From: a virus
Taxonomy: Duplodnaviria; Caudoviricetes
Virus record (IMG/VR): IMGVR_UViG_3300029288_000056
Location: 1 to 64,000 of that record
Direction: 5' to 3' (one strand)
Length of the DNA stretch: 64,000 nt
A program made the position numbers and the translations under genes. Positions 1 to 64,000 of the stretch are shown piece by piece. The notes under the pieces were generated by a model. It saw only the letters and a program-made list of their open reading frames with translations, was not told the DNA's origin and did no database searches. The first letter of the stretch is position 1, and each line of letters starts with the position of its first letter.

Positions 1-32
1 GACGCAGTCTGGCCCACATAAAAGGAGAATAT

Positions 33-281
33 ATGAGCGATATTATTAAAGCACCGTGGACTCCAGAACAGATCACCAAGCTCGAGTCTTTTCAAAAGGA
101 CCATCGCGTTCACCCCTACACTTGTACTGCCGGCCATTCTCACGGCGTCCTCAGGCCCACGACGAACGGGTGGATTTGCGATATTTGCGGCTACCAGCAA
201 GACTGGGTCAGTTCTGCCTGTCTAGATATAATTGAGATCTTGGATAAGGGTGAAATTCTAAAGAAAGTGCTTGACTTTTAA
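33..281 (+). CDS. hypothetical phage protein, Zn-binding motif
   Basis: AGGAG SD upstream; HPYTC...WICDICGY Cys/His pattern. Confidence 0.7.
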   Translation: MSDIIKAPWTPEQITKLESFQKDHRVHPYTCTAGHSHGVLRPTTNGWICDICGYQQDWVSSACLDIIEILDKGEILKKVLDF

Positions 282-299
282 CTGACTTTATGATACGAT
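271..299 (+). promoter_or_regulatory. sigma70-type promoter (class A)
   Basis: TTGACT-17bp-TACGAT with extended TG; same GCTTGACTTT core at 1410, 28746 and 31646. Confidence 0.7.
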
Positions 300-321
300 T
301 TAAATACGATTAAGGATAGTG

Positions 322-392
322 GAAGATGTGGTGTAATCAGGCGCACAGCCGGCATTAGCCGGTGTGTAAGGGTTCAAATCCCTTCGTCGGAA
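322..392 (+). pseudogene. degenerate tRNA-like element
   Basis: canonical T-arm AAGGG-TTCAAAT-CCCTT and D-arm GTGT/GCAC, but only 4 acceptor pairs and no 7-nt anticodon loop. Confidence 0.5.
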
Positions 393-551
393 TCTTGAAT
401 TGATCGGGGAGATAATGGTAAAGAACTTGCTAATCAACCATTATCACAAGGAGGAGAAAAATAGGAACACCGGTTGATCGCGGTTAATCCTAAATTATCT
501 CAGAGCCAATGCGCGAGGCGGGGCGGACAATTGGCCCGATAAAGGAGTTAA

Positions 552-872
552 ATGACATACAACGAACTGAATGATGAGGAGAAGCTGGAGAGACTCGATA
601 GGGTTCGCAGAGCGCGAAACCGCACCGCGAACTACAAGAAGCGAGTCCTGAAGCGGGACGTAACTTGCCGGATGTGTCCTAGTCTGCGGAAGGTCGTTGT
701 TCACCACATCAAGAAGTTAGCTGATTATCCAGAGCTTGAGAAGGACGAACTGAACATGATTGTTCTTTGTAAGAAACATCATCACGTTGTTCATCACGCC
801 AAGCACGAAGATCAGGAATTTTGGGAGAATCTATTGGCGATGATTAACTCGGTTCATACAATGAAGGAGTGA
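552..872 (+). CDS. HNH endonuclease
   Basis: VLKRD..CRMC...VHHIK...NMIVLCKKHH; AGGAG SD. Confidence 0.85.
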   Translation: MTYNELNDEEKLERLDRVRRARNRTANYKKRVLKRDVTCRMCPSLRKVVVHHIKKLADYPELEKDELNMIVLCKKHHHVVHHAKHEDQEFWENLLAMINSVHTMKE

Positions 873-873
873 A

Positions 874-1158
874 ATGCCAGAAATAACTGCCACTGATATT
901 CTAAGGGACGCTGGACTAAGCCAGCTCAAGGATGAGACAATCAAAAAGGCCGAAGAGATTATACGGCTACAGATCGCGGCCAATGAGCTGTTGGGTAAGG
1001 CCGCAATCGGTCTGGCTGCAGCAAAGAGCTGGACCGCAAAGTACGACAAGGGATACACCAAGACGTTACTTGCCAAATACCTAGACGACATGCTTCTAGC
1101 CTACGCGTGGTACGGCAAGATCGACGCTCTTTGGAAGGAGATAAAGGGTGACAACTAG
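874..1158 (+). CDS. hypothetical protein
   Basis: AGGAG SD, abuts HNH gene. Confidence 0.65.
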   Translation: MPEITATDILRDAGLSQLKDETIKKAEEIIRLQIAANELLGKAAIGLAAAKSWTAKYDKGYTKTLLAKYLDDMLLAYAWYGKIDALWKEIKGDN

Positions 1159-1402
1159 GGACGAAATAAGAGGATGGCTCGATGAGGGCGTGGCTAAAGG
1201 CGCGACTCATGTACTGGTAGTATCTGATACCTTTAGTTACGACAACTATCCTGTCTTCGTTATGAAGGGACAGGACGTAAAGGTAGTTAAGGCTGAGCAT
1301 AATTCTGAGTACAGGAGGGATATGCAGCAAGTAATGGAGATTTATAACCTATCCCTAGACTTAGAGTCACAGTTAGGGGAGAGAATGGCGTGGAATTACT
1401 AG
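1148..1402 (+). CDS. hypothetical phage protein
   Basis: AGGAG SD, overlaps upstream gene; VVSDTFSYDNYPVFV motif. Confidence 0.65.
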   Translation: MTTRDEIRGWLDEGVAKGATHVLVVSDTFSYDNYPVFVMKGQDVKVVKAEHNSEYRRDMQQVMEIYNLSLDLESQLGERMAWNY

Positions 1403-1409
1403 AAAAAGC

Positions 1410-1438
1410 TTGACTTTTCGGCCGAAATGTGTTAGAAT
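1410..1438 (+). promoter_or_regulatory. sigma70-type promoter (class A)
   Basis: TTGACT-17bp-TAGAAT upstream of the 1466 gene. Confidence 0.75.
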
Positions 1439-1465
1439 TACTCAAACTCAAAAAGGAGAGTTAAA

Positions 1466-1996
1466 ATGAGAATAATAATGATGATTTTGTGCTTGGTGAC
1501 GTTGGGATTATGTGCGTTTAACCATTATGATGGTGGCGATAACTGGTACACTATCACTCCAACAAATGAACGAATAGGTGAGTGTTTTCCAACGGGTATA
1601 TCAGAACTGCATATAACTAATGTTTCATTAAGGTTAGATGGAGACAGTGCATTTAACTTTAAGTTACAAATAACCTACATGACTGATGGACATCCCGGTG
1701 GAGAAATTTGGATTAATAATAACGCTTGGAATCCCGGAACCGGAGAGTGGTACCCTTATCTAACCGATGTAACGCTTCCGCCTGCTGCAAATGGTGATTT
1801 TGCAATTGTACTTTGGTATTCGAATCAAGAATTCCTAGTAGCACACGATACTGAACCCGAAAGTCCATGTTTCAGTTGGTTCCATTTAAATACTGGGGAT
1901 TGGTCTGAGTATGATGGTGATTTTGCGATTATGGTTAATAGTGGCGTCCCAGTTGAACCTACTTCCATAGGTAATATCAAAGCCACGTATCATTAG
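1466..1996 (+). CDS. secreted protein with C-terminal VEPTSIGNIKATYH motif
   Basis: N-terminal Sec-type signal peptide; C-terminus resembles that of 28827..29537. Confidence 0.75.
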   Translation: MRIIMMILCLVTLGLCAFNHYDGGDNWYTITPTNERIGECFPTGISELHITNVSLRLDGDSAFNFKLQITYMTDGHPGGEIWINNNAWNPGTGEWYPYLTDVTLPPAANGDFAIVLWYSNQEFLVAHDTEPESPCFSWFHLNTGDWSEYDGDFAIMVNSGVPVEPTSIGNIKATYH

Positions 1997-2011
1997 TCTG
2001 ATATTAAAATT

Positions 2012-2034
2012 AAAGCCCCAAATTGGGGCTTTTT
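2012..2034. terminator. bidirectional intrinsic terminator
   Basis: AAAGCCCCA-AAT-TGGGGCTTT(T) between convergent genes. Confidence 0.8.
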
Positions 2035-4167
2035 CTATTTGATAACGAATACGTCCATAACGCCTATAGGTGTAGTACCCGGTGTTCCCGATGACGCAGA
2101 AAGACATTGTTGTTGTATTCTTGCGCCGTAAATATTGGTGGCCAATGTGAGCGCAACTATCGTAGGTGATGTGGAGTCGTGGTCAAAACTGGCTGATGTT
2201 ACTCCAAATTTATCGGGATTATTTATCGCTAGAACATGTGGAACAGTCGTAACTGACCCATTGACGACAAGTTGCCATTCATCATAATCACCAACAGGTG
2301 CGGCCGCATTTTGAATATTTTGTCTAATTGCTATAATTGTACCTTCCACGGCAGGGCCAGTGTTCGCGGTTCCAGTTACAGTGCCATAGTCCAAAAATGC
2401 GTTAGTTATAACCGCAGCCTTGTCTGCACCCATAATCGTTACTTGCTTGTGATAATCTCCCGGATACCAAGCCATTGGAGTATCACCAATCTTAGCGATA
2501 CATTTACTTATATAGACTTGGAAAAAGTCAGCACTTCCAGCATCATTTTCTATTCCGACTCTAACCCATGTGGCTGCGGCATCAATTGTGGTAGTTACGT
2601 AAAAGAAAGTTGCCGCAGCAGGAGGCGTAAACGTCTCTTTGGTTTTGCCAATAACATCGTCTTCAATGTAAATTGTCATTTGATCTGCACCGGGAGTTGC
2701 GTGCGCTTTCACTTCTATACCAAAGGTGATGATAGAACCCTGAAATCTTTTTGCTGTCTCTGGTGTAGGTGCAATACAGTCATTCCACACGTCATCCATA
2801 TTCCCTTGTTTTAATAACCAAGCAAATGTTCCACCTTTCGCGTTCGCTGTATCGCGGCTAGAAGCGGTTAATATACCAGTAGAACCTGTTACCCATGATA
2901 ATGGGTAGTAGATGAGATCAGCACTGCCCCCGCTATATGGAGGATAAAACATACTAAAGTCCCCATTCAGCATAAGGTTCTTATACACATTCGCAAAATT
3001 ATCGCGGGTTTCCCATTCTGTACTTGACTCTATGTACCTAATCGGTAGAACACCACCACAAAGCATCGCCTCATCCACATAGAACGTGTCGGCCGCCGTA
3101 CTTAGAATTGAAAGTGTAACTTCGGTTACTGCTGTATTTAATAGGAACGTTCCGGTTATGTAACTCCACGCTCCAGCAGTAACGGTTTTAGTATTTGTTT
3201 GAGTAGAAAATCCGTCGTAGATTGTAACCTTGATTGAGGTCAAAGACGAGTACACGAAAGCAGAATATGCTACGTTCTGACCGCCCTTTAAAGACCTCAG
3301 ATTGTAAGCAGAAACACTAAACTTCATTCCCTGATCTGCACCGGAGGCTACGACTTTGGCGGAATAAGTTCCAGAGACCTTAGTACCGGTATCACGGCTT
3401 AGAACGCCGGCCGCAACAGGAACCCACCCTAAAGGATAGCCCTTCGCGTCAGCATACTCCATGCCACCGTTTACATAGTTAATCGCTTTAAGATTAGCAA
3501 GAGCCTCGGTTGCTAGGTTTGATTCTTTGATGACTTTTGCTCCATGAACACCAGTTCCATAAACGTGTTCTGCATATAAGTCGTCGTCAAAGGTATCTAT
3601 AATCGTATTGAGATCGTCGGTCGCTAAAAAGTGAGTTGTCGCTGCTTTTAATGGAATATCTGATGCACCAACTGCATTTGTCAGAATTCCGAACGCGATA
3701 CTTCCTTTTCCGATCTTGAAACCCGGAGGTGCTTGTGTAACTCGGATATAGAAAGTCGTAGAGTTTTTAAGCGTATTGTAGTCTGCAACGGTGGATCCCG
3801 CAATAAGGTCAGTGTCGTCTATGGCGATTATATCGTCCGCCGGCGCAGTACTCCACCAAATATTTCCGCTCGCCGAATCAAAGGCGTAGATCTCATAGCC
3901 TGAGTTAGCCATACCCTGCGAGTACTTAACATTAGAAACATCACTAATTGAGTTTTGCACATAGATCCTCAACTCGCCCGCCGTCGTGCCAGCATCTCTA
4001 CAGTCTAAGCCGTGAGCGAAGTAATAAAAGATTCTCTCGTTTGTGATGTCAAAGCAGTTCGCAATGTTCTTTGGGCCATCAACCCTTTTGTCCGCGTTTT
4101 CCCCTTCATTTTCAATCATGTTGTCTTCAGGGAAGACTAGTGCACGGTCTCTATCAAAATAACTCAT
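2035..4167 (-). CDS. tail fibre / receptor-binding protein with carbohydrate-binding-like modules
   Basis: last gene of tail module; two repeats opening NYVNGGME / NLMLNGDF with W..G..SRDT, typical of CBM-like jelly rolls. Confidence 0.65.
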   Translation of the reverse strand: MSYFDRDRALVFPEDNMIENEGENADKRVDGPKNIANCFDITNERIFYYFAHGLDCRDAGTTAGELRIYVQNSISDVSNVKYSQGMANSGYEIYAFDSASGNIWWSTAPADDIIAIDDTDLIAGSTVADYNTLKNSTTFYIRVTQAPPGFKIGKGSIAFGILTNAVGASDIPLKAATTHFLATDDLNTIIDTFDDDLYAEHVYGTGVHGAKVIKESNLATEALANLKAINYVNGGMEYADAKGYPLGWVPVAAGVLSRDTGTKVSGTYSAKVVASGADQGMKFSVSAYNLRSLKGGQNVAYSAFVYSSLTSIKVTIYDGFSTQTNTKTVTAGAWSYITGTFLLNTAVTEVTLSILSTAADTFYVDEAMLCGGVLPIRYIESSTEWETRDNFANVYKNLMLNGDFSMFYPPYSGGSADLIYYPLSWVTGSTGILTASSRDTANAKGGTFAWLLKQGNMDDVWNDCIAPTPETAKRFQGSIITFGIEVKAHATPGADQMTIYIEDDVIGKTKETFTPPAAATFFYVTTTIDAAATWVRVGIENDAGSADFFQVYISKCIAKIGDTPMAWYPGDYHKQVTIMGADKAAVITNAFLDYGTVTGTANTGPAVEGTIIAIRQNIQNAAAPVGDYDEWQLVVNGSVTTVPHVLAINNPDKFGVTSASFDHDSTSPTIVALTLATNIYGARIQQQCLSASSGTPGTTPIGVMDVFVIK

Positions 4168-4169
4168 AG

Positions 4170-4595
4170 TTAATCTCCTTTTTGTTTAATAATTTCGTTC
4201 AAAGCCTCTACCAGTGTGTCGCCGTGGCCCATTTCAAAGTGCTTACCACTTATTGCGCGAGAGCAAAGGATATGGTACTTATCGTCCATAACCCTTTCTT
4301 CGTCACCCATAAGGCTTTGGGGAAACGGGGTGACCAAAATGAACTCCATATCGCTAGTTAGCCAATCATTTTCGTCCAATAAACGGGCGAACTCTACCTC
4401 ATCTTCACCGCAACTATAGTCAAACTCTCGAATCAACTCAACGAACGGTCTCTCACCTTTGACACTCCAAAAGAATCTTTCGTCAGATTTGTCTGCCTCT
4501 GTTAGAGGAATGCCGCATTTACTGATGCTTCGAAGGTTAGGTTGAAAGAAAAATCCAACCGCACAAGCACATCTTGTAAAATAATTTTTTAACAT
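4170..4595 (-). CDS. hypothetical protein
   Basis: start reassigned to ATG at 4595 (GGGAG SD), which removes the overlap with the upstream gene. Confidence 0.5.
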   Translation of the reverse strand: MLKNYFTRCACAVGFFFQPNLRSISKCGIPLTEADKSDERFFWSVKGERPFVELIREFDYSCGEDEVEFARLLDENDWLTSDMEFILVTPFPQSLMGDEERVMDDKYHILCSRAISGKHFEMGHGDTLVEALNEIIKQKGD

Positions 4596-4597
4596 AA

Positions 4598-5890
4598 CTA
4601 TCTCCCGTTTGCTAGGAACAAAGATTCTGGTGAAGCCAGTATCGGAGGCAGAGGAGTCTGCAACGGACTGGCAAAAATATCTTCTATTTGTGCTGAGTAG
4701 TGAGCAATCCACGGTACGTCCACTGTCGTGTCGTAGTCGCTGCTTACACCGGTTAATGAACAAAGGTCTAAAAGTTTTCCATAAACATTGGTACTTGCGC
4801 CGGCCAACATACCAGCCATTCCTGTCGTAAAGGTGCTGTCAGTTGCGTCTCCGATATAGTTCCGCCTCGTATAGACAGATGCGATACCGGGTTTGATTTC
4901 TCTTTTCTTTGCCTTTACTCTAATATGATCGTCTTCAAATTCAGCCTGTAATTCAATCCACATACCTGTTGCGAGTGTAAAGTGATAATCATCCAAGTCG
5001 TATGTTTTCAGAGTAGTCGTAACAGTGGCAACGGTCTTTTTAATAGTCAATAGATTGGTGGCTAAGTCTACTTGAATGGAATAGTAGTTACTATTATCCG
5101 TTACTCTAAACATCAGCCCCGCCACTCCGGTTACAGAACCGGACTGGAAAACAAAAGCGCACTGAGCAACGCCATCCGCTACCGGACTCATATTTAAATG
5201 ACATCTTTCGTTACTATTCAAGTACATCGCCCTCTCAAGAACCGTATCAACGATAACATTCTGAATCTCAGAAGTACCAGAATAAACGAATTGAGCCGGT
5301 ACATCACCGGGTCTAAATTCGTCAAACCCCCAAGGGCATCCGGTAGCGGCGTATTGAAAGATTCCATCGTCGCCCGCTAAGTAGGTCTTCGCCGTGTCAG
5401 AGTAGTGAGAAATATAGGGATTGTCCGCTACAGTTACATTGCTTGTGTAGACGTCAATTCCTTCAAAAACCATTTTAATTGTGTGGGCAACCGCCTTGCC
5501 CGCCATCCATCCCAATGTGTAGTTTCCCGTCACCTTGCAGCGAAACCATCGGTTAGGGCAGTCGTTGTGTGGAATGACGTAAACCGGTTCTGGATGAGTA
5601 GCTGCCCATGTGGCTAACTCTTTGAGTGTTACAAGGTAGTCACGGGTGAAGGCGGGGATATTCACATCGTAGCTTATTCTCCAACCCACAACGTCGAGTC
5701 TGCGTTTATGGCTCAAGGTCTCTTGATCTATGCGGCCAACGGCTTCCCAATTTTCTATAATGGGGTTCTCGGTCGTGTAAGTGGTGTAAGGCGGGAAAAC
5801 GAAAGTTCTCCATCTTTTCCCCGTCCACACCCGGACCTCAAAGTTACCGGTTCCGTCGTGGACTAAGTCGTCCATTGTAAGTGCTGTCAT
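4598..5890 (-). CDS. distal tail-like protein with lectin-like C-terminal domain
   Basis: tail-module position; beta-rich AGLMFRVTDNSNYY...DSTFTTGMAG segment. Confidence 0.55.
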   Translation of the reverse strand: MTALTMDDLVHDGTGNFEVRVWTGKRWRTFVFPPYTTYTTENPIIENWEAVGRIDQETLSHKRRLDVVGWRISYDVNIPAFTRDYLVTLKELATWAATHPEPVYVIPHNDCPNRWFRCKVTGNYTLGWMAGKAVAHTIKMVFEGIDVYTSNVTVADNPYISHYSDTAKTYLAGDDGIFQYAATGCPWGFDEFRPGDVPAQFVYSGTSEIQNVIVDTVLERAMYLNSNERCHLNMSPVADGVAQCAFVFQSGSVTGVAGLMFRVTDNSNYYSIQVDLATNLLTIKKTVATVTTTLKTYDLDDYHFTLATGMWIELQAEFEDDHIRVKAKKREIKPGIASVYTRRNYIGDATDSTFTTGMAGMLAGASTNVYGKLLDLCSLTGVSSDYDTTVDVPWIAHYSAQIEDIFASPLQTPLPPILASPESLFLANGR

Positions 5891-8800
5891 GAGCGCTTCC
5901 TAAGTTTTAAAGTGTACATCTGTTGAGGGCTATCTATTGAGACCTCGATTATTTGGGTTATAATTGAACCCACCTCCGGATAAGTCAGGACGACGTAGTC
6001 CATAACTCTATATATTCGGTCCATAACTACTTTCACAGAGATCGTCTGCCCTTTGTCAAGATCTCGATATATATCGGCGATTATTTGCGCGTGTTCTCTG
6101 CTGTAAATGAAGTCAGAGCTAATACTACGAGTGTTTCTTCTTGCGGTTCCAGAACGGACTTTACCGTTCTTATAAGTTAAGTCCACCGTATCAACAGCAA
6201 GAGTTCCGTCGTGCTGCGGAGTCGGTAAGTAGATTGTGTCCGGAGTGAGGTAATGTGTATTGTAATACCCGGACAGATCTCGCGGTTTAAAAACGAGCTT
6301 GTTGTCGGGGGTAAAGTCTACAATACAATTGAAGGCTTGTGCTAATCCACCTAACGTGCTTGGAAGGTTATTACTAACGTTCATTTCCTCTATGTGATTC
6401 GTGTGCTGTGTTCCGAACTTTGCCACAAACCCACTGGGGTAGGTGGTACTCCAAAGATTGTTACTTTCGTCTGCCACAATATTTGAATTTAGCCCTAATT
6501 CCTTTACCTTCACAACACTGACTAACTCCGCGTACCCATTGGGATAGTCAGTAGTTGGAGTGGAGTCGTAGCGGTACCACTTGCCCGTTCCAAATTCACA
6601 CGCGTACAATTCTCCGCCTACCTTGGCAAAATGGCTTATGTAGCAATTGTCATCGTAGTACTCGTAGTCTACATAAACGTTCTGTTCAACCATATCACTC
6701 GAAAAGATCAAGCGCGCTTCCTTACCCTTATCACCCTCGCCCGCAATTAAATAAACTTGACCCTGAGGTGGTGCAATTAACGTGGTGTAGGAGTAGTAGT
6801 CATAGTAGACTACCTCGAGCTCGGAGAAGTTTGAGAGATACACAGTTATAACAGGATCTCCGTTAGAGTCTAATTTTGGTGAACCATCAGGTAGCTTAAC
6901 TTGCCAGACGATTCCCACGTTTGTATCATCAGACACTTCTGAGTTGGATTGCTGGCCCGTCGTAACGTTATCTACGCGAAACTTTTCTGTCTTAAATTCC
7001 TTACCCTGAGGCTTTTTAGAATCAAGTTCCTCAACTTCTTTACCTTCCTCAATCCCATAAGTAGAGCGAGTACAGGTGTGAACCGGGACAGCCAAGACGG
7101 AGCCGTTTCTAAAGATTAGCCAACGGTTTTTTCTCTCAAACCCGGACATCTTCTTAACGAGTTTGTTTGGAAGAACATCTGAACGCCCCGGGTGGCTTCG
7201 TATATTGTAGTACGGCAAGACCCTGAGCATCTTATAATTTCTTGTTCCGCCTGTAGGTTGTAGTGGGGTCTGCTCTGCTGGTGGCGGCGGAATTGCCAAT
7301 GGGTTAGTCGGAACTAACGTGGTTAGATCTCTTCTTATATCCTGTGCGCTCTCACACCATAACCACAAAGTATCGGGTGTCGTCACGTTTCCGTCGTTAT
7401 CAGTGTTCCACAGTTTAATAATGTCTTTTGAACCCACGTCCCCACCGCCGCTAAGGCAGTAAAGATCCATTGAGGTGTATGCGCGAATATATTGACCAAC
7501 ACCCACTAGATCTGCGACTCCCGGATCATACATGTATTTCACTATAAGGCCTTGTGATATCCAGACTGGGCTCACTGTAGTTATTGCCATGTGAATGTCG
7601 TTATTAAAATAAGCAGTCGCAGTTCCAATGTAACCGTCTTCCCCATTAGTAAGACCTACATAAGCAGGATCTGTCGGGTTATATACATAGAGACGGTTTG
7701 GCCCTCTCCAGATTTCAACTGCGGACGTTAAATAAGATATCGGCATATAGTGAGTTGTCATGTTTTTACTGGCGGGTATGTTCGTTATCGCCCTCGTGAC
7801 CAGTCTTACCCCGTTGTAGTCTTCGCCAACGATACGAGTGATCATTCCTATGTTTTGCATCGTGTTGATGTCAGTAACTTCCATATCAACGTTACTGTCG
7901 TGGATTACTTCGTCAGTTAGGTGATTGATAACTTTTTCTCCTCCGCCCTCAACTTCGGCACTTTCGTCGTATCCAAATCCTAAAGGAGACTTCGGCGTAC
8001 AAGCGGCGGCATGTTTTGTAACAGTGAAAAGGTTTGCCCCCAAGTCAAACCAAAATCTTGGTTTCTCGAATGTTAGTTGGAAAAAGGCAGAGCAAATATT
8101 TCCATAGTCTTCATAAGAGGTGTCCCCCGTAGATATGGGCGCTTGCGTGAATGAGTCTCCTTGAGACCCGGCCGCCCACCAGCCAGTCGGGACTTTACAG
8201 GGAAGATCGAACTTCCACCTGTTTGGAAACCACTCGTTAGACATTCCCCAAATACCTGCCCGTCTATAAAGTTTGACTGGGAAACGTTCTCTACCAGACA
8301 AGTCGGTCGCGTCAGAGGGTGTCGTATACTCCACGTTAACCCACGTATCCTCCGGAATAAAGAAGTTTGGTGAACAAGCATCTTGTTCGTAAAGGATTGT
8401 AAGCCAGTCTCCCGGAACCGCAGTCGATCCACCATCACTTTGCCAGTTTGCCACCATTTGAGAACTTGTAGTTAGTGAGTTGTAGTGGATTGAGTTGTTC
8501 TCGCGTTTATTTGACTGAATCACGTACCCAAGATCGTAGGTCTTTGTGTAATGAATGGAGCCGGGAGGACTACCATTAAAGATTTCTATTAGTGTTCCCG
8601 CTGGAACCGTAAAGTCTTCATAGCTCTCTATTTCAAGCCTCACTATCCCATCATTGCCTGTCACCGAGTATGCGCGTGGGCGATTCAAACCAAGTGTACC
8701 ATACAACCTATACCGAGCAGCGTTATGATTCCACACCCCGTAGTTAAGGATCTTATCGGGTCTCCCTAATACGTTTCCGACAGAAGTAGTCGCTATGGTG

Positions 8801-8913
8801 TAAGTGTAGTGAGTCGTCCCGTCCCATCCCTGTCCGTCGTAGTAGATGTCCCGCGATTTGAGACGCGCGCCATGATGCATATACCTCTGTTCTCCGATAA
8901 TACTTATACTCAC
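5887..8913 (-). CDS. tail tip / hub protein
   Basis: 1008 aa downstream of tape measure; hub-like C-terminus (LAQAFNCIVDFTPDNKLVFKPR...). Confidence 0.6.
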   Translation of the reverse strand: MSISIIGEQRYMHHGARLKSRDIYYDGQGWDGTTHYTYTIATTSVGNVLGRPDKILNYGVWNHNAARYRLYGTLGLNRPRAYSVTGNDGIVRLEIESYEDFTVPAGTLIEIFNGSPPGSIHYTKTYDLGYVIQSNKRENNSIHYNSLTTSSQMVANWQSDGGSTAVPGDWLTILYEQDACSPNFFIPEDTWVNVEYTTPSDATDLSGRERFPVKLYRRAGIWGMSNEWFPNRWKFDLPCKVPTGWWAAGSQGDSFTQAPISTGDTSYEDYGNICSAFFQLTFEKPRFWFDLGANLFTVTKHAAACTPKSPLGFGYDESAEVEGGGEKVINHLTDEVIHDSNVDMEVTDINTMQNIGMITRIVGEDYNGVRLVTRAITNIPASKNMTTHYMPISYLTSAVEIWRGPNRLYVYNPTDPAYVGLTNGEDGYIGTATAYFNNDIHMAITTVSPVWISQGLIVKYMYDPGVADLVGVGQYIRAYTSMDLYCLSGGGDVGSKDIIKLWNTDNDGNVTTPDTLWLWCESAQDIRRDLTTLVPTNPLAIPPPPAEQTPLQPTGGTRNYKMLRVLPYYNIRSHPGRSDVLPNKLVKKMSGFERKNRWLIFRNGSVLAVPVHTCTRSTYGIEEGKEVEELDSKKPQGKEFKTEKFRVDNVTTGQQSNSEVSDDTNVGIVWQVKLPDGSPKLDSNGDPVITVYLSNFSELEVVYYDYYSYTTLIAPPQGQVYLIAGEGDKGKEARLIFSSDMVEQNVYVDYEYYDDNCYISHFAKVGGELYACEFGTGKWYRYDSTPTTDYPNGYAELVSVVKVKELGLNSNIVADESNNLWSTTYPSGFVAKFGTQHTNHIEEMNVSNNLPSTLGGLAQAFNCIVDFTPDNKLVFKPRDLSGYYNTHYLTPDTIYLPTPQHDGTLAVDTVDLTYKNGKVRSGTARRNTRSISSDFIYSREHAQIIADIYRDLDKGQTISVKVVMDRIYRVMDYVVLTYPEVGSIITQIIEVSIDSPQQMYTLKLRKRS

Positions 8914-9869
8914 AGCGTCACCTCAATAACAGCACATTTAAACATTAATAATGATCTGTCCTCACCGGCAGTTGGCCGCATATCTGTCCTAATCAAGAGC
9001 CTTAGTTTTGGACCCGCTACATAAGCCATGGACTCTATCCTAAACCCGCTGGCATTTGCCCATCCCAACTGAGTTGAAGATGAGGTCGTACCCCCAACGA
9101 CGGCGACTAGATTCGCAACCATCGCCCATTTGTCTGTTGAAGGAGTGTAGCTCATTACAAATTTGTCTATTGCGGTAAAGATCTTTCCCGCACCGTAGGC
9201 TATGCAGTAAGGCTTCAAAACTGGCTCCGCAGCCGGAGGATCGGGAAGATTATTGTCTTCGTAAGCCCAACGTCGTTCTGGTTTCTGAATATAAGACCAG
9301 AAGGGCTCGGTGGCAATCAGCGTTGGTAACGTAACGTCGAAATTGTGATTTTGAATGTTAGCTAAGGTCTTGATGTCGTTTAAGATCCTATAGAGAGAAC
9401 GGTTTAAATAAATTGCACCATTGTCTGTCAGATCCGTAAGATCATCAAAGGAGTTAAGCCGGGCAATACCTGAGTGAAACCGCATCTGTACTACGTCGTT
9501 TTGCGCGTCAACGTTCCACGTATCCATAACACCGTGATCTAAGATGAACTCTTGATTAGTACGGGTCAGTCTTCCGCATATTAGGCAGTGAACTTCAGAG
9601 TTTTGATTCAATCCGCTTAGAAAGCCACCTTCCCTATCGTGTAGCCACGTAGAAACGGTCGGTTCAAGACGGTCTGAATTCCCGATATTGATTGTAAACC
9701 CGCCACAAACGACTTCGCCAGCATAATCCTCTACCGACTTAGTGAATTCGGTTATCGAAATGATCTCGTCAGGGCTTACCTCTCTGGTCTTATATAGATC
9801 ACGAGACATTGTTGCCGTCACATCTGGCTTAGCTAGAATTGCGCGCGTGTATATGAAAAGGCTTTCCAC
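8910..9869 (-). CDS. minor tail protein
   Basis: immediately downstream of tape measure, translationally coupled. Confidence 0.55.
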   Translation of the reverse strand: MESLFIYTRAILAKPDVTATMSRDLYKTREVSPDEIISITEFTKSVEDYAGEVVCGGFTINIGNSDRLEPTVSTWLHDREGGFLSGLNQNSEVHCLICGRLTRTNQEFILDHGVMDTWNVDAQNDVVQMRFHSGIARLNSFDDLTDLTDNGAIYLNRSLYRILNDIKTLANIQNHNFDVTLPTLIATEPFWSYIQKPERRWAYEDNNLPDPPAAEPVLKPYCIAYGAGKIFTAIDKFVMSYTPSTDKWAMVANLVAVVGGTTSSSTQLGWANASGFRIESMAYVAGPKLRLLIRTDMRPTAGEDRSLLMFKCAVIEVTL

Positions 9870-12800
9870 TATCCTGCCTTCGTAAACGTCCGAGATTGTC
9901 TATCTCTAAAGCCGGCTCTGTATCCGTCATACACGAGGCCCGCCGCGCCACTGCCTTCGATCATTCCTCCGATGTGCTGAGTAACCTGATAAGTGATGGA
10001 GGATCTGTTGTTTCCACCCATCTCACCCCAGAACTTTTTGTTACCTACTGCCATCATTTCGGGGTTTCCGATCTCATCCCAGTAGACCTGATTTCCTGTC
10101 CTCATGTCGGTAGTGACCATTTGGGAGTTGTAAGGCATATAACCGCCCATCGCCATGCTCGTCTGTCGTCTGTTCTGCATCGTGAGACCCGCGTAGCCGG
10201 GAATACCTTTGATGATTCCGTTGAATATCCCGTTGATTAGTGGTGCAATGATCTCACCAAGACCGGGGAGCGCGTCTTTTAGCGCGGTAGTTGCGAGGCC
10301 GAAGACGGTCTTCAACATACCCTTAAGGAAGGCTTGACTCTTTTGCATACCGCTCTTGTGGCTGGTAGGATCGAAGGCTTCCTCGAGGGCGGTGCCTGTG
10401 GTCTCGGCAAGACCGGTTCCCCACGTATATAGGAACTTAGCCTGTGCGTCGTCAAGGCCCTTGAAGGCGTCCTTCACGCCGTCTATGGCTTTCTTATATG
10501 TTATTTCCGCTGTTTTTGTTTTTTCCTCTAATCCCGGTAATGCTTCTTCCTTAGTCTGTAACTCGGTCTCATTAATTTGTTCACCGGCCGCTTTTCGTCT
10601 ATTTAGCGATTCAACGTCTCTTCTCATTTGTTCTTCTTCGGCCCTAGTTTTTGCATAAGTCATAAACGCTGATGATTGATCCATTTTTGCGGAAGCTATA
10701 TTCGCCCTTTCATCTCTAAATAAACCAAACCCCGTCTTTATGGCCCCTGTTGCTTCTTTTTTACGTTTTTCAAAATCATAATCACGTTCTAGTTTGATCA
10801 TGTTTTCAAGATGGGTTCTTTCTTTCTCTTGTCTATCATACTTATCTTTCCATACTTTATTAGCATCCTCACTTGCAGTCTTATCCAAAGCCATTATCGT
10901 GGACTTTAGCGATATGATGTCGTCGTAGAATTTTTGTTCTTTTTCTGTTAATTTGCCAGCGGTTCCGCTTAATTTTGTTTTAGCCTCTAACCTATCAAAC
11001 TCTGCAACTACCTCCTTTTGCTGTAAATAATCTTCCATGCCTTGGCTACGTGCCTTAAGGCTGTTCATCTCTGTTCCCGTATATGTGGCTACAGTTTTTT
11101 CTCTCTTTTGATCTAGTATGTCCTGTTCTTTTTGTTGATCAATGATCTGTTGGTTGCGCTTGAATATTTCTAATAGTATTTGCGCTTTAGTTTTTTCAGC
11201 GCCGCCGCCACTTGATAATCTTTGTTCGTTGCTCTTCTTACCACCTAAAGCGGTTAAGAAACTGTCCATCCATCCACTAGATTGTTCTGTTAGCTTAACG
11301 TTCTTACCATTTACCATAACCTCTGACAAGCCTTCCATTATGGCTTTTTGTATTTCTGGTATAGCCTTAGTAAGCTCCTCTGCTGTTAACCCAAACTTAC
11401 TAGCAGCCTCATTGACAGCTTTCTGATAGAAGTCGCTTGATGCTTTCAGTAGTCTTTTACCAGAAGCATCGTATTGACCGCCAGTAGTCCTAAATTTGTC
11501 AGCCATCGTTGATAAAACCTGCGCCTGTTTATTAAATGCAGGGGCAACCTCCTTATTTAACGATAATGATAAACGATCACGAGCATCTGCCTCTCTCTTT
11601 TTCGCATCCGAAAGTTGAGTATTTGCATAATCAGAAACATCACCCTGCAAGAACGCGTCATGCCATTTTTTTTCTTCTATTATGGAAGTCTTTAAATCAT
11701 ACATAGCCTCTAAGGCTTCAGGCGTTAAGTTCTTAAAGTTTTCGGCCGTCATCGCCGCGCTGCCGGTTAAATTCTCGAGGTCCTTCTTTAACATATCTTT
11801 AATTCCACTAAAGGCGGGATCGTCTAACCCTTTTAAGAAGTTTTCACCCGGCTTTAGTTTCATCAGGTTCATTTCTTGTTTTTTAACTTCCAAATTGTAG
11901 GCTCTCTGAACGTCCACAAATTCCATTAGTGCGCCTTGATACCGTTCCTGTTCATTGAGGCCTCCCTTGTCAGCCTCTTCTTTTAATCGTGCTAACGCCA
12001 TCTTTCTAGCTTCATAAATTATTGAAGCGTCAGAAAACGATTTTAACTGAGTAACACGAGCCTCCTCACTTAAACCGGCTTTTTGTAATTTATCGTCATA
12101 ATCCTTAACGGCTTTGACATTTGCCTCAGCAGCATCTTGACTCATCTGTAATGATTTAAGTCTTGCCTCTTCCCCTTGTGTTGCAAAGTCCAATCTTAAT
12201 CCTGTGCCAAAAAGTGATGAATTTTCGGATGGATTAGCTTTTCCAAGGGAGCCCAATTGAGTTATGCCAACAGCTAATTTAGCCGGTAAATCACCTAGTG
12301 TGTTCCAGAAGTTCCTGTCTATATTTCCCTTAGCCTGTGTATAAATGTCAGTATCTTTATTTATTTTTTGAGCCTGCCCTAACGCCAAATACTCTTCATT
12401 TTTCTTACCGATATTTTCCGGCTTTAACTCATCATAAAATTTTAAGGTAGCTACTGTAAAGCTCTGAAGATTTGTACTAGATTTTGCCCACGCCGCCGCA
12501 GCGTCCATCGCTGTCGTACGAGCAGCATCCGCGCCGATTGTAAATTCAAGAACACCATCGATGAGACCGTTAATACCACCCTTGGCTGTTTTTAAAGCTA
12601 AACTACCAACCGACTGTGCTAACGTTAATTGATCTAGAGCTGTTTTTCCTATAACGGCCTTATCTGCCATATCGAGAAATTTTTGAGATAAGTTTCCAAC
12701 CATTCTTGTTACTATGGCCATCCAGTTTCTCCACTGTGGAGCAAGTTTCATCCAAAGCTGTCCCTGTTCTATTAAGCTACTTGCAGTAGATAGCCAGCCG

Positions 12801-13861
12801 GTTCCACCACTATTAACCATGGCCTCTGTTAACATGTCTCGCGGTGTTCTACGTCTCGTCTTTGCAGGAACTTTTTGCCCCGGTTGCGCTTCTTGAAGTT
12901 CAGAAAGTTGTTCTTCTAATAATTCCCTCTCTTTTGAACCCTCTATAGCAGCGTTAATTTCTTCTTGTTTCTTTTTGATTAAGGCTTGTTGTATTTGTTT
13001 GGCCGTATCTTCGTTTTGACCCGCCTCTGCAAAAATCGCCGCCGCTATAGCCTTTATGTTAGCTTGTCTCGCAACGTTTGCATCCATTAGAGCTTTGGTG
13101 CTGCCTATTAACCCACCTTTACCGCCTTTTCCTGACATATTCTCATTTATTTGATCCATAAAATCGCCAAAATTATCCTGAGCGAGTTTAATTATATCTG
13201 CTTTGGCCTGAAGATCTCCACCTACAACTTCGGGTTTAATTTTCACACTTATTTCTTCGTCTTGCACTAAATTTGTTATCATATCAACAAAATCATTAGC
13301 CATTTCGTCATTATTATTGAAATAACCTCTTATTGTCTGAACAACAGCCGCCCTTATAGTGGGGTCGTTCAACCCTTTAAGCAATAAGTCAGCTACCGTC
13401 CCACTCTCGTTACCCAGTCTCGACTTAATAACACCTAATAAACCCTTAAATGCGTCACCAGACTTTTCGCCAAGTTTATCCCTGAGTATTGAGGCAAATT
13501 TTGTGGAAAAGCTCGTGGCTAACCCTTCTACTTGAGCTGATGGTATATCCTTTGGAAACGCCTCTATCATACCATTTTTTAACAAGTTTACAAGAACCGC
13601 CATGTCGTTTTCTAATGCCTTTTTAATTACCGAAATATCTATCTTAGGTGGTTTAATGGTCACATCCGAGTCTTCAAGCTTCTTTACGACCGGAAGTACC
13701 TCATTCTTAATAGTCTGAGACGTCTTCCCTAGAAATCCCTGAAGTGTTTGCACACCACCAATGACTTGTTGAATAACGCTGCTCAACTTCTCCATTTGTT
13801 GAATAGCACTAACATCAGTCGCCTTAATACCTACATTAAGATTCTCAGAATAATCCGCCAC
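9869..13861 (-). CDS. tail tape measure protein
   Basis: 1330 aa, helical A/K/E/L-rich, LNVGIKATD N-terminus, follows tube and chaperone genes. Confidence 0.85.
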   Translation of the reverse strand: MADYSENLNVGIKATDVSAIQQMEKLSSVIQQVIGGVQTLQGFLGKTSQTIKNEVLPVVKKLEDSDVTIKPPKIDISVIKKALENDMAVLVNLLKNGMIEAFPKDIPSAQVEGLATSFSTKFASILRDKLGEKSGDAFKGLLGVIKSRLGNESGTVADLLLKGLNDPTIRAAVVQTIRGYFNNNDEMANDFVDMITNLVQDEEISVKIKPEVVGGDLQAKADIIKLAQDNFGDFMDQINENMSGKGGKGGLIGSTKALMDANVARQANIKAIAAAIFAEAGQNEDTAKQIQQALIKKKQEEINAAIEGSKERELLEEQLSELQEAQPGQKVPAKTRRRTPRDMLTEAMVNSGGTGWLSTASSLIEQGQLWMKLAPQWRNWMAIVTRMVGNLSQKFLDMADKAVIGKTALDQLTLAQSVGSLALKTAKGGINGLIDGVLEFTIGADAARTTAMDAAAAWAKSSTNLQSFTVATLKFYDELKPENIGKKNEEYLALGQAQKINKDTDIYTQAKGNIDRNFWNTLGDLPAKLAVGITQLGSLGKANPSENSSLFGTGLRLDFATQGEEARLKSLQMSQDAAEANVKAVKDYDDKLQKAGLSEEARVTQLKSFSDASIIYEARKMALARLKEEADKGGLNEQERYQGALMEFVDVQRAYNLEVKKQEMNLMKLKPGENFLKGLDDPAFSGIKDMLKKDLENLTGSAAMTAENFKNLTPEALEAMYDLKTSIIEEKKWHDAFLQGDVSDYANTQLSDAKKREADARDRLSLSLNKEVAPAFNKQAQVLSTMADKFRTTGGQYDASGKRLLKASSDFYQKAVNEAASKFGLTAEELTKAIPEIQKAIMEGLSEVMVNGKNVKLTEQSSGWMDSFLTALGGKKSNEQRLSSGGGAEKTKAQILLEIFKRNQQIIDQQKEQDILDQKREKTVATYTGTEMNSLKARSQGMEDYLQQKEVVAEFDRLEAKTKLSGTAGKLTEKEQKFYDDIISLKSTIMALDKTASEDANKVWKDKYDRQEKERTHLENMIKLERDYDFEKRKKEATGAIKTGFGLFRDERANIASAKMDQSSAFMTYAKTRAEEEQMRRDVESLNRRKAAGEQINETELQTKEEALPGLEEKTKTAEITYKKAIDGVKDAFKGLDDAQAKFLYTWGTGLAETTGTALEEAFDPTSHKSGMQKSQAFLKGMLKTVFGLATTALKDALPGLGEIIAPLINGIFNGIIKGIPGYAGLTMQNRRQTSMAMGGYMPYNSQMVTTDMRTGNQVYWDEIGNPEMMAVGNKKFWGEMGGNNRSSITYQVTQHIGGMIEGSGAAGLVYDGYRAGFRDRQSRTFTKAG

Positions 13862-14618
13862 TATTATTCACCGCCTCCATGTGCCAATACGCCGCCAAGG
13901 CGAACATATTGTAGGGAACTTTCTCTATTTCGCGTCTTGCCCACTCTGTTAGACCGGCCTTGTTCCACAGCATAGTAAAGATGTACGAATCGCCGTGATA
14001 ACGCCATCTATGTTTGTACCCTGCTTGTTTGGATTCTGACTTCTCTTTGTCGGAATGACAGGCGTCTCTTCTCTTAAAGAGACTATTGAGGTATTCGTCT
14101 ATCTCAACTACCTTCTTTCTTGTCGCGAAGATCTCATCCTTCTTTTGTCGCGAAAGTTTGATCCATTTTTTTAAGCGCGATTTAACCTTGCCAGTATAGT
14201 CGAAACGCTCTTTTGTGAGCATACCTTCGGTGAAGCTGAAAGTCTTGTACTGGATGGTAGAATAATTAAGGAATTCGGAACGAATGGATTCCCACTCTTC
14301 ATAAGTGGAATAGATGGCTGCCGTCCATGCTACTAAGGAACATGGGGAAGGAATTTCATTAACCTGTAGCCATTTGATTTTACCCCAAGACGGCAGCCTA
14401 TTTTCATCTTTCCACCACTTCTCGTCTAGCTCTAAACCTAATGCATCCCAATCACTTGTGTCGAGCTGTTTATCCATCGAGTCGTGAGACATCGCGGATA
14501 AGTCTTCATAGGTGAGAGCGATTTGTTGCGCATCAGGCGGCGGAGCAGCCCAAGGTGGCGGATTTAATTTCTCAAATGTGGGAAATCCCTCCATACCGAA
14601 AGGAGGTTGGTTATCCAC
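13845..14618 (-). CDS. putative tail assembly chaperone
   Basis: position between tail tube and tape measure only. Confidence 0.45.
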   Translation of the reverse strand: MDNQPPFGMEGFPTFEKLNPPPWAAPPPDAQQIALTYEDLSAMSHDSMDKQLDTSDWDALGLELDEKWWKDENRLPSWGKIKWLQVNEIPSPCSLVAWTAAIYSTYEEWESIRSEFLNYSTIQYKTFSFTEGMLTKERFDYTGKVKSRLKKWIKLSRQKKDEIFATRKKVVEIDEYLNSLFKRRDACHSDKEKSESKQAGYKHRWRYHGDSYIFTMLWNKAGLTEWARREIEKVPYNMFALAAYWHMEAVNNSGGLF

Positions 14619-14632
14619 ACGGTGCCTTTATG

Positions 14633-15382
14633 TTACGGTTCTGTCCACATTGAACAGTAAAGTAGACTTGATGGTGCAACGTTGTATGTTTCAGTGTAGT
14701 CGTCGTTGAAGTTGTCAACTGCTGAACCAATGTCTATACGATCTGATGCCGGTTGTAAGTCTTTAAAGTACCAATCGATGTACTTGTTCTTGCCATCTCC
14801 ACGTCTTTCACCCATTAACTGTCTGAATGTACCAGTGATAGGTGACGGAACGAAGTCGAAAGGCATTAAGCCACGCGTACCCGTTGCGGTACTGTTCCAA
14901 GCGTATTGAACTGTCAATACTTGGCCTTCGTCCAACGCATTGAAGGTTAAGGTTGTACCCGAGATCGAATACTCGCCTTGCTGCGGAGCAGCTGGGCTTA
15001 CGTCGATGTAACGTGTCCAGTCATAATCATTCATTGAGTATACATTGATCAAGTCGTTATATACTGCATGTGCTATTGTTACTGTAGCCGCTGTAACGGT
15101 TGGTTCTTCTTGAATCGTTTGGTATGAACCCGCTGCAAAAGTTAAGCCAACGTTTCTGGTTAACATCTGTGTTGAGATTTCCTTAGACTTCAACTGAAGC
15201 TGAGCCTTTGTGATACCATGCGGAAACACGGTTTTAAATCCTGAGTTACCCGATGAGAATTCTGAAGAGCCTTGTTCGAAAACAAGTCTTCCGTCTGTGT
15301 TAAACCACAAACCGGTACCACCTGAGTAACACGCAATCAACCTTCCAAAAACAAAGCCGATTGGAGTTCCATTATTTGCCAT
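14633..15382 (-). CDS. major tail (tube) protein
   Basis: 249 aa G/T/S-rich beta protein, strong GGAGG SD, synteny; no sheath gene seen. Confidence 0.65.
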   Translation of the reverse strand: MANNGTPIGFVFGRLIACYSGGTGLWFNTDGRLVFEQGSSEFSSGNSGFKTVFPHGITKAQLQLKSKEISTQMLTRNVGLTFAAGSYQTIQEEPTVTAATVTIAHAVYNDLINVYSMNDYDWTRYIDVSPAAPQQGEYSISGTTLTFNALDEGQVLTVQYAWNSTATGTRGLMPFDFVPSPITGTFRQLMGERRGDGKNKYIDWYFKDLQPASDRIDIGSAVDNFNDDYTETYNVAPSSLLYCSMWTEP

Positions 15383-15396
15383 TGTTTACCTCCTTC

Positions 15397-15804
15397 TTAT
15401 ATTATTGATATGTAAATCTGAAAACTAACTTCATTAACCCATTTAAATTCTTCTCTTGTCGAGCTGGAATACGACGGATGTCCACCGTCTACAAAATTGT
15501 ACTTGCCACTCTGTTCGACGAACTTCTCTATACCCTGTATCGCGGTGCTGCAAAGTTCATCCATGTATGTAACGTTTGCGTTTTTGCGATTTGCTTCTAC
15601 AGAAAGACCGACGCTGACGCTATATACATTCATTACCGGTGAGTAGCGAGTTACACTTTTAACCGACAAGTTGTCTCTTACAGCGCCTTCGTTTCGTGAT
15701 TGGCTGTCTATAAGCATTGTGCCCAAAGGATAGTCCGTGTAGTTCGTAGTAAAAAACGCATCAAGCTCTGTTAGCATATTAGTAACGCATAGGTTTAAAC
15801 TCAT
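15397..15804 (-). CDS. putative tail terminator
   Basis: size and synteny. Confidence 0.45.
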   Translation of the reverse strand: MSLNLCVTNMLTELDAFFTTNYTDYPLGTMLIDSQSRNEGAVRDNLSVKSVTRYSPVMNVYSVSVGLSVEANRKNANVTYMDELCSTAIQGIEKFVEQSGKYNFVDGGHPSYSSSTREEFKWVNEVSFQIYISII

Positions 15805-16235
15805 CTTACACCTTCCATCACGTATTTGCCATAGGCTTCAACAATCTGTTTACGGTTAGCCTCGTAAAACACAAATGGCGCCGCCCCGTTCTTAGTTATC
15901 TTGTCAACTAAAGACTTCGGCACTAGCGGTATTGTGATATTATCTTGGTGATTCACTATATTAGATTTCCAAGACTTTTCTGGGGGAGGGACTGCTGTGG
16001 GTGTCGCACTAAGAGGTGCCCCGCGCCTTCCAATATTTCTTAATTGAAGAGTTCTCGCTAGATCATCTTCCATCAAATTGGGTGTACCGTAGGTATTCTT
16101 GGAGAACGATGCGCGTATATCCTCTCGCAAGTCTTTGTCAAGAGACTCCATTTCAGCAACGTCGTTCTTTAATCTTGACAACATATTTCTGACACGGGAT
16201 ACGAGGCCATCGGCGCTGATTGTTATACTAATCAT
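15801..16235 (-). CDS. putative neck / tail completion protein
   Basis: size and synteny. Confidence 0.45.
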   Translation of the reverse strand: MISITISADGLVSRVRNMLSRLKNDVAEMESLDKDLREDIRASFSKNTYGTPNLMEDDLARTLQLRNIGRRGAPLSATPTAVPPPEKSWKSNIVNHQDNITIPLVPKSLVDKITKNGAAPFVFYEANRKQIVEAYGKYVMEGVR

Positions 16236-16644
16236 GATGTACGTCTGTTCCTAATTGCCTCTTCCAAATGTTGTATATACCACCCTCATCGGTATGGTCC
16301 ACAGGATCTCTCGTGAAGTACTTATCCTCAACGTAGACCGCGTCTGATGTTCTTGTTCTTCCGGTCTGTCCGCTGATTATAAACGACATCCATTTCCACC
16401 ACTCATCTTTATCCGCTTGTTGACCATTAAGATAATAAAGAGCAAGGTGAAGAATGGCTCGTTGAACTAGAGGATAATCGGGAGCAGTGGTGACGATTCC
16501 ACCCCAACTATATAAGACGGCTTGCGTATCTGCTTCGGCAGTGTCTAACTTGAGTTGGACTTTACCGGACGCGGTAAACTCAGCATTGTCTTTTGTTAAC
16601 GGGAAGAAATCATTGAAATTTGTTACGGTAACGTATGATGACAT
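16228..16644 (-). CDS. head-tail adaptor
   Basis: follows capsid gene; SYVTV...LDTAEA...LVQRAILHLALYYL adaptor-like pattern. Confidence 0.6.
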   Translation of the reverse strand: MSSYVTVTNFNDFFPLTKDNAEFTASGKVQLKLDTAEADTQAVLYSWGGIVTTAPDYPLVQRAILHLALYYLNGQQADKDEWWKWMSFIISGQTGRTRTSDAVYVEDKYFTRDPVDHTDEGGIYNIWKRQLGTDVHHD

Positions 16645-16659
16645 TGTCTTGAAGTTTTT

Positions 16660-16684
16660 AAAAGGGGCGGGGTTACCGCCCCTT
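16660..16684 (-). terminator. intrinsic terminator after major capsid gene
   Basis: AAGGGGCGG-TAACC-CCGCCCCTTTT. Confidence 0.75.
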
Positions 16685-16692
16685 CATCTAAA

Positions 16693-17742
16693 CTATGTGG
16701 TTGCTGGATCGTAGAATAGGTATCCTGCTCTTTCAGCCATTCTGAAGCCAGATCCTGCTACATCGTAGCGTTCACCTTGATATCCTGCTTCTATATTGCT
16801 GATTGGGTTCGTTCCCTCATCACCGATAACAAAGCCTGCGAAACCAAAATCTTCTGCTGATATGTCAGCAACGGTTGCAGAGCCAGTACCGATTGTTTGA
16901 GAAACGGCAAGAGTTCTATTGTCTGGTTGATGCATGAAGATTACTGCGTCATCCCAAAGGTCGAAACGAGTTCCGTAGGTTGCACTTGGTGCTAGACCGC
17001 TTGCAGTCCACGCTCCCCAACCCTTCCAAATACGGGTTTTGATGCCGTAGTTGTTGGTGGAGATTGCTTGTGCAGCTTCGTCGTCCGTGAATGCTCCCGG
17101 AGTAACTGCGTACCCAGTTCCTTTGATGGTTTGTCTTGCTATCGCGTTATTGAAGAATACTTGCCATGCTGATACACCGAAGATGATATCCGTAACTGGC
17201 ATACCGTCAGCGTACATAGTATGGAAGACCCTATTCATTCCGTAGGTTGCGTGAGTAAACGGGTCTACCAATGCGTTTGCCCATTGACCCGCGATGTCTG
17301 TAACTCTATCTGCGGCGTAGTTAGTTGGGTCTTGAAGTTCTGCTGCAAATAAGGATTCGATGTATGCCAAAATCGACACTCTTAAATCCCAAAGCATGCG
17401 TTGTCTCATACCCTTAACTTCGCGCTTACTCATATCTCTGTGGTCAGTTCTGTAAGCAAGTGAGTAATAATCTAAATGCTTGTGTTCCATGATGTAATCG
17501 ATGGTCTTGAAGGCCACGTTCTCAAAACCGTTTAAAGGTCTTCGAAGGTCGATTCCATTAGGCACTGTACCAGTTGATGCTGTGAAGACTGGGAATTCTA
17601 TCTTATCAACACCAGCAGCGGGCTTCAAATCCACTCTCACGAATGGACTCTCTTTCATCATGAAAAAGAACTTGTCCTCTTTCTTGAGTGCCTTACCGTA
17701 ATCGATAACGATTGGTATAAATTCGCGTTGTAGTTGTTCCAT
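16693..17742 (-). CDS. major capsid protein
   Basis: 349 aa after scaffold and decoration genes and before a terminator; QWANALVDP and DLWDDAVIF segments resemble lambda E / Mu-like HK97-fold capsids. Confidence 0.8.
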   Translation of the reverse strand: MEQLQREFIPIVIDYGKALKKEDKFFFMMKESPFVRVDLKPAAGVDKIEFPVFTASTGTVPNGIDLRRPLNGFENVAFKTIDYIMEHKHLDYYSLAYRTDHRDMSKREVKGMRQRMLWDLRVSILAYIESLFAAELQDPTNYAADRVTDIAGQWANALVDPFTHATYGMNRVFHTMYADGMPVTDIIFGVSAWQVFFNNAIARQTIKGTGYAVTPGAFTDDEAAQAISTNNYGIKTRIWKGWGAWTASGLAPSATYGTRFDLWDDAVIFMHQPDNRTLAVSQTIGTGSATVADISAEDFGFAGFVIGDEGTNPISNIEAGYQGERYDVAGSGFRMAERAGYLFYDPATT

Positions 17743-17754
17743 TATTTATCCCCC

Positions 17755-18177
17755 CTAGTCTTCTTCTAGATTGTAAAGTTCAATGTAAGCAAGCTTACCG
17801 GCTGCTGCACCGTAAATACAACGGCCTAATTTAACACCGGCAGCGTATGGTCTAGTTCTACCCCAAGGACCGCATTCAACTTCTTCTCCAGCTGCTACGG
17901 TTGAGAAGCAAAGGACGTTAATTCTGTAGTTACCTTGGTTAGGAACAACAGGAACGTCTTCGTCAGTGCCGTAAGCAACGAGTGTAGAGGCGTAAAGTTC
18001 GGTTGGATCTGGAGCCTTCATTGCGCTCTTGTTTGCAACACCTTTTGATTGTGCTGCTGCGGTGCAAAGCTCAACTGCGAATGCTCCAACGCTCCATTTA
18101 ACCCAGCAGTATGGCGGGATAAAGCTTGTACCTGCGTTAGGGTAGTTCAAAACTCCCATGTTGGTATAGTTTTGCAT
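17755..18177 (-). CDS. head decoration / cement protein
   Basis: 140 aa A/G/V-rich gene just upstream of capsid; GAAAGKLAYIEL ending. Confidence 0.6.
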   Translation of the reverse strand: MQNYTNMGVLNYPNAGTSFIPPYCWVKWSVGAFAVELCTAAAQSKGVANKSAMKAPDPTELYASTLVAYGTDEDVPVVPNQGNYRINVLCFSTVAAGEEVECGPWGRTRPYAAGVKLGRCIYGAAAGKLAYIELYNLEED

Positions 18178-18183
18178 GTCTTA

Positions 18184-19209
18184 CTACCTCCCTCTCGCCA
18201 ATTCAAGATTTGTGATAAGGTCTGAACGGTAACCTTCTACTTCTTCTGTTTTTGTCCAGTTAGGTTTCTTACCGTTTAATGCTGTAAAGTGACCTGCCAA
18301 TTGTTGGCGACTTGCGCTATTTAATTTGTTGATGGATTCTTCAATAGAATCTACATCGTGTTCGTAAAGCAACGTAGCGCCTGCGCTGCTTGCTGCCTCG
18401 ATCCGAGATGGATAAGGTGAATCTCCGTCAATTATGCGTTCTTTTGGTCTTGGCGAAGCGATTTGGAAGCCTTTAACTACTTCGATAACTTCTTCTTCTT
18501 TGCCTGCTTCAAAAAGACCCATGACGAATTTCTTTTGGTTTGCGTCCATTTTACGAGCCTTGATTAGATCATCGACTCTTTCCTCTAACAGCACTCTGTT
18601 GGTGGCTTTTTCTTCTACTCTGCGTTCTGCTTCGAGCCCCCTGCGAATTGCTGTTACCTCGGATTTTAAGGCGGTAAGATTTTGCTCATTGTTTGTTAGA
18701 GCTTGTCTGTAATTCATTGTCTTCCCCCTTAGGTTATTTGAATTATCTTTTGTTTGTGATGCCATTGTTTGTCCTATTCCCGTTGATTGCGTCACTTCCG
18801 TTGGTTGTGTTATCTCCGTAGATATAGGATTCTTTTCTACTTCATTTTTTTGTATTCTATCAATAGCTTCTGTGATAGCGTCTTCAATGATTGTTGTCGA
18901 CACTTCATTTGCTGCGTCTGCTGTTGATTGAGCTACTTCGCTCCAAATTCCGTCCGGTATAATGTTTTCAGCTCCGAATGTTTTTGCACCTATATCAATC
19001 AGGTCCTTTAAGTCTTGTACAAAAGAAGCAACATCTCCATTAGAAATCGGTTCTTTTAGATTATCTACTAATTCTTGAAACGAAGATAAAACACCCTCAT
19101 CAAGAATAGTTTCTGTCTCTGCGGCGATTGTTTCAGAGGTATTATCTCCTTGGTCAGCATGCAGATACTTAAATCCGCGAACTGGACCACGAGAAAATCT
19201 TTTAGTCAT
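18184..19209 (-). CDS. capsid scaffolding protein (possible nested start at 18717)
   Basis: acidic coiled-coil protein between protease and capsid genes; VDDLIKARK motif; internal AAGGGGGAAG-ACA-ATG. Confidence 0.65.
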   Translation of the reverse strand: MTKRFSRGPVRGFKYLHADQGDNTSETIAAETETILDEGVLSSFQELVDNLKEPISNGDVASFVQDLKDLIDIGAKTFGAENIIPDGIWSEVAQSTADAANEVSTTIIEDAITEAIDRIQKNEVEKNPISTEITQPTEVTQSTGIGQTMASQTKDNSNNLRGKTMNYRQALTNNEQNLTALKSEVTAIRRGLEAERRVEEKATNRVLLEERVDDLIKARKMDANQKKFVMGLFEAGKEEEVIEVVKGFQIASPRPKERIIDGDSPYPSRIEAASSAGATLLYEHDVDSIEESINKLNSASRQQLAGHFTALNGKKPNWTKTEEVEGYRSDLITNLELARGR

Positions 19210-19218
19210 TTTGCCTCC

Positions 19219-19680
19219 TTAACGACGCGGACGAAGGATTCTTCTCATGCGAGAAGCTATCTTTCTGCGTTGCGCCTCCATATCTGATCTAACTGTTTGA
19301 TCTACAGCCTCTTTAACGGCCTTAGAAACACTTTCGCCTGTTACATCGGTTGCTACCTGTGATGTTAAAGCTGCAATCTCATCCCACATTGGGGCTGGGA
19401 TTATATTTTCCGCACCAAACTCTGAAGCGGCTTGATCAACTAAATTCTTAATTCCGTCTTGCAATGCTTGTTCGTCATTATCTTCGACAGCTTGTTGTAA
19501 GTTGTCAATAACGTCTAGATAAATCTCAAGAGCATCGGTCGCAGTTTTTTCGTCTTTGGTTTCCGCTGGTTTTTCTTCCTTTGGCTCCTCTTCCGTAGCA
19601 CCACCTTCGGCAAATATTCTTCTGCCAAATGGTTTACGCTCAGCTTCCTTTCTGCGTGAATAGCGTTCAAATCTACTCAT
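19219..19680 (-). CDS. scaffold-related prohead protein
   Basis: shares the FGAENIIP..W.E.A domain with the scaffold gene; basic termini, acidic core. Confidence 0.55.
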   Translation of the reverse strand: MSRFERYSRRKEAERKPFGRRIFAEGGATEEEPKEEKPAETKDEKTATDALEIYLDVIDNLQQAVEDNDEQALQDGIKNLVDQAASEFGAENIIPAPMWDEIAALTSQVATDVTGESVSKAVKEAVDQTVRSDMEAQRRKIASRMRRILRPRR

Positions 19681-20108
19681 TGAACTACCTCCCTTTTGTT
19701 GTATTTTTTATTGGATACTAAAATATCCGTTATCTTATCTTTTAACAAAATCATTTTATGCGCGTTCTTAATTACTTTTTCCTCAACTGAGCCCATTAAC
19801 TCGGGGTCGTTGTCGTACAAATTCGTTTGAAGTAATATGATCTTTGTGAGATCGTCTGTCATGCTTAGCATGAATGTGTATAAGTGCTCTCCCATTCCAT
19901 CTGATATTTGGAACTGAGTAGTCGCCTCATAATAGTGACCGTATTCAAAGTCTAGCATCTTGTCGATATAATCATGTATGATAGGAAGAACCTTATCACT
20001 ATTATCTTCGAGGACTTTAACGGCGTCCTTTGACGCTCTAACTTCTAAATCATATTCATCATAAGGTTTATCTAATGAAAATTTTTGAGCCTCTAGTCTT
20101 TCAGCCAT
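19677..20108 (-). CDS. hypothetical head-module protein
   Basis: coupled to neighbours; begins MAERLEA. Confidence 0.6.
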   Translation of the reverse strand: MAERLEAQKFSLDKPYDEYDLEVRASKDAVKVLEDNSDKVLPIIHDYIDKMLDFEYGHYYEATTQFQISDGMGEHLYTFMLSMTDDLTKIILLQTNLYDNDPELMGSVEEKVIKNAHKMILLKDKITDILVSNKKYNKREVVQ

Positions 20109-20109
20109 A

Positions 20110-20757
20110 TTAGAACCCCATGTAGAATTTTATTTTGTCTTTTAATATTTCTCTGAATGATTTTTGAGTTACAACAGAAGCGCTAAGTATCGTTTCTGGC
20201 ATTTGAACCGGATTAGATACTAAGAATTTACTATTCCATCCCGGTCTCTTACCTGCCGCGAGTTGAACTACAAAGTCTTCTGGCTTACCGAGTAAGTCGA
20301 TTGGTCTACCAATGCCTGTATGATTTTGTTGCTTTCCAACCAAGAAGGCTACGTGGTCGTAATAATCCATCAATACCCTGCCTTGGAAGGCGTTGGTTGA
20401 ACCAGTTCGTTTGTTGTTTAGCTCTGAGTCTTCTGTAATGTAACCGATTGAGTATGAGATTCCGGTAAACTTACCGTCTTTGATCATCTCTACGCACTCA
20501 GGAGTCAGGTCAAATGAAGCGTACACAAGCTGATTTTCTTGATCGTATCTAACTGAGTTTACTAATCCCAAAGAAAACTTTTTGTCGGCGTGCGCTTTTT
20601 CGGATAAATCCAGATCGTGGTCCGGAAGCACAGGGATCTCCATAAAGGTTCTGTCAAAGTTTTTACAAGCGCCACCAACCCTGTCATCTGGATACGCGGT
20701 AAGATCCGCCCCAGTGCCAGCGCGACCAATTGTAATTTCCTTTGTTCTATAAATCAT
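20110..20757 (-). CDS. prohead maturation protease
   Basis: PVLPDH, IKDGKFTGIS and DHVAFL motifs of Mu-like/HK97-type assemblin-fold proteases; synteny. Confidence 0.75.
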   Translation of the reverse strand: MIYRTKEITIGRAGTGADLTAYPDDRVGGACKNFDRTFMEIPVLPDHDLDLSEKAHADKKFSLGLVNSVRYDQENQLVYASFDLTPECVEMIKDGKFTGISYSIGYITEDSELNNKRTGSTNAFQGRVLMDYYDHVAFLVGKQQNHTGIGRPIDLLGKPEDFVVQLAAGKRPGWNSKFLVSNPVQMPETILSASVVTQKSFREILKDKIKFYMGF

Positions 20758-20892
20758 GGCATTCCTCTGGTAATGTTTATGAATGATTCATACAAATACG
20801 TTAGTGCACACAGAGAAACTATTTAGATAAACACAGATAAACAGGATTTGCGATTAAGGTTGCAATCGGCCTTTGAAAATTCTTACATAAGG

Positions 20893-20927
20893 ATTATATC
20901 ACAAAAAATAATAAAATAAACAGGTTC
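20893..20927 (-). promoter_or_regulatory. putative class B (late) promoter
   Basis: GAACCTGTTTA-18bp-TATAAT with extended TG. Confidence 0.5.
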
Positions 20928-20931
20928 TTTT

Positions 20932-21570
20932 TTACCAATTCACTATCATTTTTTGAGTAGCTATCATAGTTAAAGTTTGTTCGTGTTCTGATTCAATTCC
21001 CTTGATCGATTCGTGACATTTTTTACAAAGGGTTATTCCGTTATTAATATCCATTCTTAATTCTGGATTTGTTACAAACATCTTAATGTGATGAATCTGT
21101 AACTTCCTCTTTGTTCCACAGTATTGGCAAGTGTGATTGTCACGTTTTTTAACTTCTTTTACCCATTGAACATATTCGTTACTATGTCTAATCATCACAT
21201 CTTCCGGGGTAACTCCACCTCGCCAGTTGGGATTATTTTCCCCAGTAATCACCATACTCATCTTTTTACAAAAATCCTCTGACATTTTCATACCGATACG
21301 TGCTTCACTTATGTGTCTACACCATTCTTCTGTAAAAACGCGATGTTGACCCCTACCATTATGTCCGCTGATATACAATGGGATACCATCCCATTGATGC
21401 CACTTTCTTATTTGTATAGCACCTTTGCATCCACAATGGCAAAAATGTTTGCCAGTATGTTCCTCTAGAAATTGTAGCCAGAGTAATTTTTTACTTCTAT
21501 TATGTCCCCGAATAAACCTACTCCCCTCACTAGCATATTCCCTACAACCGCACTCGCACAGTGTTCTCAT
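20932..21570 (-). CDS. HNH homing endonuclease with CxCGC and NUMOD3-like repeats
   Basis: CECGC / CHCGC, GENNPNWRGG, KRDNHTCQYCG...HHIK...NGITLCKKCH; ORF track extends it to 21603. Confidence 0.85.
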   Translation of the reverse strand: MRTLCECGCREYASEGSRFIRGHNRSKKLLWLQFLEEHTGKHFCHCGCKGAIQIRKWHQWDGIPLYISGHNGRGQHRVFTEEWCRHISEARIGMKMSEDFCKKMSMVITGENNPNWRGGVTPEDVMIRHSNEYVQWVKEVKKRDNHTCQYCGTKRKLQIHHIKMFVTNPELRMDINNGITLCKKCHESIKGIESEHEQTLTMIATQKMIVNW

Positions 21571-21571
21571 A

Positions 21572-24472
21572 TTATAATACCATCTTTTTTCTAGACTTAC
21601 CATAGTAGTTTAGAGTGTTAGTATTTAGGGATATAAGTTGGTTGCCCGTAGGTTCAAATTCGGCATATGTTTCTTTGATGATTGAGTATGCGTTATCGTC
21701 TATTTCTTTTCGCTTATTTCTAGAATCGCCATCAATGATAATGATATCGGAAAAAATGTCGGATGCGGCTTGAATATTCCAGCTAACATTCACATCTATT
21801 CCTTCAAACTTAGCACTGAACTTTTCTCTTAGTTTTTCTTCAAACTTATTGCAGCCTTTTTCATTCAACCATCTAATAGGATCGTCAGTAAATACGTTGT
21901 TTAAAAACGCAGTTACGTGATAAGAGGAGTAGTCTCTAGAATCCTCAACGTTCAGCACGTCTAGCCCGTTTGGTAAGTTGATAGCAGCATACATCTTTTT
22001 GAAGTAGTTCGGGAATTCTTGGATTGGTTCAGAGTTTAATACACTCCATTTGCCGTTAGGATACTCGCCGATATATTCAACCCACTTGTTCTGTTGAGCC
22101 TCACTCATAGCGACGGGTTCCCACATACATGTACAACCAACAATCGAATTTGGCACTATGTCATTAGTGCGAATAACTTTAGACGATCCTACATAACCGT
22201 CACATTCTCTATGACCGTAGTGCATGTCGCCGTTGTAAGCCCATCTAAAACCGAAGATTCTTGAGTATGCGCCCGGCGTATTTGCCATGATCCATAAACC
22301 ATTGTTATACCCTTCACAAATAGCGTTCTCAAAAACAGCTTCCAAGTATTCTGGGATCACTTTATTTGGTTGAATACTCTTCATTGCGGATTTTGTTTCG
22401 TTTCTATATTTCTTTAGATCCCACTTCTCCGCCTCGGCTTGTTCTATAACGTCCTTGATGTCATCTAAAACACCGATCAATATGTTGTTTGTTAGGCCCT
22501 TTGATCTCTCACTGACCAACTCAGAGATGTTATTCCAATCGTCTCGTTGTATCCAAGTTCTTGTAGAGTTCTTGAGCGCGTCGATAATCTCATACTTGTT
22601 TCCTATGGTCGCGGGCAGTATGTACTTTTTATCTGATTGAAGTTGCCCACTCAAAAGACTGTTGTAGTCATTAAGGGCCTTCATCCACCCGTAGTAGTAA
22701 GCCGATTCAACCATGTCCTGAACGGGACCTATGTTTATGTTGTTAGGTTTTGCTCCGTCCATTAAGAAGTTGTGCAGCGCGCCGCTCAATGTCTTTTGGC
22801 TGTCTAGCTGCGTTTGAACTGCTGAACTGATCTTATTGATTACTTCCTTACCGTCTCTGGTTAAGAAGGTCTTTACTACTTTTGACAAGTCTTTAAATGA
22901 CGTGTGTTTCTTAGCTGCGGCCGCAGGTGCAGGGGTTGAGATAGGAGATGTTCCACCCATTCCTGCAGTTCCACTGACGGCAGGCGGCGTCTCATTAACA
23001 GGGGTGTTAGTTTCTGGTAAAGCACCCAACTCTGTTCCCGTTTGTCCGCCCATCTCACTCTCAGAACTAGCGGGTTCAGTTGGGGTTGCTCCGACTCCGG
23101 GAGTTCCAAACTCACCGGGGAAGCCATAAGAACTTACTCCCGTGCCTTTGGTCAAGGCACTTAACATCTTGTCACCCGGTTGAGGCGCTGGTATATTTGC
23201 GGCGTCTCGAACCAACTTAACCGGCAAGTCCACGCCAAGGGCCTGAACCTGCTGTAACATCGCAATGTAGTCGGGTCCACGTCTATCGTCGACGCGTGTA
23301 TCAACAACAAATCTTGGTGCGGGACGTTTTCTAAAGTTGAAGTAACGAATAAGTTTAATTATTCTGTTTATCGTCTTCTCTATGTTCTTACCCCTACCAG
23401 CCGTAATGATGTCGGTAGTGAACTGGTGAACCGTGCCTAAAGAATAAGTTCCGTATCTTGCCTCTCCCGTTGTGAGTGGGGCACCGATACAAACCTTACT
23501 TATTTCTTTGTTGCACTGATCAATGAAAGGACCATAAGCATCCACTGCTGTTCTGTTGACGTCGTGGAACTGAATATCAATCGCGTTTGTACCTAAAACC
23601 GGCTTACCTTCTGAATCGACGGGATACGCCACTTGACCCCTGATAGATCCACCGACACCCCTGATGATATTTTCAACGACTGCTTCCATACCGGGAGCGT
23701 ATTGAATGATAAGCATCGGTTTACCGAAAGATTCCATGTAGGTTATTTCTTGATAAACTGCAAGGGATTTAAAGTTTGACACCATATATATTGGTGCAAG
23801 CATTCCTGTTCCGTAAGGTTTTAACGGCGGAACCGCGTTGCTATGGACCACTGTGATGAGTCTTGGATCAACTTGCTCACCAACCTCTGCAAAGCCGTAG
23901 GCATCCTTCACGTGAAGCTTTACTTCACTGTTCGGATGAAGAACGTAATGGAACATTTCTGGTGGGCGAGGGGAAATTACCAGTGGGACACGCCAACCTT
24001 CCCATGACTTCCAATGTAGAGCTAGCGGCTGCATGCCGGTCTCTACACCTCGCCACGCCAATGCCATTATACCTTCAAAACCATTGCCGTAACCATCGTC
24101 CATAAGATCGAAAAGCTTCCTAACCTTGTCCCCTATATCTCTATCAACCATTTCGTTAGTTGCGTCTTCAATGTGCCAATCAAGAGATAGAAACATCTGC
24201 TTAGCCGCTTCGATTTCACTAGACAAATGAGCGTCTCTTTCAACTATATGAAAGAATGCGTCGTAGCAACTATCAAACGACGTTAAACTCGGTCCCCATG
24301 GTGAGTTCTTAACCCAATCATCGACTGAGTTTGGGATAACACCGTTGGTGTAAATACCGATGCTCGGAGTTAAGGACGTGCCCCAACAATTCATCAGATT
24401 GTAATGGGCGTTCAGTTCGTTCTGTAGGATCTCTATTAATTTATCATCGTCTTGTTTTACTAAAAATGACAC
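21572..24472 (-). CDS. portal protein (Mu gp29/DUF935-like) fused to a head-morphogenesis-like domain
   Basis: RDAHLSS, PYGTGML, ESFGKP, NKEISK..IG..LT and SLGTVH motifs; P/G/T-rich linker, then a C-terminal H.EC..G...GCTC domain. Confidence 0.8.
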   Translation of the reverse strand: MSFLVKQDDDKLIEILQNELNAHYNLMNCWGTSLTPSIGIYTNGVIPNSVDDWVKNSPWGPSLTSFDSCYDAFFHIVERDAHLSSEIEAAKQMFLSLDWHIEDATNEMVDRDIGDKVRKLFDLMDDGYGNGFEGIMALAWRGVETGMQPLALHWKSWEGWRVPLVISPRPPEMFHYVLHPNSEVKLHVKDAYGFAEVGEQVDPRLITVVHSNAVPPLKPYGTGMLAPIYMVSNFKSLAVYQEITYMESFGKPMLIIQYAPGMEAVVENIIRGVGGSIRGQVAYPVDSEGKPVLGTNAIDIQFHDVNRTAVDAYGPFIDQCNKEISKVCIGAPLTTGEARYGTYSLGTVHQFTTDIITAGRGKNIEKTINRIIKLIRYFNFRKRPAPRFVVDTRVDDRRGPDYIAMLQQVQALGVDLPVKLVRDAANIPAPQPGDKMLSALTKGTGVSSYGFPGEFGTPGVGATPTEPASSESEMGGQTGTELGALPETNTPVNETPPAVSGTAGMGGTSPISTPAPAAAAKKHTSFKDLSKVVKTFLTRDGKEVINKISSAVQTQLDSQKTLSGALHNFLMDGAKPNNINIGPVQDMVESAYYYGWMKALNDYNSLLSGQLQSDKKYILPATIGNKYEIIDALKNSTRTWIQRDDWNNISELVSERSKGLTNNILIGVLDDIKDVIEQAEAEKWDLKKYRNETKSAMKSIQPNKVIPEYLEAVFENAICEGYNNGLWIMANTPGAYSRIFGFRWAYNGDMHYGHRECDGYVGSSKVIRTNDIVPNSIVGCTCMWEPVAMSEAQQNKWVEYIGEYPNGKWSVLNSEPIQEFPNYFKKMYAAINLPNGLDVLNVEDSRDYSSYHVTAFLNNVFTDDPIRWLNEKGCNKFEEKLREKFSAKFEGIDVNVSWNIQAASDIFSDIIIIDGDSRNKRKEIDDNAYSIIKETYAEFEPTGNQLISLNTNTLNYYGKSRKKMVL

Positions 24473-24474
24473 GA

Positions 24475-25890
24475 TTATCTCCCTTTACCAAATATACCAG
24501 TACCAATAGCGGTGGGTGGTTCTATATTCAAAGGTCTGTACTGCGGTTTGTTTAATTGTCTAAGAGCACATGTGTAGGCCAATAATAGGGCGTCCACCAA
24601 GTCATCGTCATAACCCGAAGGTTTAGAAAATGAAATATTATGAGTTGTTTCGTTCAGTTTGTAGGTGTAGGCTAAAAGTTGTCTTCTTAATTCTTCACCC
24701 AACGGACCGGGTGCAATCTTCAATTTGTGATTTTCAAAAGCGATCTGTAGGTTGGTGACCATGATCGTCTTGTTGTTATGAGCCTGTCCTTCCTCAACGG
24801 CGTTAAAAATAACCGGTAAGACCTCTATACCCTGTCGCGCAAGCTCACCGCGCACACCGTCACCGATTCCTGTATTATCAAGCCAAATTTTTCCACTTAA
24901 CGATATATCATTGAGGTTTTCTCGAACAGTCTTTGCAACACCCTCCCATTCACTGAAGGCTGTATGCCCGTTCATTAAGACCCAAACGTTACAGTTCTTA
25001 TCGATAGCGACCATAGCCGTCTTGTCGTTCTTACGCGCAACGTCGAGACCAACGGCGACTGTTATGTCTGAAGCCGGCTTTTCGCCTAGGCTTCCATTAT
25101 CCTTGTAGGCCTCATTAACGTCCTTAAATACGTCTCCAGACTCTTCGGGGAATCTGCCCTCAATTTCAACTTCCCATTCTAACTGAGGCATCGTAGGTTT
25201 TAGCGCATAAATACCCGCAGCCCACTCTTCATCCGTTGTTCCGTTTGGTGTCCCATCGAAAGACGATCTGTCAAAGACACGCCAAGTTTTTTTGTCTTCG
25301 GGTAGTTCTATTTCTGAATTCTCTATGTCTTTTGCTTGTTTGTAAAGATCATAGAAGTGCCCAATCCAAGGTGAACTTACAAATACAACGCTCGCCTTTT
25401 TAGGAAGCGTGTTTGGTGCTACAACCGTCCATAAGTCTGGTGCATTCCAAGCGTGTTCGTCGAATACGAAGTGAGTAGCAACAGAAACACCACGAGCTAG
25501 AGTTGCGGAATCAAAGTTCTGTCCATGCTTTAACCAAACTTCGCCGCCGTTAGGAAGCTTAATTAAACCGCGATGGTAGATAATCTCCATCCCCGGTGGT
25601 CTTTGCTTTTCGAACTCTTTGATCCATATATCGCGAACGGCTTGATTCGTCAAGGTGTATACAACTGAGATTTCACCTATTCGATCTTTTTGCGTTATAA
25701 TCCTGTAGACCTCTGTCGCGGTCTTTCCACTTTTACGCCCACCCTTAACTATAATCCGTTTACATTCACAATCGTAAACTTCTTTTTGTTTTGGGTTAGG
25801 ATAAAAGACGGAGGCTCGTTCGTATATAGACTGATTATAACGAAGTCTTTCTTCTAATAAGTCGTTAAACTTTGTATACGTTACGCCCAT
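24475..25890 (-). CDS. terL: terminase large subunit
   Basis: Walker A GGRKSGKT, Walker B FVFDE, nuclease motifs VGLDVA, DNTGIG and DDLVDAL. Confidence 0.92.
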   Translation of the reverse strand: MGVTYTKFNDLLEERLRYNQSIYERASVFYPNPKQKEVYDCECKRIIVKGGRKSGKTATEVYRIITQKDRIGEISVVYTLTNQAVRDIWIKEFEKQRPPGMEIIYHRGLIKLPNGGEVWLKHGQNFDSATLARGVSVATHFVFDEHAWNAPDLWTVVAPNTLPKKASVVFVSSPWIGHFYDLYKQAKDIENSEIELPEDKKTWRVFDRSSFDGTPNGTTDEEWAAGIYALKPTMPQLEWEVEIEGRFPEESGDVFKDVNEAYKDNGSLGEKPASDITVAVGLDVARKNDKTAMVAIDKNCNVWVLMNGHTAFSEWEGVAKTVRENLNDISLSGKIWLDNTGIGDGVRGELARQGIEVLPVIFNAVEEGQAHNNKTIMVTNLQIAFENHKLKIAPGPLGEELRRQLLAYTYKLNETTHNISFSKPSGYDDDLVDALLLAYTCALRQLNKPQYRPLNIEPPTAIGTGIFGKGR

Positions 25891-26213
25891 TAAACTATTC
25901 CGCCGAGCCCGCCCATTTCACCTGTGTCCTGTGCAAATTCATCAAAAACTGGCGCAAGCTCCGTTTGTAAATTATCGTGTATGTTTTGAACTTCCTCTGC
26001 ATAACTCTTAAAGGTATCAGCATAGTCGTTTTGGCCTTTCTCTTCACATTTAGTTGACAGTGCCGAGAGTTTATCTGCTGTTTCCTTTAATTTAAAAAGA
26101 ATGTCATCCTTACCATCTTTGATAAGTTCTGTTAGTTGGGTCTTGTCGACATCACTAACCGTAGTAGATGCTGCGTCTAATTTACTGATGAATGGACTTT
26201 TTTGAATATACAT
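25890..26213 (-). CDS. hypothetical acidic helical protein
   Basis: coupled to terL; N-terminal SKLDAA motif. Confidence 0.6.
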   Translation of the reverse strand: MYIQKSPFISKLDAASTTVSDVDKTQLTELIKDGKDDILFKLKETADKLSALSTKCEEKGQNDYADTFKSYAEEVQNIHDNLQTELAPVFDEFAQDTGEMGGLGGIV

Positions 26214-26215
26214 AA

Positions 26216-26686
26216 TTACTCCTTAGTTTTTTCTTCTAATATACCCATTAATTCGGCGGATATTTCTTGTTGAATCTTACTTATCTTATAGGCTTCTTGT
26301 TCTAAATTATCTTTCATCTTTGCTACGACAACAGGCATAATGTTATCTATCACGGTAGCTATTAGTTCTTCTGCTTGACTAACTGTCATCACGCCTTGTT
26401 TGTAGACGCCGTTATAAACGCGAATCGCATTCAATAAACTCTTGTTGTTAGGGTTATCCATACTCGCAGACAGCATTTTGTTGATCCTGTCTTTAAAGAA
26501 GGTCGCGTCCGCCCCCTCGTCGGTGGGTTTTTGATCTTCGCGCTCTACGACCCTCATGTAGTAACCGTCTTGCTTTACGTAAATTGGGTTCGTTCGTAAA
26601 AAGTCGTCAAACTCCGGTATTGTAACTGGAAGATCATCGGTAGATAAAATCATCTTGCCGTTCTTGGCCAAGTCTTCAAGCGTCAT
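26216..26686 (-). CDS. hypothetical protein (terminase small subunit candidate)
   Basis: helical, near terL; position only. Confidence 0.35.
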   Translation of the reverse strand: MTLEDLAKNGKMILSTDDLPVTIPEFDDFLRTNPIYVKQDGYYMRVVEREDQKPTDEGADATFFKDRINKMLSASMDNPNNKSLLNAIRVYNGVYKQGVMTVSQAEELIATVIDNIMPVVVAKMKDNLEQEAYKISKIQQEISAELMGILEEKTKE

Positions 26687-27078
26687 TAAAAAACCTTAAT
26701 CGCAAGAAACGCGGCTAAGAATCCAACGACGGCGGATACTATTGGGATAGAGATTAACGCGAGACGCACTGCCCTCTTCTTTAAAAGGTCGTAAACGACT
26801 TCTTTGACTAGTTCGAGCTCTATATTGTTTAACGTAGTTGAAAGCACTTTTAATTGTTCACCCATTGTGCCTACCGGGATCACAATTTTTTCGATTGCTT
26901 CTTTAGCGACGTCACTGTTAGTTCCTATATCTGAAATGATCTTATATATATTAGCTATGTGGCCGTAAATGTCCTGAATCATTTCGTAAACATTTTTATC
27001 ATTCTCTAACACATCCTGAAGTTTTGTGGCAATCTCCTCATCACTAACTTCTGTCGTGTTCTCTGTGTTTTCTTCCAT
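26686..27078 (-). CDS. coiled-coil protein with C-terminal transmembrane helix
   Basis: LALISIPIVSAVVGFLAAFLAI. Confidence 0.6.
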   Translation of the reverse strand: MEENTENTTEVSDEEIATKLQDVLENDKNVYEMIQDIYGHIANIYKIISDIGTNSDVAKEAIEKIVIPVGTMGEQLKVLSTTLNNIELELVKEVVYDLLKKRAVRLALISIPIVSAVVGFLAAFLAIKVF

Positions 27079-27079
27079 T

Positions 27080-27391
27080 TTAAACCTTCCCTGTTAACGG
27101 GTCGTAATCATTAAACAAGTTTCTTACATGTTCAAATTGATCACACCATTTTTCTGTCTCATTACTAAAGGCGATAAGCTCTGGATAGAAAGCCATATTT
27201 AACGGTACATACTTAACATCTCTCCAGAAGAACTGTAAATCGTACATAAAGTTGTCATACTTTCGCTCCAGCGTTCTGAAGTATCCCTCTAAATCACCAA
27301 AGCGTTCTTGAAAGCCTTCCTGCCCCGTATACGTCATGTATATATACGCGCTTAACCTGCTGCGGTTATTTCTCTTGAGCCTCTTTGTCAC
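27080..27391 (-). CDS. hypothetical protein
   Basis: GGAGG SD; basic leader ending RLSA. Confidence 0.6.
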   Translation of the reverse strand: MTKRLKRNNRSRLSAYIYMTYTGQEGFQERFGDLEGYFRTLERKYDNFMYDLQFFWRDVKYVPLNMAFYPELIAFSNETEKWCDQFEHVRNLFNDYDPLTGKV

Positions 27392-27939
27392 AGTACCTCC
27401 TTAAACATAAGTTGCGGGTAGTAGCCAAACTTCAACCCAGCGTTCAAGACATCGTCTTTTATGATCGCGGGATGAACCATAGCTAATTCCATTTTGCCCA
27501 GTATGACGGGCAATAATTTTGATTTAATTAGTGTTCCGATAATTGGAACGAAGGGCTGTTCTGATTCTACAAACAGTTTTATTAGACTACCAACCCAACC
27601 GATCTTGTTAGAACAGTCTTCATTAACACCAGCATAAAAAGCATAAAGGCCTGAGAATTGTCTTCTTACCGCTATGCCGTTTATCATTCCCCAATCAGAA
27701 TGAGATGTTTGAGCTTTACTAATATTTTCCAGCCAGTTAGATTGGATGAGAGAGACGTCGTTCAAGACCAACAAGTCGTTGTCCGTCGGTAAGTCAGTAA
27801 ACGAATCAACGACGTTAATCTTCAGAGGATGCTCTGCTTCTGAAAGAGAGAATATCTTTACGTCTTCTTTATTGGAAAAGCGGATTATACTCTCAATAAT
27901 GGCGGGCACATTCTTACCCATAACCAACACGTTTAACAT
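27388..27939 (-). CDS. degenerate GT-A glycosyltransferase-like protein
   Basis: DLLVLNDV...NWLENI pattern parallels DVVWLSSD...NWLDGF in 58967..60439. Confidence 0.4.
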   Translation of the reverse strand: MLNVLVMGKNVPAIIESIIRFSNKEDVKIFSLSEAEHPLKINVVDSFTDLPTDNDLLVLNDVSLIQSNWLENISKAQTSHSDWGMINGIAVRRQFSGLYAFYAGVNEDCSNKIGWVGSLIKLFVESEQPFVPIIGTLIKSKLLPVILGKMELAMVHPAIIKDDVLNAGLKFGYYPQLMFKEVL

Positions 27940-27957
27940 AATATCACCACCTAATAA

Positions 27958-27995
27958 ATAATATCATAGAAATATAAGTGGCTTAATTAGGTTCA
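27958..27995 (-). promoter_or_regulatory. putative class B promoter
   Basis: TGAACCTAATTAA identical to the copy at 63521-63533, upstream of TG-A-TATTAT. Confidence 0.5.
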
Positions 27996-27996
27996 T

Positions 27997-28023
27997 AAAA
28001 AATCCCACCCGTTAGGGTGGGAT
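27997..28023 (-). terminator. intrinsic terminator
   Basis: ATCCCACCC-TAAC-GGGTGGGAT followed by a T run. Confidence 0.8.
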
Positions 28024-28040
28024 ATCGCTATATTGTTAGG

Positions 28041-28319
28041 CTAAACTGTGTCCATAAGCTGATTAAAATAGCTTTTGGCTTTACACTGGTCTTGATAGTG
28101 CATATCAAGCGTGGACACGTAATCAGTCAATTTATTGGCACTATCATAACCAAGATTCTCTCGATATCCCTTCTTGTCCCGCTCTTTAATCGCCTTTTTA
28201 TACAGTCGATAGGCGAAGGCGCAGGCTTTAGATAACTTCTCTTCGCTTGCGTAAGCTTTTGGTATTATAACGGTAGTGCATACCGTCCGAACCTTACCTG
28301 TAAAGTCTCTCGTTTCCAT
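28041..28319 (-). CDS. hypothetical protein
   Basis: second gene of a self-contained promoter-terminator cassette. Confidence 0.6.
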   Translation of the reverse strand: METRDFTGKVRTVCTTVIIPKAYASEEKLSKACAFAYRLYKKAIKERDKKGYRENLGYDSANKLTDYVSTLDMHYQDQCKAKSYFNQLMDTV

Positions 28320-28697
28320 TTATTTTCCTTTCGGTTTAGTTGCGGACATATAGGCTTGAAGCATCTTGCCTTCGTCGCCACGCTCGTGAAGTCTAATGTA
28401 ACAAACCTCACCCTGAGAATATCCAAAAGACTTTCCGAGATTACTACCATCAACCTGAGTTCTTCCCAGTTCGAGACGGGTGTTTATTCCCTCCCCTCGA
28501 ATCATCGGTTTCAGATGAGACAGAACGGCATCTATGAATTCTGGGCTCCCGTCAATTCTTACGCCGCAGGCACCATACTTTGATCCTTTTGCCTTGTAAG
28601 GAATTGCCCTCATATGACGCATAATGTCAAGATTCTCATCCAAAGACTTCCAATGATCTAGTGCTAACTGCTTGTTCCACTTAGTTTTAGTTTTCAT
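28320..28697 (-). CDS. hypothetical protein
   Basis: AGGAG SD after a class A promoter. Confidence 0.65.
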   Translation of the reverse strand: MKTKTKWNKQLALDHWKSLDENLDIMRHMRAIPYKAKGSKYGACGVRIDGSPEFIDAVLSHLKPMIRGEGINTRLELGRTQVDGSNLGKSFGYSQGEVCYIRLHERGDEGKMLQAYMSATKPKGK

Positions 28698-28717
28698 TTC
28701 ATCTCCTTTTCATCAAT

Positions 28718-28746
28718 ACTGTAACATAATTCCAGCCAAAAGTCAA
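28718..28746 (-). promoter_or_regulatory. sigma70-type promoter (class A)
   Basis: TTGACT-17bp-TACAGT with extended TG. Confidence 0.65.
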
Positions 28747-28826
28747 GCGTTTTTGGACACAAAAATCCCACCTTATTCAACGGTATATAGTTAAAATAGG
28801 TGGGAACCCCTGACAAATCAGAGGGA

Positions 28827-29537
28827 TTATTGGTATAACGCTTTTACGTTTCCTAAACTCGATGCTTCTACGTTGCATCCGTTTACCATCATGCCCGTCT
28901 TGGGTTCATATTCAATTCCTAAATAAGAGCCGTGCCCACTTTCCCTAGACGCTATCTGAAGGTAGCTCATGTAGTTTCCGTAGGGCAGCGGTTGGTCAGG
29001 TTCGCCTGTTACCTCTACATAACAAGCCATTCCGTAAGGACTGCCCGTATCAAACATCTTTTGCACCAACGGCTTGTCTAAAGCGAACTTGTTCCAACCC
29101 GTCTTAATGGTGAATTGTAGCGAATCTACGCTATAATAACCAGGCCCGGAGGCGGAAGGTTGATTATCCCAATTGAGGGTCGTTTCACCCCAAGTACCTA
29201 AACATGGGTATAGTCCAGCGTAATAAACCGCATAAGATGGCGCATAACCCTTGTTTATGTTTACATAAAACCAAACAAATACATTCAACACCTTAACCTT
29301 GTTTAAAAGGTTTGGTGGAATTGTATAATTAAAGTAACTTGTCTTTAGTTCAATGTTACTGAATTGCCCGTTCCAAGCAAACTTCACTTGCGAGTCTAGC
29401 GTAGTAGAAGTCCCATAGTTGGCGCTCGGACTTAACAGTGAACTATATGTATCAGCCGTGCAAGGTAGTGCCACGTACTTAACACTAAAGGCCGGGATTA
29501 ACAACAATAAACACAATAAAATTATGATCTTTCGCAT
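28827..29537 (-). CDS. secreted DNRLRE-like domain protein with C-terminal VEASSLGNVKALYQ motif
   Basis: signal peptide MRKIIILLCLLLLIPAFS; ADTY...NYG, W.ETTLNWDNQP and SRE..H..YL motifs. Confidence 0.75.
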   Translation of the reverse strand: MRKIIILLCLLLLIPAFSVKYVALPCTADTYSSLLSPSANYGTSTTLDSQVKFAWNGQFSNIELKTSYFNYTIPPNLLNKVKVLNVFVWFYVNINKGYAPSYAVYYAGLYPCLGTWGETTLNWDNQPSASGPGYYSVDSLQFTIKTGWNKFALDKPLVQKMFDTGSPYGMACYVEVTGEPDQPLPYGNYMSYLQIASRESGHGSYLGIEYEPKTGMMVNGCNVEASSLGNVKALYQ

Positions 29538-29558
29538 TTTCTCCCCCTTTAGAGAGTA

Positions 29559-29732
29559 CCAGAACGGGTTTTAGTGAGATACCAACCCTTACGGGCGTAC
29601 TGTTACGAGCAGTATTATCCAATGTAATCCCACAAGCATTTCTGGAATTTGGTCGTGCTAGAAGCGAATCTAGTACGACCGGTGTAGCTCAACTACGGTT
29701 TCCTGCACTCCCTGACTAAGCGTTCCCGTCGC
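29559..29732 (-). ncRNA. candidate structured ncRNA
   Basis: intergenic; 12-bp hairpin at 29651-29680 plus a multibranch CCAGAA/TTCTGG domain with a GTAA tetraloop. Confidence 0.4.
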
Positions 29733-29735
29733 AAA

Positions 29736-30026
29736 TCAGTTGTAAACTCTTATTTTATCGGTTGTATCGGTCTGAGACCAAATCTGAGTTTCATACCATT
29801 TTGGTTCATAGGGTCGCCAAGGTGGATAATCCGGTATCGGCTCCCACGGCTTATAAGGTGACGGTTTCCAAGGCGCTGGCTCAAAAGGTTCGTAAGGTTG
29901 GGGTACCGGGTACGGCTGCGATTGATAAGGCCGTGCCTCTAGCTCCTTAAGAATCTTTTCAGACAAGTCGTTATGCCGTTTAATCTCTTCGTAGATCCCC
30001 TCAAGGATCTCTTCTATTGGTCTCAT
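29736..30026 (-). CDS. Pro-rich hypothetical protein
   Basis: AGGAG SD; repeated P-Y/W-x-P units. Confidence 0.6.
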   Translation of the reverse strand: MRPIEEILEGIYEEIKRHNDLSEKILKELEARPYQSQPYPVPQPYEPFEPAPWKPSPYKPWEPIPDYPPWRPYEPKWYETQIWSQTDTTDKIRVYN

Positions 30027-30042
30027 GTCTCTCCTTTAAAAA

Positions 30043-30230
30043 TTGGCGGTTTGTCCCGACCTACAAATCGCGGCGGCGTAAGCATGGCTGCCACATCTGC
30101 GACGTGACAAAGCCTACACCAGATAGTCCTGATTTTCTCCTTGAGGTCGCAAAGCGTCCCCTCAACTATCTCCCATCTGGTAAGATATCAGTCTACGAAT
30201 TCGGATAACCGAACCCTCGTGATACTCCCA
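30043..30230 (-). ncRNA. candidate structured ncRNA
   Basis: three consecutive long hairpins with several G-U pairs on the minus strand, in the tRNA island. Confidence 0.5.
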
Positions 30231-30231
30231 G

Positions 30232-30774
30232 CTAAATATTTACTAATTTACGTTCAATTAAACTACAAATTCCATAAGTTATCATTGCGTGGTGATTTGG
30301 GCATAAAACAATCAGATTTTCTATCGCATTGTTTTCCCTGTTACCGTCTATATGGTGGACCTGTAAGACGCGGACACATTCATCGTAACCGCATATCTCG
30401 CATTTAAGGCCGTAATAATTGTGGGCCTTATCTCTATATGTATTGATACCCTTACCTAAGCCATAGTGGGGCGGTTGCATTTCTTCGCACCCATCGAAAT
30501 CTAGACTCTGTGCCGTGTCTTTACATTTACGAGAACAAAAATATAAACCATGTCTACTACCCTTTAACCTACCCTTAGATCTTTCAAATGTTTTACCACA
30601 ACAAGCACATGTCAAACTAACATTATTAATGTCGCTTTTATACTTTCCACTACAAACAACACTACAAAAATGTTTCTCGGTTTTTACATCTTTAGCTACC
30701 TTAAAAAATATATCACCGCAAGAATCGCATTTAAGTTCAAAATGATCACGTACGCGCCCATATTTATCCTTCAT
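30232..30774 (-). CDS. HNH endonuclease with Zn-finger repeats
   Basis: FCS..C repeats; CEICG...LQVHHIDGNRENN..ENLIVLCPNHH; start moved to 30774 to avoid overlap with tRNA-Ala. Confidence 0.85.
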   Translation of the reverse strand: MKDKYGRVRDHFELKCDSCGDIFFKVAKDVKTEKHFCSVVCSGKYKSDINNVSLTCACCGKTFERSKGRLKGSRHGLYFCSRKCKDTAQSLDFDGCEEMQPPHYGLGKGINTYRDKAHNYYGLKCEICGYDECVRVLQVHHIDGNRENNAIENLIVLCPNHHAMITYGICSLIERKLVNI

Positions 30775-30790
30775 TCTAACTGTATTCACT

Positions 30791-30861
30791 TGGAACCAGA
30801 CGGTCACGCTCCGTCGTTACCTGCTTGCAAAACAGGAGTCCTCCTACTAGACGATGGCCCC
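30791..30861 (-). tRNA. tRNA-Ala(TGC)
   Basis: cloverleaf with acceptor GGGGCCA/TGGTTCC-A (G3:U70), anticodon arm CCTGT-TTTGCAA-GCAGG; atypical T-loop AGCGTGA; no encoded CCA. Confidence 0.8.
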
Positions 30862-30930
30862 ATATTATACTATAACAGAAGTCGCTAGCAATTCGCCAAA
30901 GAATGTAAGCCAGCATGCATTTATAGTAAT

Positions 30931-31008
30931 TTGGGATGGCAGGGATCGCACCTGCAAGATGCCTCTTACCGACTACCTCCATATGGATGGAGATTTTCGA
31001 TCATCCCG
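30931..31008 (-). ncRNA. tRNA-like element with aberrant core
   Basis: acceptor GGGATG/CATCCC and T-arm GCAGG-TGCGATC-CCTGC, but no standard D or anticodon arms. Confidence 0.45.
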
Positions 31009-31242
31009 ATAAACTGGGACAGGAACTACATCGAGCTTCGCGCCTTTTATTGGCGTTCCTGAAACCGTCAGGCCGGTATTCCTATTTTTGAAAATAATTC
31101 TGCACTTTCAGCAGTCCTCCAATCAACTCATAAATACATTTCTCCAGAATGAGTATTGGTGGTAATAATGGCCCATGTTGTATGTCTGGTTCATGGAAGT
31201 TACATATCAACTGTAATGTAAGCCCGACATCATTCCCAGTAT

Positions 31243-31313
31243 TTGCGAGAACAGGATTTGAACCTGTGTACCGAGGGTATGAGCCTCGTAAGTGGCCTCT
31301 ACTTTATCTCGCT
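31243..31313 (-). tRNA. tRNA-Met(CAT), initiator-like
   Basis: AGCGAGA/TCTCGCA acceptor with 1:72 mismatch, CGAGG-CTCATAC-CCTCG anticodon arm, ACAGG-TTCAAAT-CCTGT T-arm. Confidence 0.85.
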
Positions 31314-31351
31314 ATATTTTTAATTCTAATAATCCGTGGTCATATCCATTT

Positions 31352-31385
31352 ATTATACTATAACGTTATTTTGCGTTAATTAGTC
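31352..31385 (-). promoter_or_regulatory. putative class B promoter for the tRNA island
   Basis: GACTAATTA-19bp-TATAAT. Confidence 0.5.
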
Positions 31386-31387
31386 CC

Positions 31388-31612
31388 CTAATTCTCAATT
31401 AATACTAGGTCTACACCCGAGGAATAATAAAAACCCTTTTCCCTGATCTCATCTATGTGTTTTTGGAGCGCAGCCATTACATTGGCCGTTGTTCCTTCTA
31501 AGAAACTGGTGCCTTCACTAGCACAAATAGCTTCTAACACATCTTGTTTTACACTATAAACCTCGGCCCCAACTCGATTAGGCCTTACGATGAGTATTCT
31601 GTATTTTTCCAT
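31388..31612 (-). CDS. hypothetical protein
   Basis: immediately downstream of a class A promoter. Confidence 0.55.
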   Translation of the reverse strand: MEKYRILIVRPNRVGAEVYSVKQDVLEAICASEGTSFLEGTTANVMAALQKHIDEIREKGFYYSSGVDLVLIEN

Positions 31613-31618
31613 ATCAAC

Positions 31619-31646
31619 ATCCTATCATAGTTTTTCAGAAAGTCAA
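31619..31646 (-). promoter_or_regulatory. sigma70-type promoter (class A)
   Basis: TTGACT-16bp-TAGGAT with extended TG. Confidence 0.55.
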
Positions 31647-31879
31647 GCACTTTTTTTAGTTTTCTTCTCCACAACCTTCTTGACAAATTTCGTAGCGAAG
31701 AAGAATATCAGCAGGACCGCGGATACCGCTATCATAACCCAAAACCAGATTGGTGCGCCAAAGATCAAGGGGGTTAGAATACCGCCGCACAAAATAAAGA
31801 GCGCCAGTAGGGCCGTGCCCACGATAGAGACGATCCACATAGTCTTTGATAGTTTATTTTTTATCATTTTTATCACCAT
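31643..31879 (-). CDS. two-TM membrane protein (holin-like)
   Basis: two hydrophobic helices and a highly basic C-terminus. Confidence 0.6.
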   Translation of the reverse strand: MVIKMIKNKLSKTMWIVSIVGTALLALFILCGGILTPLIFGAPIWFWVMIAVSAVLLIFFFATKFVKKVVEKKTKKSA

Positions 31880-32375
31880 TGACTCCGAATCTCTTCTTGA
31901 TGATTTTTGAGATGAGTAAACCGATGTTTAGCCCACTCAATATTGCGCCGCCCAAAATCAGGGTCCAAAACCATGCTGGTGCTCCCCAAAATGAAGGGAT
32001 AACCGCACTCTCTATAACAGTATCTATAGTCAATAAAACGACGGAAACAACCGTGATAACCCAAGACCAAATATCTATAGCTCTGAGCCTCTGGTGTTTA
32101 TCTCGTTCATAATTCAAGATCTCAACTTTTTTGTCTAGTTCGGCGATCTTAAATTCTAGGCTGTTAAACCTCGTCTCGTTCCGCTCGTCCAATTCCTTCA
32201 TGCTTGTCTCGTGCCGGTCGTTGTAGTCCTTCATCATATCTTTTATTTCTTTGATTCCGATATTTAGGTTCTTGACCTGCTCGCAGACTGTAGCTATGAT
32301 TGCTACCTGTTTTTCGTGCACTGAGCACGTGTCAGTCGTTCTACGCACTGCTTTTTTCTTAGGTTCTTCTGTCAT
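31854..32375 (-). CDS. coiled-coil plus two-TM membrane protein (holin/antiholin-like)
   Basis: N-terminal coiled coil; TM hairpin containing GAPAWFW. Confidence 0.6.
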   Translation of the reverse strand: MTEEPKKKAVRRTTDTCSVHEKQVAIIATVCEQVKNLNIGIKEIKDMMKDYNDRHETSMKELDERNETRFNSLEFKIAELDKKVEILNYERDKHQRLRAIDIWSWVITVVSVVLLTIDTVIESAVIPSFWGAPAWFWTLILGGAILSGLNIGLLISKIIKKRFGVNGDKNDKK

Positions 32376-33085
32376 ATTATTCCAGCCTCATGTAATTTAG
32401 TTTGATATTTACACCAACTGCAAGTCGGTGTTTTAGGAGGTAGAGGTCCTTCTAAGACGTCTAGGACCTCGTCAATAAGATCAACAAAAGAGTTATCATC
32501 TCTGCCTAAATCAATCCATGTCGTCTTGCCCTTATAATCACTGTCTAAGTTGTTGTCCACTTCAAAAGTTGCTGGCTCGTACGCTAGTATACCCATAAGA
32601 GACACAGGCTCCAAATGAAGACTGCCCTCTTCCGGGTGTTCTAATGCGTAGGTATATGCGCTCAACTGCTTGTGGTACAGATCGGTATGCTCTGCGTCAG
32701 GGACGGAAGTCTTGAAGTCAATAACACCGTAAGATCCGTCCTCGATTGTTATAATGCTGTCAACCATTCCACTGATAACACACTGTCTTAAGTGAGTGCC
32801 TATTTGTATTGGCTGAGAAACGACTTTGTAGTCGTGATAACCTACAACACCTTGCGGTAAGAACGGTGAGATGTCCTTCAGGTCTTTCCCTGTAAAGAAT
32901 TCCTTCGTATTCTTGTCGATGTCGTTGAATATCGCCGGCATCTGCATCCCAGATGGCGGGATCTTCTTGACGTACTTCAGCCAAAAACATCTATGGCATG
33001 TTCCCCACAAGAACGTCAGATCTGAGGGGCTAATGCGCCAGATTTCGTCGGGTGCTGCATTAAGAAAATGTGTTAAGCTACCCAT
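32372..33085 (-). CDS. PD-(D/E)XK nuclease (RecB/Cas4-like) with class II leader
   Basis: ISPSDL..CHRC, GMVD, VIDFKTS, QLSAY and CSWCKY motifs. Confidence 0.85.
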   Translation of the reverse strand: MGSLTHFLNAAPDEIWRISPSDLTFLWGTCHRCFWLKYVKKIPPSGMQMPAIFNDIDKNTKEFFTGKDLKDISPFLPQGVVGYHDYKVVSQPIQIGTHLRQCVISGMVDSIITIEDGSYGVIDFKTSVPDAEHTDLYHKQLSAYTYALEHPEEGSLHLEPVSLMGILAYEPATFEVDNNLDSDYKGKTTWIDLGRDDNSFVDLIDEVLDVLEGPLPPKTPTCSWCKYQTKLHEAGII

Positions 33086-33435
33086 TACACCGGAGTTATT
33101 GTGATGTTAAACTGATATGGTATTTGTGCCACTAGGGTGGCTAACGCTGTAATATCTTTCATTCCTATTGGATTTTCGGCCTGTAACTGAATCTCAACTA
33201 TAGTTCTTTCTGCCTTATCAACAAACACGTCCAAGTGAAAGTCTTCATAATTATCCGCTGATGCACACTCAACTTCGTATATGAATCCATCAGGCAGTTC
33301 ATTATCAGGAAGCGCACTTATACTTGTTACAGGTATCTTACTTCCTATAAATTGCTCCACCTTTGGTTCTAGCTCAAGCGCGGAGCCTCTTTTAAAATTC
33401 TCAGCATTCAGTTTTTTACGTCCAAAGTACGTCAT
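33085..33435 (-). CDS. putative internal virion protein (leader MTYFGRKKLNA)
   Basis: leader variant plus acidic body. Confidence 0.6.
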   Translation of the reverse strand: MTYFGRKKLNAENFKRGSALELEPKVEQFIGSKIPVTSISALPDNELPDGFIYEVECASADNYEDFHLDVFVDKAERTIVEIQLQAENPIGMKDITALATLVAQIPYQFNITITPV

Positions 33436-33444
33436 TTTGTCTCC

Positions 33445-33870
33445 CTAAAGTTGATGTTTATTGTAAATTAATTCTGTCCAAAGACTACTGAGTTGCGTAA
33501 TCGTCCCTTCGTCTTCTTTACCCAAGTAGTTCTTAGTGATCAGCTCGTAATACTCCGGATACTCGGTCTTGATGTCCAAGACCCATTCCTTATTCTTGTA
33601 GTCTTCTGATGCGAGAGCGTCGTCGGCGATATTGAAATACATTGACGATGTCCCTATAATGTCGTCGGAAAGGCTTACTACTTCCGGAGGGTACTCACCG
33701 ATCTCCGTTTCAACCTTTTCCTGCACTTTTGCCGTCTGTCTTTCCATCGGCGGCAACTGATCTACTATTGGAATGAATTCTTGATCCGGTGTTTCATCTA
33801 TAAGTTCATTGATCAATTCTTTTTTTCCACACAAATTAATCTCTTGTACTAGTACAATCTGTCTTGACAC
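33445..33870 (-). CDS. hypothetical acidic protein
   Basis: AGGAG SD, GTG start. Confidence 0.6.
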   Translation of the reverse strand: MSRQIVLVQEINLCGKKELINELIDETPDQEFIPIVDQLPPMERQTAKVQEKVETEIGEYPPEVVSLSDDIIGTSSMYFNIADDALASEDYKNKEWVLDIKTEYPEYYELITKNYLGKEDEGTITQLSSLWTELIYNKHQL

Positions 33871-33878
33871 GTATTCTC

Positions 33879-34445
33879 CTATTTTAATGAAGATTTTTTA
33901 ACAACAAAATCAGCGCTAATGTCTTCTGTATTCGCCATTAGTTCGTCTCTGAACTGTTTCCAAAAAACTTCCTTGTGCATTGGAAGTGAAGCCTCACCAT
34001 TTTTTTCCGCTAAGTCTTCCATATCAACTAATTCATAGCCACACGCTTGAGTTAATTTTATATAATCTCTTCTTGGCATTCGTGTGTGATATGATGTTGT
34101 ATATACCCAATATTCGTAACCGTTCTTTATGGCGTCCGTTCGTAAAACATTATTAATACGATCAATTTGTTCGTTACTTATATATGCATTCTTGTTTGAT
34201 AAAAAGTCGGTTAACTTACTCACGATATCTCTCCTTGCTATTAAAGACGGGTTCTTGTAATCAGATATCTCTTTATCTGCTGCCTCTTGCGGTGGAGTCG
34301 CTTCATCAATATAGCGCTCTATCACGTTGAAGTACAGATCTCCGTATTTGTCCCTGATTTCGTCAAAGTACTGGCCTAAGCAGTGTTCAAATTCACTAGC
34401 ATAGTCCTCAAAAGCTGCAAAGTCGGCGTTTTTAAAGTATTTCAT
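33879..34445 (-). CDS. putative internal virion protein (MKYFKN leader)
   Basis: MKYFKNADFAA. Confidence 0.65.
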   Translation of the reverse strand: MKYFKNADFAAFEDYASEFEHCLGQYFDEIRDKYGDLYFNVIERYIDEATPPQEAADKEISDYKNPSLIARRDIVSKLTDFLSNKNAYISNEQIDRINNVLRTDAIKNGYEYWVYTTSYHTRMPRRDYIKLTQACGYELVDMEDLAEKNGEASLPMHKEVFWKQFRDELMANTEDISADFVVKKSSLK

Positions 34446-35535
34446 CTCGGCGTGCGCTGAAAGTGTTTCCTACAGGTTTTCCAATATCCGATGATGTATC
34501 CTGATAATCTTTTACGGTTAAGTTCCCAAATTTGTCTCTCATGTCCTCGTTGTAGTCGTCGATAGCTTTTTCAACGGCCTCTTTTACTGAGTTACAGTTC
34601 TGCCAGTAGCGCTCGACGAGTGCGTCCCAATCATCAATGCCTTCCTCACATAAGGTTAGGTAGTCCATGTATTCACCGGGATTCTCTTCGTGAGATTCGT
34701 CTTCAAGACCGTCTTCGAACTGTTGTTGGAATTCTTCAAGGCTCATGGTCTCAACTAAATTTGCATGTAGTCTTCGGCGAGAAGCCGCTACTGACGTAGT
34801 CGCTTGAAGTTGTATACCCAACTTGTTCTTAAATTCGTTTGGGCTAGTAACCATAAAAGTCTCACCGTTGATCGTGCAGCTTAGTGTGTTCATCGCGTCT
34901 GTGGACGGTGTAAAGGTTACATTCACGGTCTTTCCACTCTTGTCACTCATTGTAAGTTGGTTATCTCCGGTTCTGCGAACAGAGTATCCATTAGCTGTTC
35001 CAACTTCTTGAACTGCGTTGTAGTAGTCCTGAAGCTGACCAGTATAAGCGTTCTTTCTCCCTTTAGCGTCTAGAAAAAAATCAGCCCTCGACGCGTTAGC
35101 GTTTGCCGGCTTTTCACCGGTAGGTGACTCTGCTGGCGGTGCGGGTGCTACGGGAGCCTCTGGTGCTGGCTGTGCAATCTCCGTAGTGTTAACTGCGGGT
35201 GAGATCGAGACGCCTTGACCTACGCCAAGCTTTTGTTGGAAGTCGTTTGACAGATTAAGGATCGCACTTTGTAGTCCCGAAAGTTGAGACACGAAGTTAG
35301 CCTTCTCTGTATCATCTAAGGTCCAGTTTGTCTCTAAGGCTTTTGCCTTAAGCTCCATCAACGAACCGAATGTCGCATTAATTGCGTCAAACATGTCGAA
35401 GATGTCCTTTTCCTTCACCATGGTCGGACTTGAGTCTTCAGGTTTTGGCGCTTCACCTTCTGCGGCGCTTAAGAGACCGGCTCTGTACATAGCCTTTGTC
35501 TTCATAACTTTGTTGTTAAAATCATTGTGATTCAT
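34432..35535 (-). CDS. multi-domain putative internal polyprotein
   Basis: domains separated by LLSAA, ASRADFFLDA and ASRRRLHA. Confidence 0.6.
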   Translation of the reverse strand: MNHNDFNNKVMKTKAMYRAGLLSAAEGEAPKPEDSSPTMVKEKDIFDMFDAINATFGSLMELKAKALETNWTLDDTEKANFVSQLSGLQSAILNLSNDFQQKLGVGQGVSISPAVNTTEIAQPAPEAPVAPAPPAESPTGEKPANANASRADFFLDAKGRKNAYTGQLQDYYNAVQEVGTANGYSVRRTGDNQLTMSDKSGKTVNVTFTPSTDAMNTLSCTINGETFMVTSPNEFKNKLGIQLQATTSVAASRRRLHANLVETMSLEEFQQQFEDGLEDESHEENPGEYMDYLTLCEEGIDDWDALVERYWQNCNSVKEAVEKAIDDYNEDMRDKFGNLTVKDYQDTSSDIGKPVGNTFSARRDEIL

Positions 35536-35547
35536 TTTCTCTCCTTG

Positions 35548-36234
35548 TTATGTTGCTCTGATTAAATTTACGAGTTGGTTAAAATCGTCTTCTAGTTTAT
35601 TATAGTAGTGAAACAGATCGTCCTGATCGCCGTATCGTTTATTTTCGTCTAAACCGGAGCTCATTATTATATCTTCACACAGTTTAATTGGTAGGTCCTT
35701 AATAAAATTTCCCAAATCCTCCAAAAACGCAGAATCAATAGCATTTGCACCCTTAAAGGGCATACCTGAAAATTTTTTTATTCCGACGTCTTGCAACCAA
35801 TCAAAGACATCGGTGAATGCTGCTTGAGCCTCGGTTTTAAACCTTGAATAAGCAGATGAGCTCATCAGCCCCACTATCGTGGCGTTCCAGTTATATATGT
35901 CGTACAGCTTATCTTTAATTATGTTTTCATACTTAGCGTCGTCCAGATAAGGCGCCGCCTTAAGTCTACGGGAAGCGAAAAGATCTCGCAACCCCAACTC
36001 TTTACATATTTGATCATAGTTATTCATCCAAGCCGCCAGTAGTGTGCTGCAGAGTCTTTCGTCATAACCAAATTCATCTTCAATGTACACGGCTGCACCA
36101 AACATATTAGTTACGCCACTTTTCCGCAAGTCTTCTAGAAAACGATATACTTCTTTAACGTCGTCTTCGCTTATACCCGGAATAGAATAAGGATCTGTCG
36201 CCGCCTGTAGTTTTGCAAATTTAAAATATTTCAT
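35548..36234 (-). CDS. putative internal virion protein (MKYFKF leader), two domains
   Basis: MKYFKFAKLQAA; LRKSGVTNMFGAA domain; linker LFASRRLKAA. Confidence 0.65.
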   Translation of the reverse strand: MKYFKFAKLQAATDPYSIPGISEDDVKEVYRFLEDLRKSGVTNMFGAAVYIEDEFGYDERLCSTLLAAWMNNYDQICKELGLRDLFASRRLKAAPYLDDAKYENIIKDKLYDIYNWNATIVGLMSSSAYSRFKTEAQAAFTDVFDWLQDVGIKKFSGMPFKGANAIDSAFLEDLGNFIKDLPIKLCEDIIMSSGLDENKRYGDQDDLFHYYNKLEDDFNQLVNLIRAT

Positions 36235-36243
36235 GTGTCTCCT

Positions 36244-36770
36244 TTACCATTGTATGATTGAAAATTGACGTCTATCTACTGGAAAACCTTCTAGTTCACT
36301 TGGATATACTGTTCCCATTTGGATTCTACTCAGATCGAACCTTGACGTTTTAGTGCGGTACTTAAATTTCGTACAAAGAGGTCTTCCCCAGTCGGATCTT
36401 TGCGGGTCTATTATCTTTTCTACATTGGGATCGTTATACCAGCGGTAGTAGATGTTTTGCGCTTTATTAGAAGTTGTTCCGTCAGAATCAGAGCCCATCC
36501 AACTACCGAGCTCAAAAGTGACGTAATCAAGGACGATGTTATACAGTAAGGCTCCGTAATTATCCAACCCTACTCCGTGTTCAACAGACCAACACTCACC
36601 AGCTTCGTAATCATAAAGATCTATGTCCGCGGCTAGTTTGAATACCTTTCTCGAACTTACAAACTCATAAAGTGCAAAATAGCAACGTTTACCCTCTCTA
36701 TACAGTAAGACCCTTTTTTATCGTCAAAAGGTTCCATGGATGACTCTAAAAGGAATTGGAATAGACTCAT
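36244..36770 (-). pseudogene. frameshifted GNAT-like acetyltransferase-fold gene
   Basis: ATG at 36770 coupled to the upstream stop; -1 shift at an A6 run (36714-36719) joins a frame containing YGALLYNIV...WMGSD...S.KAQNIY. Confidence 0.55.
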
Positions 36771-36967
36771 ATCTTATCTTTGAGATCCTCAGGAAGTTCT
36801 TCTAGTTTTCTAAGAGTAACTCCACTGTCGTTTGTCCAAGATTTTTTGCCGCACGTCATACAGCCGGCTGCTCTTATTTTATCTTTTGCGTCGTAGAGGT
36901 AACCCCACTCAATTTTGTCGCTGCCGCAATAAGGGCAATGTCCTAGTTTGTTTTCACGTTCTTTCAT
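36767..36967 (-). CDS. small Zn-ribbon protein
   Basis: CPYCGS...CMTCG. Confidence 0.65.
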   Translation of the reverse strand: MKERENKLGHCPYCGSDKIEWGYLYDAKDKIRAAGCMTCGKKSWTNDSGVTLRKLEELPEDLKDKI

Positions 36968-37632
36968 TATGCCACCATCTTATGCTCTATAAATTTAATT
37001 GGATTATAAACGTAACAGTCGGTGTTAAGCCCCCACTGGTGCATCATTTCTCGCCCAAACTGATCATATGGTCTGTGAGCCTTACTGTAGCGCATGAAGT
37101 ATAATGCGGCTTCTTCTTTACTAATGCGCGTGTAGTCCCATAAATCATAGTTACTTAAAAACCCGCTATGTAAATGAACACCCGCTTTAAGTGGATAAAG
37201 TTTACCTATCTTTTGGCCCTCTTTAACATCGTAAATTCCAGAAACTCTTGTAATGTGTTGATACACATTAATGAAAGGCTTGTCGTCGAGGTAAGACTTT
37301 ACAACTGCGTACTGCCCCATACTTCCAGTGCCTTTAGCGATAACTTCGCCATCCGCAATAGAGTATACATCTAAGAGCGCCCCACCTTTTGAAGGAATGT
37401 CGATGGCGCCATGCCAAGTACCATCTTCAATTCCGTCTAAATACGATGGAAAGTCTTGCGGATCGTACTTCTTCTTCCAAACCGCCAGCATTGTTACGCC
37501 GGGAATCAACTGACTGTTGGGGCCTAAACCGTATTTATCGTGTTTACCGCGGAAGCAATCTAGGTTGTATACAAGACCCGAGTGGGTGTTTGTTGTTAGG
37601 CTCAAATCTAATGGATATCTCAATTGTAACAC
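36967..37632 (-). CDS. M23 family peptidase (probable endolysin)
   Basis: HGAID, VYSIADGEV, YQH and HLH Zn-binding motifs. Confidence 0.85.
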   Translation of the reverse strand: MLQLRYPLDLSLTTNTHSGLVYNLDCFRGKHDKYGLGPNSQLIPGVTMLAVWKKKYDPQDFPSYLDGIEDGTWHGAIDIPSKGGALLDVYSIADGEVIAKGTGSMGQYAVVKSYLDDKPFINVYQHITRVSGIYDVKEGQKIGKLYPLKAGVHLHSGFLSNYDLWDYTRISKEEAALYFMRYSKAHRPYDQFGREMMHQWGLNTDCYVYNPIKFIEHKMVA

Positions 37633-37657
37633 TCCTCTATGTTTAAATAATTAGTTT

Positions 37658-38110
37658 CTAGTAAATAATAGGCGCAAGAAAGACTTTATAGGTGGTGCCG
37701 TTGTCTTCAGTACCGTCAACCTTGTAGCCCAAGAAATGATTCGCAGCCTGATCTATAATGTTTACCGCACCAGAATCGAATGCGCCTCTAACGGCCACGC
37801 GCACTTTACCACCATATAGTCCGTCCTTAGTACCAATATCGATGATGTCTATTCCCTTACCACGTAGATCTTCTTCTAGCTCATAAAGCTTATCCTCTTC
37901 AAGGCTCGCATCTAACTCACCTTTGTCTGCTAGTATTGGCGGATAAGGAGCGCTATTCATAAACTCGTCTAACGCATCATAGATTTCAAGCAATATAGAT
38001 TCAGGATTTCCGTTAACCGCGACACGCTTCTTGATGAAGTTTAACACCTCGGCCGCACTATTTAAAGACGCGTCCACATTCTCATTTAGGAAGTTAGTTA
38101 GATTACTCAT
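37658..38110 (-). CDS. putative internal virion protein (class II leader)
   Basis: MSNLTNFLNE; internal ELDAS. Confidence 0.6.
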   Translation of the reverse strand: MSNLTNFLNENVDASLNSAAEVLNFIKKRVAVNGNPESILLEIYDALDEFMNSAPYPPILADKGELDASLEEDKLYELEEDLRGKGIDIIDIGTKDGLYGGKVRVAVRGAFDSGAVNIIDQAANHFLGYKVDGTEDNGTTYKVFLAPIIY

Positions 38111-38472
38111 TATTGTCCATCCGCAAGTAAAATTTCTGGGCTATTAATATATTCCCCTAGTACACTTCTAAGACCTTCTTCGCTCACAAGCCTTTTAAAG
38201 GTCGCGTGTTTAACTGCTTCTATGAGTGCAAATTGATCGTCTCTATCAAGAACAGTTTTATCTGAGAAAACCAAGATCTCATCGATATATTCAGGAAGGT
38301 ACTCAATGACGTCACCGATCAATCCGTTGATAAAGTCGTTAACGATCTTTTCCCCTGCCATAGTAGAACCTTCAATGTCACTAGGGTCTTCTTCGGTGGT
38401 GTACTTCTTATACAACCCTTCTAGCACGCCTTCGGCGGCATCAAAGCGACCTGCGTTCTTAAAATATTTCAT
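38110..38472 (-). CDS. putative internal virion protein (MKYFKN leader)
   Basis: MKYFKNAGRFDAA. Confidence 0.65.
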   Translation of the reverse strand: MKYFKNAGRFDAAEGVLEGLYKKYTTEEDPSDIEGSTMAGEKIVNDFINGLIGDVIEYLPEYIDEILVFSDKTVLDRDDQFALIEAVKHATFKRLVSEEGLRSVLGEYINSPEILLADGQ

Positions 38473-38828
38473 TCTCTACTCCTTGTTTGACTGTAAAAGT
38501 AAAATCCAAACATTCCTTCTTGTTTAAAAGTAGCCAGATCGTGAATCAGGTCTGTTGCCTTCCCCACCAAGTCGGCTCTGCCTTCTAAAGAAAGGCTTCC
38601 TGCATATCCCAGTCTTCGCCCCGGAAGACTCGGCGAATACGATCCTAACGGATCGCACGATGTCACGATGTTGACGTTACCCTTCCACGCAAAGTAGTAT
38701 CTACTGCGGTTGCTAAAGCGGCTTACCACAAGTTCCGGTTCCGGTTTTGCACCGATAAGACCGAGAAACTCCTTAAATTTGTCACCAAAATCAACGTCTT
38801 CTAAAACCCACTGCCTATATCCGTTCAT
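38469..38828 (-). CDS. hypothetical protein
   Basis: translationally coupled on both sides. Confidence 0.55.
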   Translation of the reverse strand: MNGYRQWVLEDVDFGDKFKEFLGLIGAKPEPELVVSRFSNRSRYYFAWKGNVNIVTSCDPLGSYSPSLPGRRLGYAGSLSLEGRADLVGKATDLIHDLATFKQEGMFGFYFYSQTRSRE

Positions 38829-39016
38829 CCTAGCTTCAGTTCCATGAACTTCTGGTGAGTCTCAATGTTTTCGTCACTCACGAAGTCTGGGTATTCAACA
38901 TACATATAAGGGAACTCTGGCACTTTCAGAATGGCTGCGCGATCCTCTTCTGAGAGGACCACCCCAATGGGCTGTTCGCTTGAGTCTATGATTTTGTTGC
39001 CGAGTATAATCTTCAC
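38825..39016 (-). CDS. hypothetical protein
   Basis: translationally coupled on both sides. Confidence 0.55.
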   Translation of the reverse strand: MKIILGNKIIDSSEQPIGVVLSEEDRAAILKVPEFPYMYVEYPDFVSDENIETHQKFMELKLG

Positions 39017-39765
39017 TAAAACCTCAATCCTATTCCGATTTTAAACTCGAAATCAGCAGGCTTGTTTTGTGTAGCAGGTGTAAACTCTATCCCAGCGCCC
39101 GATTGTAGCCAACTGAACAACTCCTTACCTATGATTCCGGTATGGTTGTTATTTGTGCCGTAATAGTACTCTGCAAACCACTTGGCAACATAAGGCTTTG
39201 GCTTCTCTGGAATCTTAACCGCTTCTTCAACTGAGATGATAAGGTCTGGTATATATGGTTGACCATTCTCGTCGTACACCTTTTGATAGTTTCCGTCTTT
39301 ATCCGCAATAGCTACTTTAGGATCGGCAGAAGCGATTAAAAGCTTCCCGTCTTTGCCAAACGACCAAAAGATCTTTGCGGACTCGCTAGCCTTAAACCAG
39401 AATTCACCAGTACCGTCAGGATGAAGAATTAAAGTAACACCACCCCTGCGTTCACTGTTGAAGTACTTGTCGTCTCCCACTATAACCGGAGGCTTAGGGG
39501 GTTCGTGAACCTCAATGTACTTAATCTTTGTAACGATAACTTCTTTGACAGAGTCTTTTGCCAATTGAAGTTCCTTTTCTAATTCGGCAATTCGTTTAGC
39601 GTTTTGTTCTAATGTGATCTGATATCCCACTATAACACCGTTATCGTACGGTTCTTGGTGCATCGGCGGGAACAAAACATCATGAAGCCAAAAGACACTC
39701 AACGCCGCAATACCAAGAATGAGAACTCCTGTGTAAATCAAAACACCCTTAAGTGATACTTTCAT
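39016..39765 (-). CDS. membrane-anchored coiled-coil protein (spanin-like candidate)
   Basis: N-terminal TM helix, coiled coil, amphipathic C-terminal strands ending FEFKIGIGLRF. Confidence 0.5.
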   Translation of the reverse strand: MKVSLKGVLIYTGVLILGIAALSVFWLHDVLFPPMHQEPYDNGVIVGYQITLEQNAKRIAELEKELQLAKDSVKEVIVTKIKYIEVHEPPKPPVIVGDDKYFNSERRGGVTLILHPDGTGEFWFKASESAKIFWSFGKDGKLLIASADPKVAIADKDGNYQKVYDENGQPYIPDLIISVEEAVKIPEKPKPYVAKWFAEYYYGTNNNHTGIIGKELFSWLQSGAGIEFTPATQNKPADFEFKIGIGLRF

Positions 39766-40202
39766 CTAATATCCCCTTCTCCTCTTGCATTTAAATCGTC
39801 AATGTATTCTTGCAATTTACCAATAAGCGCCGCCAATATTGAGGCTTCAAACCTTTTATATTTAGTATCTTCACCAGAAGCTTGTTGTAATTCATGGATT
39901 AATGGGTTTAACTTTGATATTAGTGCTCTTAAGGCGAGGGATTTTTGTGGATTAGTTAAATCCTTATTACTAACATCCATCAATCTTGTTATATAGTCAT
40001 CTACACTAATTGCTGCGTTTAAATTTAAATTCTTAAAATATTTCATTTTACTTGCTTTAATATCACTACCCGCCTCTTGCTCGCACTCATCCATTATTTT
40101 AAGAAACATCATTGCCCATTCCCTGATTTGTGCCGCCTTGGCCCCGGTATATGATTTAGCTAATGTTTCTGTTTTACTTTTCAATAAATCCCATTTGTTC
40201 AT
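39762..40202 (-). CDS. putative internal protein with class III leader and internal MKYFKN
   Basis: MNKWDLLKS...IKASKMKYFKNLNLNAA. Confidence 0.65.
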   Translation of the reverse strand: MNKWDLLKSKTETLAKSYTGAKAAQIREWAMMFLKIMDECEQEAGSDIKASKMKYFKNLNLNAAISVDDYITRLMDVSNKDLTNPQKSLALRALISKLNPLIHELQQASGEDTKYKRFEASILAALIGKLQEYIDDLNARGEGDIR

Positions 40203-40211
40203 ATTATCTCC

Positions 40212-40865
40212 TTATACTGATTTTAGTAAATGTTCTGCGACCCTTTTAAAGGCCTCGTCCAAAGACTGCTTGAACTGATCTCGTTCTATCTCACTGATCG
40301 TTTTGTAGTCGTCCTCCGAATAGCCTGCGTCCTGAATCGCATCTAAAAAGATCTCTTCAGGATCGGCACCGAACTCAACCTTAAAGGCTTGTGCGCCGTA
40401 CGTCTTTACCGTACTCAAAAACCTAGCCCGCATTGAGTCGTCGTTGTAGTAGAACTGATCTCCGTCCAGCTCACTGATTAAGTATTGCTCTGCCCAAGCA
40501 TCGTAGTTAAATGTGCTGTCGTCAACCTCGTATTTGATCTCTGCTTTATCATCTAACATACTGCGCGCCACCAGTCTTAAAGCCTCTGAGACCTCGTGGC
40601 TTAATTCTGCAAAGCGGTCGTCGCCGTTGAGAATCTCAATGTAGTCGGTAGCAAAGATGTCGTTAGTTATCGTCGCTAAGGCGCCATGAGTCATAGACTC
40701 TATGGTGGCGTTTTCTGACGTTTCGCAAACGTACCTCAGTCCGCTTTGTGCTATTCCGATTAGGTCAGCAGAGTCGTAGCCCTCTTTCGGGTTGCATACC
40801 TCTATCGCCCATGGAATGAAGGCGAAGCGGTTTTGCGTCATATTTTCAGTGCTAAATTCCCACAT
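40212..40865 (-). CDS. hypothetical acidic protein
   Basis: coupled within the array. Confidence 0.6.
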   Translation of the reverse strand: MWEFSTENMTQNRFAFIPWAIEVCNPKEGYDSADLIGIAQSGLRYVCETSENATIESMTHGALATITNDIFATDYIEILNGDDRFAELSHEVSEALRLVARSMLDDKAEIKYEVDDSTFNYDAWAEQYLISELDGDQFYYNDDSMRARFLSTVKTYGAQAFKVEFGADPEEIFLDAIQDAGYSEDDYKTISEIERDQFKQSLDEAFKRVAEHLLKSV

Positions 40866-41081
40866 TTAACGTTTACTCGTCTCGTTAAGACGTTCTACAT
40901 CTTGTTGTAAGAGACTAATTAAGTCATTAATCTCTTTTACGAGATCAGGTATCTGATCTTTCAAATCAGACCCCATAACCGTATTTATTAATTTGCTTGG
41001 GTGAAATTCTTCGAAAGCGTTACTCAGCACGTTTAGCAAATAGCCACTCTGCGACGCGTTTAAGTTCTTAAAGTATTTCAT
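40866..41081 (-). CDS. putative internal virion protein (MKYFKN leader)
   Basis: MKYFKNLNAS. Confidence 0.65.
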   Translation of the reverse strand: MKYFKNLNASQSGYLLNVLSNAFEEFHPSKLINTVMGSDLKDQIPDLVKEINDLISLLQQDVERLNETSKR

Positions 41082-41851
41082 AAATCGCTCTCTTTCATAT
41101 TTTCTATTGCCGTAAAAGCCTCAACGGCCCATACATCAAGTTGTTGCCGCGTTATGCCGTACACGCTACAAAAAGCGTTAATGACACTAGCAATATCTGA
41201 TTCGGCGTCAACGGTACTCATATCATTCTCAACAAATTTATCAACCGCGATAAGCTCTGACTTTCTAGAATCAAATAGCTCGGATAAAAAATTATCAATT
41301 TCGTTCGAATCTGGGAACACACCATATATAGATTCATACAGATTATCAAATTTTAAATCGGATGCCGGGGCGCCGTTTTCTAACCATTCTTCCTTGTTCC
41401 ACGGTTTTAGCCCGGAATCTCTAAGCCCCTCTTTTAACATCTCATACATTCGTATAGCAACGTCGGATGAGAATGCTTGTGATGCGTTTAGGGAATGTCT
41501 CGAAGCCTTTAAGTCCGTCTGACTGTCCAACAGGCTTACTGCCGCGTCAAAAGCGTCCATAATTCCTTTAGCGTCTGAACCCGCACCCTTAGTCTCGGCT
41601 ACCAGATCATTGGTCTTAAGGTCGTATACTTCCATCTTGATTCCCATTTTTGTGAAAAGAACCGTAACAGAGAACATTCTGTCGTTGTAGGTTAAACCGA
41701 AACTGAATTCGGGAGGATTGTTCGCGGTTAAACGTCCGTCCTCTATGTCCAGACCCTCATACGGAAGGCCGAGTATGTCCAGATACTCCTTGAACATCTT
41801 AACTGCGTTTTCTTTTTCTGCTTCTAGGGGTATATTTTTAAAGTATTTCAT
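41078..41851 (-). CDS. putative internal polyprotein (MKYFKN leader)
   Basis: MKYFKNIPLEAE; linker LKASRHSLNAS. Confidence 0.65.
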   Translation of the reverse strand: MKYFKNIPLEAEKENAVKMFKEYLDILGLPYEGLDIEDGRLTANNPPEFSFGLTYNDRMFSVTVLFTKMGIKMEVYDLKTNDLVAETKGAGSDAKGIMDAFDAAVSLLDSQTDLKASRHSLNASQAFSSDVAIRMYEMLKEGLRDSGLKPWNKEEWLENGAPASDLKFDNLYESIYGVFPDSNEIDNFLSELFDSRKSELIAVDKFVENDMSTVDAESDIASVINAFCSVYGITRQQLDVWAVEAFTAIENMKESDL

Positions 41852-42726
41852 GCCACTCTCCTGTATAAAACGTCTTCTGTTATTAAGTCTTCTAAAGTGC
41901 TCAAGAACTGCGCCATGTCGTTATCGTCGAAATTTCCCAATAAACGAATGACGGCGTCTCTATAATTCATTTTAAAGGTTGGGTCGTTCAGGTTAACTTT
42001 GTAACTGTCGATAAAGTCTTCTTCCATTCCCTTGTAACCGGTTAACTGATTGTTAACGTCTTGTATCAGACTGGTGTACAGACCGTTACCGATCTCGTTC
42101 GTCTCAAGGGCCAACAGAAATTCGTCGGCGAAGTTAATATCAGGGATTCGCTCGGAGACTATACTTGCGTAAGTTTCTTGAATCATGTTCTTAATCTCAC
42201 CAAGTATGTCGGCCGTTAGTGTAGGCGCGGTTATTTCAAAGCCCACACCCTCCTTAACTGCGATGTCGTAACTCTCGTCAGTCAGTAACTCGATCTCGCT
42301 AGCCGCTGATCGGGAAAGATCTCTCAACTCATTATCCAGTAAGACTACCAGTTTCCCGTTTCTCAACTGATACGAGTTCCCAAGATCCACAACGATATTA
42401 GCGCTACGCGCCGCTGTTAGTTGATCTCCGAATAAGTACTGCTTTACGGCACGCACTAACTCAAGGCACTGATTGTAGTAGGCCGAAAATCGCTGACTCT
42501 GTTTCAGTGACGTCCCGAACTTGCCATCTGGGTCAAGAACGAGCGGCATCGTATTGTAGTAAATGTCGTTAGCGAAGTGAACTTCGTCGGAGTCCGCCTC
42601 TATAGTCCGCTTCTCTAACTCGAGTGTCTTGTCAATAAACTTTTCTAAGTCTAGATACGGAGACACGATCTTAGCCAGTTCGATGCGGAACCTTACTACG
42701 GCGTTATTTAGAACTTGGTCGTCCAT
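41848..42726 (-). CDS. acidic two-domain protein
   Basis: start reassigned to ATG at 42726 (GAGGTG SD); internal QLTAARS. Confidence 0.55.
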   Translation of the reverse strand: MDDQVLNNAVVRFRIELAKIVSPYLDLEKFIDKTLELEKRTIEADSDEVHFANDIYYNTMPLVLDPDGKFGTSLKQSQRFSAYYNQCLELVRAVKQYLFGDQLTAARSANIVVDLGNSYQLRNGKLVVLLDNELRDLSRSAASEIELLTDESYDIAVKEGVGFEITAPTLTADILGEIKNMIQETYASIVSERIPDINFADEFLLALETNEIGNGLYTSLIQDVNNQLTGYKGMEEDFIDSYKVNLNDPTFKMNYRDAVIRLLGNFDDNDMAQFLSTLEDLITEDVLYRRVA

Positions 42727-43003
42727 TTCCCACCTCATCCCAAAATATTTGAGCTTGATTAGAAATCTCAGCACAAAGTCTGTCAGATGTTATTTCGTCG
42801 GTCGAGTCGTAGAGATTAAGGTAGTCTGTGATCAACCCGTCGATGTTCTTTTTCCCACCGTACTTCGCTTCGGCAATCTCTTGAAGTAGCACGTGTGGCT
42901 TGTCAACTACGGTACCGATGAATGATAGCATCAGTTCAAACTCCTCTTCGGAGAATTCTTGCTTCCACAGGTCTAGTATGTCTTGGGCTATGGTTTTAAT
43001 CAT
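42704..43003 (-). CDS. hypothetical acidic protein
   Basis: coupled within the array. Confidence 0.55.
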   Translation of the reverse strand: MIKTIAQDILDLWKQEFSEEEFELMLSFIGTVVDKPHVLLQEIAEAKYGGKKNIDGLITDYLNLYDSTDEITSDRLCAEISNQAQIFWDEVGNGRPSSK

Positions 43004-43404
43004 TAATGTCCTTGTTGTGCGTGATACGCTTTTAGCGCGTCCTTCGCTTTTTCTTTAGAGTCATATACTGCTGGCCAAAGCTTACCAGTCTTGTGGGATT
43101 TAACTCTCCAATCCTCGCCTCGTTTAACGACCATGTGTTTCTTAGCGTCTAGGTCTCGGCGAGAAGCATTGGTGTTTTGCTTTTCATGCCTTAGGGCTAA
43201 CTCACTATGAATAATGGGTTCTAGCCTATCCATTTCATATTTACAATCATCGAATGCTCTGGCAAACGATTCTAGATCACCGTCCTCTAAAATATTAGGA
43301 GCTTGAATGTGAGAAAGAATATCTGTTAGCTTAATTAGCAAACTAAAGGTTTCATTAGTAATAGATGATGCATTCAATCTGGTATGATTACCAAAGTATC
43401 TCAT
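43003..43404 (-). CDS. putative internal polyprotein (MRYFGN leader)
   Basis: MRYFGNHTRLNAS; linker NASRRDLDA. Confidence 0.65.
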   Translation of the reverse strand: MRYFGNHTRLNASSITNETFSLLIKLTDILSHIQAPNILEDGDLESFARAFDDCKYEMDRLEPIIHSELALRHEKQNTNASRRDLDAKKHMVVKRGEDWRVKSHKTGKLWPAVYDSKEKAKDALKAYHAQQGH

Positions 43405-43413
43405 TTTACCCTC

Positions 43414-43701
43414 CTATATGCTGCTGTGGTACTCATCCGCCCCCACCTTTGTATTTGGAAGCCCAATATTAGGGACTTCTAATGCAAGATTTATTAAAGC
43501 CTCAATCCATCTTGCTGCTTCTGGGTTTGTGTCCTTGAAGTGGCTATAAAGTGTGTCAAGCTTTCCGTTCTCAGAAAGTCCTTGAACTCCCCAAATAATA
43601 GCCCTGAGCTGTTTCTCTGGAGTGTCATCTATACCTTCTCTATCAGTGAGATAATCCTCCATTGGATCTCCGGCGTTTAAAAATTGTGTTAATTTTCCCA
43701 T
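43414..43701 (-). CDS. putative internal virion protein (class II leader)
   Basis: MGKLTQFLNAG. Confidence 0.6.
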   Translation of the reverse strand: MGKLTQFLNAGDPMEDYLTDREGIDDTPEKQLRAIIWGVQGLSENGKLDTLYSHFKDTNPEAARWIEALINLALEVPNIGLPNTKVGADEYHSSI

Positions 43702-44138
43702 TATTCCTCCTGTAAAAACATATTGTATAATTCTTCTATTGCGCTAGCCATGATACCCATGTTATACTCATTGGTTTCGTCGCTGTTAAGTGCTATACCT
43801 ACCGAGGCGTTGAACAACTTGTCACCCGTGATGTAGATGTTAAAGTCGCCCTGCACGTCGTCGATAGCGCCCCAAAAGTCGTATTCCACCTGCACCTTAA
43901 GGCTACTTTGCTCACAAGCTTTAGTTAGGCTCGCCAGTCTATCCCTAAATCTCGAAGGTGGTATTTCGGGTACCACGAAACACGGCACTTCCCATAAATA
44001 CTGAAGTTCGTTTTCCTTAGCATCGGTTGTAGCTGTCTTGCCGTCTAAAAGATCACGGAACTTTCTATTTAAAATGATCTCGATCTCAGGATTCAAGTCC
44101 TGAAGACACGTAGTCTTTGTTTCATTATCCCACATCAT
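43701..44138 (-). CDS. hypothetical protein
   Basis: AGGAGG SD. Confidence 0.55.
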   Translation of the reverse strand: MMWDNETKTTCLQDLNPEIEIILNRKFRDLLDGKTATTDAKENELQYLWEVPCFVVPEIPPSRFRDRLASLTKACEQSSLKVQVEYDFWGAIDDVQGDFNIYITGDKLFNASVGIALNSDETNEYNMGIMASAIEELYNMFLQEE

Positions 44139-44721
44139 TTTCCTCCTTTTGTTCTTCTTTTATCCATCTTTTGTTATTTATGACAGCCCCAATTTGAGCT
44201 CGCGCAACGCTAAATATTTTAGCGAGAGTTCTTTGGCTAAAACATCCGGTGGAATACATTTTACGGATTAAATCTGCAACTTCTATTGTTAACTTAGCGC
44301 GGTAATGCTGTTCTCCATGAGACTTATTCCCTCTACCTTTATTATACATATCTCGCTGATTATCATTATTTGTGCCCAAAAACAGGTGTTCCGGATTCAC
44401 GCAGGACGGGTTATCACAATGATGACAAACAAACATTCCTTCTGGAATTTCTCCGTTAGCTATCATCCAAGAAACACGATGTGGTTTTTCTACCTTACCA
44501 TTATATCCAATCCTACCGTATCCTTTACCGTCTTTGTAACCAGTCCAAATCCAACAACTATCAGTTTTATGCACTTTTTCCCACAACCTTTCATCTATGG
44601 GTCTATACATACCATTATTATACCCTTTTCCGTTATGTCCACTGATGTATTTTGGTTCGGTGTATTTATGCCAAGATTTCCATCTAATACTCTCACCACA
44701 ACCACACATGCAAATACTCAT
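44125..44721 (-). CDS. HNH homing endonuclease
   Basis: CWIWTG, GYGRI, HRVSW and VCHHCDNPSCVNPEHLFLGT. Confidence 0.9.
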   Translation of the reverse strand: MSICMCGCGESIRWKSWHKYTEPKYISGHNGKGYNNGMYRPIDERLWEKVHKTDSCWIWTGYKDGKGYGRIGYNGKVEKPHRVSWMIANGEIPEGMFVCHHCDNPSCVNPEHLFLGTNNDNQRDMYNKGRGNKSHGEQHYRAKLTIEVADLIRKMYSTGCFSQRTLAKIFSVARAQIGAVINNKRWIKEEQKEENDVG

Positions 44722-44729
44722 TTTACCAC

Positions 44730-44981
44730 CTATCCAGCATCATTAGGTTTAGAATCGCAGTTAGGCATTATTTTGTTTTTCTCTATACCACTAAACTTAG
44801 AGGCACTTTTTCCGCCCACATATATACCAGCCACGAAAGTGATCCCCGTGATTGTTGTTTCTATATAATCCCCCACACCAAATAGAATAACCGACAGTAA
44901 CCCCAGTGAAAAGATAAAGAGGATACTGAAAGCGGCCACGATAAAGCGAGAGGATTTAAACATAGTATCACCAAGCTCCAA
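44730..44981 (-). CDS. two-TM membrane protein (holin candidate)
   Basis: SSRFIVA..., IYVGG.S..K pattern of small holins. Confidence 0.55.
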   Translation of the reverse strand: MELGDTMFKSSRFIVAAFSILFIFSLGLLSVILFGVGDYIETTITGITFVAGIYVGGKSASKFSGIEKNKIMPNCDSKPNDAG

Positions 44982-45321
44982 AGGGATCGTCTCTAATAGG
45001 ATCCACTATATCGGTTATAATGCACGTCCAAGTGCCTTTTGGATTTTCTTCAAAATCTGCTATTCTATAATCTGTTCCCTTTATTCCTTTTGTTATTCTT
45101 TTTATTATTTCGTTAGTAGAAGAATCTACTGAACATTGCACTGTTAATTTATAACCATTCTCGTCATTTTGCAAATTCACTGTAAAAACACTACCCAACG
45201 ATTCTTGGATCCTATTTTTAATATCATCAGAGGTAATATTATGTTTATGAAAACCAAAAAAAGCGTTAAGCTGATACTCAGCCTTATACTTTAATACTTT
45301 CTTTTTCTGATATGCGTTCAT
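44968..45321 (-). CDS. hypothetical protein with basic leader ending QLNA
   Basis: AGGAG SD. Confidence 0.55.
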   Translation of the reverse strand: MNAYQKKKVLKYKAEYQLNAFFGFHKHNITSDDIKNRIQESLGSVFTVNLQNDENGYKLTVQCSVDSSTNEIIKRITKGIKGTDYRIADFEENPKGTWTCIITDIVDPIRDDPFGAW

Positions 45322-45330
45322 ATTATCTCC

Positions 45331-45543
45331 TTAGAAGTGGGATGTTATCTTGAATAGTGGTTTATTAGATCCTGCCGGTCCCGCCCCTAACGTTCCTCTC
45401 CCTAACTCAAACAGTTTTTGGAGTTCAAAAATTAGGCCACTAAGATCGGTGATGCGAATATCACCAGAGATTTTTTTAAGGATCTCTTTTATTTGAATGT
45501 CGGTGTCTGGCTGTTCAAAGTACGCATTCTTTAAATACTTCAT
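45331..45543 (-). CDS. putative internal virion protein (MKYLKN leader)
   Basis: leader variant. Confidence 0.6.
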   Translation of the reverse strand: MKYLKNAYFEQPDTDIQIKEILKKISGDIRITDLSGLIFELQKLFELGRGTLGAGPAGSNKPLFKITSHF

Positions 45544-45869
45544 ACGTGAAATCCCTTCTCTGGTGAAAATTTATGTAGATTAAATGGTATAGGAACGATC
45601 TCTGAATCCTCCAACACCCATCCGCTCAGCGACTCGCCTTTTGAGACTAGGTAGTTGTCACTCACTTGCTCGTAAGGAACTGCCATCATCTTATCTACTG
45701 TGTACCAATCGGCATCCAAAATCTGTTCAACAGCGTCATAGAATTCTTGCTCCTCTTTGTCGAATTTAACACTCCCAATAGAGTCTAGGTATTGTTGCGC
45801 AAGGTCTACATCGTCGAGAGATGGAAGAAGGACTAAGTCTGAAATGTTCATTAAAAGTCTGAAGTCCAA
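45540..45869 (-). CDS. hypothetical acidic protein
   Basis: C-terminus LHKFSPEKGF resembles LKRFSVEDGF of 48150..48911. Confidence 0.55.
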   Translation of the reverse strand: MDFRLLMNISDLVLLPSLDDVDLAQQYLDSIGSVKFDKEEQEFYDAVEQILDADWYTVDKMMAVPYEQVSDNYLVSKGESLSGWVLEDSEIVPIPFNLHKFSPEKGFHV

Positions 45870-46105
45870 CTATCACTAATACTTATATCTTTAATCGTTA
45901 CGCCGGGAGTAAACGACTCCGATTTCACCGATTGGATAAGTCTCCTAAGTTGTTCTAATATCTTATTTATGTCCGCCACGCTTACGCGATTTTTCTCTCT
46001 TTTATAAGACGTATCATATTCTATGTCAATATATAGATCACAGAACACCGTTCCGTTTACTACATTTTCTTTCTCCGCTTCTAGTTTTTTACCAAAGTAT
46101 TTCAT
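45851..46105 (-). CDS. putative internal virion protein (MKYFGK leader)
   Basis: MKYFGKKLEAEKEN. Confidence 0.65.
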   Translation of the reverse strand: MKYFGKKLEAEKENVVNGTVFCDLYIDIEYDTSYKREKNRVSVADINKILEQLRRLIQSVKSESFTPGVTIKDISISDSWTSDF

Positions 46106-46112
46106 TTTTCTC

Positions 46113-47684
46113 CTAATCTACGTTGAAGTATTTCATACAAGTAGCGAGAAGTTCGTCATAATCTCCCGCCGTGGCTTCATTCATAAATTCGTCTATCTGC
46201 TCTTTAGACCAGCCCGCTTTGCGCGCTGCTCTCTGCGCAAGACCCAGTACGTTAAAAGCGTTGCCGTCTTGGTCTACTAAGGTTAGAGGTGGTTTATCGG
46301 TCGGAATCGCTGCATCTAATTTTTCACGCGAAGCTGCAATCTGGTCTGGTTCTAATACGATTGTCCATCCATCATACCCTTCGCCATGAACAATATTAAT
46401 ACAGTGATATCCAAACCCCAATAAAACACTGTCAACCCTGTTAACTGGATTAAGTATTGTTGGGTCAAGAGCTTCAGTTCCTTCTGGTTCATAAGGGTCT
46501 AAAACATCAATTAGTAAACCTCCGGACTCGTCTTCCCTTACTTGGCCCACATGCCAGCCATCCCGATTTAAGACGTCGGTAATTCGTTGTTTGATATCTC
46601 CTGCAGCCTCGAGCTTCTGTTTGGATGCACTTAAACTCTCATCTGGTCCTATAAGGATCTTCCACCCGCGCGCATCCGGTTCAATGTCTATAACCCCTTG
46701 ACCGAATGGGCCGAGTTTTTCGTCTAACCCTGATTCTAAACCAACGATCTCGTCGTCGTCGGCATAGTCGAAACCGCTCTTGCCGCCTTCGTTGATTATC
46801 ATTCCGAACTTACCAGAGTTGGGGAAAATTTGTTCCCACACTACCCTGTATCCAAGACCCTCAACGTAATCTTTTGCTACGTTTTCTGGATGGTCTAAAA
46901 GAGCGGCTTGGAGTTTACCGCGAGATGCGTTTTTAAAATATTTCATGGTTTCCCCTTTATTTGCTGTTAATTTATGTACTATTGATATTGTAAAGTCGCT
47001 GAAGATCCCTTCATCATCGGTGGTAACTACGTTTTCTACGTAGTAGCCTTTACCCATAATGTTTAGGGCTTTCTGAACCTCTTGTTTTACCCGGTCTGCG
47101 TGCCAAGCCGTATGGCAGCGCACGTTAAATAGACTGCCTTGAGTCGTCTCTGTGACGCTGTCCACGTTTATGCCGTTGAGCGCGAGTGCATTTGATATCT
47201 CGGTCGTCACTCCACCTTCTCCGATGAGAAAGTTAAAAAGCTTATTAGTTAGACTTGCTTTCAATGACTCTCCTTCCAGTGAGATCTTGTCAATCTCTTG
47301 CTGAAGCTCTCCTAAAATCTTTGTCAGAGAAACATTAAGCTTATCGTTCAGTTCTTTTCTGCCGTCAAAATCGAAAGAATCGTCGTCGTAGAATAGGTCG
47401 TTTGGTTTGATGTAGTCTATACTGCCTATAACCCGACACATCATTGTATCAAAGGTGTTGTTTTCGTTCTCCGGCCGATAGAAACAGACGTCTACGTCAA
47501 CCCATGCACTTTCGTCTTCGTAAGTTATGGGAAAACGAGAGGAGATACCGTAGTCAAATTCGCCCTCTATGGCAAAAAAGTCCGGCGAAACTCCATCAGA
47601 AATGATGCCACAATGCTTTAGGAATTCTCGCGTAAGGGCTAGGTACTGATCTCTCTCAACATCAACTACTTTACTTTCGGCCAT
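46113..47684 (-). CDS. five-domain putative internal polyprotein
   Basis: linkers LKAS, MKYFKNASRGKLQAA, LSASKQKLEAA and IAASREKLDAA; last domain contains DGNAF...ATAGDY. Confidence 0.7.
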   Translation of the reverse strand: MAESKVVDVERDQYLALTREFLKHCGIISDGVSPDFFAIEGEFDYGISSRFPITYEDESAWVDVDVCFYRPENENNTFDTMMCRVIGSIDYIKPNDLFYDDDSFDFDGRKELNDKLNVSLTKILGELQQEIDKISLEGESLKASLTNKLFNFLIGEGGVTTEISNALALNGINVDSVTETTQGSLFNVRCHTAWHADRVKQEVQKALNIMGKGYYVENVVTTDDEGIFSDFTISIVHKLTANKGETMKYFKNASRGKLQAALLDHPENVAKDYVEGLGYRVVWEQIFPNSGKFGMIINEGGKSGFDYADDDEIVGLESGLDEKLGPFGQGVIDIEPDARGWKILIGPDESLSASKQKLEAAGDIKQRITDVLNRDGWHVGQVREDESGGLLIDVLDPYEPEGTEALDPTILNPVNRVDSVLLGFGYHCINIVHGEGYDGWTIVLEPDQIAASREKLDAAIPTDKPPLTLVDQDGNAFNVLGLAQRAARKAGWSKEQIDEFMNEATAGDYDELLATCMKYFNVD

Positions 47685-48138
47685 TTAGCTTGTCGTCCAT
47701 ACTATAGGCGTCGCCGCCGGTTTCGGTGACAAAGTCCTTGTCGTCAATCTGGTCTATGTCGTTAAACTTCTCATAGTTCTCAGAGTCGTCGGTGTTGGGC
47801 AGTTCGTTATCGTAGTCGTCCACGAACATCTTCAGTTTCGCATTAGCGGAACCGTCGTTGTCTGAGACTAACTCGTCCATTGTGGTTGCGAGATTCTCAA
47901 TCGCGTAGTCCAACCCGGCAATGACACTGTTAAGAACATCTTCTTGATCCGTGCCACTAAAGACGGAAAGACCGTCAATGAGCTGATTTTGAAGGCTCGT
48001 CAATAAGTCGTATTTGTCACCCAAGTCGTAGCCGATCTGATCAAGTTGCTGATAGATGCTGCGGATCTTGGTTGAAGTGTTCTTAAGACTCATGTCCTCT
48101 GCTTGGGCATGAAGCATTTGCCAAAATTTATTGTTCAT
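47671..48138 (-). CDS. acidic putative internal protein
   Basis: MNNKFWQMLHA leader. Confidence 0.6.
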   Translation of the reverse strand: MNNKFWQMLHAQAEDMSLKNTSTKIRSIYQQLDQIGYDLGDKYDLLTSLQNQLIDGLSVFSGTDQEDVLNSVIAGLDYAIENLATTMDELVSDNDGSANAKLKMFVDDYDNELPNTDDSENYEKFNDIDQIDDKDFVTETGGDAYSMDDKLNGRK

Positions 48139-48149
48139 TATTCTCCTTT

Positions 48150-48911
48150 TTATGCGTGATAAAAACCATCTTCTACGGAAAATCTCTTAAGAGGTTGGTC
48201 AATTTTATATATCTCACCATTATCTGAAAACTTCTGTAGTTCTTCGGGTTCAAAATGCTCATATATGTCTGCCCAATCTGAATTTAACAAACCTATATTA
48301 TCAGTGTAAGGTGTGAACAATTCCCCTGAATTTCCGAATTCATACCAATCTTGCTGCATAATTGCTTCAATATCTTTTTTAACTTCTTCGGTGGTAAAAT
48401 TAGAGCCTACAAAATCCGGTATCCAAACCAACTTACCTGTATCAACAGGGTCTCCATTTTGATCTACATATTTACCGATTTCGGCTTCTAACTTATTCTT
48501 TGATGCGTTTCCCATCGGGTAATTCTCTATTTCATCTTCTGGGGAATTTTCCACGATCTGTCTGATTTGTTCGTCGCTAAAGAAACCGTCTATAACGCCA
48601 TCGGTTACATCGTCGAACATTTTTAAAAACTGTTCCTCAAATTCGGGTGCGTTGTAAAACCGAATAACGTATTCCGGAAACGTTTCTTCACCGACCGGAC
48701 CGTTGACCGTGATTTGTCCGTTAGAGATGTTGGTAATCTCCGAGTAGTCGCTAGGGCTGGCTGGACTTGACACCATATTCCCAACCTCGTACTGGCTAGG
48801 CTCGGTTTGCCAATCTATTGCAGCCTGAAGCTTAGACGCACTAATGTTTGTGCCGTTAATCAGATTAGAAACGATTTCCTTAACCTTATCGGCATTTTTT
48901 ATGTATTGCAT
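48150..48911 (-). CDS. putative internal polyprotein (MQYIKN leader)
   Basis: MQYIKNADKV; ISASKLQAA; NASKNKLEAE. Confidence 0.65.
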   Translation of the reverse strand: MQYIKNADKVKEIVSNLINGTNISASKLQAAIDWQTEPSQYEVGNMVSSPASPSDYSEITNISNGQITVNGPVGEETFPEYVIRFYNAPEFEEQFLKMFDDVTDGVIDGFFSDEQIRQIVENSPEDEIENYPMGNASKNKLEAEIGKYVDQNGDPVDTGKLVWIPDFVGSNFTTEEVKKDIEAIMQQDWYEFGNSGELFTPYTDNIGLLNSDWADIYEHFEPEELQKFSDNGEIYKIDQPLKRFSVEDGFYHA

Positions 48912-48920
48912 AGTATCTCC

Positions 48921-49064
48921 TTATTCAATGTAGTCTTCGCGCGCTTCATGCCCGTCGAAGTCGTCGGGCAGGTACTGAAGAGCCTCTTCTAAAATGTAGT
49001 TCCTGTTAACATACTCAAAGTAGCTAACTGCGTCTAGCCTACTTATATCTTCGTCGTCGTTCAT
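48921..49064 (-). CDS. small acidic protein, 47 aa (below ORF-track cutoff)
   Basis: ATGA overlap with the upstream stop; MNDDEDISRLDAVSYF...EDYIE; fills the gap and ends just before the next gene's SD. Confidence 0.65.
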   Translation of the reverse strand: MNDDEDISRLDAVSYFEYVNRNYILEEALQYLPDDFDGHEAREDYIE

Positions 49065-49486
49065 TTTGCTAAAATTTTCTCAAAGGTAGCTGTGCCGGGG
49101 ATAGAGCAATCAATGTCGTCAAGCACACTCTTAAACCGTTTATTGCCCGCATTAACTTGCTGCCACGCAAACTCTTCCTCGAGCTCGCCGATCTTAGCAA
49201 TAAGACTTGTTGCCTGAAAACCTATCGTTCCGTAAGTCTGAACGACGTAGGTTCTTATCTTTTTAGCAATAGACCCAAAGGTCAGAATTGTAATCACATA
49301 TAGCCACGCTTCTACATCAGGACTTGCCGCTATACTCGCTGCGTCGATGTCCTCATAGGGAACGTTGATTTTCGTATTCTTTCGTAAATATGAAATTATA
49401 TCTGCGATTGATACGCCCCATCTTTGGGCGATGTCAAGCTTTGATTTAAGTAACTTAACATCTTGATTCGTAAATTTATCTGCCAT
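49061..49486 (-). CDS. hypothetical protein
   Basis: AGGAGG SD after a class B promoter. Confidence 0.6.
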   Translation of the reverse strand: MADKFTNQDVKLLKSKLDIAQRWGVSIADIISYLRKNTKINVPYEDIDAASIAASPDVEAWLYVITILTFGSIAKKIRTYVVQTYGTIGFQATSLIAKIGELEEEFAWQQVNAGNKRFKSVLDDIDCSIPGTATFEKILAK

Positions 49487-49504
49487 ATTAATCCTCCTGA
49501 TACG

Positions 49505-49538
49505 ATTGTATAATAGTTGTTATTTGCACTAATTAGTC
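49505..49538 (-). promoter_or_regulatory. putative class B promoter
   Basis: GACTAATTA-19bp-TACAAT. Confidence 0.5.
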
Positions 49539-50140
49539 TTTCTTTTTTTTCGCTCTGTTACTTCGGCTTTTACAAACTCGCAGGCGTATCCGCGCTCAAT
49601 AAGCTCTTGCATAATCGCATTTCGTTCGTCTTCGGCAGGGCAAGTTACCATGAATTTATACGAAGCTTCATCGGTCGCTTGTTCGTTGTTGGCGCGATTC
49701 ATTCGGTCCTGCTCTTCTTGTAGGGCTTTCTTCATCTCGTCTTCCGAATACTGCCAGCTGAGGTCAATTCCGTCAAGCACGTCTTGCGCTAAGACTTCGG
49801 CGTCGAGATCATAGTCCAGTTCACTAACCCGGTTATCGGCGTAGACTAATGAACGAGCCTTTCCACCTACGTCATCCTCTAGATTAAGGTCGGTCCTCTT
49901 TACTATCACTAGTTCGTGACCGTCAGTTTCTACGACCCTTACCTTAAGACCCATCTCGTTCGCTTTTTGCGCCGTCTTGTTTCCACAGAGGACTTCGTTG
50001 TTAACGTCTACCACAATACTTCTACCAGCACCAAGTTTGTGCAACGAATCGTCTAACACTTTGTTTCCACGTTCCGAACCCTTATTCGGATTCCTCCGCA
50101 GTAACTTAACGTCGTCAAGCGATTTGATTTCTTTACTCAT
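49529..50140 (-). CDS. ParB/Srx-like N-terminal domain protein
   Basis: RNPNKG, SLHKLGAGRSIVVD, GNKT and ADNRVSEL motifs. Confidence 0.75.
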   Translation of the reverse strand: MSKEIKSLDDVKLLRRNPNKGSERGNKVLDDSLHKLGAGRSIVVDVNNEVLCGNKTAQKANEMGLKVRVVETDGHELVIVKRTDLNLEDDVGGKARSLVYADNRVSELDYDLDAEVLAQDVLDGIDLSWQYSEDEMKKALQEEQDRMNRANNEQATDEASYKFMVTCPAEDERNAIMQELIERGYACEFVKAEVTERKKRKTN

Positions 50141-50141
50141 G

Positions 50142-50858
50142 TTAACTCCTTAACACATTAAAGTACTTATATTTACTCGCTACCGTCAGTGCGGTATCGG
50201 TTTTTAACTTATTTAATACGGACTCTACGTCCGGTTTGATACTACTCAGGTCGTTCTCGTTCAAAAAGCTGGTCCACACTTCGTAACGCGGGGCCGAGTC
50301 TGTATGCAGAAAGCCTTGAATCTTGCAGCCGATCCTTCCGTATCTCATGTTAGTGGGACTGTCGGTCTTGTAGAAGAACAGCTTTACGATGACGGGCTTT
50401 GCAATCTCCACGTCAGCACTGACACCGTAGTTAGCGTTTTCCAACTGCGCGCCCTTCAACTCACTGATCAAACCACGTCGCCTAAAGACTGTCTGTATCG
50501 ACTGTTGTAAAAGGACGGCCGCGTCCTCTAAGATAAAGCCTTGCTCGTCGCGATAAGAATTCAGAATAATGGTTGAGATGTAGTCTATGTTCGAGACCAC
50601 GGCGTTTCGGTCGATCGTCTCCGGCGTTACGAAGACTTTAATACCGTACAGGGTCGCTCGGTACGTCACCGTCACGATTGCGTTTACGTAAATGCTTTGT
50701 ATCGCACCCTGCAATTCCGTGAGAAAGGCATCCGCTCCGATTGAGGCTTCTGCCTCCGCTTTCGTGGTCGTTCCAACCCACACCTCAATCGTCATCGCGT
50801 CTTGAATGACGGGATGATTGCGGTAGAGATTAGATCGCTTTGAGACGTTGCGCGGCAT
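50142..50858 (-). CDS. hypothetical protein with C-terminal KYF motif
   Basis: ends TVASKYKYFNVLRS. Confidence 0.6.
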   Translation of the reverse strand: MPRNVSKRSNLYRNHPVIQDAMTIEVWVGTTTKAEAEASIGADAFLTELQGAIQSIYVNAIVTVTYRATLYGIKVFVTPETIDRNAVVSNIDYISTIILNSYRDEQGFILEDAAVLLQQSIQTVFRRRGLISELKGAQLENANYGVSADVEIAKPVIVKLFFYKTDSPTNMRYGRIGCKIQGFLHTDSAPRYEVWTSFLNENDLSSIKPDVESVLNKLKTDTALTVASKYKYFNVLRS

Positions 50859-50864
50859 TATTTC

Positions 50865-51056
50865 CTATACTAAGTTCATTTTAGCGTCTTCTAATAGAAC
50901 GATGACGTCTTCGATCAAATCAACGATTCGTTCGTCTATGTCGTTACTTTCGATTATACCTTTTAAAAGGGTAATGGAGTCACTAACCTCATTATATGTC
51001 TGTGATTCTATACTTGGCGGTGGGCCATCAAACCCTGCGTTTTTAAAGTATTTCAT
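50865..51056 (-). CDS. putative internal virion protein (MKYFKN leader)
   Basis: MKYFKNAGFDG. Confidence 0.6.
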   Translation of the reverse strand: MKYFKNAGFDGPPPSIESQTYNEVSDSITLLKGIIESNDIDERIVDLIEDVIVLLEDAKMNLV

Positions 51057-51057
51057 T

Positions 51058-52908
51058 TTAACCTCTCACTGTGTTGTAGTAAATTTCTGCTGCTTGGTAG
51101 TTGTCACCGAAGCTGGTAACCTTTTCATAGTCTTCTTTCAACCAACGTAAAATCTCTTCTGGACTCAAATCGCCGTGCGCTGTCATACTAAAACCATTCG
51201 CATTACCCATCAATCTAGTTTCTTGCCACTTGTTTGAAAAGTCGGCGGGGCCGTTTCTCTCCATCTTTCCTAAACAGACGTCCGGTCCATCCTCAATCAC
51301 GACATAAAAGACGGCGGGTCCGTCTAGCTCCGCCTCTAGTTTGGCGATCTTCTTGAACGAGTCGGTGAGTGATGCTGAGACAGACTCCATTGGTGTACTG
51401 AGATTGATCATAACGTCAGTGTCGTCGGTGAAGTGAATATATAATTGATCCCCACGGTTAGCCGCATAATCAAATTTCTGTAATATATTCTTCTCAACGA
51501 CGTCTAAGCCGACGAGAAATCCGTTATAGGATATAATCTTTGTTGGATTTGTTTTGTGTAGTGCTCTAATATAATCAAGCACACTTTCTTTTGTATCTAA
51601 CTTTCCCTTAATGTGACGGGCGGCGCTAATATTATGTTCTTCGATTAAGTTCAGTAAATCCACGGCAAATGTATATAGTGCTTCGTTAAATTCACCCTCT
51701 CCGAGGAATTCTGTGATTTTACTTGATTCTTGTTCATTTAAAATGATGAAACCCAAACCCAATCTAACCAAAACCTTGTTAGCAAAAGAAGCTAAACGCT
51801 TTGGGTCTCTTGCTCCTCCATCATAAAGTCTCTTAAATTCGTCGCTGAGAATATATGAGTTTTGAACTGAATCAAAAATTTTATCTATCCTTAATTTGTG
51901 AGTGCTATCATCCGCCGCCACACTAGCACCCAACACCCCATTTATCTTAGCGATAAAATGCCCGAACTGCTCTGCGAAGCTGGGGTTATGATAGTCAAAG
52001 GTGCTATTGAACTCAACCTTCGTAGCACACCTTACCGAAACTGCTCCACTAGGATCGTTTATGCCTACTGAGAACTCCGTCCCATCTTTTGTAACCGCCT
52101 TATAGAGGTTTACGAATGTTGTCATTCCGTTATAGTCTGTGCCAAGGTCGTCTACACCGGCACAGTACTTTTGTAGAATGGTAAAGACTGTGTCGTTAGT
52201 CTTTTTATCCGCCTGTAGAGACGCCGCAAAGTTCTGTCGTCTAAATCCCTTTATCTCAGTATCGGCCGATTCAAACGCGGTTAGGCCCGTATCGTGCCAT
52301 TCCTTAATCATTGTGTCAAACATCGCGTCGTAGTGATTCTTGATAACGCGCAAGTAGTTCTGCTCTTGGATCCTTTTGATGAACTGAGCCTTGAAGGTCT
52401 CGAAGTCCCCGACTGGCCCATCCGGTAGCTGATCTTCCGACTCACTTGCTCCTCGATCGCTTAGAATGTCGCCAAAGTAGTAGGGGTCTTCATCTGCAAA
52501 GGCTTGAAGCTTTTTGCAAGCAGCGAACAAATTAAGTCTGGAAGCACTAGCTCGTGGCGTTAGTTCTTCTTTTAACCTGCGAGCAAAATGAGAAATAGTC
52601 GTTGCTTGAAGTGATATACTGGGCGTATTAGGTGTATCCGCCGTTAGATGACAATTTACAAATGTTTCCCATCCATCATAAGCGCTTTTTTCATTACCCG
52701 ATCTGGAACTGCCCAAGAACAGGCTGATAATATATGACTTGCCATTAATTTCCACAAGACGTGACAATCCATTAGCGTTTCTGTGCTCAATATATTTACC
52801 ACCTAATTCCTCAACCACCTTCTTGGCCGCATCATAATACTGTTGCTCAAGTTGTAGTTCTTCTTTTGATTTATAAGCGTTCAGATTTATATTTTTAAAA
52901 TATTTCAT
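51058..52908 (-). CDS. multi-domain putative internal polyprotein (MKYFKN leader)
   Basis: start reassigned to 52908 (AGGAG SD); linkers KKLQA, FAASLQA, LGASVAA, ISAA and KLEAE. Confidence 0.7.
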   Translation of the reverse strand: MKYFKNINLNAYKSKEELQLEQQYYDAAKKVVEELGGKYIEHRNANGLSRLVEINGKSYIISLFLGSSRSGNEKSAYDGWETFVNCHLTADTPNTPSISLQATTISHFARRLKEELTPRASASRLNLFAACKKLQAFADEDPYYFGDILSDRGASESEDQLPDGPVGDFETFKAQFIKRIQEQNYLRVIKNHYDAMFDTMIKEWHDTGLTAFESADTEIKGFRRQNFAASLQADKKTNDTVFTILQKYCAGVDDLGTDYNGMTTFVNLYKAVTKDGTEFSVGINDPSGAVSVRCATKVEFNSTFDYHNPSFAEQFGHFIAKINGVLGASVAADDSTHKLRIDKIFDSVQNSYILSDEFKRLYDGGARDPKRLASFANKVLVRLGLGFIILNEQESSKITEFLGEGEFNEALYTFAVDLLNLIEEHNISAARHIKGKLDTKESVLDYIRALHKTNPTKIISYNGFLVGLDVVEKNILQKFDYAANRGDQLYIHFTDDTDVMINLSTPMESVSASLTDSFKKIAKLEAELDGPAVFYVVIEDGPDVCLGKMERNGPADFSNKWQETRLMGNANGFSMTAHGDLSPEEILRWLKEDYEKVTSFGDNYQAAEIYYNTVRG

Positions 52909-52915
52909 AGGTCTC

Positions 52916-53371
52916 CTAAAACATGTCCGTAACATTTAATGGTTTAAAGTCGTTATTGATCGTGTTGTTCAGTTCCTCGTTTAAAACCTTTTCCGTCAGC
53001 ATAACAAGGTTGTCGGTGTCGATGTTGTCAGGAATGATAATCGGCGATGTCTGTTGGAAGTCTGTAACCGCAGTTGGCCCGACGGTTGACTGCGCGATGA
53101 GATTGTTTTCAAAACTCGTCTTCAGCGCGGTAAGAAGGTCGTCTACCAGTTCGCTGTTGTCTTGATTCGCGTCATAAAGCGGCTGAATGGCGAGATCAAG
53201 ATCGCCCTTATTGTCGGCGTCGAGAATGTGTTTAGCAGCATCGATGGAACCGTAAAGGCCGTTTTCTACATCATCCATTAATTCTAAAGAATCTTCCCAC
53301 CTCAGAACGTAGTCATACTGTTCTCTATTTCTTCTCTGCAGTTCGCTCTTTAAGACGTCCCATTTATTCAT
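52916..53371 (-). CDS. putative internal protein (class III leader)
   Basis: MNKWDVLKS at 53371 (GAGGA SD); linker IDAAKHILDA. Confidence 0.6.
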   Translation of the reverse strand: MNKWDVLKSELQRRNREQYDYVLRWEDSLELMDDVENGLYGSIDAAKHILDADNKGDLDLAIQPLYDANQDNSELVDDLLTALKTSFENNLIAQSTVGPTAVTDFQQTSPIIIPDNIDTDNLVMLTEKVLNEELNNTINNDFKPLNVTDMF

Positions 53372-53372
53372 G

Positions 53373-53555
53373 TTATTCCTCTGCACCCTGTTGAAAATTA
53401 CTGAATTTATCGAGAATAAACGCTAATTGAACCGCCGCGTTTTTAGGGCCTATGTCCTCATTTTGTAATAAATCCCATAATTTCTCTAACTCATCATATA
53501 CCTCGTCAAACAATCCCCAATCAGTCTTGTTTGCTTCTAGTTTAAAGTATCTCAT
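53373..53555 (-). CDS. putative internal virion protein (MRYFKLEA leader)
   Basis: minimal 8-aa leader. Confidence 0.6.
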   Translation of the reverse strand: MRYFKLEANKTDWGLFDEVYDELEKLWDLLQNEDIGPKNAAVQLAFILDKFSNFQQGAEE

Positions 53556-53577
53556 TATATCCCCAATCCACTAAGGT

Positions 53578-53793
53578 CTATACCTTTGTAAGAGTGTCGA
53601 TTAATTCTTTACAATACTTAATAGCAACGTTCCAATCATTAACAGCGTTGGTATACATTGCGTCGCCCGATTCGCCATAATAACTATCTTCGTCTGGCTC
53701 ACTAAAATTAAGTACCTCTAAAATCAAGTTCAGTTTTTCAATATAACTTTGCGCCTTTATTGGGTCAAGGTTGGCGTTCTTAAAATATTTCAT
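53578..53793 (-). CDS. putative internal virion protein (MKYFKN leader)
   Basis: MKYFKNANLDPIKA. Confidence 0.65.
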   Translation of the reverse strand: MKYFKNANLDPIKAQSYIEKLNLILEVLNFSEPDEDSYYGESGDAMYTNAVNDWNVAIKYCKELIDTLTKV

Positions 53794-53802
53794 GTGATCT
53801 CC

Positions 53803-54183
53803 TTATGTTATTACTGTATCTTTAGGTATCCCAGTGAATGGCAAAGCCATATACTCCCTAACTTTGTCAATAGAATCTATTTTTGTATGTCCATAATCAA
53901 TTAAATCAGGTCTTAAGTCGTGGCCGTCACCTGTTATATCACCAGTAGGACTTACATAACAATAGCCGCCAAAAAGAATTTTAAGGGGTAGAATAACAAA
54001 ATGAGTTTCACTATTATATACCACTTCTGCTAATCTTTCCCGATGACTACTTGATTCACCTTTCCAGTCAGAAGAAACCCACCTTACGAACGTGGCGGTT
54101 CCTTGGTGTAACAGGTTTATTTGCTGGCCCTTTTTAATATCACCAACATAAGTGCCAATGGATGCGAATTTGAAATATTTCAT
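53803..54183 (-). CDS. putative internal virion protein (MKYFKF leader)
   Basis: start reassigned to 54183 (AGGGG SD); MKYFKFAS. Confidence 0.6.
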   Translation of the reverse strand: MKYFKFASIGTYVGDIKKGQQINLLHQGTATFVRWVSSDWKGESSSHRERLAEVVYNSETHFVILPLKILFGGYCYVSPTGDITGDGHDLRPDLIDYGHTKIDSIDKVREYMALPFTGIPKDTVIT

Positions 54184-54190
54184 ATTTCCC

Positions 54191-54577
54191 CTAATCGTGT
54201 CCGTATCTAGAAAGCCCGAAACAATCTTCACTGCTGTTACCATAAGGCGGCTTAGCAATATAACTGTCGGGCGGATTCGTATAAAATTCTGTTGTTACTT
54301 TTCTTACTACTTCCCAAACTCGCTCTGGGTCGATGTTGCTCGCCTTCAATTCGGAACGTCTGGTTAAAAGAGTGTCACCTTCATAGCGAATGTGCGGGAC
54401 AAAGATGGTCTCTACAAGTCCAAGCGGTTCTAAGGCTTTGTAAAGTCTTTCCCACAACGTATAGGCACCCAACTTCGTCAGTCCTTTAGGCATCAAGTTC
54501 GAGCCGAGTGCTAAGTAACTTATGGTAGCGTTACCGAATTCTGAGTTTAAGAATTGGCCGAGTTTATTCATCTTCAC
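54191..54577 (-). CDS. putative internal protein (class II leader)
   Basis: MNKLGQFLNS. Confidence 0.55.
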   Translation of the reverse strand: MKMNKLGQFLNSEFGNATISYLALGSNLMPKGLTKLGAYTLWERLYKALEPLGLVETIFVPHIRYEGDTLLTRRSELKASNIDPERVWEVVRKVTTEFYTNPPDSYIAKPPYGNSSEDCFGLSRYGHD

Positions 54578-55190
54578 CGAAGTGTTCTCTAACCAAGTCT
54601 TCTTCCCAATTTTGTTTAGGGTCGTTAACAGAGATCTGAACTTTCCATTCTAGGCTGCCCCAATATCTGAACTTTACTAAGCCCCACATGCTTCCCATGA
54701 AACAGTGAATCAGTTCCGCCTGCATTTTGTCAGAGGTTAGAATGTCTTTCACGCGTACGAAGAATTCGAGATTAGAGTCGTCCATTTCTTTAAGATCGGA
54801 GGCTAGTTCAAACCCACCTTTTGATAGTAACTGATTTATCTTTTGACCGCTCATACTTGTGCTTGTCATATCGCGTAAAAATTCTGCACTAAGTATTTCC
54901 TTATGTGGCCTAAAATAAAGCAGCCATCTATCTAGATTCCAAACCGGTGTAGTATAAGGGCTGATATCAACAACGTCGATCCCATCCTCTATGAGTTGAG
55001 ATTTTATATCTTCTACGATTACTCCCTCCGGGGCAGGGCCTTTGAAACCGAATTCACAGATAACCTCGTCCCCTGCGTTTCGCATACCGATAACTTCACC
55101 GCCGAAATCACGTATGATGAAGTCAACCTTAGTCTCATCTCCAACTCCCGCGGTAAATTTACCGTTTAAAAAATCGTTGAGTTTTCCCAT
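54564..55190 (-). CDS. putative internal protein (class II leader), two related domains
   Basis: MGKLNDFLNGKFTA; internal ILSA. Confidence 0.6.
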   Translation of the reverse strand: MGKLNDFLNGKFTAGVGDETKVDFIIRDFGGEVIGMRNAGDEVICEFGFKGPAPEGVIVEDIKSQLIEDGIDVVDISPYTTPVWNLDRWLLYFRPHKEILSAEFLRDMTSTSMSGQKINQLLSKGGFELASDLKEMDDSNLEFFVRVKDILTSDKMQAELIHCFMGSMWGLVKFRYWGSLEWKVQISVNDPKQNWEEDLVREHFGEDE

Positions 55191-55444
55191 TACAATACCT
55201 CATAAAAAAGTGCGCTGTCTGGCGATGTATCACCAGTTGCTATATAGTGTTTCTTACCGAGTAACCCAGCCTTCCAATCGCCGGCTGGCAACAGTCTTTT
55301 CAGCCCATTGACGATCTCGGCGAGATATATTTCATATGAATTTCCGGCGGGTGAATAATTAATATCCTCGTAAACTACCTGTCCCTCGTTGTATACGACT
55401 AATACGAATTCATTATCGGCTGCTGCATTTTTAAAGTATTTCAT
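55190..55444 (-). CDS. putative internal virion protein (MKYFKN leader)
   Basis: MKYFKNAAA. Confidence 0.65.
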   Translation of the reverse strand: MKYFKNAAADNEFVLVVYNEGQVVYEDINYSPAGNSYEIYLAEIVNGLKRLLPAGDWKAGLLGKKHYIATGDTSPDSALFYEVL

Positions 55445-55970
55445 GGCTCTCCTTTAGCTTAGCTAAAATACGTTGCTCTCGTTCCTTGTGCTCCCACCAA
55501 ACCAATAGCGCAACTGCGTCGGTTACGTGATCGGAAAGGCTCCCAAAACTCAAAATCTCTGGGTGAAGATTAACTACTCGGTTTGCGGTCCGTTCTTTAT
55601 TCTCTGTAATCGGGCTCACACCGTTAACCTTTACAAGGTGTGGTGGTATACACAACATCTTAACCGATCTACCGATCAACAGCATTTGGATCTCCATGAT
55701 CAGTTCGTACAGTTTCTTGATACTGGAGTCCATCATGTGCGGCGAGTACATGTTTCCCCGCGAGTGAGCGTAGAAGCTCGGCAACTCTACAACGACGAGA
55801 TCGGGTCTGTGCTCGTCCAGTCTTTCGCCCAACCACTTAACTACCTGACGGATTTTGTCGCAATACTCTTTACCCTTTGGATCGAGCTGGTCTACGTGAG
55901 TTATGGTTCTGTCGTTCATAACTGCGAGACCGCAATGAGTACCGCCGGGGTCTAGTGCAAGGGTAATCAT
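55431..55970 (-). CDS. RuvC-like Holliday junction resolvase
   Basis: LALDPG...GLAV, VVVE and HVTDAVAL catalytic motifs. Confidence 0.85.
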   Translation of the reverse strand: MITLALDPGGTHCGLAVMNDRTITHVDQLDPKGKEYCDKIRQVVKWLGERLDEHRPDLVVVELPSFYAHSRGNMYSPHMMDSSIKKLYELIMEIQMLLIGRSVKMLCIPPHLVKVNGVSPITENKERTANRVVNLHPEILSFGSLSDHVTDAVALLVWWEHKEREQRILAKLKESHEIL

Positions 55971-56599
55971 TTATTTTTTGAATACCATTGATCAAAGGCT
56001 TGGGTTATATTCATTGCAAGTTCATCTGTGTTATAACCTAGCATTCCTAAAACCATATCTACAATATCCCACTTATCGTTTGTATCATCTATTCTTAGAC
56101 CGAAAAGATTTATTGCGTAATCGGGCTCTGAAAGAAGTTCTGGTTCACGATCTTTATCTTCTTTCCACTCATCTTCAAACTCACTTGTAATAGATATAAT
56201 AACACTAGGGTCCGCAGCCGCGTTTAATCTCCCACTGACCAACTGTCTTACCTTATCTGCGTCTTTAATGTATTTCATTTCCTTAGCGGCGCCCAATTTG
56301 CCGAGTTTTTCCTCAGCTACGAGTGCGAGCATTCCCGCTAACTTATCCCCAGCATCCTCGCGCCCTTCCTCAAATTCATTTTCATCATCTGGCTCATCAG
56401 TAAACCAATCGGAAGAGAAGTCATTTCCAAATTCCTCCCATACCCAGTCGGGAATATTTCCTTTTACTATTTTTCGTAACGCACTTTTAAATTGAGCGTC
56501 ACTAACTTCCCCGACACCTAACTCTTCCGCTAATGATTCTGTCAGTTTATTGTCTAAAAGCTCTTTAGCGTAATCATGAATATAATCTAAGTCTAGCAT
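55967..56599 (-). CDS. acidic two-domain protein with internal MKYIKD leader
   Basis: KLGAAKEMKYIKDADKVRQLVSGRLNAA. Confidence 0.6.
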   Translation of the reverse strand: MLDLDYIHDYAKELLDNKLTESLAEELGVGEVSDAQFKSALRKIVKGNIPDWVWEEFGNDFSSDWFTDEPDDENEFEEGREDAGDKLAGMLALVAEEKLGKLGAAKEMKYIKDADKVRQLVSGRLNAAADPSVIISITSEFEDEWKEDKDREPELLSEPDYAINLFGLRIDDTNDKWDIVDMVLGMLGYNTDELAMNITQAFDQWYSKNK

Positions 56600-57711
56600 A
56601 TTTTCCCCTTTAAAGACTTAATAACTGCATTATAGACCTCTTCCGGGTCTATGTAGGAACTGCACATCCCAAATCCGTACTCATCTGGGTACAGACAGAC
56701 TTCTCGGTTACAGGGTTGGCAGTCTAATTCTTTGCCACCTACAATTGTAACATTTTCACCATAAAAATTTTTAATTAGGTTCTTATTCGGGACAACCGCG
56801 ACTACCGGGATCCCTAAGGCTCGTCCCAAGTGGAGTAGGAAGCTGTCAAACGCCACAATGACGTCCGCGTTAGACAGTAGCGCAATAAGATCCGATACCT
56901 GTTCAGTTAGACCTCCGATAACGGCGGTTTTGTGCTCGTTGAGATTAAACTTGTAAGTCAGATCAACCCCTAGTTGAGTGGCTTCCGCCAAGTAGTAATA
57001 AGCCTGATCGAGGGATCCGACCATAAGACAGTTGGCTTCCTCCGTTACTCGGTCAGAGATCTCCAGCATCTTCACCGGAGGATAGGTCTTGCAAACAGAA
57101 CTCGCCGCTAATTGCCAGATTACTAAAGGTTTGGTCGGGGTGTAAAAGTTGCACTCAAACCTTCGGCCTTCAATGACGTGGATTCGATTGCCGTTAAGCC
57201 AGTCTTTCCAGTATTCCTGAGTATTGGGGTTCGGATAGCAGACCAAATCGTTATCACCGTCATCTTTCATTTCGAAGTACTCTTTGTAATTATCCGCGCC
57301 CTCTTGTGGGATCTGCAAATAGACGCACTCCCAGTCCTCTAAAGCGTCTAGAAGAATCGGCGTCGCCCTAACTTCAATCGGGAGCCGGCATGCGTTGAGA
57401 ACGTAAGAGCTGTTCTCCCCGGTTACGACCATGAACTTCTTAGTCGGATTGTCCTTGATCAACTGCCGTATCAACGGAGAGATCATTAGCGCGTCACCAA
57501 GCGAAAGGTCTACTATGATTGCAACCTTGTCCTTGCTGATCTCGTCCAACGAAGTACAGAACTGAAAATCTGCGTCGGTATCAATCACGTTGAAGATCTT
57601 CTTAAACCCAACATACTCACTTAACATTAAGTAAGGGATACTGTCCATAAATACACGTTTCCCGTGAGGTGTCTCAACGGGAGTATTGCTGCTGAATTTT
57701 ACGATAAACAC
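56593..57711 (-). CDS. glycosyltransferase family 9-like protein
   Basis: SLGDALMISPLI; LIALLSNADVIVAFDSFLLHLG; CQPC...C. Confidence 0.85.
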   Translation of the reverse strand: MFIVKFSSNTPVETPHGKRVFMDSIPYLMLSEYVGFKKIFNVIDTDADFQFCTSLDEISKDKVAIIVDLSLGDALMISPLIRQLIKDNPTKKFMVVTGENSSYVLNACRLPIEVRATPILLDALEDWECVYLQIPQEGADNYKEYFEMKDDGDNDLVCYPNPNTQEYWKDWLNGNRIHVIEGRRFECNFYTPTKPLVIWQLAASSVCKTYPPVKMLEISDRVTEEANCLMVGSLDQAYYYLAEATQLGVDLTYKFNLNEHKTAVIGGLTEQVSDLIALLSNADVIVAFDSFLLHLGRALGIPVVAVVPNKNLIKNFYGENVTIVGGKELDCQPCNREVCLYPDEYGFGMCSSYIDPEEVYNAVIKSLKGKIC

Positions 57712-57719
57712 ATTAACTC

Positions 57720-58967
57720 CTAAACGTTCATATTACACGATAAGCCATGCCACCCAAATTCGCCAGAGTATTTCTCTCCCGGCAAATAGAGTGACGCTGA
57801 AAACTTCTTAGCTAACTCAAGTGGCGCGAATTTAAATCCCATCCGCTCCAGTTTACTTCTTAATCTAACACAAATTATGTAGTCCTCGGGATGGTAGTAA
57901 GCAGGTTTAGAGACGTTGACAATTTCCGATAACGTCTCTTGAAGCTTCCTACTCCTGAGTGAGAATCCACCGTTACCGACTAAAAGCTCTGACGACCAGC
58001 TATTAACCGATGCGCCAATGTAGTCGTAGTCTAGAAACCTCTTGTCGTAAGAGTTCTTGTTAAGTACAAATCCGTCATACTGGGTCACTAAGACGAAGTC
58101 CTTCTCTATGTGTCTGTACAAGTCCGACATACAAAAGAACGAGTAGTTCTCTTTTGATATCAGCGGGTAAATCTCAACGTACTGTATTCCCTCTGGAAGG
58201 TCAGCCGGCCTAGGAAGGCTGGTTAGAAGTTTAACTTCCCCACACTCAACCTCTTCCATACTTCTCTTCAACGCCTTTACCGCACGAGCCGTGTTTAGAC
58301 AATCAACAGCCACCATTGAGACGTTGGGTAGTTTAACTAAATGGCTATTCGGCTTCTCTATTTTAGCCACAACCCTATCTAGCCAAACAACATTATAGTC
58401 CATGCGGTTTTCGAAGACCTCGTTTATAAAACTAAAATCCCCGCACCTAGGGACACCAAAGGCATGTATGTGTTTTTTCCACACGTCCTCCCTCACTACG
58501 AAGCACATTGTGTCCACTCTATTTTTTTGTGGGCGGTTACCCCAAATCTGATCGGGCGGAAGCATAGCCTCCCCAACCGTGTCTTTGTCCGCTTCAACCC
58601 TAACCATTATAACGTGTGGATTCTTTTTGAACGCTACAAAAGACTTGAGCTCCTTGATAAAATCATCATCTACGATTTTGTTGTCGTCGTCAAGGATATA
58701 TACGTATCTACCCGTCGCCCTATCTTTATTCAGTGATAAGCTTTTGTTCGCATCATGAAGACCGTCCCTGTGATTGTGTACAAAGACCTGTTCATAATCC
58801 CGATCGCTCTGTTTTTTAAGCGAGTCTATGTTCCTTAAAAGTAGTTCCGGCCTATCGCAACACCGAGTAACGACGGTAAGAAAAGGTTGCCCAGAGACGT
58901 TGTCTCCGACAAAGACCTTACTGCCTATTATCGATTTTACCTTGAGATACTCGGGTGTATCAAACAT
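57720..58967 (-). CDS. GT2-like glycosyltransferase fused to a DUF5672-like domain
   Basis: YVYILDDD; QYDGFV...FLDYDYIGA...VGNGGFSLRSRKL...PED. Confidence 0.8.
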   Translation of the reverse strand: MFDTPEYLKVKSIIGSKVFVGDNVSGQPFLTVVTRCCDRPELLLRNIDSLKKQSDRDYEQVFVHNHRDGLHDANKSLSLNKDRATGRYVYILDDDNKIVDDDFIKELKSFVAFKKNPHVIMVRVEADKDTVGEAMLPPDQIWGNRPQKNRVDTMCFVVREDVWKKHIHAFGVPRCGDFSFINEVFENRMDYNVVWLDRVVAKIEKPNSHLVKLPNVSMVAVDCLNTARAVKALKRSMEEVECGEVKLLTSLPRPADLPEGIQYVEIYPLISKENYSFFCMSDLYRHIEKDFVLVTQYDGFVLNKNSYDKRFLDYDYIGASVNSWSSELLVGNGGFSLRSRKLQETLSEIVNVSKPAYYHPEDYIICVRLRSKLERMGFKFAPLELAKKFSASLYLPGEKYSGEFGWHGLSCNMNV

Positions 58968-60439
58968 TATTTTTCCGGTGAAGGTAGACTACCGTGCCAG
59001 CCAAACTGGTCCGAGTAGGTGTCCACAGGTGTGTCAAGAAGCACGGCAAATTTGTCGGCTATTTTTGGAGGAGCGAATTTGATTCCGTTTGCCTCTAAAA
59101 CTTTACGATACAATATACAGATCGCCATATCCTCATCGACGCTATTTATTACCTCTAAAGGAATAACCTTTTCTATAACCTCTAGCAGTTTTTTACTCCG
59201 TAATGAGAAGCCTCCGTTCCCAACTATTCTTTCTCCGAACTCCGCAGTATACCCGCTCCAACACCCACCACCGTGGTTTTTAGTTACCACTGGCCCAATG
59301 TAGTCGTATTGCAGGAATTCGTCACTCCAAGAATCCTGATTGAGAGCGTATCCGTCGTACTGTACGATCAAGAAATGTTTCGTGTCTATATAGTCATTTA
59401 AGTGTCTACTGCAGAACACCGAGTAGTCTTGTCTGCTGTTAACGGGGGTTATCTTTACAAACTCAATACTATCTTCAACATTGGCGGGCTTATCAAAATG
59501 TGTAAACAGTTTAACCTTGCCGCATTTTATTTCCTTTGCGGTTCTTCTAATGGCATAGAGGGCTCTGTCTAGGTTGAGACTGTCAACGCAAACCATTGTA
59601 ACTGAGGGCAGTTCAAGTGGAGTCTTATTTAAGGACTTTAGTGTTGTTTTAACTTCACTATCCTTTACGTCCACAGGATCCCCTATTCCCCAAATTTGGC
59701 TCATTAGCTTAACATCGTAACTAAGAGACATCTTTAGGACCTGTTTGTCTAGGCCCCTATTAATCGAAAAAGCCTCTAGGTGGTATACTTTGCTCCAAGG
59801 GCAATACCAAACTTCAAATCCTTTTTCTATAGCGCGGTAACAATAGTCCCTGTCACCACAATAGATTTTGTACCTATCGTCAAAAACACCGATCTCTTTT
59901 CGGCAGTCTGATGTTATATACATGCAGGCACCGGTAACCCAAGTTTGTCGAGTCGGTTCTTCTAATCCAAACGTCTGGCCTAACATTCCCGTAACATGTG
60001 GCGACGTTATCAGCTCTGTTGTTCCACCGAATCTGACAGAATAAGTTCCCCTGTAATCACAGTGATCCAATAATTGTGCGCACATTACCCCAATCTGGGA
60101 CCTTTTGTCTTTTAGCTTAAGGAAGCCGTCCAACCAATTGGGTAAGACTTCACAATCGCTTGATAGCCAAACAACGTCATTGTTCAAGGGGGTTTGTTTT
60201 AGCCCGTAGTTTAAGCCGCCTTGTACACCAAGATTCTCTTTGAGATACTTAACCTTCAACCACTTGAATCGTTTTTCAAACGATTTAAGGACGTCCACCG
60301 AACCATCAACGGATCCCTGTTCAATAATCAAGACTTCGGCTTCCCCGTCATCTAACTGATGAGTATAAGCCCAAAGACTTTCTAATAGCGGGGTTAGTAA
60401 CTCCTTAGTGTTCCAGTTTAATACAATAATTGTAATCAT
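58967..60439 (-). CDS. GT2 glycosyltransferase fused to a DUF5672-like domain
   Basis: IIVLNWN, GSVDGS, WVTGACM and GVFDDRY..Y..D.DYC; second domain VGNGGFSLRSKKL. Confidence 0.85.
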   Translation of the reverse strand: MITIIVLNWNTKELLTPLLESLWAYTHQLDDGEAEVLIIEQGSVDGSVDVLKSFEKRFKWLKVKYLKENLGVQGGLNYGLKQTPLNNDVVWLSSDCEVLPNWLDGFLKLKDKRSQIGVMCAQLLDHCDYRGTYSVRFGGTTELITSPHVTGMLGQTFGLEEPTRQTWVTGACMYITSDCRKEIGVFDDRYKIYCGDRDYCYRAIEKGFEVWYCPWSKVYHLEAFSINRGLDKQVLKMSLSYDVKLMSQIWGIGDPVDVKDSEVKTTLKSLNKTPLELPSVTMVCVDSLNLDRALYAIRRTAKEIKCGKVKLFTHFDKPANVEDSIEFVKITPVNSRQDYSVFCSRHLNDYIDTKHFLIVQYDGYALNQDSWSDEFLQYDYIGPVVTKNHGGGCWSGYTAEFGERIVGNGGFSLRSKKLLEVIEKVIPLEVINSVDEDMAICILYRKVLEANGIKFAPPKIADKFAVLLDTPVDTYSDQFGWHGSLPSPEK

Positions 60440-61572
60440 CTATCCTCCAATAAACTAAACACGGTACTCTTTATCTTTTCAAAATCAATTCCACGCCAAC
60501 AGGGGGCGAATTCGGTCTTTTCCTTAAAGGCGCAATTTTCAACTTGGTGTAGACGACACGGATAACACGGATAATCAGACACTATATTTGTAACACTGTT
60601 ATTTTTAAGGAGTGTTGGCGGTATTACGCCTAGCCAAATTCCAACCGTCGGTATGTTTAATATGTTAGCGACGTGGATCGAAAGACTGTCGGAGCTCACA
60701 ACTACGTCGGCCAAAGACAGTAAAGAAATAGCGTCGCTCAACCTTGGTGTATTAGGTAAAAGAAAATTAGTATTACCATTAATCATGTCCATCATTACGT
60801 CTTTTTGAATGTACTGATACACCTGATCGGGTGTTGCTAGTATAATCACATTAGCGTTCTTTTTTGCAATTGTGTCTAAGAACTGCAATAGAAAGTCAGG
60901 TGGATAAGTCTTCATCGGTTTTGATGACGATAGTTGAAAAACAATCGTTGGTAGGTTGGGATCGCAATGTTCAGCTTTCCATTGTGACCATTTCCCAACA
61001 CTTACAACATCCAAATAAATATTAGGATTAGGAATATCATGTTTTGTCACATCGATCCCGGCAAAACTCGCGAAGTTTTCTATCGCATATCTATCGGGTA
61101 ATGCGGAGAGTTCGGGAATTGAGTGGTAATCAAATACGAACCCGCCTAATAATTTGTCGTATGGAATAGGTAACGGATAAGCCTTTACAAAGGGATGCTT
61201 AGTGAAAAGATCCAAGTACTGTTTACTGTGTACAATGGCTATTTGCGCGTTAGGGAAACGATCCTTCATAAAGCACATCGTCGGCTCTATATTTAAAAGA
61301 TCCCCCACCCCAGCACCGCTACGCATAAAAAAGATCTTACCATTATAACCATTAGGAATACTTTTGTAGGTCCTAATGAACTTAACGTCGGAACTTATCT
61401 TCAGGTCCTGTTTCCGGTTGTAAAGGTTAATAATATGGCCCACGTTATCTAACTGCCCAATGATGTTTAGTCCGTTTTGCAACTCGTGGTTCCGATAGTA
61501 GACGTCATCGGTTCTATCTACCAGTATAACTTCTGGTTTATCTTTGTACGAAAAACACATCCAAAAACTCAT
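60436..61572 (-). CDS. glycosyltransferase family 9-like protein
   Basis: GVGDLL; LSLADVVVSSDSLSIHVA; CYPC. Confidence 0.85.
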   Translation of the reverse strand: MSFWMCFSYKDKPEVILVDRTDDVYYRNHELQNGLNIIGQLDNVGHIINLYNRKQDLKISSDVKFIRTYKSIPNGYNGKIFFMRSGAGVGDLLNIEPTMCFMKDRFPNAQIAIVHSKQYLDLFTKHPFVKAYPLPIPYDKLLGGFVFDYHSIPELSALPDRYAIENFASFAGIDVTKHDIPNPNIYLDVVSVGKWSQWKAEHCDPNLPTIVFQLSSSKPMKTYPPDFLLQFLDTIAKKNANVIILATPDQVYQYIQKDVMMDMINGNTNFLLPNTPRLSDAISLLSLADVVVSSDSLSIHVANILNIPTVGIWLGVIPPTLLKNNSVTNIVSDYPCYPCRLHQVENCAFKEKTEFAPCWRGIDFEKIKSTVFSLLEDR

Positions 61573-62153
61573 TTATCCACCTTTTCAAAAAATAAAGAAT
61601 TCTTTCTAACACTAGGGGTAACGGCGAGTGATTTTATCTTCACAGAATCGTCAGTTAATAGGTTAAAACCGTACGAACTCACCAATTCGATCCAGTACTT
61701 TTCTTCCTGTTCATTAATGTGACCGATCCCACCCTGCCCCGGCGTTGCTCCACTAAACCACAAATAATATCCACAATGGTCTGTGATGTTCTGTATCAAC
61801 TTATGCGTATCTTCCTTAGGGATATGTTCTATAACCTCTATACAAATAACTAAATCAAACTTCTTTTCTAAATTAAAAGGCTCTGAGGCATCAATAATAA
61901 GTTGTCTTTCTTTACAAAACGACAATTCTCCCATCTCGATCGGTTCAATACCCCACGCGTCAATTCCAAGTAGACTGGCCATTTTCGCAAAATAGTTTAC
62001 TCCGCAGCCGATCTCCAACAGCGACTTTGGATGATATTTGTCTATAACATACATTAAGGCGTCCCCGGAGTACAGACCTCTCTTTATTGTAAAGAGGTGG
62101 TCTTCTGGCTTCCAAGGGCCGCCTTGTTCTGGCGAAAGACTGATGTTACTCAC
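61569..62153 (-). CDS. class I SAM-dependent methyltransferase
   Basis: LLEIGCG, FDLVICIEVIEHI and ATPGQGGIGHINEQ. Confidence 0.9.
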   Translation of the reverse strand: MSNISLSPEQGGPWKPEDHLFTIKRGLYSGDALMYVIDKYHPKSLLEIGCGVNYFAKMASLLGIDAWGIEPIEMGELSFCKERQLIIDASEPFNLEKKFDLVICIEVIEHIPKEDTHKLIQNITDHCGYYLWFSGATPGQGGIGHINEQEEKYWIELVSSYGFNLLTDDSVKIKSLAVTPSVRKNSLFFEKVDK

Positions 62154-62307
62154 TAATCTCCACCAGCGTTTCGTTATTCCATACTGTTTGTCCGCAATTC
62201 AGACAAGATACCTGAATGTTGATCTTACTATACTCTGTTATCTCACAGTCTATGTACTTGGCTTCAGATCTTTGATGACAAGATGGACACTCATTAATTA
62301 TAATCAT
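62146..62307 (-). CDS. small Zn-ribbon protein
   Basis: CPSC...CLNCG; start reassigned to 62307 (GAGGA SD). Confidence 0.55.
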   Translation of the reverse strand: MIIINECPSCHQRSEAKYIDCEITEYSKINIQVSCLNCGQTVWNNETLVEISE

Positions 62308-62314
62308 ATTATCC

Positions 62315-62869
62315 TCACAATAAGTCTTTGTAAAAGAAATTCCAAACACCTTTTGTTTCTTTGGGTAGGTTGTTTCCCCCTGCGTTCCAATAGGCCGTCT
62401 GCATTTCACGTTTAAGAAACGGTCCCTTCTTTGGTGACGCCGCATACTTTTGCGCAAATTCTTGTAAAGTCATATTAGCGTAGGGTAAAAGAAAAAACTT
62501 TAAAAACCCAACTCTTTCCGTGTACGATAATGGCTTTACTAGTTTGATCCTTTTAGCTATCTCTTGAGTTACCGCCTCAACTACACCTTCAACCAATGGT
62601 ATAAAAAAACTCTGATTACTGTGGCCGAGTGAACTATGAATCAATTCGTGAAGGATCGAAGATTCGTATCCTTCTCTAACGTCGATCGTCATTGTTATAC
62701 GGTTAAAAGCACCGGCGGCGTTACCTCTATACCGTTTACTGACCCATTCTGTTTCACTCAAAACCCGCACCGATATGAACGAGGGAGGAATACCAATGTA
62801 GTCGGTCACCGCTTTAACTAGCGACATTAAGTCTGTGCTTCTAGTTATATCACGATAAGCGTTGAGCAT
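62315..62869 (-). CDS. zincin-like metalloprotease domain protein
   Basis: AAGAF...ILHELIH...VEG. Confidence 0.65.
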   Translation of the reverse strand: MLNAYRDITRSTDLMSLVKAVTDYIGIPPSFISVRVLSETEWVSKRYRGNAAGAFNRITMTIDVREGYESSILHELIHSSLGHSNQSFFIPLVEGVVEAVTQEIAKRIKLVKPLSYTERVGFLKFFLLPYANMTLQEFAQKYAASPKKGPFLKREMQTAYWNAGGNNLPKETKGVWNFFYKDLL

Positions 62870-63260
62870 TAGTCTCCTCTTTGTGACAATCAGTACAAAG
62901 TGTAACGAAGTTTTCTACGTCACACTCTCCACCACCATCTTTTACCGCTAAAATGTGGTGTGCTTCCCAATGTAGGCCCTCTTGACGCGAGCTAACGCAC
63001 TGTCTACCGCACTTTGAGCAGAGTCCTTTATCGCGCAAAAAAACAACAAAGCGTAAGTACTCGTTGTCGGCCTTAATAAGGTATTCTTCCCAGTACTTTT
63101 CTTTGAACGCTTTTTTACATTCCTCAGAACAGAAGTCTTTCTTGCGTCTGTCCTCTACTGGGTTAGCGCACATCAAACAAAGATAGCGTCCGCCAATAAT
63201 GTAGCGGGTAAAACCCTTAAGCTTTAAGAAGTCGTTCCAACTGATATATCTATTCTTCAT
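62850..63260 (-). CDS. HNH endonuclease
   Basis: RDKGLCSKCG...AHHI..V..GGG...NFVTLCTDCH. Confidence 0.85.
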   Translation of the reverse strand: MKNRYISWNDFLKLKGFTRYIIGGRYLCLMCANPVEDRRKKDFCSEECKKAFKEKYWEEYLIKADNEYLRFVVFLRDKGLCSKCGRQCVSSRQEGLHWEAHHILAVKDGGGECDVENFVTLCTDCHKEETNAQRLS

Positions 63261-63486
63261 CCGAAATGTTTTCTAAAAACTCCGCAAGTTTGCTAGCCTT
63301 CTTGCGGCCCTTTCTCTTCTTTTTAACGTTATTCGCCGAGGTATAGGCCGTAGAAAAAGCCCGACCCTCATCACCATTATATTCATCGTAAGCACTATTG
63401 AAAGTTTCTAAGAAAGCTTTTTGCTCTCTTTTATTGTACTTCTCTTTAACGGAATCAGGTAAATCCGATACAGATTTGTAAGGCAT
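63250..63486 (-). CDS. chaB: ChaB family protein
   Basis: MPYKSVSDLPDSVK...FNSAY...EGRAF..AY. Confidence 0.85.
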   Translation of the reverse strand: MPYKSVSDLPDSVKEKYNKREQKAFLETFNSAYDEYNGDEGRAFSTAYTSANNVKKKRKGRKKASKLAEFLENISDEE

Positions 63487-63497
63487 AGTTTATCCTT

Positions 63498-63533
63498 ATT
63501 ATAAGAGATTAAAACTGATGTTAATTAGGTTCA
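63498..63533 (-). promoter_or_regulatory. putative class B promoter
   Basis: TGAACCTAATTA-18bp-TATAAT. Confidence 0.5.
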
Positions 63534-63791
63534 GGAATATTTTTTATCAAAACGGGAGCGGAGGTGCATCATTACAAAGTTGTACCCTGTTTCGGGGTGG
63601 TGAGGAAGAAAGCACTCACTGCAATCTTTGAGACCGTTGTCTAGATTGTAGGTTCCGGGACATTCCCAGTTATACAACGCACATAGGCAAAACATGCAAT
63701 TCATCTCGGTAACGCCTTCTGGGAGTTTATGACACGGGTAATGAGGACACGATTTATTACTAAAGAAGCGTTCACTCATCCCTATCACCAC
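63531..63791 (-). CDS. cysteine-rich small domain protein
   Basis: FFSN..CPHYPCH...NCMFCLCALY...KDCSEC..PH. Confidence 0.75.
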   Translation of the reverse strand: MVIGMSERFFSNKSCPHYPCHKLPEGVTEMNCMFCLCALYNWECPGTYNLDNGLKDCSECFLPHHPETGYNFVMMHLRSRFDKKYS

Positions 63792-64000
63792 TACCTTCCG
63801 GGGCTACTTCCTTTTTATCACACGCGCACTCCGCACACTGACATTCGCCCTGCCCGTAGTTGTCCTTACGATCTTTAATAGCTTTTTGTAGGGCCATTCC
63901 TATGTCTAAGGCAAATTCCTCGTCGGAGCGAAGCAAATCCATGCGCCATGTGGTTTCGGTACCCGGCGATACATTATTAATATCGTCACCTAACGGACTA

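Follow-up and report, generated by a model that had tools for sequence, protein, structure and literature searches.

We found that a short peptide, here called tag A (consensus MKYFKN), recurs 19 times between 33.4 and 56.3 kb in the 297-kb genome of an uncultured phage, and that selection acts on the peptide. The most likely role of tag A is that of an address-and-cut label by which proteins would be loaded into the capsid, much as with the capsid-targeting sequence of bacteriophage T4, and this phage would apply the T4 principle on a far larger scale. The window analysed is a stretch of 64,000 nucleotides of this genome, all of which was searched for the tag.

Tag A and its position in the genome

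Six-frame translation of the 297-kb genome gave 10 exact copies of MKYFKN, where chance predicts 0.0017, and 19 matches to the looser form M-[KRTQ]-Y-[FLI]-[KG], where 1.6 are expected (50 shuffles; mean 1.6, maximum 6). Eight exact copies stand at ORF starts (34445, 38472, 41081, 41851, 51056, 52908, 53793 and 55444) and two are internal (40046 and 46946); a third internal copy, at 56278, reads MKYIKD. The minus strand carries all 19, and none was found on the plus strand or outside 33.4-56.3 kb in the six frames of the whole genome. Sixteen copies open ORFs behind an AGGAG/GGAG-like ribosome site, apart from which the DNA upstream of them is unrelated; two of the three internal copies lack such a site. 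The array is co-directional and ends 7 kb upstream of the terminase, portal, protease, scaffold and capsid genes. The 19 coordinates given in the first-pass annotation were all correct, with the variants located as it had them. Its range of 33085-56599 does hold every tag A, but should be wider: there is a tag-like start at 26213, and a second, longer tag (tag B; S-K-L-T-x-F-L-L-x-A) extends to about 111 kb. The ORFs that carry tag A are as follows.

33085..33435, minus strand: tag-A gene, 116 aa, start MTYFGRKKLNA
33879..34445, minus strand: tag-A gene, 188 aa, MKYFKNA...; SKLTDFL, resembling tag B, within the protein at residue 77
35548..36234, minus strand: tag-A gene, 228 aa, MKYFKFAKLQA; ASRRLKA within the protein at residue 87
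38110..38472, minus strand: tag-A gene, 120 aa, MKYFKNAGRFDA
39762..40202, minus strand: ORF with internal tag A, 146 aa, start MNKWDLLKS; MKYFKNLNLNA at residue 53 (40046), without ribosome site
40866..41081, minus strand: tag-A gene, 71 aa, MKYFKNLNA
41078..41851, minus strand: tag-A gene, 257 aa, MKYFKNIPLEA; ASRHSLNA at residue 116, an identical 8-mer in a relative's 757-aa protein
43003..43404, minus strand: tag-A gene, 133 aa, MRYFGNHTRLNA; internal ASRRDLDA
45331..45543, minus strand: tag-A gene, 70 aa, MKYLKNA
45851..46105, minus strand: tag-A gene, 84 aa, MKYFGKKLEA
46113..47684, minus strand: polyprotein-like ORF, 523 aa; tag A within the protein at residue 247 (46946), behind a ribosome site of its own; motifs resembling tag B near residues 16 and 148; linkers of the form A-S-[KR]...L-x-A at three places (253, 353, 451); phrog_1933 match at the C-terminus
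48150..48911, minus strand: tag-A gene, 253 aa, long form of the tag, MQYIKNADKV...ISASKLQA
50865..51056, minus strand: tag-A gene, 63 aa, MKYFKNA
51058..52908, minus strand: tag-A gene, 616 aa, MKYFKNINLNA; five L-x-A sites
53373..53555, minus strand: tag-A gene, 60 aa, MRYFKLEA
53578..53793, minus strand: tag-A gene, 71 aa, MKYFKNANLDPIKA
53803..54183, minus strand: tag-A gene, 126 aa, MKYFKFA
55190..55444, minus strand: tag-A gene, 84 aa, MKYFKNAAA
55967..56599, minus strand: ORF with internal tag A, 210 aa; NKLTESL, resembling tag B, at residue 17; tag A in its long form at residue 108 (56278)

The tags at 48911 and 56278 have about 20 residues in common past the hexapeptide.

The first-pass annotation had the tag end in [LIF]-x-A. 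Most copies do so, and a stricter rule covers all 19: an Ala at position 7-12, mostly within L-x-A. Three copies (45543, 51056 and 54183) have no [LIFA]-x-A shortly past the first Ala, and the residue following the Ala varies (A, E, S, G, N or Y). L-x-A is a short and common tripeptide. Within the first 20 residues, the density of L-x-A/[FIL]KNA was 0.0207 per residue in proteins of the 32-57 kb region versus 0.0014 elsewhere, a 15-fold difference, and the interiors of the same proteins were threefold denser in it than other proteins. Tagged proteins also contain an internal linker, A-S-[KR]-x(0-4)-[LIV]-x-A, with 21 of the 25 occurrences in the genome falling within 32-111 kb.

Tag codons vary synonymously, as had been claimed from the first reading, and their usage for Tyr (TAC 11, TAT 8) and Asn (AAC 6, AAT 7) is like that of the genome; because the tag codons vary like the rest of the genome, the peptide is the level under selection. 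The bodies behind the tags were likewise said to be unrelated and acidic, and both descriptions hold. BLASTP detected no similarity among them at E<=1e-3, the 10 tested contained no Pfam family and no recognisable function was found in them, and tagged proteins had a median pI of 4.65, the remaining proteins one of 5.67 (Mann-Whitney p=4e-4).

Tag B, the relatives and the head module

Besides the 19 carriers of tag A, about 45 carry tag B, which is also found between domains and at the C-termini of neighbouring proteins. Known domains of tagged proteins in this wider array are PD-(D/E)XK, NUDIX and ChaB. Four tag-B genes lie among the tag-A genes or beside them, and one gene with a tag-like start adjoins the terminase.

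32372..33085, minus strand: tag-B gene, MGSLTHFLNA; PD-(D/E)XK nuclease domain
37658..38110, minus strand: tag-B gene, MSNLTNFLNE
43414..43701, minus strand: tag-B gene, MGKLTQFLNA
54564..55190, minus strand: tag-B gene, MGKLNDFLNG
25890..26213, minus strand: gene with tag-like start, 107 aa, directly upstream of the terminase; MYIQK...SKLDA

Only two relatives were found (L008 and L010), with capsid proteins 37-40% identical, on contigs of at most 10.8 kb that are too short to show cargo arrays. Small genes inside their head modules open with a genome-specific peptide of 13-17 residues ending in L-x-A; the orthologues L008:3224-3604 and L010:4344-4730 are 66% identical and their tags differ. 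The A-S-[KR] linker recurs in large head-module ORFs of the relatives, once as the identical ASRHSLNA. A close form of it, SASRQQLAG, occurs in the scaffold of this phage at the place aligned with NASKKVIAE, close to the L008 scaffold's C-terminus. Finally, a cargo domain at 99202-100137 of this phage shares 58% identity with the gene that directly follows a large tagged ORF of L010, and has tag B here where the relative has ASKRLKA. The head module of this phage contains the following genes.

24475..25890, minus strand: terminase large subunit (phrog_2, 1.5e-27)
21572..24472, minus strand: Mu-type portal (PF06074, 4e-41, residues 76-426), extended at the C-terminus by 520 residues
20110..20757, minus strand: candidate prohead protease, 215 aa, the gene after the portal, between portal and scaffold
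19677..20108, minus strand: head-module gene, 143 aa, start MAERLEA, internal IKNA; in relatives, tagged small genes are found here
19219..19680, minus strand: scaffold-like protein, 153 aa, acidic, a paralogue of the N-terminal portion of the 18184..19209 product
18184..19209, minus strand: scaffold-like protein, 341 aa; FKYLHA near the N-terminus, SASRQQLAG near the C-terminus
16693..17742, minus strand: putative major capsid protein, by position and size only

The structural model of the 215-aa product makes it a candidate for the fold of T4 gp21 and herpesvirus assemblin. Among 48,161 chains the model (mean pLDDT 53) matched T4 gp21 best (Z 7.8), followed by the proteases of VZV (Z 7.3) and HCMV (Z 5.5), and Foldseek returned herpesvirus proteases at probability 0.8-0.96 and E about 5e-3, values (Z under 8 and this E) that lie below the level safe from fold alone; the herpesvirus matches comprise VZV, HCMV, KSHV, HSV and PrV. 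His47, Ser101/103 and His135/146 are invariant in three sequences from three lineages, and in a non-significant hhalign alignment G-I-Ser101 pairs with G-V-Ser140 of T4 gp21. The 215-aa protein had no sequence match to any protease family. Staphylococcus phage 80alpha uses an N-terminal extension of the Prp/L27 type. The Prp cysteine protease (PF04327) had no match in this phage genome at E<=1, and the host may supply one. Nor did a MuF domain (PF04233), as might be linked to portal or cargo, give any match at E<=1, and the portal extension is without a known family.

Proposed capsid loading and the alternatives

We tentatively read tag A, at slightly under even chances, as a capsid-targeting propeptide that is removed by the prohead protease. 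For the T4-like address tag proposed from the first reading, and for its tie to head assembly, support that is independent though indirect comes from the head-module tags of the relatives, from the close form of the linker motif at one aligned place in scaffold proteins, and from the candidate gp21/assemblin-fold protease by the portal. MKYFKN would be the N-terminal half of a two-part propeptide, with the hexapeptide as the address that docks the newly made protein to the assembling prohead, either at the scaffold core or at the inner shell. The Ala 1-6 residues past the hexapeptide (mostly in L-x-A or [FIL]-K-N-A) would be the cut point, where the protease encoded at 20110-20757 may trim the address once the protein sits inside the head. 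The linkers, and tag B between domains or at C-termini, could belong to the same code; since that code is found inside ORFs and at C-termini, the cargo may be single proteins or small polyproteins, freed in the head. Docking, cleavage after Ala, presence in the virion and ejection into the host are steps that we infer, and a part in countering host defence, as the first-pass annotation raised, would be hypothetical. Several points weigh against this reading: the low confidence of the protease model, a capsid protein assigned by position, the commonness of L-x-A, the three copies with no early [LIFA]-x-A, and the varied residue following the Ala. Packaging ~60 mostly acidic proteins alongside DNA would also be unusual.

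In its fullest form this would be a modular loading code: docking peptides (MKYFKN and S-K-L-T-x-F-L-L) at the start, middle or end of proteins, herpesvirus-like Ala release sites and a gp21/assemblin-fold protease, by which about 60 proteins from ~80 kb (27% of the genome) would be packed, cut free and delivered with the DNA. This extension is possible, though we regard it as doubtful.

Many hubs make use of short peptides shared at protein termini, and a block of glycosyl- and methyltransferase genes (56.6-62.2 kb) lies between the two arrays; both would suit docking to a partner other than the head, such as a chaperone, machinery of the membrane or of secretion, a modifying enzyme, or a host protease for which the tag is an N-terminal degradation signal. 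We consider such a hub unlikely, however. The array showed no gene for a radical-SAM enzyme, a transporter or secretion, and the linker is not a glycosylation sequon, because only its A-S is constant and the N-A-S form is not. Moreover, the scaffold proteins have a close form of the motif, and the tagged genes of the relatives lie in the head module.

A somewhat smaller chance attaches to a code for processing only, by which a phage or host protease would mature cytoplasmic polyproteins or remove an inhibitory N-terminus without any capsid loading. Fused ORFs, and proteins with A-S-[KR]...L-x-A linkers inside them, do resemble polyproteins, and the most constant feature of the tag is the Ala at position 7-12. 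A cut site, however, leaves the invariant M-K-Y-F-K-N ahead of it unexplained, proteases of the gp21/assemblin fold work within proheads (PMC9026906), and the relatives' tagged genes stand among head genes.

It is improbable that the 19 genes are diverged copies of one duplicated gene which kept its N-terminus with no address function. Such an origin would fit small, clustered genes and the likeness of the 48911 and 56278 tags over about 20 residues; yet the products range from 60 to 616 aa with no BLASTP-similar pair, the same tags in the wider array accompany distinct known domains (PD-(D/E)XK, NUDIX and ChaB), and they differ between orthologues in the relatives. Least probable by far is an RNA-level element (A/U-rich AUG AAA UAY UUU AAR AAY) acting as an unstructured translation start or translational-repressor operator, for although all six tag residues belong to the A/T-rich codon class and the codons lean to A/T (Lys-2 AAA 14/15, Phe TTT 15/16, Ala GCA 11/19), residue order is fixed with third positions free to vary, no ribosome site precedes two of the internal copies, all six Leu and all four Ala codons occur in the linked L-x-A, and neither tag B nor the relatives' tags are A/T-rich.

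Comparison with known systems

The capsid-targeting sequence of T4 is found on the internal proteins IPI-III and Alt and is removed by the prohead protease gp21 (PMC9026906, PMC3012670); its 10 residues hold both the address and the cut site, which gp21 cleaves after L/I-x-E (PMC9026906). Like it, tag A is an N-terminal peptide of about 10 residues common to unrelated proteins, with the presumed address first and then a putative short hydrophobic-x-small/acidic cut site, and a protease of the same fold class (here a candidate, by model) is encoded among the head genes. The C-terminus of T4 Alt is trimmed too, and the C-terminal copies of tag B suggest likewise here. The sequence is different, however, and the predicted cut falls after Ala rather than Glu; the carriers number 19 for tag A and about 45 for tag B versus a handful in T4, the gene arrays adjoin the head module, tags also occur inside ORFs, and the system is known from sequence alone.

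In herpesvirus assemblin the catalytic triad is Ser-His-His and cleavage follows an Ala (PMC4498786), with V-V-N-A|S in a substrate of the HCMV protease (PMC3853728). Its cut sites have the form (V/L/I)-x-Ala, before Ser. The candidate protease keeps the His...Ser...His order, and L-x-A, x-N-A-S and A-S motifs fit a cut after Ala with a hydrophobic residue two to three places ahead; herpesvirus scaffold release is likewise a matter of a shell-binding peptide that is then cut off. In contrast to assemblin, there is no sequence similarity, the residue past the Ala is not fixed as Ser, and the protease would act on dozens of cargo proteins instead of a scaffold-protease pair.

The giant phages phiKZ, 201phi2-1 and SPN3US, the last with more than 50 gene products in its head (PMC10052503, PMC5694885, PMC9026906), resemble this phage in their jumbo genomes and in many different head-internal proteins, which here are predicted. 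There, a gp21-like protease trims N-terminal propeptides at a three-residue motif, in some proteins at several sites, but these propeptides have the cut motif x-x-Glu in common and no shared opening peptide; the three, all of them myoviruses that have virion RNA polymerases, show no sequence relationship to this lineage. Polyvalent proteins and effectors linked to MuF or the portal, whose genes neighbour those for portal and terminase, are thought to ride in the head, some of them processed (PMC5512222), and the first 30 residues of P1 DarB suffice for loading a reporter (PMC9024508). Effector-like domains are here also encoded beside the portal and terminase genes, whereas the proposed cargo is encoded mostly by separate short-tagged genes instead of one giant fusion, and PF04233 was not detected.

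If loading is true, over a quarter of the genome would encode proteins that travel with the DNA, far beyond T4, where three internal proteins established the principle, and six to eleven added residues would be a ready-made route into the capsid. A phage protease cutting after Ala would join phage and herpesvirus capsid maturation by substrate code as well as by fold. The tags would also allow candidate virion cargo to be listed without cultivation, from sequence only, in huge phages, where most such genes lack known function.

Gene order and the MKYFKN-type tag

The virus record comprises 297,328 bp (G+C 42.8%; CheckV completeness estimate 94%), of which the window is the first 64 kb, and about 90% of the roughly 530 ORFs of the whole genome lie on the minus strand. 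In minus-strand reading order the window holds:

62.2 to 56.6 kb, minus strand: transferase block, first in order
56.6 to 32.4 kb, minus strand: tagged array, after the transferase block
between array and terminase: small genes and a tRNA-Met
25890-24475, minus strand: terminase large subunit
24472-21572, minus strand: portal, Mu-type with a long extension
between portal and putative capsid gene: an HNH gene, then five unknown genes
17742-16693, minus strand: putative capsid protein
beyond the capsid gene: tail genes, including a 1330-aa protein of tape-measure size

Scans for sigma-70 promoters and terminators gave counts no better than those in shuffled sequence. The transferase block (56593-62153, minus strand) is untagged, separates the two tagged arrays and encodes two family-9 glycosyltransferases, two GT2+DUF5672 proteins and one methyltransferase; a third family-9 glycosyltransferase paralogue is found at genome ~188 kb. 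Four HNH endonuclease genes (20932-21603, 30232-30807, 44125-44721 and 62850-63260) are dispersed over the head module and the arrays, one of them separating the portal from the protease candidate.

The first-pass annotation had proposed that many proteins of the array share an N-terminal tag with synonymously varying codons, and both points were borne out. A six-frame scan of the whole genome for M-[KRTQ]-Y-[FLI]-[KG] (tag A) returned 19 matches, against 1.6 predicted for this loose pattern from composition and shuffles, all of them on the minus strand between 33,435 and 56,278 and in frame with tiling ORFs; exact MKYFKN was seen 10 times (0.0017 expected). Sixteen copies are ORF starts preceded by an AGGAG-like site, while the DNA farther upstream is unrelated. 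The three internal copies (40046, 46946 and 56278) each begin with Met, which suggests gene fusions, and the ribosome site is kept at 46946 only. Tyr is encoded by TAC in 11 copies and TAT in 8, and Asn by AAC in 6 and AAT in 7, matching genome-wide usage. The codons for Lys-2, Phe-4 and the first Ala are biased to A/T; A/T-leaning codons are frequent at gene starts. Judging from these sequences, selection acts on the tag-A peptide. A DNA repeat or recombination site was rejected in view of the unrelated upstream DNA and the varying codons.

A DNA pattern for MKYFKNA matched IMG/VR at 7 isolated places, by chance, and a second array was not found there. Other huge phages may have shared N-terminal starts of their own, such as MNRYDIALGKKPPP. 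Near the start of ORF 41848-42774, the stretch L-K-Y-F-G-M...L-N-N-A (42730-42774), with CTC in place of ATG, has the appearance of a degenerate tag A. The 710-aa protein 2035-4167, at the tail module's far end, starts with MSYFDRDRA, which is loosely like tag A and may be chance.

Alanine sites, linker and a second tag

Ala occurs at position 7 to 12 in every tag-A copy, and the claimed [LIF]-x-A ending is right for most of them. Eleven copies are MKYFKN-A or a close variant, and the rest reach Ala via L-N-A, L-E-A or L-Q-A. Over the first 20 residues of the 32-57 kb proteins, the motif L-[NQEKD]-A or [FIL]-K-N-A has 15 times the density that it has in other proteins; in the interior of the 32-57 kb proteins the excess is threefold. 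The interior sites conform to an extended consensus, A-S-[KR]-x(0-4)-[LIV]-x-A (ASRGKLQA, ASKLQA, ASKNKLEA and ASRHSLNA are examples), and 21 of the 25 such linkers in the genome fall between 32 and 111 kb. All six Leu codons and all four Ala codons are used at the L-x-A and linker sites, pointing to peptide-level selection there too. An N-glycosylation sequon (N-A-S) is ruled out, since the Asn of the linker is not constant.

A second peptide, tag B, has the consensus [SNG]-K-L-T-x-F-L-(L)-x-A and resembles the A-S-K...L-x-A linker in expanded form. It starts four genes within the tag-A array, is internal in two tag-A proteins, and predominates at 63-111 kb, where its positions are N-terminal, C-terminal and between domains. 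Of the 45 minus-strand genes at 32.4-56.6 kb, 24 or more carry tag A or tag B, and a few others have the linker alone.

Several further occurrences were noted. A third common start, MNKWD[LV]LKS, which may be a tag-B variant, is present on two ORFs (39762-40202, and 52916-53386 with Met at ~53371). At genome 65-87 kb (L015 and L016) about ten paralogues have an N-terminal domain of ~170 residues (IFLRIDRD...QSYYD), then tag B, then a variable C-terminal domain. A 78-aa ChaB-domain protein (63250-63486) bears a C-terminal tag B (SKLAEFLE) and has weak similarity to a 56-aa protein of L009, a contig of one relative (E 0.006). Residues 450-966 of the portal comprise a linker of low complexity and a C-terminal domain of 400 residues that contains Cys/His motifs and has no Pfam MuF match; residue 566 marks a tag-B-like LHNFL. 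Far from the arrays, at genome ~243.6-244.0 kb, stands a single tag-B-like start, MGKLNEFLNA.

Relatives, head proteins and the protease candidate

As far as sequence searches reach, the phage lineage is very isolated. HMMER, run exhaustively with the putative capsid protein over 1.84 billion proteins, found two relatives (40% and 37% identity). Against 50,697 phage records, megablast with the array and tblastn with the capsid protein returned no relatives. Nor did IMG/VR locus searches, whether queried with a 616-aa cargo protein, the capsid protein or the capsid and protease alignments, or a search of GTDB genomes with the capsid alignment. With terminase and portal, tblastn gave remote matches only, and word-based protein searches for portal, protease and terminase found the query alone.

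The relatives' contigs (L008-L014; up to 10.8 kb), which come from JGI 3300008255, JGI contig Ga0210051_1020984 (L013) and SRR25490532/537/540, span the region from portal to capsid gene and share its gene order with the window. In each of the two lineages, small genes among the portal, protease, scaffold and capsid genes have genome-specific starts ending in L-x-A: in L008 the common peptide is (A)YLDYLKIKTQLQA, with two occurrences, and in L009/L010 six genes carry a family around SYIxRKIxLKLKA with variants KLALKLQA, KYKLDA and KLLA. Two tagged head-module genes of the relatives are orthologous (66% identical), and each has its own genome's tag. A 187-aa gene of L010 is 58% identical to the tag-B array protein 99202-100137 of this genome, ASKLTEFLL in the latter corresponding to ASKRLKA in the former. 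The tag thus follows the genome rather than the protein body, and the relatives' tagged genes are part of the head module. Each of the large ORFs beside the relatives' head genes contains two to four A-S-[KR]...L-x-A linkers, and one 8-mer linker is identical to that of the tag-A protein 41078-41851.

Two acidic proteins encoded upstream of the capsid gene (341 and 153 aa) have a domain in common with 380-aa and 551-aa proteins of the relatives, and we read them as scaffold proteins. At one aligned place in the scaffold C-terminal region stand SASRQQLAG (this phage), NASKKVIAE (L008) and AAKGKKNQLLAH (L010); of these, L008 has the actual cargo linker and the other two have close forms. The scaffold N-terminal FKYLHA is close to MKYLKNA, and hydrophobic-x-Ala sites are conserved in the three lineages just past the protease domain and at about capsid residue 55. 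With three sequences, this motif link between cargo and head assembly proteins is only suggestive. For the putative capsid protein, AlphaFold gave a model with pLDDT 32, and a profile search with the capsid alignment against PDB sequences gave nothing relevant.

Both relatives have a homologue of the 215-aa gene 20110-20757 at the equivalent position, and residues invariant in the three sequences include His47, G-I-S-Y-S-I (Ser101, Ser103), His135 and His146. No protease family matched the 215-aa protein by sequence, a profile search against PDB sequences gave nothing relevant, hhalign gave no significant match between the protease alignment and T4 gp21, and family searches of the genome gave no match to Prp (PF04327), Peptidase_S78, Mu-like_Pro or Phage_Mu_F. 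The AlphaFold model built from the three sequences was weak (pLDDT 53, pTM 0.53). A structural aligner ranked T4 gp21 first among 48,161 PDB representatives (Z 7.8, 117 residues aligned), followed by the VZV (Z 7.3) and HCMV (Z 5.5) proteases, and Foldseek placed herpesvirus proteases at ranks 2 to 11 (probability 0.8-0.96, E from 5e-3), each score by itself being under the safe threshold. Since the two methods agree, and given the gene position and the conserved His/Ser/His, the product is likely a prohead protease. This reading matters because herpesvirus assemblin, which has a Ser-His-His triad, cleaves after Ala (PMC4498786); the standard HCMV substrate carries V-V-N-A|S (PMC3853728). T4 gp21 cleaves after L/I-x-E; in the T4 capsid-targeting sequence, 10 residues long, positions 4 and 7 serve as address and positions 8 and 10 in processing (PMC9026906), a two-part layout like that of the tags here, which, however, end in Ala.

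Proposed role of the tags

Sequence patterns, synteny and fold point, tentatively and with slightly less than an even chance, to docking, cutting, packaging and delivery of tagged cargo. The hexapeptide, or the amphipathic tag B, would dock a protein in the assembling prohead, and the protease would then cleave at the flanking Ala sites, freeing the cargo and removing the address. Fused ORFs may be separated by the same cleavage, and C-terminal tags after A-S might act like the herpesvirus scaffold tail, binding the shell and then being cut off. A complex prediction that combined the capsid protein with residues 1-150 of the scaffold and a tag-A protein of 71 aa scored 0.02.

That the tags instead dock proteins to some other hub, or mark them for degradation, is unlikely. 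A processing code without capsid loading is slightly less probable still. Tag-A proteins have no mutual BLASTP similarity, which upholds the claim of unrelated bodies, and we consider it improbable that they are diverged paralogues. An RNA-level start element, with A/T-rich codons for all six tag residues in its favour but internal tag copies, free third positions and relatives' tags that are not A/T-rich against it, is very improbable.

The bodies are acidic, as had been claimed (median pI 4.65 versus 5.67 for the remaining proteins, p = 4e-4). Pfam assigned no family to ten tag-A proteins, PHROGs and Pfam searches of the tag-A bodies gave a sole match, phrog_1933 (unknown function), on one C-terminus, and two ESM Atlas look-ups for cargo returned low-confidence models and no usable neighbour. 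The only domains recognised in the wider array were PD-(D/E)XK, NUDIX, ChaB and that of an untagged M23 peptidase; the Peptidase_M23 protein (cell-wall hydrolase type, 36967-37632) lies within the tagged array without a tag of its own. The suggestion of anti-defence cargo found no support, the tag-A bodies being without recognised function.

The tags would follow the same principle as the T4 capsid-targeting sequence (PMC9026906), with parallels to the processed ejection proteins of phiKZ-like phages (PMC10052503) and to the N-terminal signal of P1 DarB (PMC9024508). A literature search found no paper describing tagged arrays this large. Four features are new: tag A itself, the number of tag carriers, the modular use of tags at either end of proteins or inside them, and the predicted cleavage specifically after Ala, in which the phage would agree with herpesviruses rather than with known phages.
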